In this document: positions 1-64,000 of the stretch, one piece after another
How the letters are laid out: the number at the start of each line of letters is the position of its first letter
Position numbering within the stretch: the stretch's first letter is position 1
Assembly: GCA_963851265.1 (NCBI GenBank)
Contig: CAWKNZ010000006.1
Location: 32,001-96,000, forward strand
Origin: an uncultured Gemmatimonadales bacterium
GTDB taxonomy: Bacteria; Gemmatimonadota; Gemmatimonadetes; Gemmatimonadales; Gemmatimonadaceae
Length of the DNA stretch: 64,000 nt
Direction of reading: 5' to 3'
Notes under the pieces: model-generated
Seen by the model: only the letters and a program-made list of their open reading frames with translations
Databases searched by the model: none
Told to the model about the DNA's origin: nothing
Position numbers and translations under genes: made by a program

Positions 1-2
1 TC

Positions 3-506
3 CAGACGACCCGGGGGCCGATCACCGTCGCGCTCCGACGGGCGTGGGCGCCGCACGGGGTCGATCGCGTGTACAACCTCGCACGCGCCGGCTACTTCGA
101 CGACTCGCGCTTCTACCGCGTCGTCGACGGGTTCGTCGCGCAGTTCGGCCTCGCTGGCGATCCGGCCATCGCGAGCGTCTGGAGCCGGGAGATGCTGCCG
201 CCGGACGCACGGCGCGCGTCGAACGCCCGCGGCACGGTCAGCTTCGCCCAGTTCAAGCCTGACGACCGCACGACGAACATTTTCATCAACCTGCGCGACA
301 ACGCAGAGCTCGACGCGCTTGGCTTCGCGCCGATCGGGCGTGTCGTCAAGGGGATGGATGTCGCCGCCCGCCTCTACGCCGGCTACGGCGAGCGGCCGAT
401 GGCGAAGGCGAATACGAAACGGTTGTACGACGAGTCCAACGCCTTCCTGGACGCGAAATACCCGAAGCTCGACCGAATCCGGAAGGTGACCGTCCGCGCG
501 CGCTGA
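3..506 (+). CDS. Cyclophilin-type peptidyl-prolyl isomerase (5' partial)
   Basis: Frame is open from the window edge (QTTRGPITVALRRAWAPHGVDR). Cyclophilin-like motifs FYRVVDGFVAQFG, SNARGTVSFA, RTTNIFINL, GFAPIGRVVKGMDV. Confidence 0.85.
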   Translation, partial: QTTRGPITVALRRAWAPHGVDRVYNLARAGYFDDSRFYRVVDGFVAQFGLAGDPAIASVWSREMLPPDARRASNARGTVSFAQFKPDDRTTNIFINLRDNAELDALGFAPIGRVVKGMDVAARLYAGYGERPMAKANTKRLYDESNAFLDAKYPKLDRIRKVTVRAR

Positions 507-560
507 GGCGGTCGCGAGGGTGGGCACCGCGTTTGATGTTGGCCGTCGGCTGCGGCCGCT

Positions 561-1107
561 TCAGTCACCCGCCGTCGGTGCGTCCAGCACCGTGATGCGC
601 CGCACCACCGGATCGACCGCGACGCGGCCCCCCAAGGACAGTACGAGCTGCGGGCTGGTGTACCCGACGTCCAGCTTCGCGACCACCGGCAGGTCCGCGC
701 GCCCGAACTCGGCCAGGGCTGACCACCCCGGCCGCGAGGTACGCGAGCAGCAGCACCGTGCTGTCCGAGAAACCGAGGAACGCCTTGGGTCGCGCGCGAA
801 TCAGATCGAGGTCGAGGTGCGGGAGCAGGCGCACCGCGTCGTCGCCGCCGATCGTGCTCACGATCGCGCGCACGTCCGGGTGCTGGAGCGCCCAGTGCAG
901 GTCGGCGGCGCGTGCTTCGGGGTGGCTGCGCAGCCACGCGTCGTCGGCGAGCGCGTGCGGCGCCTCGATGATCGTCAGGCCGAACGCGTCTTCCAGCTGC
1001 CGCCTGCGCTGGGCGTAGCGCGCGGGGAGCGCGGCGGCCAGCCCGCTCGAGAGGGAAACGGCCGCCACCGTCTCGGCGGCGTGAAGGGTCGGGGGCCGCT
1101 GCCACAC
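561..1107 (-). pseudogene. S66 (LD-carboxypeptidase/MccF-like) peptidase remnant with internal deletion and frameshift
   Basis: The N-half has STIGGDD and FLGFSDST. Near 720 it jumps into another frame encoding the family C-terminus LPVVAKLDVGYTSPQLVLSLG, where GYT replaces the usual GHT. Confidence 0.8.
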
Positions 1108-1304
1108 GCCGACGAATGTACGGCGCGTGCGCCTTCGATGGCGCGGGACTCACGTTCCGCGTCGGCGGCAACACGACGACGCCGGAGTCGTCACCCGCGC
1201 CGGCGCACGATCGGTGTCGACAGGTGGCCGAGCGTGTATCAGCTTCCGGCCGCCGCGCCGCTCGGTCCCTGCCATGCCTTCCCGCCCCACTGCACGAGAG
1301 AGTC

Positions 1305-2246
1305 GTGACCGTCACCGCGTGGCTGCTGAATTCCGACCCGTCGATCCGGTGGCAGGTGCTGCGCGACCTGACCGACGCACCTGCGGCGGAGGTCGCGGCC
1401 GAGCGGGCCAGGGTCGCCCGCGAGGGCGCGGGCGCGCAGCTCCTCGCGCTGCAGGCGACGGACGGCCGGTGGGGGGGCGCGGCGTGGAACCGCGGCTGGG
1501 ACTCGACGATGCACGTCCTCTGGCTGCTCGCCCAACTGGGGCTCGACCCCGCGGGCGCGGAAGCACGGCGCGCGGTGCAACGCGTGCGCGACCAGGTCAC
1601 CTGGGAGGGCTGCGGCCCGCCGACGTGCGCCGGCAACGCGTTCTTCGCCGGCGAGGTCGAGCCGTGCATCAACGCGCAGGTCGTGGCGGCCGGCGCCTAC
1701 TTCGGCCAGGACGTCCACGGCCTCGTGGACCGGCTGCTCGGCGAGCAGCTACCCGACGGCGGCTGGAACTGCGAGGCCCCCCACCGCTCCGCGCGCGGGT
1801 CGTTCAACACGACCGTTTGCGCGCTGGAGGCGATGCTCGAGTACGAGCGCGCGCACGGCGGTTCGGCCGTGACCGCGGCGCGCCTCCGCGGACAGGAATA
1901 CCTCCTCGAGCGCCGGCTCCTCCGGCGGCGCTCGAGCGGTGCGGTGATCGCGAGCGATCGGAAGGGCGGCGGCGCCTGGAGCCAGTTCGCCTTCCCGCCC
2001 TGGTGGCGCTATGACGTGCTGCGCGGCTTGGACTACCTGCGCCGCGCCTCCGCCGCGCCGGACGAACGGGCTGCCGAGGCGGTCGCGTTGGTCGCGTCGA
2101 AACGCGACGGCAGCGGACGGTGGCCGCTCGACGTCCGGTACCCCGGCCGCCTGCCGGTCGAGCTGGACGAGCGTGAAGGCCACCCGAGCCGGTGGAACAC
2201 GCTGCGCGCGCTGCGCGTACTCCGGTGGTACGGGCGGGCGGCCTGA
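1305..2246 (+). CDS. Prenyltransferase/squalene-cyclase-like alpha/alpha-barrel hypothetical protein
   Basis: WLLNSDPSIRWQVLRDL N-terminus. QW-like repeats QATDGRWG, QLPDGGWNCE, RDGSGRWPL. C-terminal PSRWNTLRALRVLRW. Confidence 0.75.
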   Translation: MTVTAWLLNSDPSIRWQVLRDLTDAPAAEVAAERARVAREGAGAQLLALQATDGRWGGAAWNRGWDSTMHVLWLLAQLGLDPAGAEARRAVQRVRDQVTWEGCGPPTCAGNAFFAGEVEPCINAQVVAAGAYFGQDVHGLVDRLLGEQLPDGGWNCEAPHRSARGSFNTTVCALEAMLEYERAHGGSAVTAARLRGQEYLLERRLLRRRSSGAVIASDRKGGGAWSQFAFPPWWRYDVLRGLDYLRRASAAPDERAAEAVALVASKRDGSGRWPLDVRYPGRLPVELDEREGHPSRWNTLRALRVLRWYGRAA

Positions 2247-2300
2247 CGGATGCCTAACGCACGGCCGCGTCCGCGCGCGGGCCCTTGACCGGAGTTCCGG

Positions 2301-2500
2301 ATGCGTCGTGTCGCCGTGTTAGGCCTTGGCGCGATGGGCGTGCGCACGGCACGGCGCCGTGGCGGGGCTCGCGGCCGGCGCCCTCGCGGTGGAGTCGAGC
2401 ACGGTAACGCCGACGTGGGTCCGCGAGCTCGGCGGGCACGTCGCTGCGCGCGGGGCGGTGCTGCCGGACGCGCCCGTCGTGGGCGCGCGCCCGTGCGTCA
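2301..2500 (+). pseudogene. 3-hydroxyisobutyrate dehydrogenase-like (beta-hydroxyacid dehydrogenase) remnant
   Basis: The Rossmann start MRRVAVLGLGAMG is followed, in another frame, by ALAVESSTVTPTWVREL...DAPVVGARP. The middle and C-terminus are missing. Confidence 0.7.
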
Positions 2501-3349
2501 GGACGACGGCGCGACACGCGCGCGGCAGCGGCGGAGGAACTCCGCCTGGAATCCGGGATCGGCGAGCGCCGGCGGCAGCACCTGCACCTTGCCGCCCGAG
2601 ATCGAGATCCCGCTCCGCCCCTGCCACCCCGGCGACAGCGCGGCGTCGACGATTTTCCGCGCGCTCTTGGCGGGCGACGGGAGCGCCCAGGAGAAGATGC
2701 GCATCCACCACGGCGTCCCCGCGCCTTTCGTGAGGCGGGTGCGGGTCGGGCCGGGATCGGCCGTGCGGATCGCGATCGCGTCGGCGCCTAACTCCGGCGC
2801 GAGCGCGGCCGTGAGCACGTTCAGCGCCTGCTTGGACCGCACGTACGGTCCGAAGAGCTTGCTGAACTCGCGCGGTTTCACCAGCTCATCCCAGTCGAGG
2901 CTCGTCGCGCGGTCGGCGATGCCCGCAGACGTGCTGACGATCGTCGCACCATGCGCCCGCGCGAGGGCGGGCCGCAGGTGGTCGATGAGCTGCAGGGGCG
3001 CGAGCGTGTTGACCTCGAAGTGCAGCTCGTTCCCGTTCGCGGACATCTGCAGCGTCTCGGTCAGCACGCCCGCGTTGTTGAACAGGTAGTCGACCGCGGG
3101 ATACCGGGCGACGATCTCCGCGCCGACGCGCCGCAGATCGTCGTGATTCGCGAGGTCGGCCGCGAACACGTCCCGCACGGCCCCGGGCGTCGCGCGATTC
3201 ACCCCCTCCGCGAACGCTTCCGCCTTCTTGCGGTCTCGCTCCAGCAGCACGAGCGCGATCCCGCGCTCCGCGAGCAGCGTGGTGAGCGCGGCGCCGATGC
3301 CGCCGGATGCGCCGGTGACGACGGCGAGGCGTGGACTCCCTGATGGCAT
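2498..3349 (-). CDS. SDR family oxidoreductase
   Basis: VVTGASGGIG, LFNNAG, YVRSK (YxxxK), DPGPTRT. Confidence 0.9.
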   Translation of the reverse strand: MPSGSPRLAVVTGASGGIGAALTTLLAERGIALVLLERDRKKAEAFAEGVNRATPGAVRDVFAADLANHDDLRRVGAEIVARYPAVDYLFNNAGVLTETLQMSANGNELHFEVNTLAPLQLIDHLRPALARAHGATIVSTSAGIADRATSLDWDELVKPREFSKLFGPYVRSKQALNVLTAALAPELGADAIAIRTADPGPTRTRLTKGAGTPWWMRIFSWALPSPAKSARKIVDAALSPGWQGRSGISISGGKVQVLPPALADPGFQAEFLRRCRARVAPSS

Positions 3350-3356
3350 GCCGCGC

Positions 3357-3788
3357 TCACCCGGCCGGCGTGGCGCCGGCGGCGCGGAGCTGCTGCTGCA
3401 CGCCGAAGAAGTCCTCGAGGTGCCAGGTGCGGACGATCCGGCCGTCCTTCACGGTGTGGAACTCCATCGTCATGAGCTCGATGCGGGCGCCGGGCGCGAA
3501 CAGGCCGAGGAACGGGCCGCGCTGCACGCCGCGGAGCGTGTTGCGGCAGGCGACCACGTCGCCGCAGTCGTAGATCTCCTCGACCGTATAGGAGATGTCG
3601 GAGAGCACGCCGTGCAGGTAGGCAATGGCCTGCGATTCGCCCGCGCGGGTGCCGGGCATGCCGAAGAGCGCGGGCTTGAGCTCCCAGCCGTCGGCGAGCA
3701 CGTCGTCGAACCGCGACACGTCGCCGCTCGCGAAGATGGCGTAGAACTGCCGGACGACGTCCTGACGCGACGTGGATGTGTCAGTCAT
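3357..3788 (-). CDS. SnoaL-like ester cyclase / NTF2-fold protein
   Basis: 143 aa with RGVQRGPFLG and FHTVKDGRIVRTWHLED. Confidence 0.85.
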   Translation of the reverse strand: MTDTSTSRQDVVRQFYAIFASGDVSRFDDVLADGWELKPALFGMPGTRAGESQAIAYLHGVLSDISYTVEEIYDCGDVVACRNTLRGVQRGPFLGLFAPGARIELMTMEFHTVKDGRIVRTWHLEDFFGVQQQLRAAGATPAG

Positions 3789-4386
3789 GGGAATCGGGCT
3801 GGGGGACGGGGGACCGGTCGAGCGCGCGCTCGATCCGCGGGTCGGGGACGAACCAGAGCAGCGCGCCGGCGAGGTAGCACGCGTCGGCGAGCCAGGGCCG
3901 CACGAACGCGAGCGCGATCGCGGCGACGTTGAGCGCGAGCGAGACCGCGCCCTTGCGGTCGTCGCGCATCGCGCGGTCGAGCGCCGAGCCGGAGCCCGCC
4001 AGTGTGCGGAGCCGCGCCTGCAGGAGGAGGAAGGCGACGGCGGCGAGGAGCAGGACGACGCCGTAGGTCGCGGTCGGGACCGACGCCGTGTAGTGCTCGC
4101 CCATCCAGGCGGTCGCGAACGGGACGAGCGACAGCCAGAAGAGCAGGTGCAGGTTGGCCCAGAGCGCGACGCCGTCGACGCGCGGCGTCGCCTGCAGCAG
4201 GTGGTGGTGCGCGTTCCAGTAGATGCCGAGGAACACGAAGCTGAGCACGTAGCTCAGCAGCGTCGGAACCGCGCCGCCGAGCGCGGCGAGGTCCGCACCG
4301 CGCGGGGCGTGAAGCTCGAGCACCATGATCGTGATCAGGATCGCGATCACGCCGTCGGTGAACGCTTCGAGGCGCTGCTTGGTCAC
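3781..4386 (-). CDS. TMEM175 family potassium channel
   Basis: Signature RLEAFTDGVIAILITIMVLEL and YWNAHHHL with six hydrophobic segments. The GTG start overlaps the upstream TGA. Confidence 0.92.
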   Translation of the reverse strand: MTKQRLEAFTDGVIAILITIMVLELHAPRGADLAALGGAVPTLLSYVLSFVFLGIYWNAHHHLLQATPRVDGVALWANLHLLFWLSLVPFATAWMGEHYTASVPTATYGVVLLLAAVAFLLLQARLRTLAGSGSALDRAMRDDRKGAVSLALNVAAIALAFVRPWLADACYLAGALLWFVPDPRIERALDRSPVPQPDSHD

Positions 4387-5165
4387 CGGCGCGCGGCAGT
4401 GACGACGAAGGCCCGGGCGAGCGGGCGATCCTCGGTCGCGGTCGTGCCCGCGGCGTGCTCGAACGCCTCGCCCGCCTCGTCGCCACACGGCGTCTCGGCG
4501 CGCGGGTGCACGCGCAGCACGTAGGCGCCGGGCCGCCACGCGCCCTCGGGGCTGAACTGCCACGTGCGCTCGCCGTCCGCGAGGCGCGCGCGTCCGGCGA
4601 GCCGCGCCCCGCGCGCGTCGGCGACGGCGATCAGGTCGGCCGCGTGAACGTCGATCGGAGCTGACAGGCGGACCAGCAGCGGCTCGCGCGCGTGCGCGCG
4701 CGGCGCGCGGAGCTCCCACGCCCCGGGGTCCAGCGGCGCGCACCCGCCCGACGCGACGCGCCACCGCTTCACGACGCGCCCGGCGACGGCCAGCGTCACG
4801 GTCTCGCCCGGCACCAGCGCCCAGCCGCGCTGCTCGTGCGACTGCAGGCCCGTCTTCACGCGCCCCGGCCGAAAGAGCAGCGTGAGAAGCGTGCCGTCGG
4901 GCGACCAGAGCGCGTCGGGCAGCAGCGCGTCGCTCAGCCGCGCCTCGCCGGTGGCGTCGCCGTCGGACGTGTGCAGCGCCACCGCGTCGCGGACCGACGC
5001 GGCCGGCGGGCGCGCGAACCGGATGCTGATCCGCAGCAGGCGTTCCGGAACGACGTCGCCCGACGGGTAGACGCCGCGCACCGCAGTGCGCGAGAGCGCC
5101 GCGCTCGCCGGCGGAGCGGCCTGTCCGACGAGCGCGCCGGCGAGCAGCCAGGCCCACGGCGTCAC
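4383..5165 (-). CDS. Secreted hypothetical protein with two Ig-like (Big_5-like) modules
   Basis: Signal-like N-terminus. VYPSGDVVPERLLRISIRF, LWSPDGTLLTLLFRPGRVKTG, WQFSPEGAWRPGAYVL. GTGA coupling to the upstream gene. Confidence 0.7.
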   Translation of the reverse strand: MTPWAWLLAGALVGQAAPPASAALSRTAVRGVYPSGDVVPERLLRISIRFARPPAASVRDAVALHTSDGDATGEARLSDALLPDALWSPDGTLLTLLFRPGRVKTGLQSHEQRGWALVPGETVTLAVAGRVVKRWRVASGGCAPLDPGAWELRAPRAHAREPLLVRLSAPIDVHAADLIAVADARGARLAGRARLADGERTWQFSPEGAWRPGAYVLRVHPRAETPCGDEAGEAFEHAAGTTATEDRPLARAFVVTAARR

Positions 5166-6463
5166 GGCTTGACGAGCTGCGGGAAGCCTTCCTCGCGCTT
5201 GAGCATGTTCTGCGCGGGCTTGATGGACCGCTGCTGGAACTCGCCCGCGTACCGGTAGTCGGGGAACATGTACTCCGAGAGGTCGAGGTCCGAGAGTCGG
5301 AAGCCCGCCGACTTGTCGACCGAGACGAGTTGCGCGTGTCCGGTCGCGAGGTCGCGGCGCAGCGCGACGAGGAAGCGCGGACTCTGGTCGGCGACGCGCA
5401 GGATGCTCCCCATCGACGCGGCGACCGACCGCACGCCCTCGGAGGTGCCGAAGGCGACCGGCGTGGCGTAGCCCGGCTTCCGGTGCGCCTCGGCGATCGA
5501 CGCGAGCGGGATCACGTCGGACGGGCGGTTGAGGTTCGCGACGAGCACCATCGACTGCGCGGCACCGCCGGCGGACGCGGGCATGGTGAACGGGACGATG
5601 TTCACCGGCAGGCCCGCGTCGCCGAGTTCGGCGATCGTCTTCGCGGTCACGTGTGCGCCGTCGCGGAGCGCCGCGACCGGGATGGTGACGAGCGGCGTGC
5701 AGACGTACGCCGCGAGCAGCACCGGCTCGCCGTCGATCTCCGTGAAGGCCATCGCGCGGATCGGCGCGCGGGTCTCCATCTGGTTGTGCGACGTGTGATA
5801 CATCTCGACCGACGCCATCGCCCGCCCGCCGGCGCCGAAGGGGTAGGGGAGGATGCGGAGCGTCGACGCGAAGGCCTGGTTGGACAGGCCCGCCACGTAC
5901 AGGCGGCCGTCGTGCCACCGCAGGTCGGTGACGGTGAAGCTGCGGTCGGGGACGGAATCCCAGAACTTCGTGAGGCTGGTCGGGGGCCGGTCGAGCGCGG
6001 CCGACGTCCTCGGCAGGTGGGCGAGATCGAGGCGCCGCACCGAGCCGTTCGCCGCGACGACCACGACGGCGGGCGTGCGCGCGGGCCCGACCGAGGCCGC
6101 AACGTACAGCTCCCCGCCGTGGGGGCGCGCGGCAAGGTCCTCGAGGGTGACGTCCGGCGTCCCGAGCGCCCGCCGGAGCGGCGTCTCGAGGTCGCGGACG
6201 TTGAACGGCACGGCCGTGTCGGCGCGCGACGCGGGGAGCGTGAACGCGTGCACGCGCGCCAGCTTCCAGTCGGCGAGGAACAGCACGTCGTCGGGGCCGA
6301 AGGCGATCCGCGAGACGGAGGCCGGCGCGGGGTCGGGCGCGGGCGCCGCGTGGCGCCTAACGACCGCGGGGGTGGGCCGGTGCGCGCCGTCGCCGGCGCG
6401 GCGCGGCGCGGCGTGGGGCGTGACGGGCAGGGCGAGCGTCGAACCGAGCAGGAATGACAGCAT
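5162..6463 (-). CDS. Secreted hypothetical protein, probable beta-propeller
   Basis: Signal peptide, then IAFGPDDVLFLAD, VTDLRWHDGRLYVAGLSNQAFAS, VEMYHTSHNQMETRAPIR, AAYVCTPLV. An alternative GTG start lies at 6478. Confidence 0.75.
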   Translation of the reverse strand: MLSFLLGSTLALPVTPHAAPRRAGDGAHRPTPAVVRRHAAPAPDPAPASVSRIAFGPDDVLFLADWKLARVHAFTLPASRADTAVPFNVRDLETPLRRALGTPDVTLEDLAARPHGGELYVAASVGPARTPAVVVVAANGSVRRLDLAHLPRTSAALDRPPTSLTKFWDSVPDRSFTVTDLRWHDGRLYVAGLSNQAFASTLRILPYPFGAGGRAMASVEMYHTSHNQMETRAPIRAMAFTEIDGEPVLLAAYVCTPLVTIPVAALRDGAHVTAKTIAELGDAGLPVNIVPFTMPASAGGAAQSMVLVANLNRPSDVIPLASIAEAHRKPGYATPVAFGTSEGVRSVAASMGSILRVADQSPRFLVALRRDLATGHAQLVSVDKSAGFRLSDLDLSEYMFPDYRYAGEFQQRSIKPAQNMLKREEGFPQLVKP

Positions 6464-6642
6464 GGGCGAGCGCGGCACGCGGCACTGGGGTGGTGTCGTC
6501 CCGCGGCGCGAGACGGAGGACGTGAGTCGCCGGACGCGGGACTACCGGCGCCATATTGCGTCATGGCGGCGATCCGAGCGAGGTCAGAATGAGCGGCGTG
6601 CTGGTCGAAACGGGACAGCGGCGGATCGGGCTGCACGGCCGC

Positions 6643-7554
6643 ATGCGCCGTGTGCCCGGCCTGGGCGCGATCCCGACGATGGTCTACAGTCACCCGCGCG
6701 GGCCGGCGTTCGAGGTCGACGCGTTCCGGCGCGGGTGGCTCATGCGCGCCGGCGCGCGCGGCGCCTGCAACCTCGTGCTGCCGCAGCGGCCCAACTTCCA
6801 CCTGTTCATCCTGCCGGCCACGGGCACGGTCGCGCACGCGGTCGACTTCGTGGACTACTGCTGCGCGCCCGGCACGCTGCTGCACGTGCGTCCCGGGCAG
6901 GTGCACCGGTGGACGCCGTGCGACGTGATGGACGCGATCTGCGTGATCTGCGGGCCGTCGTTCCTCACGCGCACCACGGTGCGGGGTGACCTGCTGCGCG
7001 ACGACGCCGAACACCCGGTCCCGCTGGTCACCTGGCCGACGCTGTTCACGCTCACGCCCGACGTCCACGAGCAGCTGGGCCGCGTGTTCGAGCTCGTGCT
7101 GGCGCACCACGAGGCCTCGACCGACGCCACGCGGTCCGCGCCCTTCCTGCGCCAGCTCGTGCAGGCCGCGTTCGTGCTCCTGACGCAGGCGGCGGCCGAC
7201 GCCGACCCGACGGTCCCCCGGGGCACGCGCGAGCTGTTCGAACGCTTCGTGCGGCTGCTCGACGCGCGGTACGCGACGGCGCGCGACGTGGCCGGCTACG
7301 CCGCGGCGCTCGCCGTCGCGCCCCGGACGCTGACGCGCGCCTGCGAGGCCGCGAGCGAGCGGACCGCGAAGGCGCTCATCGACGACCGGGTCGCGGTCGA
7401 GGCCAAGCGGCTGCTGGCGTACTCGTCGCTCTCGATCGCCGAGGTGGCGGCGCACCTGAACTTCTCGGAGCCGACGAACTTCGTGAAGTTCTTCCGGCGG
7501 ACCGCGGGCGAGTCACCCACGCGCTTCCGGCAGCGCGAGACGCGGGAGACCTGA
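6643..7554 (+). CDS. AraC family transcriptional regulator
   Basis: Cupin-like N-domain (LLHVRPGQVH) and C-terminal AKRLLAYSSLSIAEVAAHLNFSEPTNFVKFFRR. Start is uncertain (6589/6643/6679). Confidence 0.9.
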   Translation: MRRVPGLGAIPTMVYSHPRGPAFEVDAFRRGWLMRAGARGACNLVLPQRPNFHLFILPATGTVAHAVDFVDYCCAPGTLLHVRPGQVHRWTPCDVMDAICVICGPSFLTRTTVRGDLLRDDAEHPVPLVTWPTLFTLTPDVHEQLGRVFELVLAHHEASTDATRSAPFLRQLVQAAFVLLTQAAADADPTVPRGTRELFERFVRLLDARYATARDVAGYAAALAVAPRTLTRACEAASERTAKALIDDRVAVEAKRLLAYSSLSIAEVAAHLNFSEPTNFVKFFRRTAGESPTRFRQRETRET

Positions 7555-7591
7555 CGGGCGGGACGGCCGCATCCCGCGGCCGCCCGCGCCG

Positions 7592-10081
7592 TCAGAAGGT
7601 GCTGCCGAGCGTGACGAAGAGCTGCCGCGGCGCGCCGGTCAGCAGCGTCGCGTAGTCGCCCGCCGTGGTGAACCCGTTCGTTCCCACCGTGCTGACGTAG
7701 CGGCGGTCGAACAGGTTGTTCGCGTTCACCTGCACGTCGAGCGCGCGCAGGCGCCCGTACGGCCCGAAGCGGTAGCGCGCGTTGAGGTCGGCCACCGCGT
7801 ACGCCGGCGCGTAGCCGCCGCCGGCCACCGTGCGCCCGTCGTAGGTGACGAGGTCGTTGGTGTAGGTGAAGAAGCGCTTGTCGACGTAGCGCCCGACCAC
7901 CGCCGCGTAGAGCCGGTCGGCCGAGTACCCGACCGACGTGCTGCCCAGGAAGCGCGGGGCGTCGACCACGTTCTTGCCCCGGGTCGGCACGTTGGACGTC
8001 GGGTCGTTCTGGACGGCGAGGTAGTCGCTCTGGTAGGTCGACGCGTTGTACGACGCGGCGGCGTAGAAGCGGAAGCCCGCGGGCAGCGCGGTGTTGAGCA
8101 GCCCCTCCACGCCCCGGGTGTGCACCGAGCCGACGTTGCCGAAGCCCGTCGCGCAGGTCACCGTCTGCGGGCAGAGCGAGACGCCTAACAGCCGGTTCCG
8201 GTAGTCGACGAGGTACCCGGTGAGCCCGGCCTCGACCGGCCCGCGCCGCGTGCGCACGCCCCCCTCCACCGTCGTCGACTTCTCGGGGTCGACGCGGCTC
8301 AGGTAGGGGAACGTCGCCGGGCTCGCGTTGTACACGCCCCCGGCGGGGCTGTACGGGAACTGGTTGACGTTGACCGCGAAGTTGGCGAACAGCTCCTCGG
8401 CGCCCGTGGCGCGGAACACCGCGCCGACCTGCGGCAGCAGGCCGCCCTTGGTCGCCAGCGAGAACGCGGGGCGGCTGACGTCGGCGAAGACCGGCGCGAC
8501 GACACCGTTGGTCGGGGTGTTCCCCTGGTTCGTGAAGTCGGCGCCGACGTGCAGGTACTTGGCGCCGTAGGTGACCGCGAGCCGGTCGTCGAGGGCGCGC
8601 GTCGTGTTCTGGGCGTAGAGCAGCGTGGTGCCGAGCGCGGCGTGCCGGTCGAAGTCGAGGCGCAGTGGATCGCCGAAGTTCACGTCGGGGCCGGTCGCGT
8701 AGTTCACCAGGCGCCAGCGCGGCCGCCGGATGTCGTCGCGGTTGGACTCGAGCCAGGTGCCGACCTCGAAGCGGTTGGTCGTCGCGCCCACGGCGAAGGG
8801 GTCGGTCGCGAGTCGCGCCGTCGCGCCGAACCGCGTGTCGTGGTACTGCGTCTGCCGGAACATGATCGGGTCGGGCGAGTACGCCGCGCCGTAGCTCGGC
8901 GCGTGCCAGTCGCCGCCGCCGTGGTCGACGTGCACGTACGGCTGTACCGTCAGCTGCAACCCGCCGCCCAGCGCGAACTCCCCCCTGAGGTACGCGAGGT
9001 GGTCCTGGCGCGCCCCCTGCGCCGACCAGTAGTACGAGACGTCGGTGAGCGGGTTGTAGGTCTTCGCGTTGCTCAGCTCGGCCAGCTGCTTCGCCTGCGC
9101 CCAGCTGCCGAGGTAGTCGAAGTTGGGCCCGAGCGAGAACCCGGGGGCCTGCACCTGGCCGTTGAAGACGCCGAGCGACAGGTCCATGTAGTCGCTCTCC
9201 TTGCGGCTCGCGAAGTCGTAGAAGGCCGTGACCCGCTGCCGGCCGATGGTCAGGAGCGCCTTGGCGTTGAGCTGGTCCTGCCACTGCTCGCCCGCGCGGC
9301 CGAAGAGGCCGCGCTGCCCCAGGAGGAACGACGTCTGCCCCGGGAAGCTCGAGTAGCGTTCGCCCCCGGACTTCCACTTGTCGGTGTCGAAGCGCGAGTA
9401 GGACAGGTAGCCGAGGAGCGCGCCCGCCCCCTCGCCGAAGGTGGCGAGGCCGTTGTCGTAGCGCAGCGTCGTGCGCCGCGCCTGGTACTGCCCGCCCATC
9501 TGCTGCACGAAGAACGTGCGCTGCGCGAGCGGATTCTCGGTGGCGTACTGCACGACGCCCCCGAGGTTGTTGGCGCTCGCCGTGCCGAGCGCGCCCGCGC
9601 CCTGCGCGACCGTGGTCGAGCTCAGGTTGCTCGGGTCGGCCGCGCGCCCCACGCCGAGGCCGTTCCAGTTGCCGTACGACATGTCGCCGAGCGGCACGCC
9701 GTCGAGGGTCTGGCCGATCTGCTGCGTCTGGAAGCCGCGGATCGTGACCCGGTTGGACCATTCGTACATCCCGAAGCCGTCGGCGTTCTGGACGTTCACG
9801 CCGGGGAGTTGCTCGATGACCTTGAGCGCGCTCGTCCCGGGCGGCGCGGCGTGGATGCGGGTCGAGTCGACGGCCGCCGCGCTGCGTGCGAGGCCGCGCC
9901 CCGAGACGGCCGTGACCGTGACGCCGGTCAGGCGCGTGACGCTGTCGCGCCGCGTCCCGGCAGGGCGCGGGGCGCCGGCGGTGTCGGTGCGGGCTGGCTG
10001 CTGAGCGCGGGCGTCGGCGGGCGCGAGGGCGAGCCGGGCGCCCGCGAGGGCCGCCGCAGCGACGAGCGAGGAGGTGCGCAT
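7592..10081 (-). CDS. TonB-dependent outer-membrane receptor
   Basis: Signal peptide, TonB-box-like VTVTA, plug LPGVNV...IRGF, barrel end NANNLFDRRY...PRQLFVTLGSTF with a terminal Phe. Confidence 0.93.
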   Translation of the reverse strand: MRTSSLVAAAALAGARLALAPADARAQQPARTDTAGAPRPAGTRRDSVTRLTGVTVTAVSGRGLARSAAAVDSTRIHAAPPGTSALKVIEQLPGVNVQNADGFGMYEWSNRVTIRGFQTQQIGQTLDGVPLGDMSYGNWNGLGVGRAADPSNLSSTTVAQGAGALGTASANNLGGVVQYATENPLAQRTFFVQQMGGQYQARRTTLRYDNGLATFGEGAGALLGYLSYSRFDTDKWKSGGERYSSFPGQTSFLLGQRGLFGRAGEQWQDQLNAKALLTIGRQRVTAFYDFASRKESDYMDLSLGVFNGQVQAPGFSLGPNFDYLGSWAQAKQLAELSNAKTYNPLTDVSYYWSAQGARQDHLAYLRGEFALGGGLQLTVQPYVHVDHGGGDWHAPSYGAAYSPDPIMFRQTQYHDTRFGATARLATDPFAVGATTNRFEVGTWLESNRDDIRRPRWRLVNYATGPDVNFGDPLRLDFDRHAALGTTLLYAQNTTRALDDRLAVTYGAKYLHVGADFTNQGNTPTNGVVAPVFADVSRPAFSLATKGGLLPQVGAVFRATGAEELFANFAVNVNQFPYSPAGGVYNASPATFPYLSRVDPEKSTTVEGGVRTRRGPVEAGLTGYLVDYRNRLLGVSLCPQTVTCATGFGNVGSVHTRGVEGLLNTALPAGFRFYAAASYNASTYQSDYLAVQNDPTSNVPTRGKNVVDAPRFLGSTSVGYSADRLYAAVVGRYVDKRFFTYTNDLVTYDGRTVAGGGYAPAYAVADLNARYRFGPYGRLRALDVQVNANNLFDRRYVSTVGTNGFTTAGDYATLLTGAPRQLFVTLGSTF

Positions 10082-10229
10082 GGGGAAGGGGCGCGGAGGT
10101 GGGGGCGCGACGGGGGGCCGCGCGGCCGTAACCTGCCGGGGCCGGGCCCGCGCGCGGTCACGGCGGGGTATCCGGCCCGTCACGGCCTCACAGCGAGACC
10201 GTGACGGGTTGACGACGTGAGCCGCCGGG

Positions 10230-10835
10230 CACGGCCGGCTGCGTTGATCTGCAGGACGGCGCCGGCGTGCTGCGTGTAGTCGCCGGCGATCGTGAACGTG
10301 TAGCCCTGCATCGCGCCGGCGACACCCGGCGAGAGGGTGCCGCCGTCCAGCACGTGGACGCTGTTCCGGGCGCCCGTCGTCCCCACGCTGGCACCCGGGC
10401 CGCGCAGCGTGCTGCCGCTGCCGACGGTGACGTTGGTCAGCATCCGGTCGCCCGCGGCCAGCGTGAGCGTGCCGGACGTGTTCCCGAAGTACCCGGCGGC
10501 GGCGTACAGATCGACGCGGCTCCAGTCGCTGGGCGACATCCCGGCGAACGCCGTGAGGGCCGGCGTCTCGGTGTTCTGGATGATCTGGTTGATGGTGCCC
10601 GTCGAGAGCTTGCCGCCGATGCCGCCGTTAGGCGCGATCACCTGCGCCGCGCTCGTGCCGCCGCCCTACACGGTCGCGAGGAGGATGGAGGCGTCGGGCC
10701 CGCCCGCCGGGGCGGCGTCGGCCGCCAGCACGCTGGTCGGTATGCCGTAGCTCTGACGCGCCTGGCAGATCTGGCCGTTGCTGGTGAGCGGGCCGCTCGC
10801 GGTCGGGGTGGCGTTGCCGTAGGTCGCGAGCGACG
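10230..10835 (-). pseudogene. Fragment of a large beta-helical surface/autotransporter-passenger-like protein
   Basis: G/T/N/S-rich frame (GGTLSPG, FTIAGDYTQ...VLQIN) with an in-frame TAG at 10666-10668. No signal peptide or barrel domain. Confidence 0.55.
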
Positions 10836-10842
10836 CGGCGAG

Positions 10843-11058
10843 ATGAAGTCTCGCGTGCTCACTCCATCAACAGTTCTCGATAGGAAGTACCTGTCGCGGT
10901 GCGCTATCGAGAAGCTCGGCGGCGTCCTGGCGGGCGCCGTGGACCGCGGTCCCCTCGGGGAGCACGTGGTCTACGCGATCACCGCGCGGGTGTTTGCGGC
11001 CGAGCGCACCGCAGCCGGCATTTCCGGCGCCGAGCGGGATGCCGCGGCGGGCGGTTGA
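10843..11058 (+). pseudogene. Possible C-terminal remnant of a RimJ/RimL-type GNAT
   Basis: SRCAIEKLGG...EHVVYAIT resembles a GNAT C-terminus. No N-terminal part is seen. Confidence 0.35.
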
Positions 11059-11410
11059 CGAGCGCCTAACGCGGTCCCCGACCGCGCCCGTTATGCCGTC
11101 GGTCGGACCGGCGGCCCGGCCCCGGCCGCGACCCGGCCCACGCACCCCGCGGCCACTACTTCGCGCGAGGCACTTCCGCGCCGGGGCGCACCGCTCCGCG
11201 CCACCCGCACGTTGCCCGCGCGTACCCAAGGAGCCATGCGCATCATCGCGCTCGCATTGTGCCCCGGCAGCACCGCGCACGCCATGCTGGCGGCCGGCGC
11301 GCGGCCGCCCTCGCCCTGGGTCCAGGCGCGCTTGCGGCCGCCGCGCGCGCCGCGCATGTTGGCGCTCCCCGTCGTCCCGCGTCTCCTACGTCGCCCACCG
11401 CCCAGACTCC

Positions 11411-11815
11411 ATGACGAGCGCCACCCTCCCCGCCCCGACCATCGACCGCCTGCGCGCGGGCACCGCCGAGACGAACCGGCGGTTCGAAGCGGCGCTCGCA
11501 GCCGGCGACGCGGCCCGGGCTGCCCGCGAGGTCTACACGGCCGACGCGCGCGTGATGCCGCCCGGCGCCACGACGGTCATCGGCCGGGACGCGGCCGAAC
11601 AGTTCTGGACCGGCGCCGCGGCGCAGCTGGGCGTCACGCGCGTGGCGCTCGAGACCGTGGAGCTGCAGCCGCTCGGGGACGGCGCGTACGAGGTGGGCCG
11701 CGCGGTGCTCACCGTCGGCGGCGGGCAGCAGGTCGTCGCCAAGTACGTCGTGCTCTGGCGCGAGGAAGACGGGCGTTGGCGGTGGCACGTCGACATCTGG
11801 AATCTCGAGCCCTAG
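11411..11815 (+). CDS. DUF4440/YybH family NTF2-like protein
   Basis: YTADARVMPPG, AYEVG, KYVVLWREEDGRWRWHVDIWN. Confidence 0.88.
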   Translation: MTSATLPAPTIDRLRAGTAETNRRFEAALAAGDAARAAREVYTADARVMPPGATTVIGRDAAEQFWTGAAAQLGVTRVALETVELQPLGDGAYEVGRAVLTVGGGQQVVAKYVVLWREEDGRWRWHVDIWNLEP

Positions 11816-11898
11816 CCGGCCGAGGCGCCGCCGCCTAACGGCCACCCGCGGCGTCCACGCCGGCCCGCGACTCGGCCGCGCCGTGGCGGCCCCGCGCG

Positions 11899-14193
11899 CT
11901 ACCGCCCCGTCGCGGCGCGGAGGATCAGCGTGGCGACGTCGCTCAGCCGGTACTCGCCCTTCTCGAGCACGCGTTCGGCCGTGCGCGCCAGGTAGTCGCG
12001 CTCCGCGGGGGTGAGCGTCTTCGTGGTGAGCACGATGACCGGCACGCCACGCAGCCGCACGTCCGCGCGCATGGCGGCCAGCACGCCGAAACCGTCGAGC
12101 ACGGGCATCATCAGGTCGATCACGGCCACGTCGGGGCGCCGCTTCCGCATGGCCGCGAGCCCCGCCTCGCCGTGCTCGGCTTCCCGCACCCTGGCGCCCG
12201 CGTTCCGGAGTACCTGCGCGGTGATCCGGCGCGCGTCGGCGTCATCATCCACGACCAGCACGTCGGGCGCGGGGGCCGGCCCGCTCGCCGGGGGGCGACC
12301 CGCACCCGCTGTGCCGGCCACGGCGCGCGCCACCGCCCGGGCGAGGTGGGCGGCGTCGCGCGTGTCGTGCGTGTCGTCCGGCGCCGCATCGTCGCGCGAT
12401 CCAACGCGCGTGACGTCCGGTGCGGGCGGCGGCTGAAGTTTCGAGGCGAATGCGACCACGCCGAGGTCGAGCGCCGCCGCGGCGCCGCGGGCCGCCTTGG
12501 GGAACGCCGCAGGGGTCGCAGCCGGCAGGATCAGCAGCGGAACGTCGTCGAGCCCGTGGCCCTCGCGTAGCGCGTGCGCCACCTGCCACCCAATGCCGCC
12601 CGCCGCGCTCACGTCGAGGGCGATGAGCGCCGCGTGCTCGTCGCGCGCGAGGGCGACCACCTCGGCCGGGTCGTGCGCCTGCACGAGGCGCACGTCGGGG
12701 TAGAGCGTGCGCGCGAGGTACGCCACCGTGCCCTCGTCCGGGCCGAACACGACGACCGTGGTCGCCTCGGCCGTCGGATCTACGCCGTACGGGTCGAACG
12801 CGTCGGCGGCTCGCGCAGCCCCCGAGACGCCCGTCGCGTGTGCGGACGCCCCGCCTGCGCTGTCGGCCACCCGCGGGCCGTTTGCCGGCGTTCCCGCCAC
12901 CGGAAGCCAGAGCGTGAACGTGGAGCCGCGGCCGGTCTCGCTCGTCACCGTGAGGTCGCCGCCCATGAGCCGCGCCAGGCGCCGGCTGATCGCCAGCCCG
13001 AGCCCCGCGCCCCCGTGCCGGCGCGTCAGCCGCGGGTCGACCTGGAAGAACTCGTCGAACACGAACGCGAGCTGGTCGGCCGCGATCCCGATGCCCGTGT
13101 CCTCGACCGCGAACTCGACGCGCTCCGCCCCCTCGGTCGACGTCGTCGTCACCCGCAACCTGATCGCACCCGCGTCGGTGAACTTGACCGCGTTCGCAAC
13201 GAGGTTGAGCAGGATCTGCCGCAGGCGCCGCCGGTCGGCCTGTACCGCCGGGGCTGTACGCTCCGCGGGGCCGCCGGTCGGTGCCGCCAGTTCGAGCACG
13301 AGCCCCTTCTGTTGCGCCTGGCCCTCGAGCAGCGCCGCGACCTCCTCCGTGATCGGAAGCGGGTCGACGTCGGTGAGCTCGACCTCCAGGTGCCCGAACT
13401 CGGCGCGCGTCAGGTCGAGCACGTCGTTGACGAGGTCCAGCAGCGTGCGCCCGGTCTGCCGGATGCGCTCGACGTACGTGGCCTGGCCGCCGGTGAGCGC
13501 GCCCTCGAGGCCGAGGTCGAGCAGGTCGGCGTAGCCGAGCACCGCGTTGATCGGCGTACGCATCTCGTGGCTCACCGTCGCCATGAAACGGTCGCGCGCC
13601 TGCGTGGCGTCCGCGAGGGCGAGCGCCTGGTCCTGCAGGGCGTCGCGCGCGCGCTCCAGGTCGGCCGTGCGACGCACGAGCGCCTGCTCGGCCTGCACGC
13701 GCCCGGTGATGTCGTTCTGCACGCCCACGAAGTGCGTGACCCGCCCGCGCGCGTCACGGATCGGCGCCATCCGCAGCTCGTTCCAGAAGAGCGTGCCGTC
13801 CCTGCGATAGTTGCGTAATGTTACGAATGCCTCGCGCTCGGCGCGCACGGCGTCGCGGAGCACGCCCACCTCGGGCTGGTCGCGGTCCGTGCCCTGGAGG
13901 AAGCGGCAGTTGCGGCCGACCGCGTCCTCGACGGTGTAGCCCGTCAGACGCGTGAACGCCGGGTTGATGGCGATGATCGGGTTATCGGGCCGGCCGCAGT
14001 CGGTGAGGATCATCGCGTCCTGCGCCGCGCCCACCGCGCCGTCGAGCAGGCGGAAGCGGTCCGCGAGCCGCGCGGGCAGCTCTCCGGCCATCCAGCTTTC
14101 GCGATCCCCCGTCCCCTCTACGCCGCCGTCAGCGTCCGCACTCTGACGCGCCGTCCCGTTCCCGTGTCGCCGTGCCGTCGTACCGTCCGTCAT
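11899..14193 (-). CDS. LOV-domain blue-light sensor hybrid histidine kinase (LOV-HisKA-HATPase-pseudoREC-REC)
   Basis: LOV signature GRNCRFLQG and NYRRDG..FWN. Kinase boxes SHEMRTP, NLVANAVKFT, DTGIG, GAGLGL. Terminal REC with VVDDD and IDLMMP. Alternative start at 14091. Confidence 0.93.
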   Translation of the reverse strand: MTDGTTARRHGNGTARQSADADGGVEGTGDRESWMAGELPARLADRFRLLDGAVGAAQDAMILTDCGRPDNPIIAINPAFTRLTGYTVEDAVGRNCRFLQGTDRDQPEVGVLRDAVRAEREAFVTLRNYRRDGTLFWNELRMAPIRDARGRVTHFVGVQNDITGRVQAEQALVRRTADLERARDALQDQALALADATQARDRFMATVSHEMRTPINAVLGYADLLDLGLEGALTGGQATYVERIRQTGRTLLDLVNDVLDLTRAEFGHLEVELTDVDPLPITEEVAALLEGQAQQKGLVLELAAPTGGPAERTAPAVQADRRRLRQILLNLVANAVKFTDAGAIRLRVTTTSTEGAERVEFAVEDTGIGIAADQLAFVFDEFFQVDPRLTRRHGGAGLGLAISRRLARLMGGDLTVTSETGRGSTFTLWLPVAGTPANGPRVADSAGGASAHATGVSGAARAADAFDPYGVDPTAEATTVVVFGPDEGTVAYLARTLYPDVRLVQAHDPAEVVALARDEHAALIALDVSAAGGIGWQVAHALREGHGLDDVPLLILPAATPAAFPKAARGAAAALDLGVVAFASKLQPPPAPDVTRVGSRDDAAPDDTHDTRDAAHLARAVARAVAGTAGAGRPPASGPAPAPDVLVVDDDADARRITAQVLRNAGARVREAEHGEAGLAAMRKRRPDVAVIDLMMPVLDGFGVLAAMRADVRLRGVPVIVLTTKTLTPAERDYLARTAERVLEKGEYRLSDVATLILRAATGR

Positions 14194-14376
14194 CCGCCGT
14201 CCCTGGTTCCCATCGCCCCCACCGCTTTACCGCCGAGTTCGCGCGAAAACTATGATCGCACCTGCCGCGGTGCGACCGGACCGGATACGACGGCCCGCGG
14301 GCTTGCCGTGTCACTCGCAGCGCGGCCGGCGCGCGACCGCTCCGTGTGGACGACGCGGACGACCCGCGCCGCCCGA

Positions 14377-15588
14377 TCAGGCGGCCGGCTTGAGCTCCAC
14401 CTTGATCCACCCCGGCCGCCGGTCGTTGAACGCCTGGTAGGCGCTCAGCACGTCGGTCATCGGCTCGACCTGCGTGAGGATCTGCCGTGGGTCGACCACG
14501 CCGCTCTCGACCAGCTCGACGAGGTGCGGGAGGTACTTGCGGTGATTGCAGTTCCCCATCTGCAGCGTGAGGTTCTTGTTCATCGCCTGGCCGATCGGGA
14601 AGAACTCGTGCTGCTCCGGGTACACGCCGATGATCGAGAGCGTGCCGGCCTTGGCGAGCGACTCGACCGCCCAACGAAGCACCTGGGACGGCGCGTCGCC
14701 CGGGGCGTAGCCGGTCTTCGGTTTCGCGTCGGGCGCGACCTGCTCGACCTCGCGCTGGAACTCCTTCTCCTGGCTCGCCGCCTGCTTCGCCGCCGGCCCG
14801 TGGTGTGGGTGCACGGCGTCGACGCCGACCGCGTCGATCGCCCGGTCGGGGCCCGCGCCGCCGGTCAGCTCCTTGATCGCCTCGAGCGGGTCCTCCTCGT
14901 CGAAGTTGATCACCTCGGCGCCTTGCGCCCGCGCCATCGCGAGTCGCGACGGGTTGGCGTCGACGGCGAGCACGCGCCCCGCACCGAACAGCTGGGCGCT
15001 CTTGATCGCGAACTGCCCCACCGGCCCGCACCCGAACACCACGACGATGTCGCCGTGCTCGATTTCGGCGAGGTCGGCCCCGAAGTAGCCGGTCGGGAAG
15101 ATGTCGGACAGCAGGATCGCCTGATCGTCGGTGACGCTCCGCGGCAGCTTGACGAGGTTGACGTGCGCGAACGGCACGCGCGCGTACTCCGCCTGCAGCC
15201 CCTGCAGCGGCCCGCTCGGCTTGGGACCGCCGAAGAACGCGGTGCCTGCCGTGGGGCCGTTCGGGTTGGCGTTGTCACACTGCGCGTAGTAGCCGGCGCG
15301 ACAGTACGCGCAGTACCCGCAGCCGATCGTGGACGGCACGACCACGCGGTCGCCCACGCTCAGGTTGCGCACGTTCTTCCCCACCTCCTCGACGACGCCC
15401 ACGGCTTCGTGACCGAGGATCGTCCCCTTCTCCATGCCCGAGAAGGTGCCGCGGACGAAGTGCAGGTCGGTGCCGCAGATGGCGCTCGCCGTGATGCGCA
15501 CGATCGCGTCGGTGGGCTCCTCGATCTTGGGCTCGCGCACGTCGTCGAGGCGGATGTCGCCTACGCCGTGCCAGACAACGGCTTTCAT
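14377..15588 (-). CDS. Zinc-dependent alcohol dehydrogenase (formaldehyde-dehydrogenase-like MDR)
   Basis: CGTDLH, GHEAVG, CGYCAYC...C, LSDIFPTG, GCGPVG. Confidence 0.92.
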   Translation of the reverse strand: MKAVVWHGVGDIRLDDVREPKIEEPTDAIVRITASAICGTDLHFVRGTFSGMEKGTILGHEAVGVVEEVGKNVRNLSVGDRVVVPSTIGCGYCAYCRAGYYAQCDNANPNGPTAGTAFFGGPKPSGPLQGLQAEYARVPFAHVNLVKLPRSVTDDQAILLSDIFPTGYFGADLAEIEHGDIVVVFGCGPVGQFAIKSAQLFGAGRVLAVDANPSRLAMARAQGAEVINFDEEDPLEAIKELTGGAGPDRAIDAVGVDAVHPHHGPAAKQAASQEKEFQREVEQVAPDAKPKTGYAPGDAPSQVLRWAVESLAKAGTLSIIGVYPEQHEFFPIGQAMNKNLTLQMGNCNHRKYLPHLVELVESGVVDPRQILTQVEPMTDVLSAYQAFNDRRPGWIKVELKPAA

Positions 15589-15814
15589 GATGCGGGTCGG
15601 GTTGGAGACAGGTCGTCGAGAACGGCCCGCCCCGCAGCAAGTGGTCGGCCACGCACGACCGGGACGGCGGAACGGTTCGGGGCGAATCGCGCGATTGCAC
15701 CACGGCGCTCGGTGTCCGGGGAAGCGGGACGGCGTGGGCACCGATTCTGCCCCGGGCGCGGCCGCGCGGGCGTCTGCCACGCGTTCAGACCAATCCTCAC
15801 TCAGCGTTTCACCC

Positions 15815-16933
15815 ATGACGACCCCAGCGGTCGGCTACGCCGCGAAGAGCAAGCGGTCCGACCTCAAGCCCCTCGCCTTCGCGCGCCGCGACGTAGGCCC
15901 CAAGGACGTGGCCATCGCCATCGAGTACTGCGGCGTCTGCCACTCCGACATCCACCAGGTGCGAAACGAGTGGGGCAACACGGTGTGGCCGTGCCTGCCC
16001 GGACACGAGATCGTCGGCCGCGTCACCGACGTCGGCACCGAGGTCACCAAGCACAAGCGCGGTGACCTCGTCGCCGTGGGGTGCATGGTCGACTCCTGCC
16101 GGGAGTGCGGGCCGTGCCGGGCCGGCATCGAGCAGTACTGCGAGGGGCCGCACTCGTGGACGGCCACGTACAATGGGCCGATGAAGCCGGACGGCACCAA
16201 CACCTTCGGCGGCTACTCCGACCGCGTGGTCGTGACCGAGGATTTCGTGCTGCGCGTGCCGGACTCGCTGACGACGGTCGGGAACGCGGGCCTCGCCTCG
16301 GTGGCGCCGCTGCTCTGTTCCGCCGTCACGACGTACTCGCCGCTCCGGCACTGGAAGGTGGGCCCGGGGCAGAGGGTGGGGATCGTCGGGCTCGGCGGAC
16401 TCGGGCACGTCGCCGTCAAGCTCGCCAGGGCGTTAGGCGCCGAGGTCGTCGTGTTCACGACCTCCAAGAAGCGGAAGGAGGCCGACGCGCGGCGCTTCGG
16501 CGCCTCGGACGTGGTCGACAGCACGGACAAGAAGGCGATGCAGGCGCACGCGTCGTCGTTGGATTTCGTGCTCAGCACGATCCCCGAAGCGCACGACGTG
16601 AATCCGTACGTTCAGTTGCTCAAGCTCGACGGCACCATCACGCTGGTCGGCGTGCTCACGGCGCTCGAGAAGGGTACGGACAACCAGCAGGTCGCCTTCC
16701 ACCGCCGCAGCGTGGCCGGCTCGCTCATCGGCGGCATCGCCGAGACGCAGGAGGTGCTCGAGTTCTGCGCGCAGCACGGCATCGCCTCCGAGGTCGAGGT
16801 GATCCCGATCCAGGAGATCAACGACGCGTACGACAAGGTGGTCGACGGCAAGGTCCGCTATCGCTACGTCATCGACATGGCGACGCTGGCCGACGCGCGC
16901 GCCGAGGCCAAGGGGGACGGCCAGGTCGCCTGA
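15815..16933 (+). CDS. NAD(P)-dependent alcohol dehydrogenase (cinnamyl-ADH/YahK-like)
   Basis: CGVCHSD, GHEIVG, CRECGPC, GLGGLGH, VRYRYVID. Confidence 0.92.
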   Translation: MTTPAVGYAAKSKRSDLKPLAFARRDVGPKDVAIAIEYCGVCHSDIHQVRNEWGNTVWPCLPGHEIVGRVTDVGTEVTKHKRGDLVAVGCMVDSCRECGPCRAGIEQYCEGPHSWTATYNGPMKPDGTNTFGGYSDRVVVTEDFVLRVPDSLTTVGNAGLASVAPLLCSAVTTYSPLRHWKVGPGQRVGIVGLGGLGHVAVKLARALGAEVVVFTTSKKRKEADARRFGASDVVDSTDKKAMQAHASSLDFVLSTIPEAHDVNPYVQLLKLDGTITLVGVLTALEKGTDNQQVAFHRRSVAGSLIGGIAETQEVLEFCAQHGIASEVEVIPIQEINDAYDKVVDGKVRYRYVIDMATLADARAEAKGDGQVA

Positions 16934-16980
16934 CGCGCCGGAAGACACACACGCTCCGGGACCGGGTCGCCGCGCTTCAG

Positions 16981-17024
16981 GCGCCGTCGCTCACGCGCCG
17001 TCGCTCACGCGCCGTCGCTCACGC
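16981..17024. repeat. 14-bp tandem repeat x3 (GCGCCGTCGCTCAC)
   Basis: Three exact copies. The last contains the stop codon of the RibD-like gene. Confidence 0.9.
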
Positions 17025-17807
17025 ACCACCGTGCTCGACGCGGTAGCGCAGCCAGAGCACGTCGTCTGCGCGGCGCTCCACCCCGTCGAGCACGAGCCGC
17101 CGCGGCGGACCGCCCACCGCCGCGGCGTCGAAGAGGGTCGGCGTTCCGGCGCGGCCGTCCGCCACGGGCGCGACGAGCACGCTGATCTCGTCGACGAGCC
17201 CCGCGCGGAGCATCGAGCCGTTGATCCCTCCGCCCCCCTCGAGCATGAGCGCGCGCACGCCGAACCGCCCGCCGATCCGGTCGAGCGCGACGGCCAGGTC
17301 GACATCGTCGCGCCCTGCGAGGATGTAGGACACGCCGTGCGCGCGCAACTCGGCGAGGTAATCGTCCGACACGCGCTCCGAGAGGATCGCCACGAGGTGG
17401 TCGCCGGCGAGGTCGCCCGACTCCCATCGTAGCCGCCCACGCGGGTCCACCGCGAAGGCGAACGAGCCGTGCTCGCCGGGCGCGACGAAGTCCTCGCGCG
17501 GCGCGCCCTCGTACTCGCGCGCCAGCTCGACGTCGGCACGGACGCCCGCCGCGAAGTGCCGCTCCATCGTCACGCGGCCGCAGAGCCAGCCGTCCGCCTC
17601 GTACAGCGCGTGCACCTCCTCGTACTGCCGCCGCCCCTCGTCGGAGAGCGGCCAGCCGTCGGTGACGATGCGCCCGTCGATCGACGTGAGCATGTGGCAG
17701 ATGACGCGCGGGCGCGCGCTCCGCGACGCGGCTTCACCGGTGCCGATCGGGGGGGAGCCCGTTCCGGAGCGGACGTCGCCCGGGCCGTCCGGTACGCGAG
17801 CGTTCAT
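17019..17807 (-). CDS. RibD C-terminal / dihydrofolate reductase family protein
   Basis: [47 protein letters not shown] overlap with the cupin gene. Confidence 0.88.
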
Positions 17808-18223
17808 GCGCCGCTCCCGGGCTCGCCGGCCGCCGCGTACTCCGCGTCGCTCACGTGGTCCAACCATTCGACGGCCCTGCCGTCGAGCGCTTCCTGGATG
17901 GCGATGTGCGTCATCGCCGTCCTGGGCGACGCACCGTGCCAGTGCTTCTCCTCGGGCGCGAACCACACGACGTCCCCGGGCCGAATCTCCTCGACCGGTC
18001 CGCCGTCGCACTGCACGCGGCCCGCCCCGGCCGTGACGATCAGCACCTGTCCGAGCGGGTGCGTGTGCCACGCCGTGCGCGCGCCGGGCTCGAACGTGAC
18101 CGCGTTCCCGGCGGCCCGTGCGCCACCCTCGGCGGCGAACAGCGGGTCGATGCGGACGCTGCCCGTGAACCAGTCTGCCGACCCCCTCGCCGAGTCGCGT
18201 GCGCCCGCGTGCGTGATCTTCAT
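17804..18223 (-). CDS. Cupin domain protein
   Basis: [16 protein letters not shown] and PGDVVWF..EKHWHGA. Confidence 0.92.
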
Positions 18224-18458
18224 GAACGTGCTCTCCTGGACGATGTGTGGTCGTGGACCGCACGCGCCAACCTACCGCCGCGAGGGGCGAGGAAGGATGC
18301 GACGATTGCTGGCGCGCTCCTGTTTGGCACGGCGGCGGGCGACCGCCGCGGCCGGCCCGGCGCCGGGCACGGGCGGGTGCGGACGCGAGATCACGCCGGG
18401 ACTCACCACGTAGCTTCGCCGTGCGCACCCGACTCACTCACCGTCGCGACCTCGCCAG

Positions 18459-20309
18459 ATGCCACCGCCTCGTCCACCCGCGCCGCGCGTACCGCCGCGC
18501 ATACCGCCGCGCATCGCCCACCGCGTCGTCGCACTCCTGCTCGTGGTGCTCGCGGCGACCGCGCGCCCGCGTCCGGCGGCCGCGCAGTCGTCCGCCGCGC
18601 CCCTGCCCGGCCCCTCGCCCGCGGATCGGCGCGCACGAGGCGCCTCGGCGACCGACGCCCTGCCGAGCCCGCGCGCGTGGGCCGGGGACTCCCTGCAGGC
18701 CGACGTCGACGCGCTCGGGCGCGTGCTCGGCGCGTTCCACCCCGCGCTGGCCGCGTACGAGCCGCGCGCCGCGTTCGACGCGCGACTCGCGGCGCTGCGC
18801 GCGACGTTCGCCGGACCCGTCGCGCCCGCCGACGCCGTGCGACGGTTCGCGCAGTTCGTCACCGCGCTCCGGGACGGGCACACGTTCCTCAACCCCTACA
18901 ACCAGGGCGCGTTCGTCCGCGACACGGTGCTCGGCGGCGCCACGCGTCTGCCGTTCACCGCGCGCGTGCTGGCCGGGGCGTCGCCGCGGGCGGGCGGCCG
19001 GTCCGGGGACGCACTCGTCGTCACGCGCGACCTCACGGGAGACGGCACCGGCACGGGCGCGCTCCCGCCCGGGACCGTGGTGCGCGCCCTCGGCGGCGTC
19101 CCGGTCGCGGCCGTGCTCGACTCGCTCCAGACGGTCTCGCGCGGCGACGGGCACACCGACGCGCTCCGTCGCGCGCGACTCGGCGTGCGCGACGACCAGG
19201 CGGCGGCGCGGTTGAGCGACGCGCCTCTCGACCTGTACTACGCGCGCTTCTACCCGCCGGTCGGCGACGAACTGCCGCTCACGGTCCGCCGCCCCGGCGC
19301 GGCGCGCGACACCGCCGTCACCGTCCGGCTCGTGACGCACGAGGAGCGCCGAACGCGGCTCGCGCGGCAGGACTCGGCGGCGGGCGGGGTGCGCTGGCGC
19401 GCCCGCCGGCTGGACGCGCGCACGGCCGTGATCACCGTCCCGAGCTTCGTGACGTACGGCGACGCCACCGGCACGAACGCGCGCTCGGCGCCTTCGCCCA
19501 CGCGCTGGCTCGACTCGGCGCTCGCGGCACTTCACGCCGACGGGGTCGACCGGCTCGTGGTAGACGTGCGCGGCAACGTGGGCGGCAGCACCGACCTCGC
19601 CTACGCGCTCGCGCGGCGCCTCACCGCGCGGTGGGTCCGCGACGGCGCGGTCGGCGACGGCGCGCTCCCGAAGGGGCCCTCCGAGGGCCGGGTTCTCCCC
19701 TGCGACGCGATCGAGCGCGTGCTCGTCGCGTCGCCGACCCCCGATACGGTGGCGGCGCGGTTCGCCTCGTCGTGGCGTGACGAGTGGAAGCGGCCGCTCC
19801 GTCCCGGAACGTGGCGCCGAGCCGCGGACGGCCGCGCCGAGCTCGTGCCCGACGCGGAGGGCGCGTGGCCGGTCTACGGCCGCGCGTGCGAGACCGCCGC
19901 GACGGGAGAGGCGCCGTTCGCGTGGCCCGGGCGCGCGGCCGTGCTGGCCGACGAGGCGAACGCGTCGGCCACGTTCCTCTTCCTCACCCTCGTCCGGCGG
20001 CACGCGCTCGCGCCGATCGTCGGCCGCCCCGCGGGCGGCAACCAGCGGGGGATCAACGGCGGACTGGTGCTGTTCACGCAGCTGCCGTATTCGCGTATCG
20101 AGGTCGACGTTCCCTTCTTCGCGCAGGAGCCGCGCGACGGGCCGCGAGGTGCGGCGGTGCCGGACGCGGCGCTCAGTCCCGACGTCCCGGTCGCCTGGAC
20201 GGCTGCCGACGTGGCGACGGGGCGCGACCCGGACGTGGCCGCGGCGCGCCGACTCCTCGCCGGACCGGAGCCGCGCCGGCGACCGCGCCCGGCCGTCGCG
20301 GTTCGTTAG
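18459..20309 (+). CDS. Secreted S41 family peptidase
   Basis: Signal peptide, LRDGHT, PDZ-like segment, LVVDVRGNVGGS, NASAT, IVGRPAGG, PDVPV. Confidence 0.8.
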   Translation: MPPPRPPAPRVPPRIPPRIAHRVVALLLVVLAATARPRPAAAQSSAAPLPGPSPADRRARGASATDALPSPRAWAGDSLQADVDALGRVLGAFHPALAAYEPRAAFDARLAALRATFAGPVAPADAVRRFAQFVTALRDGHTFLNPYNQGAFVRDTVLGGATRLPFTARVLAGASPRAGGRSGDALVVTRDLTGDGTGTGALPPGTVVRALGGVPVAAVLDSLQTVSRGDGHTDALRRARLGVRDDQAAARLSDAPLDLYYARFYPPVGDELPLTVRRPGAARDTAVTVRLVTHEERRTRLARQDSAAGGVRWRARRLDARTAVITVPSFVTYGDATGTNARSAPSPTRWLDSALAALHADGVDRLVVDVRGNVGGSTDLAYALARRLTARWVRDGAVGDGALPKGPSEGRVLPCDAIERVLVASPTPDTVAARFASSWRDEWKRPLRPGTWRRAADGRAELVPDAEGAWPVYGRACETAATGEAPFAWPGRAAVLADEANASATFLFLTLVRRHALAPIVGRPAGGNQRGINGGLVLFTQLPYSRIEVDVPFFAQEPRDGPRGAAVPDAALSPDVPVAWTAADVATGRDPDVAAARRLLAGPEPRRRPRPAVAVR

Positions 20310-20487
20310 GCGCTGCCCCGTCGAGCCCGCCGTCGGGGGGTGCGGGTATATTGGGGCGGGCACGTTCCCGGCCCGCGGTCGGACGTGCCTGGCTGACGCG
20401 CGACCGGCCGACGCGCCGGGAACAGGACGATCGGGGACAGGACGAGTAGTAACCGACCCGCCGCGGCGGGCGAACGAGAGGGGTCAC

Positions 20488-21279
20488 ATGGACGAGAGCA
20501 GGGACGACGGCTCCGAGTATTTCGCACCGCCCGGGCCGACCGACGACGTGACGCCGGCGCGCGAGGCACCCGCGCCCGCACCGGTCGGTCCGACGCGGCG
20601 CACGTTTCTGGCGCAGACCGTCGCGGGCGGCATCGGCCTCGTCGCGCTCGACCCGCTGCTCGGCGTGCTTTCGCAGGAAACCGCGCTCGCCCAACTCGGC
20701 CCGCCGCTGGCGACCGCCGGCGCCGCGAGCACGGCGGGTGCGGCCGCCGAGCACACGGCCCACGTCACGCTCGCCGTCAACGGCGCCGCGCACACGCTCG
20801 ACCTCGACACGCGCGTCACCCTGCTCGACGCGCTCCGCGAGCACCTGCAGCTGACCGGCACCAAGAAGGGGTGCGACCACGGCCAGTGCGGCGCGTGCAC
20901 GGTGCTCGTCAACGGCACGCGCATCAACTCGTGTCTGAGCCTGGCCGTGATGCACGACGGCGACGCCGTCACCACGATCGAGGGGCTCGGCGCGCCGGGG
21001 ACGTTGCACCCGATGCAGGCCGCGTTCGTCAAGCACGACGGCTTCCAGTGCGGCTACTGCACGCCCGGGCAGGTCTGCTCGGCGGTCGCGGTGCTCGACG
21101 AGATCAAGGCCGGGATCCCGAGCCACGTCACCGCCGATCTGACCGCCCGGCCGCAGGCGACCAACATGGAGATGCGCGAGCGGATGAGCGGTAACATCTG
21201 CCGCTGCGGCGCCTACTCCAACATCGCCGAGGCGATGGCCGAGGTCGCGGCGACGCGCGTTGCGGGGAGTCCCACATGA
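20488..21279 (+). CDS. paoA: Aldehyde oxidoreductase 2Fe-2S subunit with Tat signal
   Basis: Tat motif [39 protein letters not shown]. Confidence 0.93.
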
Positions 21280-22226
21280 GGCCCTTCAGCTACGAACGCG
21301 CCAAGACCCCGGCGGAGGCGGCGGCCGCGGTCGCGCGCACGCCCGGCGCGAAGTTCATCGCCGGCGGCACCAACCTGCTCGACCTGATGAAGCTGCAGAT
21401 CGAGACGCCGACGCACCTCGTCGACGTCCGCGATCTCAAGCTCGACCGGATCGAGCCCACGGCCGAGGGCGGGCTGCGGATCGGCGCCCGGGTGACGAAC
21501 ACGAACCTGGCCGCGGACGAGCGGGTCCGCCGCGACTACGGCGTCCTGTCGCGCGCGATCGTGGCCGGCGCCTCCGGCCAGCTGCGGAACAAGGCGACGA
21601 CGGCCGGCAACCTGCTCCAGCGCACCCGCTGCCCGTACTTCTACGACACGGCGATGCCGTGCAACAAGCGCGCGCCCGGGTCGGGGTGCTCGGCCATCGG
21701 CGGCTACAGCCGCCCGCTCGCGGTGATCGGCTCCAGCGATGCGTGCATCGCCACGCACCCCGGCGACATGGCGGTCGCGATGCGCGTGCTCGACGCGAAG
21801 GTCGAGACGGTGCGGCCCAACGGGTCGACGCGCGTCCTGCCGATCGCCGACTTCCACCGGCTACCCGGCAATACGCCGCAAATCGACACCAATCTGGAGC
21901 GCGGCGAGCTGATCACCGCGGTCACGCTGCCGCCGGCGGTCGGCGGGGCGCACTTCTACCACAAGGTGCGCGACCGCGCGTCCTACGCGTACGCGCTCGT
22001 CTCGATCGCCGCCATCGTGCAGCGCGACGGCTCCGGCCGCGTCGCGGTCGGCGGAATCGCCCACAAGCCGTGGCGGGTCGAGGCGGCCGAGCGCGAGATG
22101 CCGCGCGGCGCGAAGGCCGTGGCGGCGCGGCTGCTCGCCGGCGCGCGGCCGACGCGCGACAACGCATTCAAGCTCCCGCTGGTCGAGCGCACGCTCGCCG
22201 CGGTCCTGGCCGACGCGAGGGCCTGA
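21276..22226 (+). CDS. paoB: Aldehyde oxidoreductase FAD-binding subunit
   Basis: [44 protein letters not shown] overlap with paoA. Confidence 0.93.
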
Positions 22227-22230
22227 CGCC

Positions 22231-24450
22231 ATGAAATTCGACACCCCCGCGGGCCGCAACCCGATCGACCAGCTCAAGGTGGTCGGCCACGCGACCGACC
22301 GCGTGGACGGTCCGCGCAAGACCACCGGCACCGCCCCGTACGCGTACGAACGCCACGACGTCGCGCCCAACCAGGCGTACGGCTTCGTGCTCGGCAGCGG
22401 CATCGCCAAGGGACGCATCACGCGCATGGACACCGCGGGCGCCAAGGCCGCCCCCGGCGTCCTCGCCATCGTCACCACGCTCGACGCGCCCCGGCTCGGC
22501 AAGGGGCGGATGAACATCGCCGCGCTGTTCGGCGGGCCCGAGGTGCAGCACTACCACCAGGCGATCGCGGTGGTGGTGGCGGAGACGTTCGAGCAGGCGC
22601 GCGCGGCGGCGGCGCTGATCCGCGTCGACTACGCGCGGCAGCCGGGCCGGTTCGACCTCGCCGCGGAGGCCCCGACCGCGCCGCCGGTCGGGGGCAGCAG
22701 CGGCGAGGGGAGCAGCGCGCCGCCGGTCGACCGCGTCGGGAACTTCGAGGCGGCGTTCGCCGCGGCGCCCGTCACGCTCGACGCCACCTACACGACGCCC
22801 GACGAGAGCCACGCGATGATGGAGCCCCACGCCACGGTCGCGGCGTGGGAGGGCGACAGGCTCACGGTGTGGACGTCCACACAGATGGTGGCGTGGACGC
22901 GGGGCGACCTCGCGCGCACGTTAGGCATTCCGCCGGCGAACGTGCGCGTCGACTCGCCCTACGTGGGCGGGGGCTTCGGCGTGAAGCTCTTCCTGCGCGC
23001 GGACGCGGTGCTCGCGGCGTTGGGCGCCAGGGCGGCGGGGCGCCCGGTGAAGCTGGCGCTCACCCGCCCGCTCATCGCCAACAACACCACGCACCGGCCG
23101 GCCACCATCCAGCGCGTCCGCCTGGGCGCGACGCGCGACGGCCGCCTCACGGCGATCGCGCACGAGAGCACGAGCGGCAATCTCCCGGGCGGCAAGCCCG
23201 AGACCGCCGTGTCGCAGACCAAGCTCCTGTACGCGGGCGCCAACCGCCTGATCGCGATGCGCCTCGCGAAGCTCGATCTCCCGGAGGGCAACGCGATGCG
23301 CGCCCCGGGGGAGGCGCCGGGGCTGATGGCGCTCGAGGTGGCGATGGACGAGATGGCGGAGAAGCTGCGGATGGATCCGGTCGAGTTCCGCGTCGTCAAC
23401 GACACGCAGGTCGATCCCGAGAAGCCCGCGCGGCACTTCTCGGAGCGGCGGCTGGTCGAATGCCTGCGGCAGGGCGCCGAGCGCTTCGGGTGGAGCCGGC
23501 GCAACGCCACGCCCGGCTCGGTGCGCGAAGGACACTCGCTCATCGGCATGGGAATGGCCGTCGGGTTCCGCAACAACATCGTGATCAAGTCCGCGGCCCG
23601 CGTACGGCTCGACGGCCACGGCGTCGTCACGGTCGAGACCGACATGACCGACATCGGGACGGGCAGCTACACGATCATCGCCCAGACCGCCGCGGAGACG
23701 ATGGGCGTCCCGCTCGATCGCGTCGTGGTGAAGCTGGGCGACTCGGATTTCCCGGCCTCGTGCGGATCGGGCGGACAGTTCGGCGCCAACAACTCGACGG
23801 CGGGCGTCTACGCCGCGTGCATGAAGCTGCGCGAGGCGGTCGCGGCCAGACTCGGCCTGGACGCCGCCACGCCGACCTTCGCCGACGGGCGCGTGCGCGC
23901 CGGCGAGCGGAACGTCGCGCTCGCGGATGCCGCGCGCTCGGGCGAACTCGTCGCCGAGGACGGGATCGAGTACGGCGACCTCGCGAAGCAGTACCAGCAG
24001 TCGACGTTCGCCGCCCACTTCGTCGAAGCAGCCGTCGACGCCTACACCGGCGTGCCCCGCGTACGGCGGATGCTCGCGGTGTGCGCCGCGGGACGGATCC
24101 TCAACCCCAAGACGGCGCGCAGCCAGGTGATCGGCGCGATGACGATGGGCGTCGGCGCGGCGCTCATGGAGGAGCTGGCGGTGGACACGCGCTACGGCTT
24201 CTTCGTCAATCACGACCTCGCCGGCTACGAGGTGCCAGTGCACGCCGACATCCCGCACCAGGACGTCATCTTCCTCGACGAGGTCGACGACACGTCGTCG
24301 CCGATGAAGGCCAAGGGCATCGGCGAGCTCGGACTGTGCGGCGTCGGCGCCGCCATCGCGAACGCCGTCTACAACGCCACCGGTGTGCGCGTGCGCGACT
24401 ACCCGCTCACGCTGGAAAAGCACCTCGAACGGCTGCCCGCGATCACCTGA
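22231..24450 (+). CDS. paoC: Aldehyde oxidoreductase molybdopterin-binding subunit
   Basis: MKFDTPA..NPIDQLKVVG, HAMMEPH, VGGGFG, MRAPGEAPG, KAKGIGELG. Confidence 0.93.
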   Translation: MKFDTPAGRNPIDQLKVVGHATDRVDGPRKTTGTAPYAYERHDVAPNQAYGFVLGSGIAKGRITRMDTAGAKAAPGVLAIVTTLDAPRLGKGRMNIAALFGGPEVQHYHQAIAVVVAETFEQARAAAALIRVDYARQPGRFDLAAEAPTAPPVGGSSGEGSSAPPVDRVGNFEAAFAAAPVTLDATYTTPDESHAMMEPHATVAAWEGDRLTVWTSTQMVAWTRGDLARTLGIPPANVRVDSPYVGGGFGVKLFLRADAVLAALGARAAGRPVKLALTRPLIANNTTHRPATIQRVRLGATRDGRLTAIAHESTSGNLPGGKPETAVSQTKLLYAGANRLIAMRLAKLDLPEGNAMRAPGEAPGLMALEVAMDEMAEKLRMDPVEFRVVNDTQVDPEKPARHFSERRLVECLRQGAERFGWSRRNATPGSVREGHSLIGMGMAVGFRNNIVIKSAARVRLDGHGVVTVETDMTDIGTGSYTIIAQTAAETMGVPLDRVVVKLGDSDFPASCGSGGQFGANNSTAGVYAACMKLREAVAARLGLDAATPTFADGRVRAGERNVALADAARSGELVAEDGIEYGDLAKQYQQSTFAAHFVEAAVDAYTGVPRVRRMLAVCAAGRILNPKTARSQVIGAMTMGVGAALMEELAVDTRYGFFVNHDLAGYEVPVHADIPHQDVIFLDEVDDTSSPMKAKGIGELGLCGVGAAIANAVYNATGVRVRDYPLTLEKHLERLPAIT

Positions 24451-24492
24451 TCGGGCAACGCAGCGTCACGGGCTTCGACACCGCGGCGGCGG

Positions 24493-27183
24493 TCACGCGC
24501 CGACGAGCACGCGGTCGGCCGTCGTCTGGTCGGCGCCGCCGCGCGCGTCGACGGCTCTCGCCGCGTCCCCGGCCCCGAGGCCGAGCAATGCGGCGATGGC
24601 CACGGGGCTGACGGGCCGGCTGAAGTGGTAGCCCTGGGCGAGCGGGCATCCCATCGCCCGGAGCGCCGCGGCCTGGTCCGCCGATTCGACGCCCTCCGCC
24701 ACCGTGCGCAGCTCCAGCGCGTCGCCGAGCGCGACGATGGCCGCGGCCAGCGCGGCGGGCTGTCCGCCGCTGGCGACCTCGTCGACGAAGCTCTTGTCGA
24801 TCTTGAGCACGTCGATGGGAAACTGGCGCAGGTAGCTGAGTGCCGAGTAGCCGGTGCCGAAGTCGTCGATGGCCAGGCGGATGCCGAGCGCCTTCAGGGC
24901 TACCAGCCGCTGGCGCGCGAGTTCCGGGTGGTGGATGACGGTACTCTCGGTCAACTCGAGCACCAGGCGCTCCGCAGGGAACCCACTGGCCGTGAGCGCG
25001 GCCTCGACCTCGCCGACGAACCCGACCTGTTGCAGCTGCCGCCCCGACACGTTGACCGTGACCGAGAACCCGGGAATGCCGCGCGCGGCGCCGTCCGCGG
25101 CCCACGCCGCCCCCTGACGACACGCCTCTTCGAGCACCCAACGCCCGAGCGGCCGGACGAGCCCCGTCTCTTCGGCCAGCGGGATGAACGCGGCCGGCGA
25201 GACCACGTCGTGCCCGGGCCGGTGCCAGCGCACCAGCGCCTCCACCCCGGTGAGCACCCCGGTTGCGAGGTCGATGATCGGCTGGTACACGAGGCGAAAC
25301 TCGCCAGCCTCGAGTCCGTGTCGTAAGGCCGCCTCGAGCGCCACGCGCTCGACGGCGGTGGCGTGCATGGCCGGCTCGAACACCACGGCCTGGCCGCGAC
25401 CCCGCGCCTTGGCCTCGTAGAGCGCGAGGTCGGCGTCGCGGAGCAGCGCGTCGACCGGCGCGAGCGCGGCGGACGGCGCCGGTGCCGTGTCGGACGCGTC
25501 CGCCCCGCCGCGCGCGATCCCGATGCTGCCGCCGACGGTGACCGTCGTCCCGTGCACCGTGAACGGGCGCGCGAGCGCGTCGACGATGCGATCCGCGGCG
25601 GCGAGCGCGTCGGTCAGGCCACCGACGCGCTCGAAGAGGACGGCGAACTCGTCGCCCCCGAGCCGCGCCACCAAGTCGCAACCGCGCGTCGTGTGGAGGA
25701 GCCGCGCCGCCACCTCGACGAGCAGGGCGTCGCCGACCAGGTGCCCGGCCGAGTCGTTGACGAGCTTGAAGCCGTCGAGGTCCAGCGTGAGCACGACGAC
25801 GCGGCTCGCATCCCCGTTCGCCGCCACCGCGCGCGCGATCGCCGCCTCGGCGCGCTCGCGGAACCGGGCCCGGTTGGCGAGTCCGGTGAGCGGGTCGTGG
25901 TAGGCGCGGTGGACGAGCTGCGATTCGAGCGCGCGGTATTCGGTGATGTCCTGCAGCATGCCGACGAGCCCCGGCCGGCCGTCCGGGAGGCTGTCGATGC
26001 GCGACACGTTCAGGGCACACAGGCGCTCCACCCCGTCCTTGCGGCGGAAGCGCTTCTCGACGGCCACGTGGTCGCGCTCGCCCGCCTTGAGAGCGCGCAC
26101 GGGCTCGCGGGTCACGGCGGCGTCCTCAAGCGGCGAGAGGTCGGCGGCCCGCATGCTCCGGAGCTCCTCCCGTGAGTAACCGACGATCGCCTCGTAGGCA
26201 CGGTTGGCTTCGAGGATGCGGCCCTCGTCGTCGTGCAGGGCGATGCCGACGGCCGCGTGCTCGAAGATCGACCGCAGGCGGGCCTCGCTCGCCTGGAGCG
26301 CGTCGCGTGACGCGGCGAGCTGGCGACGGTGGCGACGGTCCGCGGCGGCCGCGAGCACCGCAGCGCCGAGGATGAGGACGGCACCCGCCGTGACCGCCGC
26401 GGCGAGCCCGCCGCTCGCGAGCACGGGGGCCCCGCCGCGCGGGGTGTCGGAGGGCCAACCGGCGCCGGCCGATGGCGTGGCCGGGAGCGGCGTGAAGCGC
26501 GCCGCGGCCATTCCGGTGTAGTGCATGCCGGCGATCGCGAGCCCCATCACCGCAGCAGCCCCCGCGCGCGCCCAACGCTCCGCGACGCTCCGCACGTTGC
26601 CGAGGCGCGTGAGCAGCCAGAGCGCCGCCGTCGCGGCCACGACCGCGACCACGAGCGAGGCCGCGACGAGCACCGGCGACCAGATGAGCGCGGCGGGCAT
26701 CCGCAACGCCCACATGCCCGTGTAGTGCATGCCGGCGATGGCGAGCCCGAGCGCGAGACCGCCGACGACGAGGGCCCCCGCGCTCAGCCGCCCGCGCCGC
26801 ACCACGCTGAGCGCGAGCGCGCAGGCCCCGACGGCCACGGCGACTGACGCCACCACACGCGGCACGTCGTAGGCGATCGGCACCACCGCGCCGGCGCTCG
26901 GGCCGCCCGACGCGGCGTGCGCGTGGGCCATCGCCAGTCCGGCCGGCGCGTGCACGTGCAGCGCGAGCATGCCGATGAAGTGCATGCTCCAGATGCCGAC
27001 GCCGAGCACGAGCGACCCGCCCGTGAGCCACGCCAGCTGACTCCGTCCCGTTGCCGCGCTCGTCCGACCGGCGAGGTCGAGTGCGACGTGCGATGCGAGT
27101 GCGGCCAGGACCACGGAGAGCGTGACGAGGCCCGGACCGTAACTGGTTTCGAAGGCACAGCCAGTGAGGCAGGCGGCAGGCAT
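24493..27183 (-). CDS. MHYT-PAS-GGDEF-EAL diguanylate cyclase/phosphodiesterase
   Basis: MHFIGM and MHYTGM x2, a PAS domain, intact RLGGDEF, EALVRW and DDFGTGYS. Confidence 0.93.
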   Translation of the reverse strand: MPAACLTGCAFETSYGPGLVTLSVVLAALASHVALDLAGRTSAATGRSQLAWLTGGSLVLGVGIWSMHFIGMLALHVHAPAGLAMAHAHAASGGPSAGAVVPIAYDVPRVVASVAVAVGACALALSVVRRGRLSAGALVVGGLALGLAIAGMHYTGMWALRMPAALIWSPVLVAASLVVAVVAATAALWLLTRLGNVRSVAERWARAGAAAVMGLAIAGMHYTGMAAARFTPLPATPSAGAGWPSDTPRGGAPVLASGGLAAAVTAGAVLILGAAVLAAAADRRHRRQLAASRDALQASEARLRSIFEHAAVGIALHDDEGRILEANRAYEAIVGYSREELRSMRAADLSPLEDAAVTREPVRALKAGERDHVAVEKRFRRKDGVERLCALNVSRIDSLPDGRPGLVGMLQDITEYRALESQLVHRAYHDPLTGLANRARFRERAEAAIARAVAANGDASRVVVLTLDLDGFKLVNDSAGHLVGDALLVEVAARLLHTTRGCDLVARLGGDEFAVLFERVGGLTDALAAADRIVDALARPFTVHGTTVTVGGSIGIARGGADASDTAPAPSAALAPVDALLRDADLALYEAKARGRGQAVVFEPAMHATAVERVALEAALRHGLEAGEFRLVYQPIIDLATGVLTGVEALVRWHRPGHDVVSPAAFIPLAEETGLVRPLGRWVLEEACRQGAAWAADGAARGIPGFSVTVNVSGRQLQQVGFVGEVEAALTASGFPAERLVLELTESTVIHHPELARQRLVALKALGIRLAIDDFGTGYSALSYLRQFPIDVLKIDKSFVDEVASGGQPAALAAAIVALGDALELRTVAEGVESADQAAALRAMGCPLAQGYHFSRPVSPVAIAALLGLGAGDAARAVDARGGADQTTADRVLVGA

Positions 27184-27395
27184 GCGAGGCGTGCGTGGAC
27201 GATATCGAGCGGGCCGTCGCGGAACGGACCGGATCAGGGAGGACGACGCTCCCGGCCGTTCGCCACGCAGGGCGCGGCCGCGAGCGACCACCGCCCGTGC
27301 CGGCGCGCGACACCGAGCGACGGCACGGCAACGTGTCGGCCGGCGCGAGCTGTACGTTCCATTGCGACGGCGCCCACCCCTGTGACAGGATCGGC

Positions 27396-28355
27396 ATGCG
27401 CATCGAACACCCCGTCGACCTCGCCCTGCGTCCCTACGTCCAGAGCCTGTGGTCGGTGGAGCGCGCCTTCGTGCCGCCGGCCGACACGTTCACGCTGCTG
27501 CCGGACCGCTACGTGGAGCTCGTGTTCAGCGGGGGCGCCCGCTTCGTCGTCGATCAGGGCGAGGCGGATTCGCAGGACTCCCCGAAGCCCACGGCCGCGG
27601 AGCGTGTCTCACCGCCGCGCGTCCTCCCGCGCGCGTACGTCGTCGGGCTGCTGGACGGGCCGGTGCGGCTCCGGGCGCACGGCACCGTGCGGGCCGTCGC
27701 GGCGCGCTGCCACGCCTGGAACGTCGCCCCGCTGCTCGCCCCCCTGCTCGCCCCCCTGCGCACGCCGCCGGGCCGGGCAGCGCCGGACGGCTTCGGCGGC
27801 CTCCGGCCGCTTCACGCCGCGCACGCGCCGCTCGCGGACGAGATCGCGGCGCGGCTGACGGCCGGCGACGTGGACGCGGCACTCGGCCGGCTGTGCGACC
27901 TGCTGCGGCCGCTCGCGGCCGGCGCGCCGGCCGTGCCCGCCCACGTGCGCCGCGCGGGGCACGCGTTAGGCAGCGAGTCAGGCGACGGCGCGAGCGGTGC
28001 GGCGCAACGCGCGCCGGTGCGGCGGGCGGCGTCGGCGGGCGGGCGCACGGCGCGGCAGCTCGAGCGACAGTTTCGCGCCCTCGCCGGCGTGACGCCCAAG
28101 GGCTACGCGCGACGGGCCCGCTTCGAGCAGGCGCGCGACCGCCTCTGGGCAGCGCCCGCGACGCGCCTGAGCGAGCTGGCGGCCGCGTGCGGGTACGCGG
28201 ACCAGGCACACCTCACGCGCGAGTTCGCCGCGTTCGCGGGCGTACCGCCCGGCCGCTGGGCCGCCGGGGTCGTCCGGACGCGGGCCCTGCTCCACCCGGG
28301 CCTCTCGGAGCAACGCGAGCGCGAGCCCGACGTCGCGTTCGTGCAAGACGCCTGA
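27396..28355 (+). CDS. AraC family regulator (DUF6597-like N-domain)
   Basis: LRPYVQSLW, LLPDRYVELVF, RQLERQF, GYADQAHLTREF. Confidence 0.88.
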   Translation: MRIEHPVDLALRPYVQSLWSVERAFVPPADTFTLLPDRYVELVFSGGARFVVDQGEADSQDSPKPTAAERVSPPRVLPRAYVVGLLDGPVRLRAHGTVRAVAARCHAWNVAPLLAPLLAPLRTPPGRAAPDGFGGLRPLHAAHAPLADEIAARLTAGDVDAALGRLCDLLRPLAAGAPAVPAHVRRAGHALGSESGDGASGAAQRAPVRRAASAGGRTARQLERQFRALAGVTPKGYARRARFEQARDRLWAAPATRLSELAAACGYADQAHLTREFAAFAGVPPGRWAAGVVRTRALLHPGLSEQREREPDVAFVQDA

Positions 28356-28473
28356 GTCGGCGAGGGCTACCCTGGGAGCACCAGCGCGCCCGCCCCCGAA
28401 CGACGCTCCGCGCGTCGTCCTGCCGGGCGTTGCGCGTTCTCTCGTCACTCTCCAACCCCCGCACGAGGCCCCG

Positions 28474-28953
28474 ATGTCCAACCCCGTATCGCACGACGCG
28501 TCCCGTCGAACGCCGCCCCGCACGCCCTCGGCGGCCCTGGCCAACGTCAACCTGTTCGTTCGCGACCCGGAGCGCGCGCGCCACTTCTACGTCGAGGCGC
28601 TCGGGCTCAAGGACGACGCGCGCTCGGCCCCGCCCCACTTCGTGCTGCTCGACGCGGGCGGCGGCTGCACCCTCACCATCCAAGCGGCGGAGGCGGTGGG
28701 CGAGTCGCTCGATCGCGACGTCACCAACGGCTGCCCCGTGGAACTCGGGTTCGAGCTCGCGGTCGACGGCGCGGACGCCGCGGCGGCGCTCGACGCGGTA
28801 TGCGCGCGCGTCACGGCGGCGGGCGGCCTGGTCGGCACGCCGCAGGTGATGGGCTGGGCGAGTGCTGTGGACGGCCGTGACCCCGACGGGTACCGGATCA
28901 CCGTGTTCGTCCGCTCGCCCGAGGGGCGGCCGGCTCCGGATCCGCCGCGATGA
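28474..28953 (+). CDS. VOC/glyoxalase family protein
   Basis: VNLFVRDPERARHFYVEALG and RDPDGYRI. Confidence 0.88.
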   Translation: MSNPVSHDASRRTPPRTPSAALANVNLFVRDPERARHFYVEALGLKDDARSAPPHFVLLDAGGGCTLTIQAAEAVGESLDRDVTNGCPVELGFELAVDGADAAAALDAVCARVTAAGGLVGTPQVMGWASAVDGRDPDGYRITVFVRSPEGRPAPDPPR

Positions 28954-29064
28954 CGCCCCTGGCACGGCGGTCGTGACGGCAATGCTGACCGCCCGCGCCG
29001 GGCACGGGCCCGACTGCACCCGTGAACGGCGCACCGAGCACGGCACCAGCGCGGCAGCGTCGGG

Positions 29065-31131
29065 TCAGGTGTAAGCCAGCGACCGCGCGCGACGTTCGGC
29101 GGGCCGCGGCGGGGTGGACAGCGCGTCGAGGTGCGAAGCCGGCGCTGGTGCCTGCCGCACCGGAACGGTCGCACTGCAATCGCGCAGCCGGAACTCGCCC
29201 ACGACTTCCTGCAACCGCTCGGCCTGCGCCGAGAGCTCGGTCGCGGCAGAGGCGCTCTCCTCGGCGTTGGCCGCCGTCTCCTGCGTGCCGGCGTTCAGCT
29301 CGCCGACGGCCGTCGTGATCTGGCGGACGCCCGTCGTCTGCTGCTCCGCGGCTGCCGCGATCTCGGCGACGACCTCGGCCGTGCGCGCCACGCGGCGCGT
29401 CACGTCGTCGAACTCGGTGGCGACGCGTTGCCCGAGCGTCACGCCGCCGTTCACGCGTTGCACGCTGTCGTCGATCAGCGCCGCCGTCTCGCGCGCCGCC
29501 TGTGCGGAGCGTTGGGCCAGCGCGCGCACCTCTTCCGCGACCACCGCGAAGCCGCGCCCCGCGTCGCCCGCGCGAGCCGCCTCGACCGCGGCGTTGAGCG
29601 CGAGCAGGTTCGTCTGGAAGGCGATCTCGTCGATCGTCCGCACGATGCGCGCGGTCTGATCGGCGGCGGTCTTGATGTCGGTCAGCGCCGTCGCGAGCTC
29701 GCGCATCGTCGCGGCCCCGTTCTGGACGCCGACCTGCGTATCCGTCGAGAGCCCGCGCGCCTCCTGGGCGTTGGCCGACGTGCTCTCGGCCATCGAGGTG
29801 AGCTCGTGCACGCTCGCCGCGATCTCCTCAAGCGTCGCTGCCTGCCGCGACGCGCGCCCGGCGAGCGACTCGCTCCCGCCGGCGATCTGCGCGCCCGCGG
29901 CGCTCACCTGCTCGCTCGACGTGCTCACCTCCTCGAGGGCGGTCCCGAGTGCGGCGAGTGCCGAGTTGAGCGCGTCCTTGACGCGGGCGTGGTCGCCCGC
30001 GTACGCGCCTTCCACGCGCCCCGTGAGGTCGCGCGCGGCGAGGCGCTCGAGCACGGAGGTCGTCTCCTGCATCGGCGCCGTGACCGCGTCGAGCGTGGCG
30101 TTGAGCCCCTCGACCAGCCCGGCGAACGCGCCGCGGAACCGGCGCGCGTCGCCGCGCTTCGACAGGTCGCCGGCCGCCGCGGCGGCCGTCAACACCGTCG
30201 TTTCGGCGTGCAACCCGCGCACCGTGCCGCGCAGGTCGCGCATCGCGAGCCCGAGTTGGTCGTCGTCGCCGCGCACCACGACCTCCGAGTCGACGTCGCC
30301 CGCCGCGAGTGCGCCGGCCGAGGCCGCGAGCGCGCGCTGTGACGCGATCACCGTTCGGAAGGTGTCGGCGAGCTCGCCGATTTGGTCGCGCGCGTTGTAG
30401 GCGATGTCGACGTCCACCACGCCGCGTGCGACCTGCTCGGCGCCGCGTACGAGTTCCGCGAGTGGGCGCGTGATCCGGCGTACGGCGGCGACGCTCGCCA
30501 GGGCGGCGGCGGCGAACAGCACCGCCGTGACGAGCGCGAGGCGCTGCCGCTCGCGGGCGACCTCGACCGGCTCGGCCGCCGACACGGCAGCCGCACGCGC
30601 ACCCAGGTGCGTGTTGAGCTCCGTCAGCAGGTCATTCGGCGCGCGGTCGCGGCCCTTCACCATGCTGTCGGCGACGGACGGCTCGAGCCCGCGGCCGGCG
30701 ACGAACACCGTCAGCGCGGCGTCGTAATCCTGATCGAGCTTCGTCAGCGCCGTGCCGAACGCGTCCACGAGCCGCGTCGCCGCCGTATCGCCGGCGACGG
30801 CCGTGCGCAGCGAATCGGCGTAGAGGTGGACCGTCGCCCCCTCGGCGTGGAACGCGCCGACGTACTTCTCCCGCGCATCCGTCTTGGAGCCGCGCAGGAG
30901 CACGTTCTTCCATTCCTGCACCTGCGTCTTGAAGCGCAGCTGCGTCGTGGTGCCGATGCGGCGCGCGCGGATCGGCCCGTTGATGATCTGCGAGTACGCA
31001 GTGTCGAGCGCCGCCTGACGGGCGAGCAGGGTGGTCGTGAGGCCCGCGCCGATGGCGAGGCAGAGCCCGACGACGAGGTAGATCCGTCGGCTGACGGTGA
31101 GAGTCCACATGAAGCGCGAGAGGCGGGGCAT
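29065..31131 (-). CDS. Methyl-accepting chemotaxis protein
   Basis: Two TM segments, a periplasmic domain ([12 protein letters not shown]), HAMP repeats and [34 protein letters not shown]. Confidence 0.95.
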
Positions 31132-31320
31132 GACGCCGGCGCGGAAGGAGGAGTCGGCCGGCAGGCGGGATACGATCATCGACGATCGGCAGCCGTGGCC
31201 GGTCATGCGATGGTCGAGCGATACCTCCGCGGGTGCCGCGGGTGCGGCACCAATTCGCAACAGAACGCGCCACGGCGTCGACCTGGGGCCGCGTCCCGGC
31301 GGCGCCCAGGCGGCACCGGC

Positions 31321-31758
31321 TCACGGCATCTCGGCGAGCGTCCAGTACTTGTTGAGCGTCGCCATCAGGTCGCAGAAGTTGCTGAAGGTGACGGGCTTGA
31401 GCAGGTAGCCCGCGACGTTCAGGTGGTACGCCTCGATCCTGTCGCGGTCGTGGTTGCTCGTCGTCAGCACCACGACCGGCGTGTGCGCGAGCTGCGGGTC
31501 CTGGCGGAGCGCCCGCAGGAACTCGATGCCGTTCATGCGCGGCATGTTGAGGTCGAGCAGGATGAGCCGCCGCTGGCCCGAGACGCGCCCCGCGCGCAGC
31601 TGCTCGAGCGCTTCGAGTCCGTCGCCCGCCACGAACAGCGGGTTGGCGATGTTGTTCTTCTGAAATGCGCGGCGCACGTTCATCACGTCCACCTCGTCGT
31701 CCTCGACGAGAAGGATGTTCAGCACACGGTCGGCCGCGCTGAGGGGCGCGTAGCTCAT
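31321..31758 (-). CDS. Single-domain response regulator (Rcp1/RcpA-like)
   Basis: ILLVEDD, LILLDLNMP, LTTS, YLLKP, and a C-terminal YW. Confidence 0.92.
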   Translation of the reverse strand: MSYAPLSAADRVLNILLVEDDEVDVMNVRRAFQKNNIANPLFVAGDGLEALEQLRAGRVSGQRRLILLDLNMPRMNGIEFLRALRQDPQLAHTPVVVLTTSNHDRDRIEAYHLNVAGYLLKPVTFSNFCDLMATLNKYWTLAEMP

Positions 31759-31782
31759 CGGCAGCGGGCGGAGCGATCGAAC

Positions 31783-34203
31783 TCAGGCGGCCGCCGGCTC
31801 GGCCGGCGCGCCGCGGGCGACCCTGGGAATCGTGACGAAGAACGTGGTCCCCTCGCCCGGCGTTGACGTGAGCCACGCCCGCCCGCCGCGCGACTCCACG
31901 ATCTTCTTCACGACGGAGAGGCCGATGCCGGTGCCCTCCACCTTGTCGCGCGCCTGCAACGTCTGGAAGATCCCCCAGATGCGATCGTGATACTCGGGCG
32001 CGAGCCCCGGGCCGTTGTCCGCGACCGACAGCTCCACCCACGACCCCGCCGCGCGCCAGCCCACGCGCACCACAGGATCGGGACGCGAGGCGGCCGTGAA
32101 CTTCACGGCGTTCCCGACGAGGTTGAGGAGCACCTGTTGCAGCGGCACCCGTTCGGCGATGACCGTGGGCATGTCGCCGGCGACCTCGATGCGCGTGCCC
32201 GGCGGGGGACTCAGCAGCTCGGCCACGTCGCGCGCGAGTGCGCCCAGATCGACGCGCTCCGGCGCGACCTGTACGCGCCCCGCACGCGAGTACGCCAGGA
32301 TGCCGTCGATGAGCGCCTCCATCCGGTGCACGCGCCCCTTCAGCAGCCGCATGTGGTCGCGCGACTCGCCCGTGATGCGGTCGCCGAGGTCCTCCTCGAT
32401 CCACTGCGTGAGGTTGGCGATGCCGCGCAGCGGCGCCTTGAGGTCGTGCGACGCGACGTACGCGAACTGATCGAGCTCGCGGTTGCTCCGCTCCAGCGCT
32501 TCGGTCAGCGCACTCAGCTCCGCGGCCTTGCGCTCCAGCTCCTGCCGCGCGCGCACCTGGTCCGTCACCTCCACCGCGTGCGCGAGCACTCCGTCGAGTT
32601 TCCCGTCCGCCCCGCGGATCGGCTGGTAGACGATGTTGAACGATCCCTCCGCCTCGGTCCGCCCGTCCCCATCGCGGTCCCACCGGAGCAACATCTCGTT
32701 CACCACGGCGGCCTGTCCCGTCGCGTACACCTCGTCGATGAGCGCGAAGGCGCCCTGCTCCTCCAGCTCGGGGAACACCTCACGGATCGGTCGCCCGACC
32801 GTGCTCCGGCCCGCGATGGTGCGCGACAAGGCGTTCTGCATCACCCCGACGTGATCGGGCCCACGCGACATCGAGATCGCCGCGGGCGCCTGCTCCAGCA
32901 GCTCAGCCAATCGTGCCCGCTCGCGATCGAGCTCCGCCGCGAGCCGCTCGATCCGCTGGCGCGCGCGCACCTGTTCGGTGACTTCGACCGCGTGGATCAG
33001 CACGCCGGTCACCCGACCCGCAACATCGCGCAGGGGTTGGTACGAGAAGTTGAACAGGTACTCCTCAGGCACGCCGTCCCCGTCGCGGTCCAGCCCCGCG
33101 GGCATCTCGCTGCCGACGAACGGATCGCCCGTCGCGTAGACGCGGTCGAGCAGGTCGAAGAACTGCTGCCCTTCGAGGTCCGGAAACACCTCGCGGACCG
33201 TCCGGCCGAGCAGCGGCCGTCCGCCGGTAATCTCGACGAACGTCCGGTTCGCGACGGTGATGCAGTGCTCTGCCCCTTCGGTCACGGCGATCGCGGACGG
33301 CGCCTGCGTGAAGACTTCCTGAAGCCGCGCACGCTCGTGCCGCGTCTCGGCGAGGGCCCGGTCGCGCGCCTCCTCGAGCGCACGCCGCTCGCTGATGTCG
33401 GTGTGGATCCCGACCCACTCGCGGGTCGCGCCGTTCGCGTCGCCGATCGGCACCGCGCGCACCCAGAACTGGCGCCACACCCCGTCGTGTCGGCGGACCC
33501 GGTGCTCGACCTCGAACCGGCTCCGGTTGGTGACGGCCCGTCGCCAGGCGACGAGGGTGGGTGCGCGGTCGTCGGGGTGTACCGCGTCCGACCACCCGTA
33601 CCCGGCGTACTCGGCCGGCGTCTGTCCGGTGAGCCGCGCCCACCCGGGCTCGTCGCCGGTCATCCGCCCCTCGGGGTCGTTGGTCCAGATGTACTGGTCG
33701 GTGGCGTCGACCAGTGCCCGGAAGCGCTCCTCGCTCACCAGCAGCTGCTGCTCAGCGCGCTTCGTCGCGGTGACATCGACGGTCATGCCGTCGAACCGGA
33801 TCGGCTGTCCGTCGTCGCCGTACGCGGTGTACCCGATCGCACGCACCCAGCGCACCTCGCCGTCCCGCTCGTGCCCGTCGGGCGCGACCGTGCGGTACTC
33901 GATGTCGTAGGCCGAGTGGTCGGCGATAGAGCGCGCGATCGCGGCACGCGTGGTCTCGCGGTCGTCCGGATGGATGCGCTCGTAGAACGTCTCGATCGTC
34001 ACCCGTGCCTCGGGCGGGAGCCAGAAGTGCTCCTTGACCTTCCCGTCCCATGCCAGCTCGTCGAACGGAAGGTCGCAATACCAGAGCCCCACGTCGACGG
34101 CGGCGAGCATCTCGTCCTGCCGCGCGCGCGCACGGGAGGCACTGACGCGGTCGAGGATCGTGGACGGACCGGCCTCGGACGCGAGGTCTGTGGTGTCGGA
34201 CAT
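31783..34203 (-). CDS. Multi-PAS histidine kinase (phytochrome-type kinase core, no GAF/PHY)
   Basis: Four PAS domains, then LDQFAYVASHDLKAPLRGI, NLVGNAVKF, DNGPG, GTGIGL. Confidence 0.92.
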   Translation of the reverse strand: MSDTTDLASEAGPSTILDRVSASRARARQDEMLAAVDVGLWYCDLPFDELAWDGKVKEHFWLPPEARVTIETFYERIHPDDRETTRAAIARSIADHSAYDIEYRTVAPDGHERDGEVRWVRAIGYTAYGDDGQPIRFDGMTVDVTATKRAEQQLLVSEERFRALVDATDQYIWTNDPEGRMTGDEPGWARLTGQTPAEYAGYGWSDAVHPDDRAPTLVAWRRAVTNRSRFEVEHRVRRHDGVWRQFWVRAVPIGDANGATREWVGIHTDISERRALEEARDRALAETRHERARLQEVFTQAPSAIAVTEGAEHCITVANRTFVEITGGRPLLGRTVREVFPDLEGQQFFDLLDRVYATGDPFVGSEMPAGLDRDGDGVPEEYLFNFSYQPLRDVAGRVTGVLIHAVEVTEQVRARQRIERLAAELDRERARLAELLEQAPAAISMSRGPDHVGVMQNALSRTIAGRSTVGRPIREVFPELEEQGAFALIDEVYATGQAAVVNEMLLRWDRDGDGRTEAEGSFNIVYQPIRGADGKLDGVLAHAVEVTDQVRARQELERKAAELSALTEALERSNRELDQFAYVASHDLKAPLRGIANLTQWIEEDLGDRITGESRDHMRLLKGRVHRMEALIDGILAYSRAGRVQVAPERVDLGALARDVAELLSPPPGTRIEVAGDMPTVIAERVPLQQVLLNLVGNAVKFTAASRPDPVVRVGWRAAGSWVELSVADNGPGLAPEYHDRIWGIFQTLQARDKVEGTGIGLSVVKKIVESRGGRAWLTSTPGEGTTFFVTIPRVARGAPAEPAAA

Positions 34204-34391
34204 GTGGCGGGATGATGAACGACCAGAACGGGACGACTCGGGCTCCCGCGGGGAGCGCAAAAAGCGGACTTCCGCCGACCGCGCGGGTCCGCGTCACGCC
34301 ACCGGCCGAGGCGCGAACCGGCCGTACTGGCGTGCGGGCGCGCCGTGTCGGGCGCGCCCACGACGCACGCGCGGTGTGCGCGCGCAGGCCG

Positions 34392-36527
34392 TCAGGCGGT
34401 GGGCAACGTGAGCGTGAACGTCGATCCCACGCCCGGGGTGCTCTCGACCGCCAGTTCGCCACCCATGCCGCGCGCGAGGTCGCGGCTGATGGCCAGCCCA
34501 AGCCCCGTGCCCTCCGCGGTGCGCGTCAGCTCCGCGCGCACCTGCACGAACGGGTCGAAGATGCGCTCGCGCTGGTCTGCCGCGATGCCGATCCCGGTGT
34601 CCTGCACCGCGATGTGCACGCGCGCTCCGGCGTCGACGCACGAGAGGTCGATCCGCCCGCCGGGCTCCGTGAACTTCACGGCGTTGGAGAGCAGGTTCAC
34701 CAGCACCTGTCGCAGCTTCTCGGCGTCGGCCCGCACGACCAGATCGGCGTGACACTCGGGCGAAGCGAGGGTGAGTCGCTTCGCGTGCGCCTGGGGCGCC
34801 ACCAACGCTTCCGCGCCGGCAAGCGCGTCGCGCACCCGCACCGCGGTCACGTCGAATTGCACCACGCCGGTCTCGAGCTTCGCGTAGTTGAGCACCTCGT
34901 TGATCAGCCCGAGCAGGTGGCGCTGGCTCGCCTGGAGGCGCCGCAGGTCGTCGAGCTGCTGCGTGGTGACCGGGCCGCGGATGCCCATCTCCATCAGGGA
35001 GGCATAGCCGCCGATCGCGTTCAGCGGCGTGCGCAACTCGTGCGACATCACGGCGAGGAACTCGCTCTTCGCGCGGTTCGCCGCCTCCGCCTCGCGACGG
35101 GCCGCTTCCGCGTCCGCGAGGAGCCGCTCGCGCTCGGCCTCCGCCGCCTTGCGCGCGCCGACGTCGCGGAAGTGCACCATCAGCCCGCCCGCCCACGGGT
35201 ACGTCCGGACGTCGAACCATGTCCCGAGCGGCGGGAAGTACGCCTCCGCGGACGTCACCCGCCCCTCGGACATCGCCGCCCGGTACGGCTCTTCGAACGC
35301 GGACCCGGCGACGTCCGGGAATGCGTCCCAGAGCGTGCGTCCGAGCAGCCGCTCGCGCGTCGTCTGGAGCATTGGCTCGGCCGCGGCGTTCACGTACGTG
35401 AAGCGCCACTCGCGGTCGAGCAGGTAGAACGCGTCGGCGATACTCGCGAGCACCGCCTCGGCGCGCGCCGCCGTCGCCGCGGCATCGGCGCGCGCTCGCT
35501 CGCTCTCCGCCAGCAGGCGCTCGACCTCGCGGCGTGCGCGGACCTGCTCGGTCACGTCGACGGCGAAGTTGAGGATCGCGCTCACCCGCCCCTGGCCGTC
35601 GCGCACCGGCTCGAAGCGCAGGTTGAACCACGTGTCCTGCACGCCCGTGCCGTCGCGGTCGTAGCGCACGAGCGTCTCGGGCCCGTCCCACGCCGTGCCG
35701 GTCGTGTACACCTGATCGAACAGCTCGTAGATGCCGCTCCCGGCGAGTTCGGGGAACGCCTCGGGCGGCGTCAGACCCGTGACGTCGCGCCCGCCGCCGC
35801 TGACGCGCTTGTAGGCGTCGTTGACGAGCACGAAGCGGTGCTCCGGGCCGACGAGCAGCGACAGCGGCGCCGGCATGTTCAGGACGATGGCGCGCAACGT
35901 GGCCCGCTCGGCGTCGAGTGCCGCGAGCAGGGCAAGCCGATCCGCCTCGGCGCGCACGCGGGCCGTGGTCTCGGCCACGGTGACGAGCACGCCGGCGACG
36001 GCGCCCGCGTCGTCGCGCACCGGAGCGTACGAGAACGTGAACGCCGCGTCCTCGCGCACCCCGGGGCCGAGCACGCCATCGTGCGTGATCGGGAAACGCG
36101 CGTTCTCGACCACCACCGTCTCGCCCGCCCACACCCGGTCGTAGATCGGCGCGTTGAGGTCCCACACCTCGGGCCAGCACGCGCGGGTCGGCTGGCCGAG
36201 GCCGGCCGGGTGCCGGTCTAGCATCAGCGCGTCGTAGCCGTCGTTGTAGAGTTGCACGAGCGCCGGGCCCCAGAGCAACAACGTCGGGAACCCTGCCGCG
36301 AGCGCGAGCCCCGCCGCCGTCCGCAAAGTCGCGGACCATTCCGCGACCGGGCCGAGCGGCGTCGCCGACCAGTCGAGTGTGCGGCACCGGCGGGCCATCT
36401 CGCCGTCGCCCGGGAAGACCGCCGCTGCCGCGTCGGGCACCTCGCGGTCGGACGCGCGCGCTGGGGGGAGCGCCCCGCCATCATGGGCGACACCATCGGC
36501 GAGCGAGAGCGAGCGTGGATCCGACAT
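34392..36527 (-). CDS. Multi-PAS histidine kinase
   Basis: DWSATPLGP N-terminal module, PAS domains, SHELRTPLNAI, NLLSNAVKFT, GTGLGL. Confidence 0.92.
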   Translation of the reverse strand: MSDPRSLSLADGVAHDGGALPPARASDREVPDAAAAVFPGDGEMARRCRTLDWSATPLGPVAEWSATLRTAAGLALAAGFPTLLLWGPALVQLYNDGYDALMLDRHPAGLGQPTRACWPEVWDLNAPIYDRVWAGETVVVENARFPITHDGVLGPGVREDAAFTFSYAPVRDDAGAVAGVLVTVAETTARVRAEADRLALLAALDAERATLRAIVLNMPAPLSLLVGPEHRFVLVNDAYKRVSGGGRDVTGLTPPEAFPELAGSGIYELFDQVYTTGTAWDGPETLVRYDRDGTGVQDTWFNLRFEPVRDGQGRVSAILNFAVDVTEQVRARREVERLLAESERARADAAATAARAEAVLASIADAFYLLDREWRFTYVNAAAEPMLQTTRERLLGRTLWDAFPDVAGSAFEEPYRAAMSEGRVTSAEAYFPPLGTWFDVRTYPWAGGLMVHFRDVGARKAAEAERERLLADAEAARREAEAANRAKSEFLAVMSHELRTPLNAIGGYASLMEMGIRGPVTTQQLDDLRRLQASQRHLLGLINEVLNYAKLETGVVQFDVTAVRVRDALAGAEALVAPQAHAKRLTLASPECHADLVVRADAEKLRQVLVNLLSNAVKFTEPGGRIDLSCVDAGARVHIAVQDTGIGIAADQRERIFDPFVQVRAELTRTAEGTGLGLAISRDLARGMGGELAVESTPGVGSTFTLTLPTA

Positions 36528-36656
36528 GCGCGCAAGTTCGGCCCACGACGTCGGCCAGGGAAGTCCAAGCCGGCGCGCGGAGCGCGCGCGGGGCGGCGGC
36601 GGGAGCGTGGATCGCGGGCGATCGCGCGGCGCGTGATGCCTAACGCGGCGCCGCGG

Positions 36657-38288
36657 TCACCGTCCCGCGATCCGGAGCGCCGGGGCCGGAGACCCGGCCG
36701 GCGCGCGTCGCGCCGGGCCCCGCGCCGTGTTCTCGAGGATGAGGACGGTCGGCGCATCGGGCCGGCGCCAGCCGGCCGACAGGCCGCGGCGGTCGCCCTG
36801 CCCGTCCATCGCCGCGAACGACCCGAGCACGAGGTCGTCGCGGCCGTCGCCGTTCACGTCGCCGACGTCCATCGTCAGCCAGCGCCCGCGGTTGGCGTCC
36901 GCGAACGTCCACGCCCGGAACTTCATTCCGCCGAGATTCTCCAGGTAGACGAACGAGAGCGGCGCGGCCGCGGTGTAGTCCGGGTAGAACGAGATCGCCG
37001 CGATGTCGACGCGCCCCGTGCCGCTGAAATCGCGCGCGACCGCCTTGTACGCGCCCGGCATCGGGAAGAAGTACCGCTCGGCGAAGCGGCCCCGGCCGTC
37101 GTTCGCGTAGACGTGGATGCCGTGGTACGGCTTCGCGGGACTCGGGTAGTCGCCGTTGTCGCCGTTGGTGTAGATGATGTCCGGGTGGCCGTCCCCGTTC
37201 ACGTCGCCGAGCGACATGCTCGTGGAGCCGTACGAGGGCGGGAAGCGGAGCAGCCACTCGCGGACGAAGCTGCCGTCGGGCCGGTTGTGGAACACCGATA
37301 TGCCCTCGTCCGCCTGCGCGTTGAGCGCGAGGATGTCGGGGCGCCCGTCGCCGTCGACGTCCTGGACGACGGTGTTCATCGCGCCCGGCTCGGCGTTCAG
37401 CACGTGGCGCCGGCTCCCGCCGCCGCGCAGCCGCTCGTACCACGCGAGGCGCCCGGTCAGGTTGCCGAACTCGCTCACCACCGCGTCCTCGACCCCGTCG
37501 CCGTTCAGGTCGGCGTACGACGCGAACACCGGCCGCTGCAGGGTGTCGACCTCCCACGCGATGTTCGGCCCACCGCCGGCCCCCCACGACGAGATGAGCG
37601 CGAGGGCGCCGCGCGGCACGTCCGACGGGTTGAGCTTGCCCATGAACACGAGCCCGAGCGTGTCGCCCGACACGTGCAGGTTGGACACCGGCGAGGGAAT
37701 CGGGTGCGTCGCGACCGCGTGGCCGCGCTGGTCCAGCACGGCGAGCACACTATGCCCGGGGTTCGCGTCGCCGACGTAGGTCCGGCCGTGCGCCGCGTCC
37801 ACCTGCACCAGCGTCACCATCGGGTTCGCGATGTGGAAGTCCGGCACGCGCACGCGGAACCCGGGCAGCCCGACGGTGACGGCCGGCGTGGCCGCCGCGG
37901 GCAGCACGGCGGGCGCGTTGCGCACGTAGTACGCGGCGAGCCGGTCCCACTCCGCGCGCGTCAGTAGCGCCGAGTCGGAGAAGACGTGCGCCGCGCGGAC
38001 GATCTGCCCCCCCACGCCCCCCTCGAGCACCTCGAGATTCTCGGGCTTGCCGACCCCCCGAAGTCCGAGCCGCCGCGCCATCCGCGGCAGCACGTACTGG
38101 TTCCAACTCGCCGTGTCGAGCAGGTCGGGCGTGGGGAGGATGTGACAGCCCTGGCAGTACTGCGTTGCGAGCTGCTCGCCCGAGCGAGTGGCGCGCGCCG
38201 CCGGCGCGTCGGGCCGGGCGCAGGCGAACGCCGCGAGCGCGACGAGGGTCGCGCCGAACGCGCGGACGAGATGTGTGCTGCGATACAC
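36657..38288 (-). CDS. Lipoprotein with N-terminal c-type heme motif and FG-GAP/VCBS repeats
   Basis: Lipobox-like LAAFAC, CQGCH, and repeats DLNGDGVED, DVDGDGRPDI, DVNGDGHPDI, DVNGDGRDDL. Confidence 0.85.
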   Translation of the reverse strand: MYRSTHLVRAFGATLVALAAFACARPDAPAARATRSGEQLATQYCQGCHILPTPDLLDTASWNQYVLPRMARRLGLRGVGKPENLEVLEGGVGGQIVRAAHVFSDSALLTRAEWDRLAAYYVRNAPAVLPAAATPAVTVGLPGFRVRVPDFHIANPMVTLVQVDAAHGRTYVGDANPGHSVLAVLDQRGHAVATHPIPSPVSNLHVSGDTLGLVFMGKLNPSDVPRGALALISSWGAGGGPNIAWEVDTLQRPVFASYADLNGDGVEDAVVSEFGNLTGRLAWYERLRGGGSRRHVLNAEPGAMNTVVQDVDGDGRPDILALNAQADEGISVFHNRPDGSFVREWLLRFPPSYGSTSMSLGDVNGDGHPDIIYTNGDNGDYPSPAKPYHGIHVYANDGRGRFAERYFFPMPGAYKAVARDFSGTGRVDIAAISFYPDYTAAAPLSFVYLENLGGMKFRAWTFADANRGRWLTMDVGDVNGDGRDDLVLGSFAAMDGQGDRRGLSAGWRRPDAPTVLILENTARGPARRAPAGSPAPALRIAGR

Positions 38289-38408
38289 CGATCGGAGATT
38301 CTGGGGAGGGTCGCCGCCGCGCGACGCGCGGCTACCGTCGAGGCCGGCCGCCGGAGCGTACGATAGAGCGCGGCGCGCACGCGCGCGAGCGGCCGGCGCC
38401 GCCGGCGT

Positions 38409-39314
38409 CTAACGCGTCGGCGGCGCCGCGTCGGGCGCGAGCAGCGCCTCGAACGCGACGGCGGGCACTCCGGGACGCCGCCCTTCGAGCCGCAGCCGCG
38501 TGAGCGGCCGCCGGATCACCAGCCCGGCCACGCGCACCGCGCCCACCCGCCCGAGCACGAGCTGGTCGGCCGCGGCCGCGCGCGACACGACCGCGAGGCC
38601 GAGCCCGGCGGCCACTGCCTCCTTCACGCCTTCCGTACTCCCCAGGGTGAGCGTGACGCGCGGCCGCACGCCGTGCGCGGCGAGTGCGGCCTCCGCCACG
38701 ACGCGCGTGCCGGAGCCGCGCTCGCGCGCGATGAACGCGTACTCGCCTAACGCCGCGGGCGCGACGGGCCGCGACGCCCCGAGCAGTGCGTGCCCCGGCG
38801 GCGCGAGCACCACCAACTCGTCCTCGCGCCACGCGTCCGCGAGCACCCGCGCGTCGGCCACGGGCCCCTCGACGAGCGCCACGTCGAGCCGGCGCTGCAG
38901 CAGCAGGCGCGCGATGGCGCGCGTGTTGGCGCTGGCTACCCGCACGGTGACGCCGGGGTGCGCGGCCCGGAACGCGCCGAGCAGCGGGGCGAGGTAGTAG
39001 GTCGCGACGGTGGTGCTCGCTCCCAGCCGGAGCACGCCCGCGTCGAGCCCGCGGCGCGCCCGGACCTCCTCCTCGGCCGTGCGTTCGACGGCGAACAGCT
39101 CGCGCGCACGCTGATACAGGGCCGCGCCGGCTTCGGTGAGGCGCACGCCACCTGCGCCGCGCTCGAGCAGCGGCAGTCCGACGTCGCGTTCGAGGCCGAG
39201 CACCGCCTTCGACACGGCGGGCTGGCTGAGCCGGAGCGCCGTCGCCGCGCGCGAGAAGCCGCCGCACTCGGCGACCGCCGCGAACGCGCGGAGTGCGTGC
39301 AGGTTGAGCGCCAT
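38409..39314 (-). CDS. LysR family regulator (YeiE/CysL-like)
   Basis: FSRAATALRLSQPAVS, LGASTT, RERGSGTR, STEGVK. Divergent from the YeiH gene. Confidence 0.92.
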   Translation of the reverse strand: MALNLHALRAFAAVAECGGFSRAATALRLSQPAVSKAVLGLERDVGLPLLERGAGGVRLTEAGAALYQRARELFAVERTAEEEVRARRGLDAGVLRLGASTTVATYYLAPLLGAFRAAHPGVTVRVASANTRAIARLLLQRRLDVALVEGPVADARVLADAWREDELVVLAPPGHALLGASRPVAPAALGEYAFIARERGSGTRVVAEAALAAHGVRPRVTLTLGSTEGVKEAVAAGLGLAVVSRAAAADQLVLGRVGAVRVAGLVIRRPLTRLRLEGRRPGVPAVAFEALLAPDAAPPTR

Positions 39315-39360
39315 GCCCGAAAGTAATGGTGCTATGAAAAGAATGTCTTGGACTTATGGT
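39315..39360. promoter_or_regulatory. AT-rich divergent promoter / probable LysR operator
   Basis: AT-rich patch aaagtaatggtgctatgaaaagaatgtcttggacttat between the divergent LysR and YeiH genes. Confidence 0.5.
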
Positions 39361-39382
39361 GGTACGGGGCGCACCGTTCGGC

Positions 39383-40462
39383 ATGGCCCAACCCCTCGCT
39401 GCCCCGCACCCCGCTCCGATCGGCTCGCGCATCGCCGCGCTCCTGCCCGGCGGCGGGCTGACCGCGATCGTCGGCCTGGTGTCGTGGGGCGTCGCGCTCG
39501 CCGAGGAGCGCGCGTTCGGCCACCCGATCGTCGAGGCGCTGGTGGTCGCGATCCTGCTCGGGATGGTCGTGCGCACGCTCTGGACGCCGCCGCGCGCACT
39601 CGAGGCGGGGGTGCGCTTCGCCGCCAAGGAGGTGCTCGAACTGGCCGTCCTGCTCCTCGGCGTCTCGGTCGACCTTCCGCTGCTGCTGCGTGCGGGGCCC
39701 GCACTCGCGGCCGGCATCGTGCTGCTCGTCGTGCTCGGGATCACCTGCAGCTACGGCCTCGGGCGCGCGCTCGGCCTCGCTCCGAAGCTGGCCGTCCTGG
39801 TCGCGTGCGGGAACTCGATCTGCGGCAACTCGGCCATCGCCGCCGTCGCCCCCGTCATCGACGCCGAGCCGGAGCACGTCGCCTCGGCGATCGCGTTCAC
39901 CGCGATCCTCGGCGTCGCGGTCGTCCTCGGCCTGCCGCTGCTCGTCCGTCCGTTAGGCCTGAGCTTCTACCAGTACGGCGTGCTCGCCGGGCTCACCGTA
40001 TATGCGGTGCCGCAGGTGCTCGCCGCGGCGTTCCCGGTGAGCGTGCTGAGCGGCCAGGTGGGGACGCTCGTCAAGCTCGTGCGCGTGCTGATGCTCGGCC
40101 CCGTGGTCGTGTTCTTCGCGCTCCGCTACCAGCGCGCCGCGCGCGCGGGGGCCGGCGCGGGCGTGCCCGGCGGCGCGCCGCGCCCGCGCATCTCGGTGAC
40201 GCGGTTCGTGCCGTGGTTCATCGTCGGGTTCCTCGCGCTCGCCGGGCTGCGGTCGGCCGGCGTGCTGCCGCCGGCGGTGGCGACACCCGCGCGCACGCTC
40301 TCCGCCTGGCTCACGATCGCGGCGATGGCCGGACTCGGCCTCGGGGTGGACCTCAAGGTGATCGCGCGCGTGGGGCGGCCGGTGATCGCGACCGTCACCG
40401 GCTCGCTCGTGCTGCTGATCGTGCTCGGCGTGACGCTCATCCGCACACTCGGAATTCGCTGA
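39383..40462 (+). CDS. YeiH family membrane protein (putative sulfate exporter)
   Basis: CGNSICGNSAIAA, GLTVYAVPQVLAA, VKLVRVLMLGP and multiple TM segments. Confidence 0.9.
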   Translation: MAQPLAAPHPAPIGSRIAALLPGGGLTAIVGLVSWGVALAEERAFGHPIVEALVVAILLGMVVRTLWTPPRALEAGVRFAAKEVLELAVLLLGVSVDLPLLLRAGPALAAGIVLLVVLGITCSYGLGRALGLAPKLAVLVACGNSICGNSAIAAVAPVIDAEPEHVASAIAFTAILGVAVVLGLPLLVRPLGLSFYQYGVLAGLTVYAVPQVLAAAFPVSVLSGQVGTLVKLVRVLMLGPVVVFFALRYQRAARAGAGAGVPGGAPRPRISVTRFVPWFIVGFLALAGLRSAGVLPPAVATPARTLSAWLTIAAMAGLGLGVDLKVIARVGRPVIATVTGSLVLLIVLGVTLIRTLGIR

Positions 40463-40490
40463 GCGCCCGCGGCAGGCCGGCCGCGCGCGG

Positions 40491-40955
40491 TCACCCCGGC
40501 CCGAGCGCCAGCGTCATGAACACACTGTTGGGATCGGCGCGGTAATCGCCGAACGGCCCGCACTCGACGAAGCCGTGGCGCGCGTACAGGGCGCGCGCGG
40601 GCGCGAAGTACGCCCACGAGCCGGTCTCGAGGCTCAGGCGCGAGATCCCGCGGGCGCGGGCCTCCGCGATCACGTGCGCGAGCAGCGCGGCGCCGACGCC
40701 GCGCCGGCGCGCCGATTCCGCGGTGTGCATCGACTTCACCTCACCGTGGTCGGCGGTGAGCCGCCGGAGCGCGGCGACGCCGAGCAGCGCGTCGCCATCC
40801 CACGCCGACCAGAATGCCACGTCGGGCGACCGCAGGCCCGTGAGGTCGAGGGCGTGCGCGCTGCCGCGCGCCGTTTCGGCCCGCGCCCGCGCGAGGTGCA
40901 CGCCCAGGAGTTCGACCACGCGCGGATCGTCGAGCCCGCCGTCCACGATTTGCAC
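40491..40955 (-). CDS. GNAT N-acetyltransferase
   Basis: GEVKSMHT, RRRGVG, LSLETG, ARALYARHGF. Confidence 0.9.
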   Translation of the reverse strand: MQIVDGGLDDPRVVELLGVHLARARAETARGSAHALDLTGLRSPDVAFWSAWDGDALLGVAALRRLTADHGEVKSMHTAESARRRGVGAALLAHVIAEARARGISRLSLETGSWAYFAPARALYARHGFVECGPFGDYRADPNSVFMTLALGPG

Positions 40956-40956
40956 G

Positions 40957-42069
40957 TCAGGCAGGCGCCTCCCACCGCCCCGTCTCCGCCGAGCGGAAGA
41001 GCGCGTCGATCACGGCCATGTTGCCGACCGCATCCTCGAGCGGGACCGGCACGGCGCCGACGCCGCGCACCGCCTCGGCGAAGCGGTCGGCCTGCAGCGT
41101 GTACTGGTCCACGGCCGGGAATTCGATGGGCGTTCCGGCGGCGCCGAGCTCCGCGCCGTCGTCCACGCGGACGCGCGCGGGGCGGTCCGCCGGCGCGTTG
41201 AAGGGGATCTCGACCTCGATGCGGCCCGCGGTTCCGAACACCTGCATGCGCTGGTGCGGGACCAGTTGCATGCTGCACGTGAAGGTGGCCTGTCCCGCGG
41301 CGAACTGCAGCATCCCGGACGCGAGCCGGTCGATGCCGAGCGTCGGGTCGCGCTCGATCATGCCGACGACGGCGAGCGGCTCCGCGCCGAACAGCCAGCG
41401 CGCGAGCATGATCGGGTAGCAGCCGACGTCCATCAGCCCCCCGCCGCCCCACTCGGGGCGGCTGCGCACGTCGGCCGGGTCGCGGCGGGAGTAGCTGAAG
41501 TGGCCCGCCACGACGCGGAGATCGCCGATGCGGCCGCCGCGCACGAGATCCCGGACGCCGAGCCACTGCGGGTGCGTGCGCACCATGAACGCTTCGGCGA
41601 TCTGCACGCCCGTGCGGTCGCGCACCGCGATGAGCGTGCGCGCTTCGTCGGCCGTCAGGGCGATCGGCTTCTCGCAGAGCACGTGCTTCCCCGCTTCCGC
41701 CGCGCGCACGGACCAGGGCACGTGCAGGTGGTTGGGCAGCGGATTGTAGACCGCGTCGACGTCGGGGTCGGCGAGCAGCTCCTCATATGAGCCGTACGCA
41801 CGCGGGATGGCCGCGGCGTCGGCGACCGCGCGCGCCTTGGCGAGGTCGCGTGAGGCGATCGCGACGACCTCCCCGTGCTGGCTCCGCTGCGTGGCCGGGA
41901 TCACGCGGCGCGTGGCGATCTTCGCCGCGCCGAGTACGCCCCAGCGGACGCGGGTGTTGGAGGGCGTGTTGGGCGGGGGGGATGCGGACAAGCCTGAGTC
42001 CTCGGACACGCCCGCGGGCGTGGCTGACGTGGGGCGCGGTGCGGAAGCGGCGTTGGGCACCGTTCGCAC
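40957..42069 (-). CDS. Gfo/Idh/MocA family oxidoreductase
   Basis: VRWGVLGAAKIA, GKHVLCEKP, GGGLMDVGCY. Start is uncertain. Confidence 0.9.
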   Translation of the reverse strand: MRTVPNAASAPRPTSATPAGVSEDSGLSASPPPNTPSNTRVRWGVLGAAKIATRRVIPATQRSQHGEVVAIASRDLAKARAVADAAAIPRAYGSYEELLADPDVDAVYNPLPNHLHVPWSVRAAEAGKHVLCEKPIALTADEARTLIAVRDRTGVQIAEAFMVRTHPQWLGVRDLVRGGRIGDLRVVAGHFSYSRRDPADVRSRPEWGGGGLMDVGCYPIMLARWLFGAEPLAVVGMIERDPTLGIDRLASGMLQFAAGQATFTCSMQLVPHQRMQVFGTAGRIEVEIPFNAPADRPARVRVDDGAELGAAGTPIEFPAVDQYTLQADRFAEAVRGVGAVPVPLEDAVGNMAVIDALFRSAETGRWEAPA

Positions 42070-42196
42070 GCGGGGGCGCTGCGCAAGTTGCGCGACCGCG
42101 GGCCCGGAGGGCTAGCGCGACCCGGTGCTTTGCGCCCGGCGGATGCGTGCCGTACTGTAGCGGCAAGGCCGTGGTCCTCTCCTCTTCGCTCCTGCC

Positions 42197-43549
42197 GTGT
42201 CGCCTCGCCATCCGCTCCGCGCTCTCGCCCGACACACGTTCGCCGCCGCAGTCGTGCTCAGCGCCGGCACCGCGGTCCGGCTCACGGCCCAACCGCCGCG
42301 GGCGCCCGGGGCCCCCGACACGAGCACGACGCTGCTCGTCCCCGCGCGCGTGTTCGACGCCCCCGCCGGCGTGTCGCGCCCGGGGTGGGTCGTGCTCGTG
42401 CGGGGCGGGCTCATCAGCGCCGTGGGCCCGCGGGCGAGCGTCCCGGTCCCGCCGGGAACGCGCGAGATCGACCTGCCCGAGTCGACGCTGCTCCCGGGAC
42501 TCATCGAGGGGCACTCGCACCTGCTGTTGCATCCGTACGCCGAAACGCCGTGGAACGACCAGGTACTGCACGAGTCGCTCGCGCTGCGCGTGGCGCGCGC
42601 GACCGTCGCCGCGCGGCGCACGCTCGCCGCGGGGTTCACGACGGTGCGCGACCTCGGCACCGAGGGGGCGGGCGACGCGGACGTCGGGATCAAGCAGGCG
42701 ATCGCGCAGGGCATCATCCCCGGGCCGCGCGTGCTCACCGTCACGCGGGCCATCGTCGCCACGGGCAGCTACGGCCCGACCGGCTTCGACCCCCGTTGGG
42801 ACGTGCCGCAGGGCGCGCAGGAGGCCAGCGGGGTCGAGGGCGTCACGCTCGCCGTGCGCGAGCAGATCAAGCACGGCGCGGACTGGATCAAGGTTTACGC
42901 AGACTATCGGTGGGGTCCGCACGGCGAGGCCGCGCCCACGTTCACCGAAGAAGAGCTGCGCGCCGCGGTGGCCGCCGCGCGCTCGTCCGGGCGCGACGTG
43001 GCCGCGCACGCCGCGACCACCGAGGGCGTGCGACGCGCGGTGCTCGCGGGCGTGACGACCATCGAGCACGCCGACTCGGTGACGCCGGAGGTGTTCCGGC
43101 TCATGGCCGCGCGCGGCGTGGCGCTCTGCCCGACGCTCTCGGTGAGCGAGCTCGGGTACCTGACGCACGGGTGGCGGAAGGGGATCGATCCGATGCCCGC
43201 GTCGGTCGCGCTCAAGCACCGGACGTTCGCGGCCGCGCGCGCCGCCGGTGTCACGATCTGCAACGGGAGCGACGTCGGCCCGTACCCGCACGGCGACAAC
43301 GCGCGCGAGCTGGAGTTGCTCGTCGAATACGGCATGACGCCCGCGCAGGCGCTGCAGGCGGCGACGGTGGTCGACGCGCGCGTGCTGCACCTGCCCGACC
43401 GCGGGGTGATCGCGCCCGGGCTGCTGGCAGACCTCGTCGCGGTGGCCGGCGACCCGACGCGCGACATCCACGCGGTCCGGCAGGTGCGTCTGGTGATGAA
43501 GGGCGGCGTGGCGGTGCCGCCGGACGAGGGCGCGGACGGCGCGCGGTAG
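42197..43549 (+). CDS. Secreted metal-dependent amidohydrolase (Xaa-Pro dipeptidase-like)
   Basis: [49 protein letters not shown]. Confidence 0.9.
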
Positions 43550-43580
43550 GCGGCCCGCGTTAGGCGGCTCTCGTTAGGCC
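43544..43580 (+). repeat. 14-bp-period degenerate triple repeat carrying CGTTAGGC
   Basis: cggtaggc (43544, includes the stop codon), cgttaggc (43558), cgttaggc (43572). Confidence 0.75.
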
Positions 43581-43659
43581 GCGCGCGTCAGGCAGTCCTC
43601 GACCGCCGCCTTCCGTCCCCGATCGGCCGCGGGACGGTCACCCCATCACCCGCCTGATC

Positions 43660-46161
43660 ATGCGCCTCACGCCCCGCCGCCCGGCAGCCGCGCGCCTCTC
43701 GCGCGCCCTCGCCCTGGGCGCCGCGGCCGTCACGCTCGCCGTCGCGCCCGGCGCGCGCGCGCAGGCGCCGCGCGGGTTCGGGGGCGCGCCGCGCGCGCGC
43801 TGGATCGCCCCCCCGGGCGTGCCGCCGGACAGCTTCGTCGTCTTCCACGCCCGGCGCACGCTCGACCTGCCGGAGCGGCCGGCGCACTTCGTCGTCCACG
43901 TGTCGGCCGACAACCGCTACCGCCTGTACGTCAACGGCGTGGACGTGGCCACGGGGCCGCAGCGGTCCGACGTGGCACACTGGCGCTACGAGACGGTGGA
44001 CCTCGCGCCGCGCCTGCGTGCCGGCCGAAACGTGATCGCCGCCGTGGTGTGGAGCCTCGGATACGCCCGCCCCGTGGCCCAGTTCAGCCACCGCGCCGGC
44101 TTCGTGCTGCAGGGGGACGGTCCCATCGAGGCCGCGCTGGTGAACACCGGACCCGGGTGGCGCCTGCTGCGCGACTCGGCGTACGCGCCGCTCGTGGTCA
44201 CGAGTGCGATGCTCCGCGGGTACTACGCGGCCGTGCCGGGCGAGGCCGTGGACGGCGCTCGCTACCCGTGGGGGTGGGAGTCGCCCGGCTACGACGACGC
44301 CCGATGGGCGGTCGTCGGCCCCGCGTCGGCGCCGGCCGGCGGCATCGCGGCGCCGCTCGCCGCGTTCGACGTCCCGCCGGGCAGCGCCGTGGTGGGCACC
44401 CTCGCCCTGCGCGGCGACGCGGGCGCCGGCGGCGAGGTGATCGGCTGGCAGCTCGCCCCGCGCGAGCTGCCGCCGATGGACGAGGTGCCGGAGCGCTTCG
44501 CGGCCGTTAGGCGCACCACCGGGCTGCCGCCTGAAGCGCGCGCCGACGCGCCGCTCCGCGGCGCGGGCGACCTCGTCATCCCGCCGCGCGCGCGGGTCAC
44601 GGTGCTCCTCGACGAGGGCCGCACCACGAACGCCTACCCCGTCGTGACGGTGAGCGGCGGGGCCGGGAGCGTGATGGGGCTGACGTACGCCGAGGCGCTT
44701 GTGGACGCGCGCGGACAGAAGGGACACCGCGACAGCGTGTCCGGGCGCGCCGTACGCGGCGTGCGCGACGAGTTCCGCCCCGACGGCGGCGCGCGCCGCA
44801 CCTTCCGTCCCCTGTGGTGGCGCTCGTACCGCTACGCGGAGCTCGAGGTGCGCACGGGCGACGCCGCGCTCGTCGTGCACGACGTACACGGCGTGTTCAC
44901 GGGCTACCCGCTGCGCGAGCGCGCTCGCTTCGCCGGCGACCTGCCGTGGCTGGCCGACGTCTGGCGCATGAACTGGAACGGCGTGCGGCTCGGGGCCTTC
45001 GAGACGTACATGGACACCCCCTACTGGGAGCAGCTGCAGTACGTGGGCGACACGCGGGTCCAGGCGCTCCTCTCGCTCTACCTGAGCGGCGACGACCGAC
45101 TCGTGCGGCAGGCGGTCGAGGCGTTCGATGCATCGCGTGCGCCCGACGGGCTGACCACCAGCCGGTACCCGTCGGTCATCCCGCAGCGGATCCCGCCGTT
45201 CTCGCTGATCTACGTGCTGATGGTGGACGACTACCTCCGGCACCGCGACGACCCGGCGTTCGTGCGCGCGCGCCTGGCCGGCGTGCGCGGGGTGCTCGAC
45301 TGGTACGCCGACCGCGTCGACACCACCGGGCTGCTCGGCCCGACGCCGCACTGGAACTACCTCGACTGGGCACGTGGATGGAACGCCGGCGTGCCGCCCG
45401 GCGCGGAAGACGGGCACTCCGTCCCGCTCACCCTGCTCTACGCCCACGCGCTGCGGCGCGCCGCGGCTGTGGAGGACGACGTCGGCATCCCGGGTGTGGC
45501 GGTGGCCTACCGCGCGCGCGCCGACGCGCTCGCGGCCGCGGCCCGCCGCCGCGCGTGGAACCCGGCGCGTGGGCTCTTCCGCGACGTGCCGGGCGGCGAG
45601 CGCGGGGACACGTCGTACAGCCAGCACGCCAACGCGCTCGCCGTGCTCGCCGGCGCGGTACCGGCGGCGGAGCGGCGGGCCGTGATGGGGCGCGTGCTCG
45701 ACGACACGACGCTCGTTCAGGCCACGTACTACTTCGGCTTCTACGTGTTCGAGGCGATGCGTGAGGCGGGGCTCGGCGACCGCTACGTCGAGCGCCTCGG
45801 GCCCTGGCGCGCGATGTTGGCGCGAGGCCTGACGTCCACCCCGGAGACCCCCGATCCGACGCGCTCCGATACGCACGCCTGGGCGGCGCACCCCAACTAC
45901 GGCCTGCTCGCCACGGTGCTGGGCGTTCGGCCGGCGAGTGCCGGATTCCGCACCGTCCGCATCGCGCCCGCGCTCGGCCCGCTGCGTCATGCCGAGGGTG
46001 TCGTGCCGCACCCACGCGGCGAGATCGTGGCGCGGCTGGACCGCGCGGGCGCGCGCGGACTGCACGCCGAGGTCACGCTTCCGCCCGGGGTCGCGGGAAC
46101 ACTAGAGTGGGACGGCCGACGCGTCCCCCTGCGCGCGGGTCGTCAGGTGGTCACGATGTGA
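43660..46161 (+). CDS. GH78 alpha-L-rhamnosidase family glycoside hydrolase
   Basis: HVSADNRYRLYVNG, ETYMDTPYWEQLQYVGDTR, YLDW, RSDTHAW, plus a signal peptide. Confidence 0.88.
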   Translation: MRLTPRRPAAARLSRALALGAAAVTLAVAPGARAQAPRGFGGAPRARWIAPPGVPPDSFVVFHARRTLDLPERPAHFVVHVSADNRYRLYVNGVDVATGPQRSDVAHWRYETVDLAPRLRAGRNVIAAVVWSLGYARPVAQFSHRAGFVLQGDGPIEAALVNTGPGWRLLRDSAYAPLVVTSAMLRGYYAAVPGEAVDGARYPWGWESPGYDDARWAVVGPASAPAGGIAAPLAAFDVPPGSAVVGTLALRGDAGAGGEVIGWQLAPRELPPMDEVPERFAAVRRTTGLPPEARADAPLRGAGDLVIPPRARVTVLLDEGRTTNAYPVVTVSGGAGSVMGLTYAEALVDARGQKGHRDSVSGRAVRGVRDEFRPDGGARRTFRPLWWRSYRYAELEVRTGDAALVVHDVHGVFTGYPLRERARFAGDLPWLADVWRMNWNGVRLGAFETYMDTPYWEQLQYVGDTRVQALLSLYLSGDDRLVRQAVEAFDASRAPDGLTTSRYPSVIPQRIPPFSLIYVLMVDDYLRHRDDPAFVRARLAGVRGVLDWYADRVDTTGLLGPTPHWNYLDWARGWNAGVPPGAEDGHSVPLTLLYAHALRRAAAVEDDVGIPGVAVAYRARADALAAAARRRAWNPARGLFRDVPGGERGDTSYSQHANALAVLAGAVPAAERRAVMGRVLDDTTLVQATYYFGFYVFEAMREAGLGDRYVERLGPWRAMLARGLTSTPETPDPTRSDTHAWAAHPNYGLLATVLGVRPASAGFRTVRIAPALGPLRHAEGVVPHPRGEIVARLDRAGARGLHAEVTLPPGVAGTLEWDGRRVPLRAGRQVVTM

Positions 46162-46272
46162 CGTGTGGCAGCGTGAGGGCGCCGTCGTCATTCCTCCCCA
46201 CCGTCGCCCCGGTTCTTCGCCGCGCTTCGCCGCAATCCAGCCCGTGCCGCGGGCCCGTACGGCGGGCTCGCG

Positions 46273-47232
46273 TCAGAATCCGGAGCGCATCGTGAAGACG
46301 AACGGCTGTCGCACCGTGACGCCGACGGGATGTTCGGCGAGCTGCGCGGGGACGAAGTGGAGCCGCGGCAACACCGTTCGCACCGCGTCGGTGAAGAGCG
46401 TGTTCGTGCTCTCGACCACCTGAAGTGTGGCGAGGTCGACGACCCCCGTGCTGTCGATGCGGAATTCCACGATGACGCGCCCGCCGACGTGCGCGTGCGC
46501 GAGCGCCGTCGGGTAGCGCGGCGGCGGGTTGCCGACGATCGGGATCGGCAGGTCGTGCAGGTGCACGTCGGAACTGACGAGCGTCAGCGAACCGCCCGTG
46601 CGCGCGAGCACGTCGGACATCAGCCCCGACGTCGGCATCGGCACGAAGTCCTCCGGGCGCGTGACGCGCCGCGCGAGGTCGGGTGCGGCCGACACGACGC
46701 CGGCCACGAGCAGCGTCGCCGCCGGATCGGGCAGCAGCAGCTCGCGCAGTGCCGCCGTGCGCAGGTGCAGCGACGTCGCCGTCCGACGCACGCCCGCCTG
46801 GCGCAGCGCGCGGGAGGGCAGCGGGTCGGCCGTCTCGTCGATGGCCTTGGCGACGTCGCGCAGCCCGTTCGCCCCACTTCCCCGCGCGCGCGGCCCGATG
46901 GCGGCGCGCCCAGCGGGCCCGCGCTCCACGACCGGCAACCCTGTCGCGGGCGCGTCGGCGCGCCCGGGGACCACGTAGGCGAGCGGCGGGGGCGCACTCG
47001 GCCGGCGCGCGGATCGTACCACCCCCGTGCCCGAGCGGACGCCCACCCAGTGCAGGCGTTCGGTGCTCCCTGCCCCGAGTCCCCCAGCAGCCCGCCCGGG
47101 CATGTTGGTCCGCTCGGACCCACCACTGCCCACGGCGACGGCGAACAGGGCGGCGTGCGCCGTCAGACTGAGGCACGTGCCGGCGAAGGGCACGGGCTGC
47201 GGGCGCTGTGGCGCCAGAACGCGCATGATCAT
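46273..47232 (-). CDS. TonB family energy-transducer protein
   Basis: TM segment SLTAHAALF and TonB-C domain PRYPTALA...GRVIVEFRIDSTGVV...FVPAQ..PVGVTVRQPFVF. Confidence 0.82.
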   Translation of the reverse strand: MIMRVLAPQRPQPVPFAGTCLSLTAHAALFAVAVGSGGSERTNMPGRAAGGLGAGSTERLHWVGVRSGTGVVRSARRPSAPPPLAYVVPGRADAPATGLPVVERGPAGRAAIGPRARGSGANGLRDVAKAIDETADPLPSRALRQAGVRRTATSLHLRTAALRELLLPDPAATLLVAGVVSAAPDLARRVTRPEDFVPMPTSGLMSDVLARTGGSLTLVSSDVHLHDLPIPIVGNPPPRYPTALAHAHVGGRVIVEFRIDSTGVVDLATLQVVESTNTLFTDAVRTVLPRLHFVPAQLAEHPVGVTVRQPFVFTMRSGF

Positions 47233-47655
47233 TGAGACTTCGCTCCAAAGCCGTTCCGAATTCCACGGAAGACACCTGACATATGACATGCGACGCGCGA
47301 CCGCGCCAGCCCTGCCCCGTCGCCCGCGCCAACAACGCGACCAACGCGTGACGCCCGCTGCACGCTCGATGGGGGCCTGAGGCGGCGGCATCGTACGCCG
47401 CGCGCCCAACGTCCTCGCGGCTTCCTCGCGCGGCCACCGTTTCTACATTCCCCCCACCTCGTGGGCCCCACTCCCTCTCCTGTCCGAGCCAGCCATGTTC
47501 GCGATTTCGTGGCGCGTGGCCGTGTGCGCAGCCATGCCCGTGCTCCAAGCTCCTCATCCCGCTCGGGAGGGCCGACGAGTGGCAGCCCGACTCGCGGATG
47601 GCGCGCTCGGTCCGGACGCGCGAGGGCGTCGAACCGGCGTGGCATCGAGGCGCCC

Positions 47656-48591
47656 GTGACTCAGCGTCGGCCGACGCGCGCCGGCGCGCGGACGGCACCT
47701 GCGGCGGACGAGACGGCTGGTGCGGCTCCGGCCGGACCGCGTCTCGACGGCCGGCGCGCGCACGTGCTCGACCGCGCGGCGGAGTACGTGCGGCTCTCCG
47801 ACCAGGGTCTGACCGCGGCACAGATCGCACGGCGGCGGCGCAAGTCGCCCGCGCACGTCTCGATCCTGCTGCGCCTCGGACGCGCCCTCGTCGCGGTGCC
47901 CGAGGCGGAACGCGAGGCGCTCCGGTCGCCGCGCGTGACGTGGCGGTTGGTGCAACGCCTCGTCCGCATCGACGTCGACTCGGCGAGTCTGCGCAAGCAG
48001 TTGCGCGACGCGGTCGGCGGATTCAGCACGCACAACGTCGACGGTCGCCGCCGCCGGGCGCGGCGGACCGCGGGCGACGCGCCGCCCGCCACCACCGCTC
48101 CCGGCGTGGCCTGGGGATGGGACGCGACGTGGTTCGCCAACGACCCGACCGGCTACGCGGCGGCGCACCTGGCGCACCTGGCGCACGTGCACGCGGTGGT
48201 GGCCGGTCGCGCCGCCGACGCCGTGCGCCTGGCCGGCGGGACCGCCGCCGCGATCGACGCGGGCCAGAGCCTCCGCGGCCTGCAGCGGCGTCTGCGCCAG
48301 GCGACCGGACCGTCGGCGGGCGCGCCGAGCGCGGCCGAGCGGCAGGCGCTCGCGACGTTCGCGATCCTCGGACGCGCGCTGCGCGACGCCGAGTCGGCCG
48401 TCGCGGCGCTCGCTCCGACGGACGCCGTCCCGGCGGCGGGGGAGCCGGCGATTTCGCCCCCCGGCGACCCGAGCAACCCGTCCGCGGGCGACGCGTCGGG
48501 AGCCGAGCTGGCCCGCGCCGAGCTGGCCCGAGCCGAGCTGGCCCGAGCCGAGCTGGCGGCGGACCTCGCCGCCGATCTGGACGAGTCGTGA
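47656..48591 (+). CDS. ParB/KorB-like HTH protein lacking the N-terminal ParB CTPase domain
   Basis: AAEYVRLSDQGLTAAQIARRRRKSPAHVSILLRL matches the ParB-type HTH pattern. GAGG precedes the GTG start. Converges on parB. Confidence 0.65.
   Translation: MTQRRPTRAGARTAPAADETAGAAPAGPRLDGRRAHVLDRAAEYVRLSDQGLTAAQIARRRRKSPAHVSILLRLGRALVAVPEAEREALRSPRVTWRLVQRLVRIDVDSASLRKQLRDAVGGFSTHNVDGRRRRARRTAGDAPPATTAPGVAWGWDATWFANDPTGYAAAHLAHLAHVHAVVAGRAADAVRLAGGTAAAIDAGQSLRGLQRRLRQATGPSAGAPSAAERQALATFAILGRALRDAESAVAALAPTDAVPAAGEPAISPPGDPSNPSAGDASGAELARAELARAELARAELAADLAADLDES
48502..48557 (+). repeat. 15-bp coding tandem repeat (AELAR x3, then AELA)
   Basis: gccgagctggcccg(c/a) units at 48502, 48517, 48532 and a partial unit at 48547. 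Confidence 0.9.
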
Positions 48592-48666
48592 CCCTAGCGG
48601 GCGCGCCGTCGCCGGTCCGGCGCCCGCCCGCATGCGCAGACGGCCCCTGCCCCGCCCCGCGCGCGA

Positions 48667-49863
48667 TCAGCGTCGCGCGGTCCGCTCGAGGGCGCGGCGT
48701 GCGCGCGTGACCGCGTCGCGCTCGGCGCCTGTCCGTCCGTCCGTTTCGAGCCGGCGGAGCGCCTCGACCAGCCGCTCACGCTCGTGCTGGATGGCGCGCA
48801 CGAACCCGTCGACCACCGCGGCCGGGTCGGCACGCAGGTCCTGTTCGACCCAGCGCATGCGGAACGTGCGCCCGTTGCGGATCGCGCGTCCGTAGAACGG
48901 GGCCTGTTCGTCGGCGCGCGTGCGCGGGACCGGGGCGCGCGCCGGGCCGGCGCCGGTCCCGGACTCGTCGCGCGCACCGTTCACTGAGGCGTCGGCGTGC
49001 ACCGGGGCACGGGCCGCGCCGTCCGTCTCGCGCGTTTCAGCGCCCACCCCACTCGCGGCGGTGGCGAGCGCCTCTCGCAGGGCGGCCGTGCGCGCGGGCA
49101 CGTCGGGGAGCGCGCCTATGGTCTGGCACTGGCGCACCTGGAGTGCGCCGCGCCGCGCGAGGCGCGCCTGCTCGTCGGGGGCGAGGGCGTCGAACGCCTC
49201 GCCGACCTTCACCATGTAGCTGACATAGCCCTTGTCGCGGTGCAGCCGGCGTCCGATCTCGGAGATCGAGTCGCCGAACCCGTGCATGCGCCAGAGCGCG
49301 TGCGCGGTTTCGGCCGGGGTCATGTCCTCGCGGTTGAGGTTCTCCTCCACCTGGCGGGCGACGGCCTGTCGGTCGTCGAGGTCGCCGAGGTCGCGCACCG
49401 GGACCGTGGGAAGCGCGGCGCGCAGTGCGGCGCGCAGCCGGCCCTTGCCCGCGACGAGCACGAACTCGCGCTGCCCCGTGGGCCCGTGGCTGCGCACCCA
49501 GATCGGCGTGTCGATCTCGCCGCGCGCGCGCACGGCGGCGACGAGGCGTTCGAACTCCTCGCCCTGCTCGTCCCACTCGCGGATGTACGGGCCGCGCTCG
49601 ACGACGCGCCGCGGGTCGAGGTCGAACACGTCGCGGCGCGTGCGGCGGTCGCCTCGCTCGGCGGTGGCCGGGTGCTGCGCGAGTTGGCCGCCCGGAACAC
49701 GTCCGCCCTCCCCGCTGCCCTGCCCAGCCGCGCGGTCGCGCGCGGCGGGCGTCTCCGACGGCTCGCCCGCACGGGCGCCCTCGGGCGGACCCGGGCGCCG
49801 GAAGATCAACGCGCCGACCTCGGCGATGTCGGCGCTCCGCTCGCGCCGTCCCGCCTTAGCCAC
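48667..49863 (-). CDS. parB: ParB/RepB/Spo0J family partition protein
   Basis: TPIWVR...LVAGKGRLRAA...VPV, EENLNREDMTPAETA, HTH ISEIGRRLHRDKGYVS. Overlaps the parA stop. Confidence 0.88.
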   Translation of the reverse strand: MAKAGRRERSADIAEVGALIFRRPGPPEGARAGEPSETPAARDRAAGQGSGEGGRVPGGQLAQHPATAERGDRRTRRDVFDLDPRRVVERGPYIREWDEQGEEFERLVAAVRARGEIDTPIWVRSHGPTGQREFVLVAGKGRLRAALRAALPTVPVRDLGDLDDRQAVARQVEENLNREDMTPAETAHALWRMHGFGDSISEIGRRLHRDKGYVSYMVKVGEAFDALAPDEQARLARRGALQVRQCQTIGALPDVPARTAALREALATAASGVGAETRETDGAARAPVHADASVNGARDESGTGAGPARAPVPRTRADEQAPFYGRAIRNGRTFRMRWVEQDLRADPAAVVDGFVRAIQHERERLVEALRRLETDGRTGAERDAVTRARRALERTARR

Positions 49864-50866
49864 GGCGCGTCACCCCGGCCGCGCGCTTCGGCGCCGGCGT
49901 GGATGGGGACTTCGAGGCCGGCGTTGCGGTCGGGGCCGGCGCGGGCGCCGGCGTCGGGGCCGCGTTGTGCGGCACAACGCGCGCGCCCGCTGATGACGCA
50001 TTCTGTGGTGCACCCGGCGGCGCGCTCGGTCGTGCGGCGGGGGAGCGGCCGGCGCTCGGGCGCGTGACGCTCGGCCGCGCGCGGCGGGGCACGCCGAGTT
50101 GGGCGAGCACGCGCGCGGCAATGTCGCGGTAGCTACGCCGGGCGTCGGGCGGTGCGCCGGCGAAGAACTCGATCGGCGTCGCGAGCCGCGCGGCCTCCTT
50201 GATCGCCGTGCGTTGCGGGATCACGGCGAGGATCTCGCCGCCGAACTGCTGCGTGTACATCGTGACGAACCCCTCGTCTTCGGCCGTCGGCCGCACGTTG
50301 TTGACGACCACGCCGAGCCGCCGCAGGTCCGGGTTGATGTGCTGGGCGACGCGGTCGGCGGTCTCGAGGAAGGCGCCCATCCCGCGCGCGGAGAGGATGC
50401 CCGGCTCGCCGAGCAGGACGTAGCCGTCGGCGGCGCTGAGCGCGCAGTGGAGCCAGAGACCGAGCGACGGCGGCGTGTCGATCACGACGAGGTCGATGTC
50501 CTTGGGCACGCCGCCGATGAGCGTGAGGCGGGCGTCCTGCGCGATCTCGTCCCACTGCGCGGGGCCGACGTGCTTCTCATCGTGCGCCAGCTCGCCCGAT
50601 CCGGGCACGACGAGCAGGTCGGGGTGGAACGGCGACGCGACCATGACCTCGGCGGCCGGCCGCGGCTCCCAGAGCACGTCGCGGATCGAGGCGCGTGGCT
50701 GTGCCGCGTGCCCGAGCAGCACCGCGGTCGCGTCGCACTGCGGGTCGAGGTCGAGCACGAGCGTGCGCAGCGCGTACTGGCCGGCCACGGCCGCGGCGAG
50801 GTTCGTGGCGGTCGTGGTCTTACCGACGCCGCCTTTCTGGGTGACGACGGCGAGGACGCGGGCCAT
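49856..50866 (-). CDS. parA: ParA/Soj family partition ATPase
   Basis: QKGGVGKTT, LDLDPQ, VIDTPPSLG, IP...IKEA. Confidence 0.95.
   Translation of the reverse strand: MARVLAVVTQKGGVGKTTTATNLAAAVAGQYALRTLVLDLDPQCDATAVLLGHAAQPRASIRDVLWEPRPAAEVMVASPFHPDLLVVPGSGELAHDEKHVGPAQWDEIAQDARLTLIGGVPKDIDLVVIDTPPSLGLWLHCALSAADGYVLLGEPGILSARGMGAFLETADRVAQHINPDLRRLGVVVNNVRPTAEDEGFVTMYTQQFGGEILAVIPQRTAIKEAARLATPIEFFAGAPPDARRSYRDIAARVLAQLGVPRRARPSVTRPSAGRSPAARPSAPPGAPQNASSAGARVVPHNAAPTPAPAPAPTATPASKSPSTPAPKRAAGVTRRG
49961..49981. promoter_or_regulatory. Candidate parS palindrome (copy 1, inside the parA 3' tail)
   Basis: cgcgttgtgc-g-gcacaacgcg. The 17-bp core is identical to that at 50903-50919. Confidence 0.7.
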
Positions 50867-50898
50867 CAGCGCGGGGGAGGGGCGAGAGGGGAACGGCC

Positions 50899-50923
50899 GG
50901 GCCGTTGTGCGGCACAACGGCCC
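50899..50923. promoter_or_regulatory. Candidate parS palindrome (copy 2, just upstream of parA)
   Basis: gggccgttgtgc-g-gcacaacggccc, with perfect 12-bp arms. Confidence 0.7.
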
Positions 50924-50989
50924 CGCGCACGGCGGGTCGGCGGGAATCGCGCGGCGGCGCGGGTCGCGGGAACCGCGGGGATCGGGACG

Positions 50990-53053
50990 TTACTGCGGAA
51001 CGGGGGGTGGCGCCATCGGGCGCGCGTCGCGCGCCGCCCTGTGCACCCGGGTGCCCGACCCGTCGTGGACGACCGCGTCGCCGTCGCCGACCTCGGGCTT
51101 GACCGCGCTCCGCACCGCCGCGACGTCGGCCTCGCGCGCGCGCCACTGCTGCGGGCTCAGCACCAGCACCTCGCAGACCGCCCCGTCCGACGCGCGCGCG
51201 ATCGCGTCGGAGAGCAGGTGCGCCTCGCGGCCGAGGCGGACGCTCTCGCCGTCGGAGTGCGCGACGACCAGCAACGTGACCCCGGCGCGGCACGCCGGGC
51301 GCGCCCGCTCCAGGTAGGCACGGACGAGCGGGTGCCACGCCGGGAGCAACTCGCGCAACACCGCGGCCCACCACCCCGCCGCTTCCGGCGCGAGCGCCGC
51401 CGGATCGAGCGGCAGCACGTCTCCCAGGTCGCGCGGCCCATCGTGCGCCCCCCGCGGCGTCTCGGCACCTGCCGCGCCCGGCGCCACGGCCGCGGAGGCC
51501 GAACGGTGCCCCGCCCCGCCGGCCGCGCCCGCGCGCGTGTCGCGGCGCTCGGCCGCCGGCTCGCCGGACCGTTCACCGGTACGCTCCCCAGTTCGGTCGC
51601 CTGCGGTGAGCCGCGGCGCCGGCCGCGCGCTCGCGATCCGCTCGCGCAGCCACCGCTGGAAATCTTCGTTCCCGTCGTAGCTCCACCCCTTCGCCACGCC
51701 GTCGGTGACGTAGCGCCCGGGTGCGTGCACCGCCTGGCCACGCTCGCGCTGGTAGAACACGTACGCGAGCATCTGCCGCACCTGCCCCGCCGACTCCGCG
51801 ACGAGCTGCTCCGCAGCCCGCGGCGCGACGTCGAGCGAGGCGAGCAGCAGCCGCAACACCCGCTGCTCCGTGAAGTCCGGCGTGCCCACCCCGCGCAGCC
51901 AGCCCGCCACCCGCAGCCGCAGCCCCGGCTCGAAGTGGAACACGTACCGCCCCCGCGCGACCGACGTCACCTCGGCACCCGCGAGCACCTCGTGGGCGAT
52001 CAGCTCCTGCGCGGCCGCCAACACGTCGTCCCGCACGTGCGCCGACCGCACGTTCTTGGTCCCCCCCGCGATGCCGCACAGCTGCCGCAACGCCGCGAGC
52101 TCGAAGCGCAGCGGCGCCTGGCGGGCCTGCGCGTTCGCCGTGAGCTGGTACAACCGCTTCGCGATCGGACGCGTGAGCCGCGCGTGCGTCGGGCAGTCGA
52201 TCCACCCGACCCAGCCGCGCTCCCCCTGCGCCAGCAACGCGGGGTTGATCTGCAGCTTCTGGATCCAGTCCTCGCCGCGCGCCGTGCGGTGGTATTCGGT
52301 CCGCCACGCGTACGTGATGAGGAACTCGACCCCCTCGGCCTCGGGCACCCACTCCCCCCCGGGGAGCGCGGCGGCGACGTCGCGCGGCACGCGGTGCGGG
52401 CGCGGCCGCCGCCCACCACGCGCCGCGCCCGCGCTCGCGAGCAGCCCGCCGTCGTCGCGGCCCCCGTCGCGCGCGCCGTCACGCGTCACGTCGCGCATCC
52501 CGTGCTCGAGGAAGATCGGATGTGCGTTACCGGCGGGCAGCGTCACCGGGTCGCCGCGCCCGAGCACCTCGTCGAGCTGCCGCAGACGCGCCGCGCGGAT
52601 CCGCACCGCCGCCAGCCGGTCGAGCGCGCCCTTGATGCGGTCCGCGCGGTCCTTGGTCATGTCGAGATCGAGCACCCGCGCCAGCATGCGCAGGCTCGGC
52701 GCAACGAACTCGCCCGTCACCGGATGCACGTGCGGCCGGCCTTCCGCGTCGGTCCGGTCCGCGAGCGCGGCCATCGCGAGCAGCACGTCCGCGTCGCCGC
52801 CGTAGGGCAGCCCCAGCTTCGGGTCGCCGGTGATCTCGTAGTACGTGTAGCGGCCCGCCGGCTCCGCGACGACCACCTGTGCGCGACGCGCGGCCTCGGG
52901 CAACACCCCCTGCCCGTCCAGCTCGGTCTGCTTCACCGCCGCCCGGAAGATCGGGAGCGTGAGTAGCCCGGCCGGAATCGGCTGCGGTAACTCGCCGACC
53001 CCGACCACGGACAGCAGGGCACGCTGATCGGCGGCGAGCGGGGTCGAAGGCAC
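50990..53053 (-). CDS. Replication initiator protein (RepA/RPA-like) with DnaA_N-like C-terminus
   Basis: LPIF, GLPYGGDADVLLAM, SLRMLARVL...RIKGALDRL and LTRPIAKRLYQL resemble plasmid initiator A proteins. Lies upstream of parAB, next to the iterons. Start is uncertain (53053 or 53155). Confidence 0.75.
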   Translation of the reverse strand: MPSTPLAADQRALLSVVGVGELPQPIPAGLLTLPIFRAAVKQTELDGQGVLPEAARRAQVVVAEPAGRYTYYEITGDPKLGLPYGGDADVLLAMAALADRTDAEGRPHVHPVTGEFVAPSLRMLARVLDLDMTKDRADRIKGALDRLAAVRIRAARLRQLDEVLGRGDPVTLPAGNAHPIFLEHGMRDVTRDGARDGGRDDGGLLASAGAARGGRRPRPHRVPRDVAAALPGGEWVPEAEGVEFLITYAWRTEYHRTARGEDWIQKLQINPALLAQGERGWVGWIDCPTHARLTRPIAKRLYQLTANAQARQAPLRFELAALRQLCGIAGGTKNVRSAHVRDDVLAAAQELIAHEVLAGAEVTSVARGRYVFHFEPGLRLRVAGWLRGVGTPDFTEQRVLRLLLASLDVAPRAAEQLVAESAGQVRQMLAYVFYQRERGQAVHAPGRYVTDGVAKGWSYDGNEDFQRWLRERIASARPAPRLTAGDRTGERTGERSGEPAAERRDTRAGAAGGAGHRSASAAVAPGAAGAETPRGAHDGPRDLGDVLPLDPAALAPEAAGWWAAVLRELLPAWHPLVRAYLERARPACRAGVTLLVVAHSDGESVRLGREAHLLSDAIARASDGAVCEVLVLSPQQWRAREADVAAVRSAVKPEVGDGDAVVHDGSGTRVHRAARDARPMAPPPVPQ

Positions 53054-53441
53054 GAAGCGCGGTGGGGGGAGGGAGCCGGCGGGGAGCCGGGGTGGGCAGT
53101 ATGGAACAGCGTGCGGTCGCGGACAAGCCGGGTGCAACCGTCGCGCCCGCAGCACCTAGCGTCGGCCCGGCGTTGCGCGGGGTGAGCAGAGCGCGCACCG
53201 GCCGAGTGCGCGCGGCGGTGCAATGCGTGATGGTCGTGGTCGTTCTTCAGAGATCTAGAGAACATCACAACCAACAGTGCCCGGCCGCCCACGCCGGCGC
53301 GCCGCCCGCGTGCGCGGCACGCGTCCTGGTACGACGCTGTAAGCCATTGCGATCGTATGACTTACCGGATCGTGCCGGGACGTCCCAGGTCGACGACGAC
53401 GTGATGTCCCGGCCGGGCACGGTCGCCCGTACCGCACGCGC

Positions 53442-53775
53442 TCGTGACCTCACCGTACACGGAGGCGAGCGGTGGCGATGCACGGCATGGCACGCCGCTC
53501 GTATGTGACCCCAGCATACACACCGCACGCATAACGCATGCGGGAGCAGGTCCGTGCAGATTGACTGATGGTACCCTAGCGAGCGTAGTCGGCCAGCGCA
53601 GCCGTCGCATGCGCAGGCTCACCCGACCCAGGGCCGACCTCCCGCCGACCTCCCGCCGACCCCTAGCCGGCCCCTCCGCCACGCGTGTATGCTGAGGTCA
53701 CATCGCGCGATGGACCGCCATCGGGCGGAGTCCGTGCGGGATGGGCGCCATCGTCCGTGTACCCTGAGGTCACAT
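53442..53775. repeat. Four 19-bp iteron-like repeats, consensus ATGTGACCTCAGNRTACAC
   Basis: 53442-53460 (+, degenerate), 53503-53521 (+), 53685-53703 (-), 53757-53775 (-). Confidence 0.82.
53633..53664 (+). repeat. 11-bp tandem repeat GCCGACCTCCC, about x3
   Basis: Units at 53633 and 53644 plus a degenerate unit at 53655, with an extra ccgacc at 53623. Confidence 0.8.
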
Positions 53776-53886
53776 CAACGTGTCTCCTGAGTCCGAGGTC
53801 GCCGAGCCGGTGACGTGCACGCACGGCGCGCACGTCCGGCCATCGGCGCGCTTCGGTGCGTTGGTGGCACGAGGCGGCCGCGCGGG

Positions 53887-54846
53887 GTGAGCGCGCGGCG
53901 CGTGCGCTCGCCCGGCGTGGTCCGGTCGGTGGGAGTGGTCGCCGAGCGGAGGATCGCGCCCGCAGAGCATGGCGCCGCGCGCTACGTCGCGCTGGAGCGA
54001 CTGCGCGACCACGTCGATCGGGTCGAGTGGGCGCCTCTCCGGATGACGGGCGAGCGGCGGACACGGCCGGCCAGCCCGCGCCTGCCACACGCGCTCGTGC
54101 TGCACCTCGCGCAGCTGGCGCGCGGCGCGTCGGCCCGCGACGCCGCACTCGACGCCGTGGTCGTGCCGGTCGACGTCGACGCGCTCGCGCCACTGCTCGG
54201 GACGGACACGGACGGTGTGGCGGGCGCGCTCGCGGCACTGCAACGCGCCGGCGTGGTGCACGCGCGCGACGCGGCGATCGCTACGGCCGTCGCGCTCGAT
54301 GCGTCGCTGCTCGGACCCGACCCGCGCTGTGCGGCGCTCGACTGGGCGCGGCTCGCGTTCGTCACGGCCGGCTCGCCGAGTGCGTGGGTGGCGGCGCACG
54401 TGTTGGCCGAGCGGCTCGCGCCCGACGAGTGGACGCCGATGCCGCGGAGCGCGCTCGAGCGCGCGCTCGGCTGCGGCGTCTCGGGCGTGCGCGGCGCGCT
54501 CGACCGACTCACGGCGGCGACCGTCATCGAGCGGCGCGAGCAGCGGGGCGGGGTGAGCGCGTACCGCTTCGCGGCGGCACTGCAGGGGCGGGCGGCCGCC
54601 GAGGTTCGGAGCGTCGCCGTGGCGGGCGCACCGACGGGACCCGTCGGTCGGGGCAGGGAAGCGCCGCCCGCCGCGCCCGCGGTCCCGGCCGGCGCGCGCC
54701 CCACCGCGGCCGCCGCGACCGGCGTGCGACTCACCGTAGGCGGCGTCGAGCTCGAGGTGCCCGCAGGCCTTCGGGTGCGCGTCGAACTCGGACCCGACGG
54801 TACGCCGCAGATCTCTCTCGTACCGGTCGCCCCGGCGGCCGGATGA
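53887..54846 (+). CDS. Tandem winged-helix DNA-binding hypothetical protein
   Basis: Two wHTH-like units: VDALAPLLGTDTDGVAGALAALQRAGVV and RSALERALGCGVSGVRGALDRLTAATVIERR...SAYRF. Start is uncertain (53815-53929). Confidence 0.6.
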   Translation: MSARRVRSPGVVRSVGVVAERRIAPAEHGAARYVALERLRDHVDRVEWAPLRMTGERRTRPASPRLPHALVLHLAQLARGASARDAALDAVVVPVDVDALAPLLGTDTDGVAGALAALQRAGVVHARDAAIATAVALDASLLGPDPRCAALDWARLAFVTAGSPSAWVAAHVLAERLAPDEWTPMPRSALERALGCGVSGVRGALDRLTAATVIERREQRGGVSAYRFAAALQGRAAAEVRSVAVAGAPTGPVGRGREAPPAAPAVPAGARPTAAAATGVRLTVGGVELEVPAGLRVRVELGPDGTPQISLVPVAPAAG

Positions 54847-54859
54847 CCCGTACGCGTCC

Positions 54860-55714
54860 ATGCGAGCACTGAACATTCGCGGCCCCCGGGCGGCGCTGAT
54901 CGCCGCCGCCGTCGCGTGTGGCCCCGCGGCGTCGGCCGCCGCGCAGACCACGCCGGCGGCTCCGCCTGCCACCCCGCAGCCGACCACCACCACGCGGGCA
55001 CGCGCCGACCGCGCGACCGCGAGCCGCGCGACCGCCACGCACTTGACCGGCGACTCCGCCGCCGCCGCGCAGGCGCGCGCGGACAGTGCGCGGTATCCCT
55101 ACACGGCCGCGGACATCCGGTTCATGACCGCGATGATGGGGCACCACGCGCAGGCGATCACGATGTCGCGCATGGCGCCCACGCACGGCGCGAGTCCCGA
55201 GGTGCGCACGCTCGCCTCGCGGATCATCAACGCGCAGCAGGACGAGATCGCGACGATGGGCCGCTGGCTCCGCGACCGGCACCAGCCGGTGCCAGACGTT
55301 CTCGGTGCGGGCGCCGCGCACGCCGCTGGCCACGACACGAGCGCCCATGACATGAGCGCCCATGACATGAGCGCCCATGACATGAGCGGGCACGACATGT
55401 CGATGCCCGGCATGGCGATGGGGCGGTCCGACGCGGCGCCCGACATGGCGGGAATGCTCATGCCCGGGATGCTCACCGCGGCGCAGATGGCGCAGCTCGA
55501 CCGCGCGCGCGGGGCCGAGTTCGACCGCCTGTTCCTGACGTTCATGATCCAGCACCACCGCGGCGCCGTCGGCATGGTGGACGGGCTGTTCGGGACGTAC
55601 GGCGCGGGGCAGGACGAGACCGTGTTCAAGTTCGCCTCGGACGTGCACGTCGATCAGACGACGGAGATCGCCCGCATGCAGCGGATGCTGGTGGCGCTGC
55701 TCAGCGATCCCTGA
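54860..55714 (+). CDS. DUF305 family protein with His/Met-rich insert
   Basis: DIRFMTAMMGHHAQAITM, QQDEI..M, FDRLFLTFMIQHHRGAVGM, plus a signal peptide. Confidence 0.9.
   Translation: MRALNIRGPRAALIAAAVACGPAASAAAQTTPAAPPATPQPTTTTRARADRATASRATATHLTGDSAAAAQARADSARYPYTAADIRFMTAMMGHHAQAITMSRMAPTHGASPEVRTLASRIINAQQDEIATMGRWLRDRHQPVPDVLGAGAAHAAGHDTSAHDMSAHDMSAHDMSGHDMSMPGMAMGRSDAAPDMAGMLMPGMLTAAQMAQLDRARGAEFDRLFLTFMIQHHRGAVGMVDGLFGTYGAGQDETVFKFASDVHVDQTTEIARMQRMLVALLSDP
55331..55405 (+). repeat. 15-bp coding repeat x5 (HD[T/M]S[A/G/M])
   Basis: catgacatgagcgcc-type units at 55331, 55346, 55361, 55376, 55391. Confidence 0.9.
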
Positions 55715-55772
55715 GCGCGCGCGTAATGCTGTTCGGACGCTCCGTGTCCGCCACCCCCGTCGACCCTCCCGC

Positions 55773-57767
55773 ATGACATCGCCAGCCTCCGTCCGTCGCA
55801 CCCCGCGCCGTCCCGCCCCGGCCGTCGCCGCGCTCACGCTCGCGGCGGCGTGCGCCGCGCTCCACCCACACGCGGCGCACGCGCAGCGCACCGCCGGCCC
55901 GTCGGCGGGTTCGATGTCGGCCCCGAACCCCGACCCGCGCGTCGGGTTGCGCGGCGGGCTGATGGACGCCGCCGAAGCCGCGTGGAACCTCCGCGTGGTC
56001 TCGAAGACGCCGCCGTCCGAGAAGTTCCTCGGGAGCACCAACTCGGACCTCGCCTTCACCGGCCCGTACGCGATCCAGGGGAGCTACAACGGCTTCCAGG
56101 TGTGGAACATCTCCGCGCCCGCGCACCCGGTGCTCACGACGGCGTACTTCTGCCCGGCGTCGCAGAGCGACGTGTCGGTGTTCCACAACCTCCTGTTCGT
56201 CTCGAGCGAGAGCGGCACGGGGCGCCTCGACTGCGGCGCGCAGGGCGTGCAGGACACGGTGAGCAAGGACCGCCTGCGCGGTCTGCGCATCTTCGACATC
56301 AGCGACGTCCAGCACCCGCGCAACGTGGGCAACGTGCAGACGTGCCGCGGGTCGCACACGCACACGCTGCTGGTCGACCCGCGCGACACGTCGAACGTCT
56401 ACATCTACATCTCGGGGTCGGCGGGCGTGCGGTCGCCCAACGAGCTGCCGGGGTGCGTGTCGGAGGCGCCCAACCAGAACCCCAACTCGGCGCTCTTCCG
56501 CATCGAGGTCATCAAGGTGCCGGTCGCGCACCCCGAGCAGGCCGCGATCGTCAGCTCGCCGCGCATCTTCAACGACTTGGCGCAGGCACCGCGGCACGGC
56601 GAGACGCCGGAGGACGCCGCCGCCGCGGCGGCCGCGATCCAGGCCGCGCGCGCGCGTGGCGCGTTCATCGCCAACGTGGGCGGCGCCGAGCGCGTCATCC
56701 GCCCCGCCCTCATCACCCCGCTGCTCGACAGCATGGTGAAGGCACGCCACGGCGCGGGCGCGCCGACGGGGTCCGACAGCGCGGCGCTTCGCGCGGCGCT
56801 GCCGACCATCGCCGCCCACCTGTTCGGGGGACCGCGGCAGAACACGACGCAGTGCCACGACATCACCGTCTACCCCGCGGTGGGGCTGGCCGGCGGCGCG
56901 TGCGAGGGCTACGGGCTGCTGCTCGACATCCACGACCCGGCCCACCCGACGCGCATCGGCGCGGTGTCCGATTCCAACTTCTCGTACTGGCACTCGGCCA
57001 CGTTCAACAACACCGGCACCAAGGTCCTCTTCACGGACGAGTGGGGCGGCGGGGCGCAGCCGAAGTGTCGCGCGAGCGACCCGAAGGCGTGGGGGGCGGA
57101 CGCGATCTTCACCCTGGCCAACGGGCGTCCGCAGTTCCAGAGCTATTACAAGCTGCCGGCGCCGCAGACCTCGAGCGAGAACTGCGTGGCGCACAACGGG
57201 TCGCTCGTGCCGATTCCGGGGCGCGACGTGATGGTGCAGGCGTGGTACCAGGGCGGCATCTCGGTGTTCGACTGGACCGACCCGCGCAACGTGCGCGAGA
57301 TCGCGTTCTTCGACCGCGGCCCGGTCGACTCGACGCGCCTGGTCCTCGCCGGCTCGTGGTCCGCCTACTGGTACAACGGCGTGATCGTCAGCTCCGAGAT
57401 CGCGCGCGGGCTCGACATCTTCGAGCTGACGCCGAGCGCGATGCTCACGCAGAACGAGATCGACGCCGCGAAGACGGTGCACTACGAGTACCTGAACGTG
57501 CAGGACCAGCCGAAGCTCACCTGGCCGGCGAGCTTCGCGCTGGCGCGCGCGTACGTGGACCAGCTGGAGCGCGATCGGGGGCTGCCGGCCGCGCGGCTCG
57601 CCGCGACGCGTCAGGCGCTCGCGGGGGCGGAAGGCGGCGCGGGTGCCGGGCGGCGCGACGCGCTCACGAAGCTCGCGGCGCGGCTCGACGCAGACGCGTC
57701 CGGCGCGTCGAACGCCGCCAAGGTGAAGATGCTGGCCGGCGCGGTGCGGGAGCTGGCCGCGCGGTAG
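55773..57767 (+). CDS. Secreted LVIVD-repeat protein
   Basis: NSDLAF, GSHTHT, QCHDI, YWHSATF, DEWGGG, ENCVAHNG, QAWYQGG. Typical partner of DUF305. Confidence 0.85.
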   Translation: MTSPASVRRTPRRPAPAVAALTLAAACAALHPHAAHAQRTAGPSAGSMSAPNPDPRVGLRGGLMDAAEAAWNLRVVSKTPPSEKFLGSTNSDLAFTGPYAIQGSYNGFQVWNISAPAHPVLTTAYFCPASQSDVSVFHNLLFVSSESGTGRLDCGAQGVQDTVSKDRLRGLRIFDISDVQHPRNVGNVQTCRGSHTHTLLVDPRDTSNVYIYISGSAGVRSPNELPGCVSEAPNQNPNSALFRIEVIKVPVAHPEQAAIVSSPRIFNDLAQAPRHGETPEDAAAAAAAIQAARARGAFIANVGGAERVIRPALITPLLDSMVKARHGAGAPTGSDSAALRAALPTIAAHLFGGPRQNTTQCHDITVYPAVGLAGGACEGYGLLLDIHDPAHPTRIGAVSDSNFSYWHSATFNNTGTKVLFTDEWGGGAQPKCRASDPKAWGADAIFTLANGRPQFQSYYKLPAPQTSSENCVAHNGSLVPIPGRDVMVQAWYQGGISVFDWTDPRNVREIAFFDRGPVDSTRLVLAGSWSAYWYNGVIVSSEIARGLDIFELTPSAMLTQNEIDAAKTVHYEYLNVQDQPKLTWPASFALARAYVDQLERDRGLPAARLAATRQALAGAEGGAGAGRRDALTKLAARLDADASGASNAAKVKMLAGAVRELAAR

Positions 57768-57786
57768 CGGCGCGGTAGCGGCGCGG
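57759..57786 (+). repeat. 11-bp tandem repeat GCGCGGTAGCG x2.5 spanning a stop codon
   Basis: Units at 57759 and 57770, partial unit at 57781. Confidence 0.8.
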
Positions 57787-57914
57787 CTGCCGTGGTGCGG
57801 TCGGGGTCCTGCCCGTCGGCGACGATTCACATGGCACGAGAGTCGCTTTTCTCCGACACGTCGCCGGTCGGGCGCACGCCCGACCGGACTGGACCTCTAC
57901 CGGAGACGAACACC

Positions 57915-58151
57915 ATGCGCGACTTCACGAACACGGCACGGGCGGCGGTCCTCACCGCGATGATCGGTGCAATCGGCGTGGCGCCACTCGCCGCGGGCGC
58001 GCAGATGGCGCAGCCGGCGCCGAAGCACCACAGCAAGATCAAGGGCGCGCTCGTCGGCGGCGCGGCTGGTGCGGTCGTGGGCCACCCGAAGCTCGGTGCG
58101 GCGGCTGGCGTCATGCACCAGCATCACAAGAACAAGAAGGCGGGTCTCTGA
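57915..58151 (+). CDS. Small secreted glycine-zipper protein
   Basis: GGAG RBS, signal peptide, KGALVGGAAGAVVG, basic His/Lys tail. Confidence 0.7.
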   Translation: MRDFTNTARAAVLTAMIGAIGVAPLAAGAQMAQPAPKHHSKIKGALVGGAAGAVVGHPKLGAAAGVMHQHHKNKKAGL

Positions 58152-58179
58152 CCTGAGATCTGCGCGGGCGGCGGGCGGG

Positions 58180-60645
58180 TCACGCGGTCGACGTTCCACG
58201 ACCGCTGCCGCCCGTGCCGCGCGTGAGCCGGCGCAGCACGAAGCCGAGTACAACCGCCGCGACCACGAGCCCGGCCTGCGCCGTGGTCACGCCCGTGAGC
58301 ACCGCCGCGACCAGCAGCAGCCCGCCGCCCCAGGCCACGGGCGCGGCGGGGATGTGGACCGTCGCCGGCGGCGCACCGGCGCGCCGGCGTAGGGCGGGCA
58401 GGGCGGCGCACGTCACCCCGTAAACCAGCAACCGCGCTGCGGTACTCACCGTGAGCGCGCCGCGAAACGTGCTCACGGCGGCGAGCACGAAGAACGACAG
58501 GGCGACGGCGCCGAGCGCGACCGAGGGCGTGCGAAAGCGGGGGTGGATGCGCCCCAGGACCGCGGGCAGCTCGCCGGCGTCGGCCATCGCGAGCGTGAGG
58601 CGCGACGCGGCGAGCAGCGCGGTGTGGAGCGTCCCCGCGATGGCGATCACGGCGCCGGCGACGACCACCGGCACCGCGGCGGCCCCGGCGATCTGCCGCG
58701 CCGCCGCGGCCAGCGGGCGCTCGGTGGTCGCCAGCTCCGGCACGGCGCCCACGCACACCGCCTGAACCGCGACGTAGAGCAGTGCGACCGCTACCAGCCC
58801 GGCGCCCAGCGCGACCGGGAGGTCGCGCCGCGGATCGCGGCTCTCCCCCGCGGCGATCACGGCCGTCTCGAAACCGGAGAACGCGAAGCAGAGCAGGAGC
58901 ACCGCCGTGCCGAACGCGGGCGCCGGCGGCGGAGCGCGTAACGCGAGGCGCGACGGCGCGACCGCGAACGCCCCCGCGACGACGAGCGCGACGATGGGCA
59001 GGAGCTTGGCCGCGGTCACGGCCGTACTCACCGCCGCGGCCACCCGGATGCCGCGCGCGTGGACGGCCGTGAGCGCGGCGAGGGCGACGACGATCACGAG
59101 CAGGCGTCCGCGCCCCGCGCCCGCGCCGGGCACGACCTGCGCGAGGTATTGCGCGAGCAGTCCGCAGAGCGCCGCGCCGCCCGCCAGACGCGCGACGAGG
59201 AGGAGCCACCCCGTGACGAAGCCGACGCGCACCCCGAACGCCTCGCGGGCATACAGATAAGGGCCACCGGTCGCGTCGAAGCGGCTTGCGACCTCGGCGA
59301 AGCACAGCACCACGAGCCCGATCACGATCGCGCTCGCGACCACCGCCGGCACGCTGTAGGCGCCCACGAGCCCGGCCACCGTCGACGGCAGCCCGTACAC
59401 CGCAGCGCCGACGACGCTGTTGATGGTCAGAGCGAGCAGTCCGCCGCGCCCGATCCCGCGCGCGAGGCCGCCGCCGGCGGCGCTCGTCAGGTGACCGGCG
59501 CCGCGCGCCCGCTCCCGTCGCGGCCCGCTCCGTCGTGGCGCCGCTCCGTCGTCGGCCGCCGCGCCGGGGTGCGCCGCCGGCGGCGCGACGCCACCGCGCA
59601 GCCTCGGCATCACGAGCTCGCCGAAGCGGCGGCACTCCTCGAGGTGCGGGTACCCCGACAGGATGAACGTCGAGATGCCTAACGCCTGGTAGGCGCGCAG
59701 CTTCGCCTCGACCTGCCCCGGGTCGCCGACGATCGCGACGCCCACGCCGGTGCGCGCCAGGCCCACGCCCGCCCAGAGGTTCTCCTCGACGACGAGCGAC
59801 GGCCCCCCGCTCAGCGCGGCCTGCCGCCGCTGCCCCTCGGAATCGACGCCGGACGCGGACGCGACGAAGCGGCGGCGGACCTCGGGGTCGATCCGGCTGA
59901 TGAGCCGTTCGGCCGCCTCCCACGCCTCGGACTCGGACTCGCGCACGACGACGTGGCAGCGCAGTCCGTAGCGCACGCGGCGTCCCACCCGCGCCTCCGC
60001 CGCTCGCATCGTCGACAGCCGCCGGTCGAGCATCGGGAGCGTGTCGCCCCACAGCAGGTACACGTCGGCGTGTCGCGCGGCCGTTTCCTGCGCCGCGTCG
60101 CTGTGCCCGCCGAGGTAGATCGGGATCGCCGGGCGCGGCTGCGGCGCGACGACCGCGCCGTGCAGCCGGTACCGGTCGGACTCGTGGTCCACCACCGGCT
60201 CGCTCCACAGGCGGCGCAGCAGCGCGCAGAACTCGTCGGTGCGCGCGTAGCGGGCCGCGTGGTCCTCGAAGTCGCCGTACATCGCGAGCTCGTCGGCGTT
60301 GGAACCGGTGACGACGTTCACGCGCACCCGGCCCGGGAAGAGGGTGGCAGCGGTCGCCGCCATCTTCGCGAACACGGCGGGGTGGAACATCCCGGGCCGC
60401 ACCGCGACGAGCAGCCCGGCGCCCTGCGTGCGCGCGAGCGTCGCCACCGACGCCGTCCACGCGTCGTGCTCCGCGTGGAAGTTGGTCGCCGTCAGCAGGC
60501 TCTCGAACCCCATCTCGGCCGCCGTCTCGACGAGCGCGGCCAGGTACGGGAGCGTCGGGCGGCGGGTCGGCGCGGTGCCGAGGAACTCGGCGTCGGGCGC
60601 GAGCTGGCAGAACCAGAGCAGCTCGAGCCCGTCGGGCGTGGGCAT
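58180..60645 (-). CDS. LLM-class flavin monooxygenase (SsuD-like) fused in frame to an APC amino-acid permease
   Basis: About aa 1-355 has GFESLL, LVAVRPG, VNVVTG, IYLGGHS, LWGD, FILSGYPHLEE. From about aa 386 it has TINSVVGAAVYGLP, GGPYLYAREAFG, FSGFE, AGESRDPRRDLP. No stop lies between the halves. Confidence 0.8.
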   Translation of the reverse strand: MPTPDGLELLWFCQLAPDAEFLGTAPTRRPTLPYLAALVETAAEMGFESLLTATNFHAEHDAWTASVATLARTQGAGLLVAVRPGMFHPAVFAKMAATAATLFPGRVRVNVVTGSNADELAMYGDFEDHAARYARTDEFCALLRRLWSEPVVDHESDRYRLHGAVVAPQPRPAIPIYLGGHSDAAQETAARHADVYLLWGDTLPMLDRRLSTMRAAEARVGRRVRYGLRCHVVVRESESEAWEAAERLISRIDPEVRRRFVASASGVDSEGQRRQAALSGGPSLVVEENLWAGVGLARTGVGVAIVGDPGQVEAKLRAYQALGISTFILSGYPHLEECRRFGELVMPRLRGGVAPPAAHPGAAADDGAAPRRSGPRRERARGAGHLTSAAGGGLARGIGRGGLLALTINSVVGAAVYGLPSTVAGLVGAYSVPAVVASAIVIGLVVLCFAEVASRFDATGGPYLYAREAFGVRVGFVTGWLLLVARLAGGAALCGLLAQYLAQVVPGAGAGRGRLLVIVVALAALTAVHARGIRVAAAVSTAVTAAKLLPIVALVVAGAFAVAPSRLALRAPPPAPAFGTAVLLLCFAFSGFETAVIAAGESRDPRRDLPVALGAGLVAVALLYVAVQAVCVGAVPELATTERPLAAAARQIAGAAAVPVVVAGAVIAIAGTLHTALLAASRLTLAMADAGELPAVLGRIHPRFRTPSVALGAVALSFFVLAAVSTFRGALTVSTAARLLVYGVTCAALPALRRRAGAPPATVHIPAAPVAWGGGLLLVAAVLTGVTTAQAGLVVAAVVLGFVLRRLTRGTGGSGRGTSTA

Positions 60646-60663
60646 CGATGACCGTGAATTCGG

Positions 60664-62547
60664 TTACGCGGGCGGCAGCGCCCGGCGTCCCGCCAGTGCC
60701 GTCAGCTGCAGCGCGACGGCCGGCGCGGACGGCTGCTCGCGCCCCGTCAGCTGCTGACGGCGCTCCGTCCGCCCGAGCACGCGCTGGTAGAAGTCGCCGA
60801 GCGGCTCGCCGGGTGTGCCGTCGGCGCCCCAGGCTTCGAGGAGCGGGCGCACCGTGTCGAGAATCGCGTCGAGCTTGACGTCGCTCGCGTACAGGTCGGC
60901 CATGCGGTCGCCCCGCATCGAGCCGCCGACGTACACGTTGTACAGCCCGAGCGAGCGCCCGACGAACGCCAGGTCGGCCGTGTACGGCCGCGCGCAGCCG
61001 TTGGGGCACCCGGTGGAGCGCACGGTGAGCGGCGCGTCGCCGAGCCCGAGGCGCGCGAGCTCGGGCTGCAGCCGGTCGAGGATCCCGGGCAGCGCGCGCT
61101 CCGACTCGGCCACCGCGAGGCCGCACGTGGGCAGGGCGGGGCACGCCATCGAGAAGCGCCGCACGGCCGGCAGCGACTCCGCGGGCGCGACGCCGTGGGC
61201 CTCGAGGATCGCCTCGACGCGCGCGACCGCCGCGTCGGGCAGGTCCGTGAGCAGCAGGTTCTGCTGCGGGGTGAGCACCACGCCCGGGCGCAACTCCTCG
61301 ACGATCGTGCGGAGCGCCGTGCGCAGCCGCGCCGTCTCGCGATCCGAGATGCGCCCGCTCTGCACGAACACCCCGTAATGCGAGCGGCCGCCGCCCGCCG
61401 GGCGGCGGCCGAGGTGGTCGTCGGGCACGCCGGCCGCGACGGGGGCCGTGGGGTGGAGCGGGAACGCCGCACGCCGCGCGAACTCCTCGCGGAAGCGCTC
61501 GATTCCCCAGGCGGCCAGCAGGTACTTGAGGCGCGAGTGGCGGCGGTCGGCGCGGTTGCCGTGGTCGCGGAAGATGGCGGCGACGATCTGCGCGGCCGCC
61601 ACCGCGTCCCCGACCGCGACCATGCCTAACGGCTGGCCGAGCTGGGCGATGGTGTCGGGCTTGTTGGCCGTCATCCCGAGGCCGCCCCCGACGAGCACGT
61701 TGAACCCGGCGACCGTGCCGTCGTCGGCCACGACGCCGATCAACCCGACGTCCTGCGCGTAGACGTCGGTGGTGTTGTCGGTCGAGAGGGCGACGCCGAC
61801 CTTGAACTTGCGCGGCAGGTACTGCGTCCCGTAGAACGGCTCCTCCGGCGAGGGCGACGAGGCCGCCCCGGCCACGGGCGCGGCGCCGGCCGGCAGCGGC
61901 GTGCTCGCGCTCGTCTCGCGTACCACGAGCGTGTCCGGGTCGACCTGCAGGCCGTCGATCCACAGCTCGAAGTAGGCGCGACTCGCGGGACGCAGCGCGG
62001 TGGCGATCTCGCGCGCGACGCGCCGCGCGGTCGCGTGCGCGGCGTCCTCGTAGGGCGCGGCCGGCGCCATCACGTTGCGCGACACGTCGCCGCACGCGGA
62101 GATCGTCGTCGCCACGTTCTCGTTGATGGCCGCGATCGCGGGACGCAGGTCGCCCTTGAGCACGCCGTGAAACTGGAAGCCCTGGCGCGTCGTGATGCGC
62201 AGCGTGCCGTTCGCGCGCTCCTCGGCCAACCGGTCGAAGTCGAGGTACTGCTCGGCGGTCATCGCGCCGCCCGGGAGCACCACGCGCACCATGTAGCTCC
62301 AGGCGCGGTCCTGTCCGGCGGCGGCGCGGGCGCGACGCACATCGCGGTCGTCCTGCTGGTACGAGCCGTGGAACTTGAGCAGCACCACGTCGTCGTCGCC
62401 GAAGCGCGGTGCGTCCGACGCGAGCGTTTCGGCGAGCGTGCCGCGGAGGGCGCGGCTCAACCGCTTCGCGCGTTCGACCTTCGATTCGCCGGCCGGCGCG
62501 CCGTCCTCGCCCGCCGACCCCGCCGCGTCGTCCTGTGGATCCGCCAT
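60664..62547 (-). CDS. cysI: Siroheme-[4Fe-4S] sulfite reductase hemoprotein (CysI/Sir family)
   Basis: LKFHGSYQQDDRD, RITTRQ, ACGDVSRN, YLPRKFK, MACPALPTC, TGCPNGCARPY. Confidence 0.9.
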   Translation of the reverse strand: MADPQDDAAGSAGEDGAPAGESKVERAKRLSRALRGTLAETLASDAPRFGDDDVVLLKFHGSYQQDDRDVRRARAAAGQDRAWSYMVRVVLPGGAMTAEQYLDFDRLAEERANGTLRITTRQGFQFHGVLKGDLRPAIAAINENVATTISACGDVSRNVMAPAAPYEDAAHATARRVAREIATALRPASRAYFELWIDGLQVDPDTLVVRETSASTPLPAGAAPVAGAASSPSPEEPFYGTQYLPRKFKVGVALSTDNTTDVYAQDVGLIGVVADDGTVAGFNVLVGGGLGMTANKPDTIAQLGQPLGMVAVGDAVAAAQIVAAIFRDHGNRADRRHSRLKYLLAAWGIERFREEFARRAAFPLHPTAPVAAGVPDDHLGRRPAGGGRSHYGVFVQSGRISDRETARLRTALRTIVEELRPGVVLTPQQNLLLTDLPDAAVARVEAILEAHGVAPAESLPAVRRFSMACPALPTCGLAVAESERALPGILDRLQPELARLGLGDAPLTVRSTGCPNGCARPYTADLAFVGRSLGLYNVYVGGSMRGDRMADLYASDVKLDAILDTVRPLLEAWGADGTPGEPLGDFYQRVLGRTERRQQLTGREQPSAPAVALQLTALAGRRALPPA

Positions 62548-62635
62548 CTCGCCGTTCCTCCCCGCCACGTGCTGCCGTGGACGCCGGTGCGTGCGGACCC
62601 GGGTGGCCCGCCGTTCTCCCCTCACGACATCTCAG

Positions 62636-62669
62636 CCCTAACATAATCAGCACTGTAGGGGTTTGATTG
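62636..62669. promoter_or_regulatory. AT-rich divergent promoter with AATCA-N14-TGATT inverted repeat
   Basis: ccctaacataatcagcactgtaggggtttgattg between cysI and cysG, with a -10-like cataat. Confidence 0.45.
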
Positions 62670-62741
62670 CGGCTCGGTCGCGGCGGTGTGCACGCCGCCG
62701 CGAGCCATCGACAGGGCCGGTCGGCGTGGGGAGGTGCAGGC

Positions 62742-64000
62742 GTGGCAGCGTACTATCCGGTGTCGCTCGATCTCGCGGGGCGGCGGTGCGTGGTCGTCGG
62801 CGGTGGGGCGATCGCGGAAGGGAAGGTGGACGGGCTCCTCGCGGCGTGCGCGCGCGTGGCCGTCGTCGCCCCGGCGCTCTCGCCGAGCCTCGCGGCGCAT
62901 CACGAGGCCGGGCGGCTGGCGTGGGTCGCGCGCGAGTACCGCGCGGGCGATCTCGCGGGGGCGTGGCTCACCATCGCGGCGACCGACGACGGGGCCGTGA
63001 ACGACGCGGTGTGGCGCGACGCCGAGGCCGCGGGGGTGCTCGCGCAGGTGGTCGACGACCCGCCGCGGTGCCACTTCATCCTGCCGTCGATCGTCGCACG
63101 CGGCGACCTCACGGTCGCGGTGTCGACGTCGGGCAGCGCGCCGGCGCTCGCCGTGCGTCTGCGCGAGCGCATCGGCGCGATGCTCGGCGACGAGCACGCG
63201 CGCTTCCTCGCGATGGCGCGGCGCGTGCGGGCGCCGCTCGCGCGACGCACGCCCGACTTCGCGACGCGCAAGCGCGCCTGGTATGGCCTGGTCGACTCGG
63301 ACGTGCTCGAGCGGCTGCGCGCGGGCGACGAGGCCGGCGCGCGCGCGCGCTTCGTCGAGTGGCTCGGCGTCGCGCCGCCGGCGGAGGAGGAGCCGCCGGC
63401 CGCGGGCGCCGGCGGCTACGTGTGTCCGGCCGGCCGGCCGTGCGTGCCCGGCTGCACGGGGGCCGGCGCGCGCCGGGCGGCCGCGGTGCGTTCGTTAGGC
63501 ATGGAGGACGGACCGTCGGAGAATGGACCGGCGGGCGCCGCCGCGGCGGAGCGGAGCCCCGGCACCGTGTGGCTCGTCGGCGCCGGGCCGGGCGACCCGG
63601 AGCTCATCACCCTGGCCGGCGTGCGCGCGCTCCGGGGCGCGGACGTGGTGCTGTTCGACCGCCTCGCGCACCCCGACCTGCTCGAGGAGGCGCCGCCGCA
63701 CGCGCTGCGCATCGACGTCGGCAAGAGCGCGGGTGACGCGGCCGCGGGGCGGGGCATGACGCAGCGCGAGATCGACGCGCTCATCGTCGCCCACGCGTGC
63801 GCGGGGCGCGCGGTGGTGCGGCTCAAGGGTGGCGACCCGTTCGTCTTCGGCCGCGGGTCGGAGGAGGCGGCCGCGTGCGCGCGGCACGGCATCCCGTGTC
63901 GCGTCGTCCCCGGCGTGTCGAGCGCGATCGCGGCGCCGGCGTCGGCGGGGATCCCGGTCACCGCGCGCGGCACCGCCGCGTCGTTCGCCGTGGTCACCGC
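62742..64000 (+). CDS. cysG: Siroheme synthase (dehydrogenase/ferrochelatase plus uroporphyrinogen-III methyltransferase), 3' partial
   Basis: Absent from the ORF track, probably because it runs off the window edge. GGAGG-GTG start, [30 protein letters not shown], then in the same frame [34 protein letters not shown]. Confidence 0.92.

What the first reader, a model, noticed from the sequence alone, without database searches (positions are those of the whole stretch)
2252..63500. Over-represented non-palindromic octamer GCCTAACG/CGTTAGGC written through genes with rare codons
Seen: 18 exact copies (2252, 6355, 10626, 11064, 11833, 16431, 20304, 22919, 27964, 36638, 38745, 39951, 43558, 43572, 44505, 59677, 61624, 63493) plus 7-mer cores at 2318, 2786 and 8183. 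A rough base-composition estimate at about 75% GC gives about 2 expected. In 11 coding cases it reads TTA-GGC (Leu-Gly with the rarest Leu codon). Twice it reads GTT-AGG, once it supplies the TAG stop, and the intergenic copies sit just after stop codons. Both orientations occur on both sides of the origin. Inference: a DNA-level signal maintained genome-wide, analogous to uptake sequences, HIP1 or nucleoid-protein/methyltransferase sites, but matching none I know.
Basis: partly seen in the sequence, partly recalled or inferred. Interest (0 to 1): 0.8.

Follow-up and report, generated by a model that had tools for sequence, protein, structure and literature searches.

The report
Genome-wide DNA word CGTTAGGC, Gemmatimonadaceae
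A soil bacterium of the Gemmatimonadaceae and about a third of its family write one short DNA word, (C)GTTAGGC, into genes, stop codons and spacers roughly twenty times more often than chance and against their own codon habits, which points to an unknown protein that reads the DNA itself, most likely a "self tag" for DNA exchange, and the word is missing around every replication and partition module.

Summary
In the whole genome there are 1,396 octamers and 1,762 GTTAGGC heptamers, the strongest 8-mer outlier, 24 times a third-order Markov expectation. A synonymous-codon shuffle leaves a 19- to 30-fold excess, and 76% of TTA codons are followed by GGC.

The signal is in the DNA, not the RNA or protein:
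- Both low-constraint frames are filled alike.
- Copies outside genes point either way.
- Sites arise by two-step and even amino-acid-changing substitutions.
- 74% of sites are kept in a congener, against 50% for a preferred-codon control word.

The word is enriched in 63 of 201 family genomes, patchily and independently per lineage, and almost nowhere else in the phylum. It equals the integron core GTTRRRY, but integrase presence does not track it.

New here: the word is excluded from 15-45 kb zones around all four ParB partition and replication modules, including this window's. This repeats in part in other genera.

Best reading, at about 40%, is a DUS/USS-like tag spread by transfer-biased molecular drive. 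The reader protein is unknown. The scan had already reported this word several times on other pieces of this genome.

The parts
2252..2259 (+). GCCTAACG, 5 nt after the stop of ORF 1116-2246; left arm of an inverted pair with 2318-2324
   Evidence: pair listed
2318..2324 (+). GTTAGGC heptamer (TGTTAGGC), right arm of the inverted pair 2252-2324 (73 nt). The terminal stem forms, but the whole does not fold better than shuffles.
   Evidence: (z 0.10)
2786..2792 (-). GTTAGGC heptamer read as GAG-TTA-GGC in ORF 2498-3349 (-)
6355..6362 (-). CGTTAGGC read as GTT-AGG-C in ORF 5162-6478 (-)
8183..8189 (-). GTTAGGC heptamer read as CTG-TTA-GGC in the TonB-dependent receptor ORF 7592-10183 (-)
10626..10633 (+). 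CGTTAGGC on +; ORF 10180-10641 (-) reads it antisense as CCT-AAC
11064..11071 (-). CGTTAGGC on -; ORF 10994-11815 (+) reads it antisense as CTA-ACG
11833..11840 (-). CGTTAGGC on -, between convergent ORFs, 17 nt after the stop of 10994-11815
16431..16438 (+). CGTTAGGC read as GCG-TTA-GGC in ORF 15434-16933 (+)
20304..20311 (+). CGTTAGGC whose TAG is the stop codon of the S41 peptidase ORF 18459-20309 (+)
22919..22926 (+). CGTTAGGC read as ACG-TTA-GGC in ORF 22231-24450 (+)
27964..27971 (+). CGTTAGGC read as GCG-TTA-GGC in ORF 27195-28355 (+)
36638..36645 (-). CGTTAGGC on -, 12 nt after the stop of ORF 36657-38288 (-)
38745..38752 (-). CGTTAGGC read as GCG-TTA-GGC in the LysR ORF 38409-39314 (-)
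39951..39958 (+). CGTTAGGC read as CCG-TTA-GGC in ORF 39356-40462 (+)
43558..43579 (+). Two direct CGTTAGGC copies 14 bp apart, 9 and 23 nt after the stop of ORF 42197-43549 (+)
44505..44512 (+). CGTTAGGC read as GTT-AGG-C in ORF 43660-46161 (+)
44513..59676 (.). 15.2-kb stretch without the word (gap 11 of 1,774 in the genome). It holds the secondary replicon's ParB (48667-49863), ParA (49856-50917) and RepA-like (50990-53155) genes.
   Evidence: The homologous block in G004 lies in a 17.8-kb gap; the one in G001 does not.
59677..59684 (-). CGTTAGGC read as GCG-TTA-GGC in ORF 58180-60645 (-)
61624..61631 (-). CGTTAGGC read as CCG-TTA-GGC in the sulfite/nitrite reductase ORF 60664-62625 (-)
63493..63500 (+). 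CGTTAGGC read as TCG-TTA-GGC in the sirohaem synthase ORF 62667-63998 (+)

Best explanation
C-GTTAGGC-(G/A) is a DNA-level 'self tag'. An unidentified protein reads this asymmetric 7-9 bp word on DNA that passes between cells, most likely at DNA uptake for natural transformation, or at some other transfer step with a sequence preference.

Fragments that carry the word are transferred and recombined more often. Any mutation that creates or improves a copy is therefore over-transmitted (molecular drive), and copies pile up wherever the coding sequence tolerates them.

Shown here: the word is a DNA-level, orientation-neutral, actively maintained signal that accumulated independently in several lineages. 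The word-free zones around replication and partition modules would then be places where allelic replacement is not tolerated, or whose DNA is younger.
For: (1) Size of the excess. There are 1,396 octamers and 1,762 heptamers in 4.60 Mb. This is the top 8-mer by z (175, against 47 for the next unrelated word) and 24x a third-order Markov expectation. The excess over a synonymous-codon shuffle is 19-30x. Of the hyper-abundant short words I compared it with, only uptake sequences and HIP1 reach this order, as I recall.

(2) It is a DNA signal.
- Flank preferences are the same in genes and in unclassified or intergenic copies: C at -1 in 77% and 73%, G/A at +7 with T at 6%.
- Of the 111 copies lying after a gene end, 56 point with the upstream gene and 55 against it.
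- The two frames that need only a wobble base from a neighbouring codon are filled alike: 701 of 8,795 Leu-Gly as TTA-GGC (8.0%) and, antisense, 162 of 1,433 Pro-Asn as CCT-AAC (11.3%).
- The word also supplies 52 of 485 TAG stops and 89 of 281 TAA stops.

(3) Sites are written by several steps and at a cost.
- At 28 TTA-GGC sites, the motif-poor relative G006 has Leu-Gly 15 times, written CTG/CTC-GGN in 13, CTT-GGC once and TTG-GGC once, and another dipeptide 13 times.
- In rpoB, Ala to Gly and Asp to Asn changes create copies.

(4) Sites are maintained. 45 of 61 sense sites (74%) are identical in congener G004. The preferred-codon control GCTCGGC keeps 115 of 230 (50%) and GCTGGGC 6 of 42.

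(5) Spacing is more even than random. Gaps of 200 bp or less: 46 observed against 130 expected.

(6) ORFs of G004 with no hit in G000 carry fewer copies, 0.39 against 0.59 per kb (46 observed, 70 expected, P = 0.0014). This is as reported for USS and DUS (abstract of PMC2817400).

(7) Density among enriched genomes runs continuously from 2x to about 70x a reversed-word control, and sites differ between lineages. A drive whose strength or age varies would give this.

(8) G000 encodes ComEC, two small ComEA-like HHH_3 proteins, DprA and two secretins.
Against: - No uptake experiment exists, and no reader was found.
- ComEC is in 31 of 31 relatives, rich and poor alike, so competence genes do not explain the patchiness.
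- DUS-type inverted pairs in terminators are rare. Only 19 of 1,750 neighbouring pairs are inverted within 200 bp.
- Per-gene motif density does not correlate with lower divergence between G000 and G004 (rho 0.03).
- Known uptake sequences are family-wide with dialects. Here one identical word is scattered: 63 of 201 genomes, 24 of 68 genera, and at least 3 changes on the rpoB tree.
- Uptake sequences are not known, as far as I recall, to be excluded from origin or partition regions. That exclusion fits a chromosome-bound protein at least as well.
- Natural transformation is not documented for this phylum in the library searched.
Confidence: 0.4

Rival explanations
1. The word is the binding site of an abundant chromosome-bound protein, nucleoid-associated or chromosome-organising. 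Selection keeps one site every few kb but clears sites from the zones where ParB spreads from parS and where replication starts, because a tightly bound protein would block ParB sliding or origin function.
For: - All four ParB_N loci of G000 lie in word-free gaps ranked 1, 3, 11 and 15 of 1,774. P for 4 of 4 is 1.3e-5. It is 2.2e-4 for the three loci tested after the first was seen. dnaA lies in gap 12.
- The 45-kb gap holds mnmG, parA, parB, mnmE and the parS-like palindromes. 0 of 5,000 random placements reach 45 kb.
- The syntenic zone is depleted in G004 (7 copies in about 42 kb) and in G001 (4 in about 44 kb).
- The chromid module of G004 sits in a 17.8-kb gap.
- In five other enriched genomes, 8 of 10 ParB_N loci lie in gaps more than 2.5x the mean spacing.
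- Spacing is even.
- Short direct arrays occur with a period of about one helical turn.
Against: - G012, at 1.2 copies per kb, has copies within 1 kb of its parS and parAB.
- G132, G081 and the G001 chromid module show no exclusion.
- A functional binding site would be expected at similar density in all lineages that have the protein, but density varies about 30-fold.
- No candidate protein was found.
- The exponential null used is liberal, since G000 itself has 15 gaps of 14.5 kb or more against 6.5 expected.
Confidence: 0.2
2. The word is the target of a DNA methyltransferase or of a Type IIG/BREX-like enzyme that marks one strand of an asymmetric site. The marked sites are selected as an epigenetic self-label, for instance for recognising DNA during transformation or repair.
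For: - An asymmetric 7-mer with an A next to its 3' end (GCCTAAC) is the kind of site MmeI-type enzymes use. This is recalled, not tested.
- G000 has a 1,141-aa Eco57I/MmeI_Mtase protein at C7:582086-585511. Its best PADLOC match is a Type IIG REase-MTase, E 1e-39.
- HIP1 in cyanobacteria is a precedent, as I recall, for a hyper-abundant word linked to methyltransferases.
Against: - That gene is found in 193 of 201 family genomes, rich and poor alike, so its presence does not explain enrichment.
- No N6_N4_Mtase was found, and the two other N6_Mtase loci are broken over several frames.
- Restriction sites are normally avoided, not enriched.
- No methylome is at hand.
Confidence: 0.1
3. A biased repair or mutation process writes the word. 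This would be a very-short-patch-like mismatch correction, or site-specific deamination, that converts near-cognate sequences into it.
For: One-off neighbours are also enriched: TGTTAGGC 26x, AGTTAGGC 6x, CGTTGGGC 2.2x. CGCTAGGC is depleted at 0.14x.
Against: - Orthologous precursors are mostly CTC/CTG-GGC, two substitutions away. TTG-GGC is the precursor once in 28 sites.
- The obvious one-step precursor CGTTGGGC is not depleted.
- Amino-acid changes are made to fit the word.
- Known VSP effects are about 2-fold, as I recall, not 20-fold.
Confidence: 0.08
4. The copies are integron-related: landing pads or secondary (attG-like) sites read by the integron integrase, since the word is the R-box core of attC and attI.
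For: - GTTAGGC fits GTTRRRY, and GCCTAAC is the R'' of a classical attC (PMC12901181, passages read).
- In motif-poor relatives the octamer occurs in same-strand runs, mostly 0.4-1.3 kb apart, as expected of cassette arrays.
- G000 has attC-like hairpins ending in the word on C10, 2 of 4 with z of -4.5 and -5.6, and an intI gene on C6.
- The attC copies share the genome-wide flanks C-GTTAGGC-G.
Against: - IntI (TIGR02249, E <= 1e-60) is found in 44 of 63 enriched and 81 of 138 other genomes, so there is no association (my cross-tabulation).
- The richest relative, G012, has only a frameshifted remnant.
- Only 11 of 1,750 neighbouring pairs have the attC arrangement within 200 bp.
- Copies replace existing codons without indels, so they are not insertion scars.
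- Insertions into genes would be harmful.
Confidence: 0.07
5. The word is a Chi-like recombination hotspot or another replication-polar signal such as KOPS.
For: The density, one per 2.6-3.3 kb, and the length, 7-8 nt, resemble Chi of E. coli as I recall it.
Against: - Orientation follows the gene, not the region. In the two strongly strand-biased stretches of contig C2, minority-strand genes still carry the word in sense, 22 against 8.
- Totals are 688 against 708.
- Copies outside genes split 56 to 55.
- RecC was not found in this 94%-complete genome.
- GC skew is too noisy to place replichores, so polarity is not strictly excluded.
Confidence: 0.04
6. The signal acts on RNA or translation: TTA-dependent regulation as with bldA, or ribosome pausing at UUA-GGC.
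For: 60% of copies read TTA-GGC in sense. There is a single tRNA-Leu(UAA) gene.
Against: - 306 copies are antisense.
- About 140-150 copies are stop codons.
- More than 100 copies lie outside genes, in either orientation.
- Flank preferences are kept outside genes.
- Antisense Pro-Asn is filled as often as sense Leu-Gly.
Confidence: 0.02

Closest known systems
DNA uptake sequences: USS of Pasteurellaceae and DUS of Neisseriaceae
   Same: - A short asymmetric word, hundreds to thousands of copies, both orientations in equal numbers.
- Written into genes in the frames that coding allows, with changes to the encoded peptides.
- Scarcer in genes without homologues in relatives (abstract of PMC2817400; abstract of bioRxiv 10.1101/2025.10.24.684340; here).
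   Different: - A different phylum and word, with no AT-rich flanks and no extended motif beyond 9 positions.
- Few inverted pairs, whereas about half of DUES lie in terminators (abstract).
- The dominant frame uses the rarest Leu codon, whereas USS frames favour preferred codons (abstract).
- One identical word scattered over a third of the genera, not a family-wide set of dialects.
- Excluded around partition modules.
- Uptake bias is untested.
Integron core sites (R' GTTRRRY of attC and attI, R'' RYYYAAC)
   Same: The letters are identical. The order's own cassette arrays and G000's attC-like hairpins end in C-GTTAGGC.
   Different: More than 99% of copies are solitary, inside ordinary genes and without hairpin partners. 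Integrase presence does not track enrichment.
HIP1 (GCGATCGC) of cyanobacteria
   Same: A hyper-abundant octamer kept in coding DNA, patchy among relatives, with an unknown reader. This is recalled; no paper was read here.
   Different: HIP1 is a palindrome linked to methyltransferases. This word is asymmetric, and no matching methyltransferase pattern was found.
Chi (RecBCD/AddAB) and KOPS (FtsK)
   Same: An asymmetric 7-8-mer, over-represented, about one per 3 kb.
   Different: No strand polarity beyond what gene orientation gives. RecC was not found. The excess is far larger.
Binding sites that mark chromosome territories (Noc NBS and SlmA SBS absent near the terminus; matS only there)
   Same: A dispersed site that is missing from one functional zone of each replicon, here the ParB/parS and replication modules. 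The comparison with Noc, SlmA and matS is recalled.
   Different: Those sites are palindromes, number tens rather than thousands, and are excluded from the terminus rather than the origin. The exclusion here is not universal.

Membership tests
DNA uptake sequences (DUS/USS) | DNA carrying the word is taken up or transforms preferentially | not testable with these tools
   No experiment exists. No paper on uptake sequences or transformation in Gemmatimonadota turned up in the library.
DNA uptake sequences (DUS/USS) | Genome-wide excess far above composition-aware and codon-aware expectation | tested here: met
   24x a third-order Markov expectation; 19-30x a synonymous-codon shuffle
DNA uptake sequences (DUS/USS) | Both orientations equal, with no polarity relative to replication or transcription beyond coding constraint | tested here: met
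   688 against 708. 56 against 55 outside genes. Leu-Gly 8.0% against antisense Pro-Asn 11.3%. Replichores could not be mapped.
DNA uptake sequences (DUS/USS) | Fewer copies in genes that lack homologues in relatives | tested here: met
   G004 ORFs: 0.39 against 0.59 per kb, P = 0.0014. The effect is modest and the ORF calls are crude.
DNA uptake sequences (DUS/USS) | Frequent inverted pairs acting as terminators (a DUS trait) | tested here: not met
   19 inverted pairs within 200 bp among 1,750 neighbouring pairs
DNA uptake sequences (DUS/USS) | Competence machinery and a sequence-specific receptor (ComP in Neisseria) | tested here: inconclusive
   ComEC is in 31 of 31 relatives. G000 has ComEA-like proteins, DprA and secretins. 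These are present in rich and poor genomes alike, and no receptor was identified.
Integron recombination sites (attC/attI/attG) | Core matches GTTRRRY/RYYYAAC | tested here: met
   GTTAGGC and GCCTAAC (for the consensus)
Integron recombination sites (attC/attI/attG) | R''...R' pair that folds into an imperfect hairpin | tested here: not met
   Only 11 pairs in the attC arrangement within 200 bp. The window pair 2252-2324 has z 0.10. True attC-like hairpins exist, but only on C10.
Integron recombination sites (attC/attI/attG) | Goes with an integron integrase | tested here: not met
   IntI in 44 of 63 enriched against 81 of 138 other genomes
Chi / KOPS | Strand polarity with respect to replication | tested here: not met
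   Orientation follows the gene strand in minority-strand genes, 22 against 8. The replichores were inferred only from gene-strand bias.
Chi / KOPS | RecBCD present | tested here: not met
   RecC (PF04257) was not found in G000, which is 94% complete. AddAB was not searched.
HIP1-type palindromes | Palindromic word | tested here: not met
   The word is not its own reverse complement.

The most novel reading that the evidence does not exclude
The word is read by one undescribed protein in two settings. On incoming DNA it acts as a tag, and because it is spelled like the universal integron cassette core, it would also favour the capture of gene cassettes from any donor. On the resident replicons its sites are kept out of every ParB/parS and replication-initiator zone. 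The word would then divide each replicon into an exchangeable body and a protected maintenance core. Either half alone, an uptake tag tuned to integron cassettes or a dispersed site incompatible with ParB spreading, would be new.
Probability: 0.15. Interest if true: 0.85.

Novelty: new variant of a known kind. Interest (0 to 1): 0.72.

Why it matters
Sequence-tagged DNA exchange is known from only two families of host-associated Proteobacteria. A third, independent case in an abundant but little-studied soil phylum, with a different word and a patchy spread, would show that such tags evolve repeatedly. It would also give a handle on gene flow in soil.

One example is G114, with 66 copies, beside congeners with 3,200-4,100. 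The trait also shows how fast such a word is written.

The identity with the integron core, and the exclusion from all partition and replication modules, are two concrete and testable links to chromosome biology that uptake sequences do not have.

In practice, the word is a marker for binning and for spotting foreign DNA in these genomes. Its TTA codons matter for expressing these genes in other hosts.

Tried and rejected
- Single-step hypermutation from TTG-GGC. Precursors are mostly CTC/CTG, and CGTTGGGC is not depleted.
- Six-base insertion scars left by cassettes. Copies align with existing codons, without indels.
- Integrase as the driver. There is no association.
- ComEC as the discriminator. 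It is present in 31 of 31 relatives.
- Type IIG-like methylase as the discriminator. It is present in 193 of 201 genomes.
- Recent arrival as the cause of the window's word-free zone. The ParB/ParA/RepA block is conserved in G001, G003 and G004.
- Large gaps as mobile islands. The largest gap holds mnmG, parAB and mnmE, and the second holds ordinary metabolic genes.
- Canonical parS. The consensus I recalled has no match within 2 mismatches in G000. The genus uses a variant palindrome.
- GC skew for mapping replichores. It is too noisy.
- Motif density against divergence. There is no relation.
- The window's inverted pair 2252-2324 as an attC. Its fold is no better than shuffles.
- My first genome-wide ORF caller covered only 63% of the genome. 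I used it for codon statistics only, and classified sites locally.
- Literature. The exact-word search gave 2 papers, one on integrons and one unrelated. 'Gemmatimonad' with 'uptake sequence' gave 0. 'GTTRRRY' with 'Gemmatimonad' gave 0. The search on transformation terms listed nothing on this phylum beyond one passing mention.

Full report
**Observation**

Dinucleotide-preserving shuffles of the window give 0.69 on average and never more than 3. The window is 72-77% G+C. It is G000:C6:32001-96000 of a 4.60-Mb, 12-contig assembly.

Across the genome there are 688 + 708 = 1,396 octamers, at 0.27-0.41 per kb on every contig. Expectations are:
- 145 from base composition;
- 50-83 from Markov orders 1-3;
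- 664 at order 4, because the pentamers themselves are inflated.

It is the top 8-mer of the genome by z (175). The next words in the ranking are its own shifted versions, and the first unrelated word has z 47. The core is the heptamer GTTAGGC, with 1,762 copies. Flanks are C (77%) or T (13%) before it, and G (53%) or A (22%), rarely T (6%), after it. TTAGG accounts for 1,925 of the 6,001 TTA/TAA trinucleotides counted on both strands.

**Organism**

The best RpoB relatives in named records, at 82-83% identity, are MAGs titled Gemmatimonas sp., Gemmatimonadaceae bacterium and Gemmatimonadetes bacterium. This agrees with the name given in earlier notes of this scan.

**Codon-aware tests**

In 2,218 confident ORFs (981,823 codons), TTA is 1.0% of Leu codons. 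701 of the 922 TTA codons are followed by GGC, and TTA-GGC is the third commonest way to write Leu-Gly.

I shuffled synonymous codons among all positions of each amino acid. This keeps every protein and even the inflated TTA pool. The shuffle gives 49.2 +/- 6.6 heptamers against 923 observed, and 24.6 +/- 5.3 octamers against 729 (20 shuffles). A tRNA-Leu(UAA) gene is present.

**A signal in DNA, not in RNA or protein**

A local frame classification of all 1,762 heptamers gives:

| Class | Copies |
|---|---|
| Sense TTA-GGC | 1,060 |
| Antisense CCT-AAC | 230 |
| GT-TAG-GC, where TAG ends the frame | 93 |
| Antisense CTA-ACG | 76 |
| Sense GTT-AGG | 55 |
| Unclassified | 248 |

The sense bias comes from coding constraint. 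In two frames the word spans two whole codons plus one wobble base, and these two are filled to a similar degree. They are 8.0% of 8,795 Leu-Gly dipeptides in sense and 11.3% of 1,433 Pro-Asn dipeptides in antisense. The frames that constrain neighbouring amino acids are filled at 0.3-0.75%.

Of the 248 unclassified copies:
- 57 are GCC-TAA-C with TAA as a stop, and 2 are TAG stops;
- 78 have no gene end within 400 nt;
- the remaining 111 lie after a gene end, 56 in the orientation of that gene and 55 against it;
- 68 of those 111 are within 40 nt of the stop.

By gene set, 52 of 485 TAG stops and 89 of 281 TAA stops are supplied by the word. The 248 unclassified copies show the same flanks as genic ones: C at -1 in 73%, and G 56%, A 21%, T 6% at +7.

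**Strand and replication**

GC skew is too noisy to place replichores. Contig C2 has two long stretches with 86-100% and 7-36% of genes on +. In both, the word follows the gene: minority-strand genes carry it in sense 22 times and antisense 8 times, against 119 and 20 for majority-strand genes. I see no polarity beyond what gene orientation gives. RecC was not found.

**Spacing**

Neighbouring copies are further apart than random placement predicts. Gaps of 200 bp or less number 46 against 130 expected, and gaps of 500 bp or less number 193 against 307. Of the 46 close pairs, 27 are direct, 11 are GCCTAAC...GTTAGGC and 8 are the converse. Several direct pairs are 12-14 bp apart, including 43558/43572 in the window.

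**How sites arise and persist**

In an rpoB codon alignment of 27 relatives, the sites of enriched genomes align without indels to CTC/CTG-GGC in the others. Some copies required amino-acid changes: Ala to Gly at column 1476, Asp to Asn at column 1245, and a rewritten tripeptide at column 1372.

I then compared larger samples: 400 kb of congener G004 and 400 kb of the motif-poor G006.
- **G004.** There are 186 ortholog pairs with 72,583 aligned codons and 84.5% amino-acid identity. 45 of 61 sense sites of G000 are the identical heptamer in G004. The controls keep 115 of 230 (GCTCGGC) and 6 of 42 (GCTGGGC). Antisense sites are kept in 2 of 9.
- **G006.** There are 115 pairs, and 0 of 36 sites are shared. 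At the 28 TTA-GGC sites, G006 has Leu-Gly 15 times and another dipeptide 13 times. Those 15 are written CTG/CTC-GGN in 13, CTT-GGC once and TTG-GGC once.

So the word is written by several substitutions, sometimes at the protein's expense. It is then held against the genome's own codon and G+C pressure.

One-off neighbours are mildly to strongly enriched. The obvious one-step precursor CGTTGGGC is not depleted. Per-gene motif density shows no relation to amino-acid or synonymous divergence (rho 0.03). G004 ORFs with no hit in G000 carry 0.39 copies per kb, against 0.59 for ORFs with an ortholog (46 observed, 70 expected, Poisson P = 0.0014). My ORF calls are crude, so this is a modest result.

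**Taxonomic spread**

- **Relatives.** Among 31 relatives, all 5 of the genus are enriched, several other genera are, and most are not.
- **Family.** In 201 genomes of the family, 63 have at least twice as many copies as the reversed control word, by my reading of the table. These fall in 24 of 68 genera, and ratios run from 2 to about 70.
- **Phylum.** In a sample of 251 genomes, only 2 of the 197 outside the family reach that threshold, both in one genus of the sister family f2. G030 of family f3 reaches 2.3 times.
- **Tree.** On an rpoB tree of 27 genomes, a 'rich' label needs 5 changes, at least 3 of them forced by well-supported branches. For that tree I set the label at 150 or more copies, which includes one borderline genome, G016. 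Relatives are not independent.
- **Within a genus.** Sites are mostly lineage-specific. G012 has 10 copies in rpoB, the genus of G000 has 1-2, and only one position is shared. In genus g53, three enriched members have 9-10 copies in rpoB. Their sister G114 has 66 octamers in 5.2 Mb and CTC at all 5 alignable sites, and none of the five is shared with G012 or G000.

The same word has therefore been accumulated independently, and fairly quickly, in several lineages.

**The integron link**

The word fits the core-site consensus GTTRRRY, and its complement fits RYYYAAC. GCCTAAC is the R'' of a classical attC (PMC12901181, passages read).

Evidence for a link:
- In motif-poor relatives the octamer occurs in same-strand runs, mostly 0.4-1.3 kb apart, as cassette arrays would give.
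- G000 itself has attC-like pairs on C10. 2 of 4 fold far better than shuffles (z -4.5 and -5.6) and the other two do not (z -1.05 and -1.77).
- G000 has an intI gene on C6, matched in two pieces 2 kb apart.

Evidence against the integrase as driver:
- TIGR02249 at E <= 1e-60 is found in 125 of 201 genomes. By my cross-tabulation that is 44 of 63 enriched and 81 of 138 others.
- G012, the richest of the 31 relatives, has only frameshifted pieces.

Many of these assemblies are incomplete MAGs, so single absences prove little. The integrase is neither necessary nor sufficient. The identity of the letters remains unexplained.

**Search for a reader**

- ComEC is in 31 of 31 relatives.
- G000 also has two small ComEA-like HHH_3 proteins, DprA and two secretins.
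- No N6_N4 methylase was found, and two N6_Mtase loci are split over several frames.
- A 1,141-aa Eco57I/MmeI-type protein, with a best PADLOC match to Type IIG enzymes, is intact. It has relatives at about 50% identity in 193 of 201 family genomes.

None of these separates enriched from non-enriched genomes.

**Word-free zones around partition and replication modules (new to this scan)**

The largest stretch without the word is 45,086 bp, at C1:182876-227962. It is not an island. It holds mnmG, parA, parB and mnmE and two exact copies plus one near copy of a 16-bp parS-like palindrome. Congeners share this palindrome at the same places, whereas G012 has the canonical parS. No random placement of 1,762 sites reaches 45 kb: 0 of 5,000, with a mean maximum of 20.9 kb.

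After seeing this I looked up the other ParB_N loci. All four lie in gaps ranked 1, 3, 11 and 15 of 1,774, and dnaA lies in gap 12. 6.05% of the genome lies in gaps of that size or larger. The chance is therefore 1.3e-5 for four of four, or 2.2e-4 for the three tested after the first.

The three secondary loci are real maintenance modules:
- ParB, ParA and a RepA-like initiator in the window;
- ParA next to a weak ParB_N match, below Pfam's cut-off, on C8;
- ParB_N next to an RPA-type initiator on C9.

The window's word-free stretch, 44,513-59,676, is one of these zones. Its module is conserved in G001, G003 and G004, so it is not a recent arrival.

Replication of the pattern:
- The chromosomal parAB zone is syntenic in G004 and G001 and is depleted in both. 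G004 has 7 copies in about 42 kb, against roughly 23-29 expected. G001 has 4 in about 44 kb, against roughly 26 expected.
- That zone is also more diverged, at 73-83% nucleotide identity, than most of its flanking blocks, at 76-89%.
- G004's copy of the chromid module lies in a 17.8-kb gap, the only gap over 8 kb in 50 kb. G001's copy does not.
- In five other enriched genomes from four genera, the gap holding each of 10 ParB_N loci exceeds 2.5 times the mean spacing in 8 cases. It is nominally significant (P < 0.05) under an exponential null in 5 cases.

Against generality:
- G012 has copies within 1 kb of parS.
- G132 and G081 show nothing.
- The exponential null is liberal, because G000 has 15 gaps of 14.5 kb or more where 6.5 are expected.

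Two readings fit. A protein bound at the word may be incompatible with ParB spreading or origin function. Or these co-adapted cis/trans modules may tolerate allelic replacement poorly, so a transfer-based drive cannot act there.

**Verdict**

The best-supported mechanism is a DUS/USS-like tag spread by transfer-biased molecular drive, at about 0.4. The rivals I rate as follows:

| Rival | Confidence |
|---|---|
| Dispersed binding site of a chromosome-bound protein | 0.2 |
| Methylation-linked self-mark | 0.1 |
| Biased repair | 0.08 |
| Integron-related landing sites | 0.07 |
| Chi-like signal | 0.04 |
| RNA-level signal | 0.02 |

I file it as working like an uptake sequence, not as a proven member. 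The defining feature, preferential uptake, is untestable here, and the DUS terminator trait is not met.

I found no report of this word, or of uptake sequences, in Gemmatimonadota in the library. Supplements were closed and were not needed for any claim.

The scan has reported the same word before on at least six other pieces of this genome and in another genome.
- the codon-aware and orientation tests;
- the ortholog retention and precursor counts;
- the family and phylum tallies;
- the negative associations for IntI, ComEC and the Type IIG-like gene;
- the partition-zone exclusion.

**Unpublished genomes**

The tallies include genomes flagged unpublished: G011, G047, G093, G254, G281 and G350. 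None is enriched. G011 is also one row of the rpoB alignment and tree. No conclusion depends on them. Removing them changes 63 of 201 to 63 of 198.

Noticed in passing
window 44513-59676; G000 C1:182876-227962, C8:248137-269544, C9:116596-131158, C1:2107-17073: All four ParB_N loci and dnaA lie in unusually long stretches without the word. These are gaps 1, 3, 11, 15 and 12 of 1,774. The pattern repeats in part in G004, G001, G052, G106 and G189, but not in G012, G132 or G081.
   Followed up: yes
G000 C1:192709-192724 and C1:195715-195730 (near copy at C1:186276): The genus uses a variant 16-bp parS-like palindrome beside mnmG and parA. It sits at the same places in G004 and G001. G012 has the canonical parS instead.
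   Followed up: partly
window 48667-53155; G000 C8:258164-260817; C9:123063-127339: G000 has three extra partition or replication modules (ParB/ParA/RepA-like; ParA plus a weak ParB_N; ParB_N plus an RPA-type initiator) besides the chromosomal parAB. The genome is therefore probably multipartite. The window's module is conserved in three congeners, on contigs of about 0.65 Mb in G004 and G001.
   Followed up: partly
window 2252-2324: A 73-nt inverted pair GCCTAAC...GTTAGGC lies right after the stop of an ORF with no Pfam match (1116-2246). It is laid out like an attC, but it folds no better than shuffles (z 0.10).
   Followed up: partly
G000 C10:188935-203785; C6:1592-1708; C6:3005-6044: There are attC-like hairpins ending in the word, 2 of 4 on C10 with z of -4.5 and -5.6. 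An integron integrase gene is matched in two pieces about 2 kb apart, 26 kb upstream of the window.
   Followed up: partly
G000 C7:582086-585511 (L123:2086-5511, - strand): A solitary 1,141-aa Eco57I/MmeI-type (Type IIG-like) gene has relatives at about 50% identity in 193 of 201 family genomes. That is unusually conserved for a restriction-modification-type gene.
   Followed up: partly
G000 C7:771474-772495 and C9:923-1858: Two N6_Mtase (Type I-like) loci match the family in several different frames, so they look broken. No N6_N4 methylase was found in the genome.
   Followed up: no
G052:C1:3375021-3375074 (L146:19021-19074): Five direct CGTTAGGC copies 11-13 bp apart lie just after a TGA stop and about 560 bp from a ParB_N gene. 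At least 20.9 kb without the word follows.
   Followed up: partly
G021:C95:188-23656, G021:C43, G021:C80, G019:C3, G029:C1: In motif-poor relatives the octamer sits in long same-strand runs, mostly 0.4-1.3 kb apart. These look like large integron cassette arrays.
   Followed up: no
G114 against G061, G151, G182 and G208 (genus g53): One member has 66 octamers, while four congeners have 3,200-4,100. In rpoB it has CTC at all five alignable sites.
   Followed up: partly
window 58180-60645: One open frame joins a luciferase-like monooxygenase domain to an amino-acid permease domain. It may be a real fusion or two genes read through by my ORF call.
   Followed up: no
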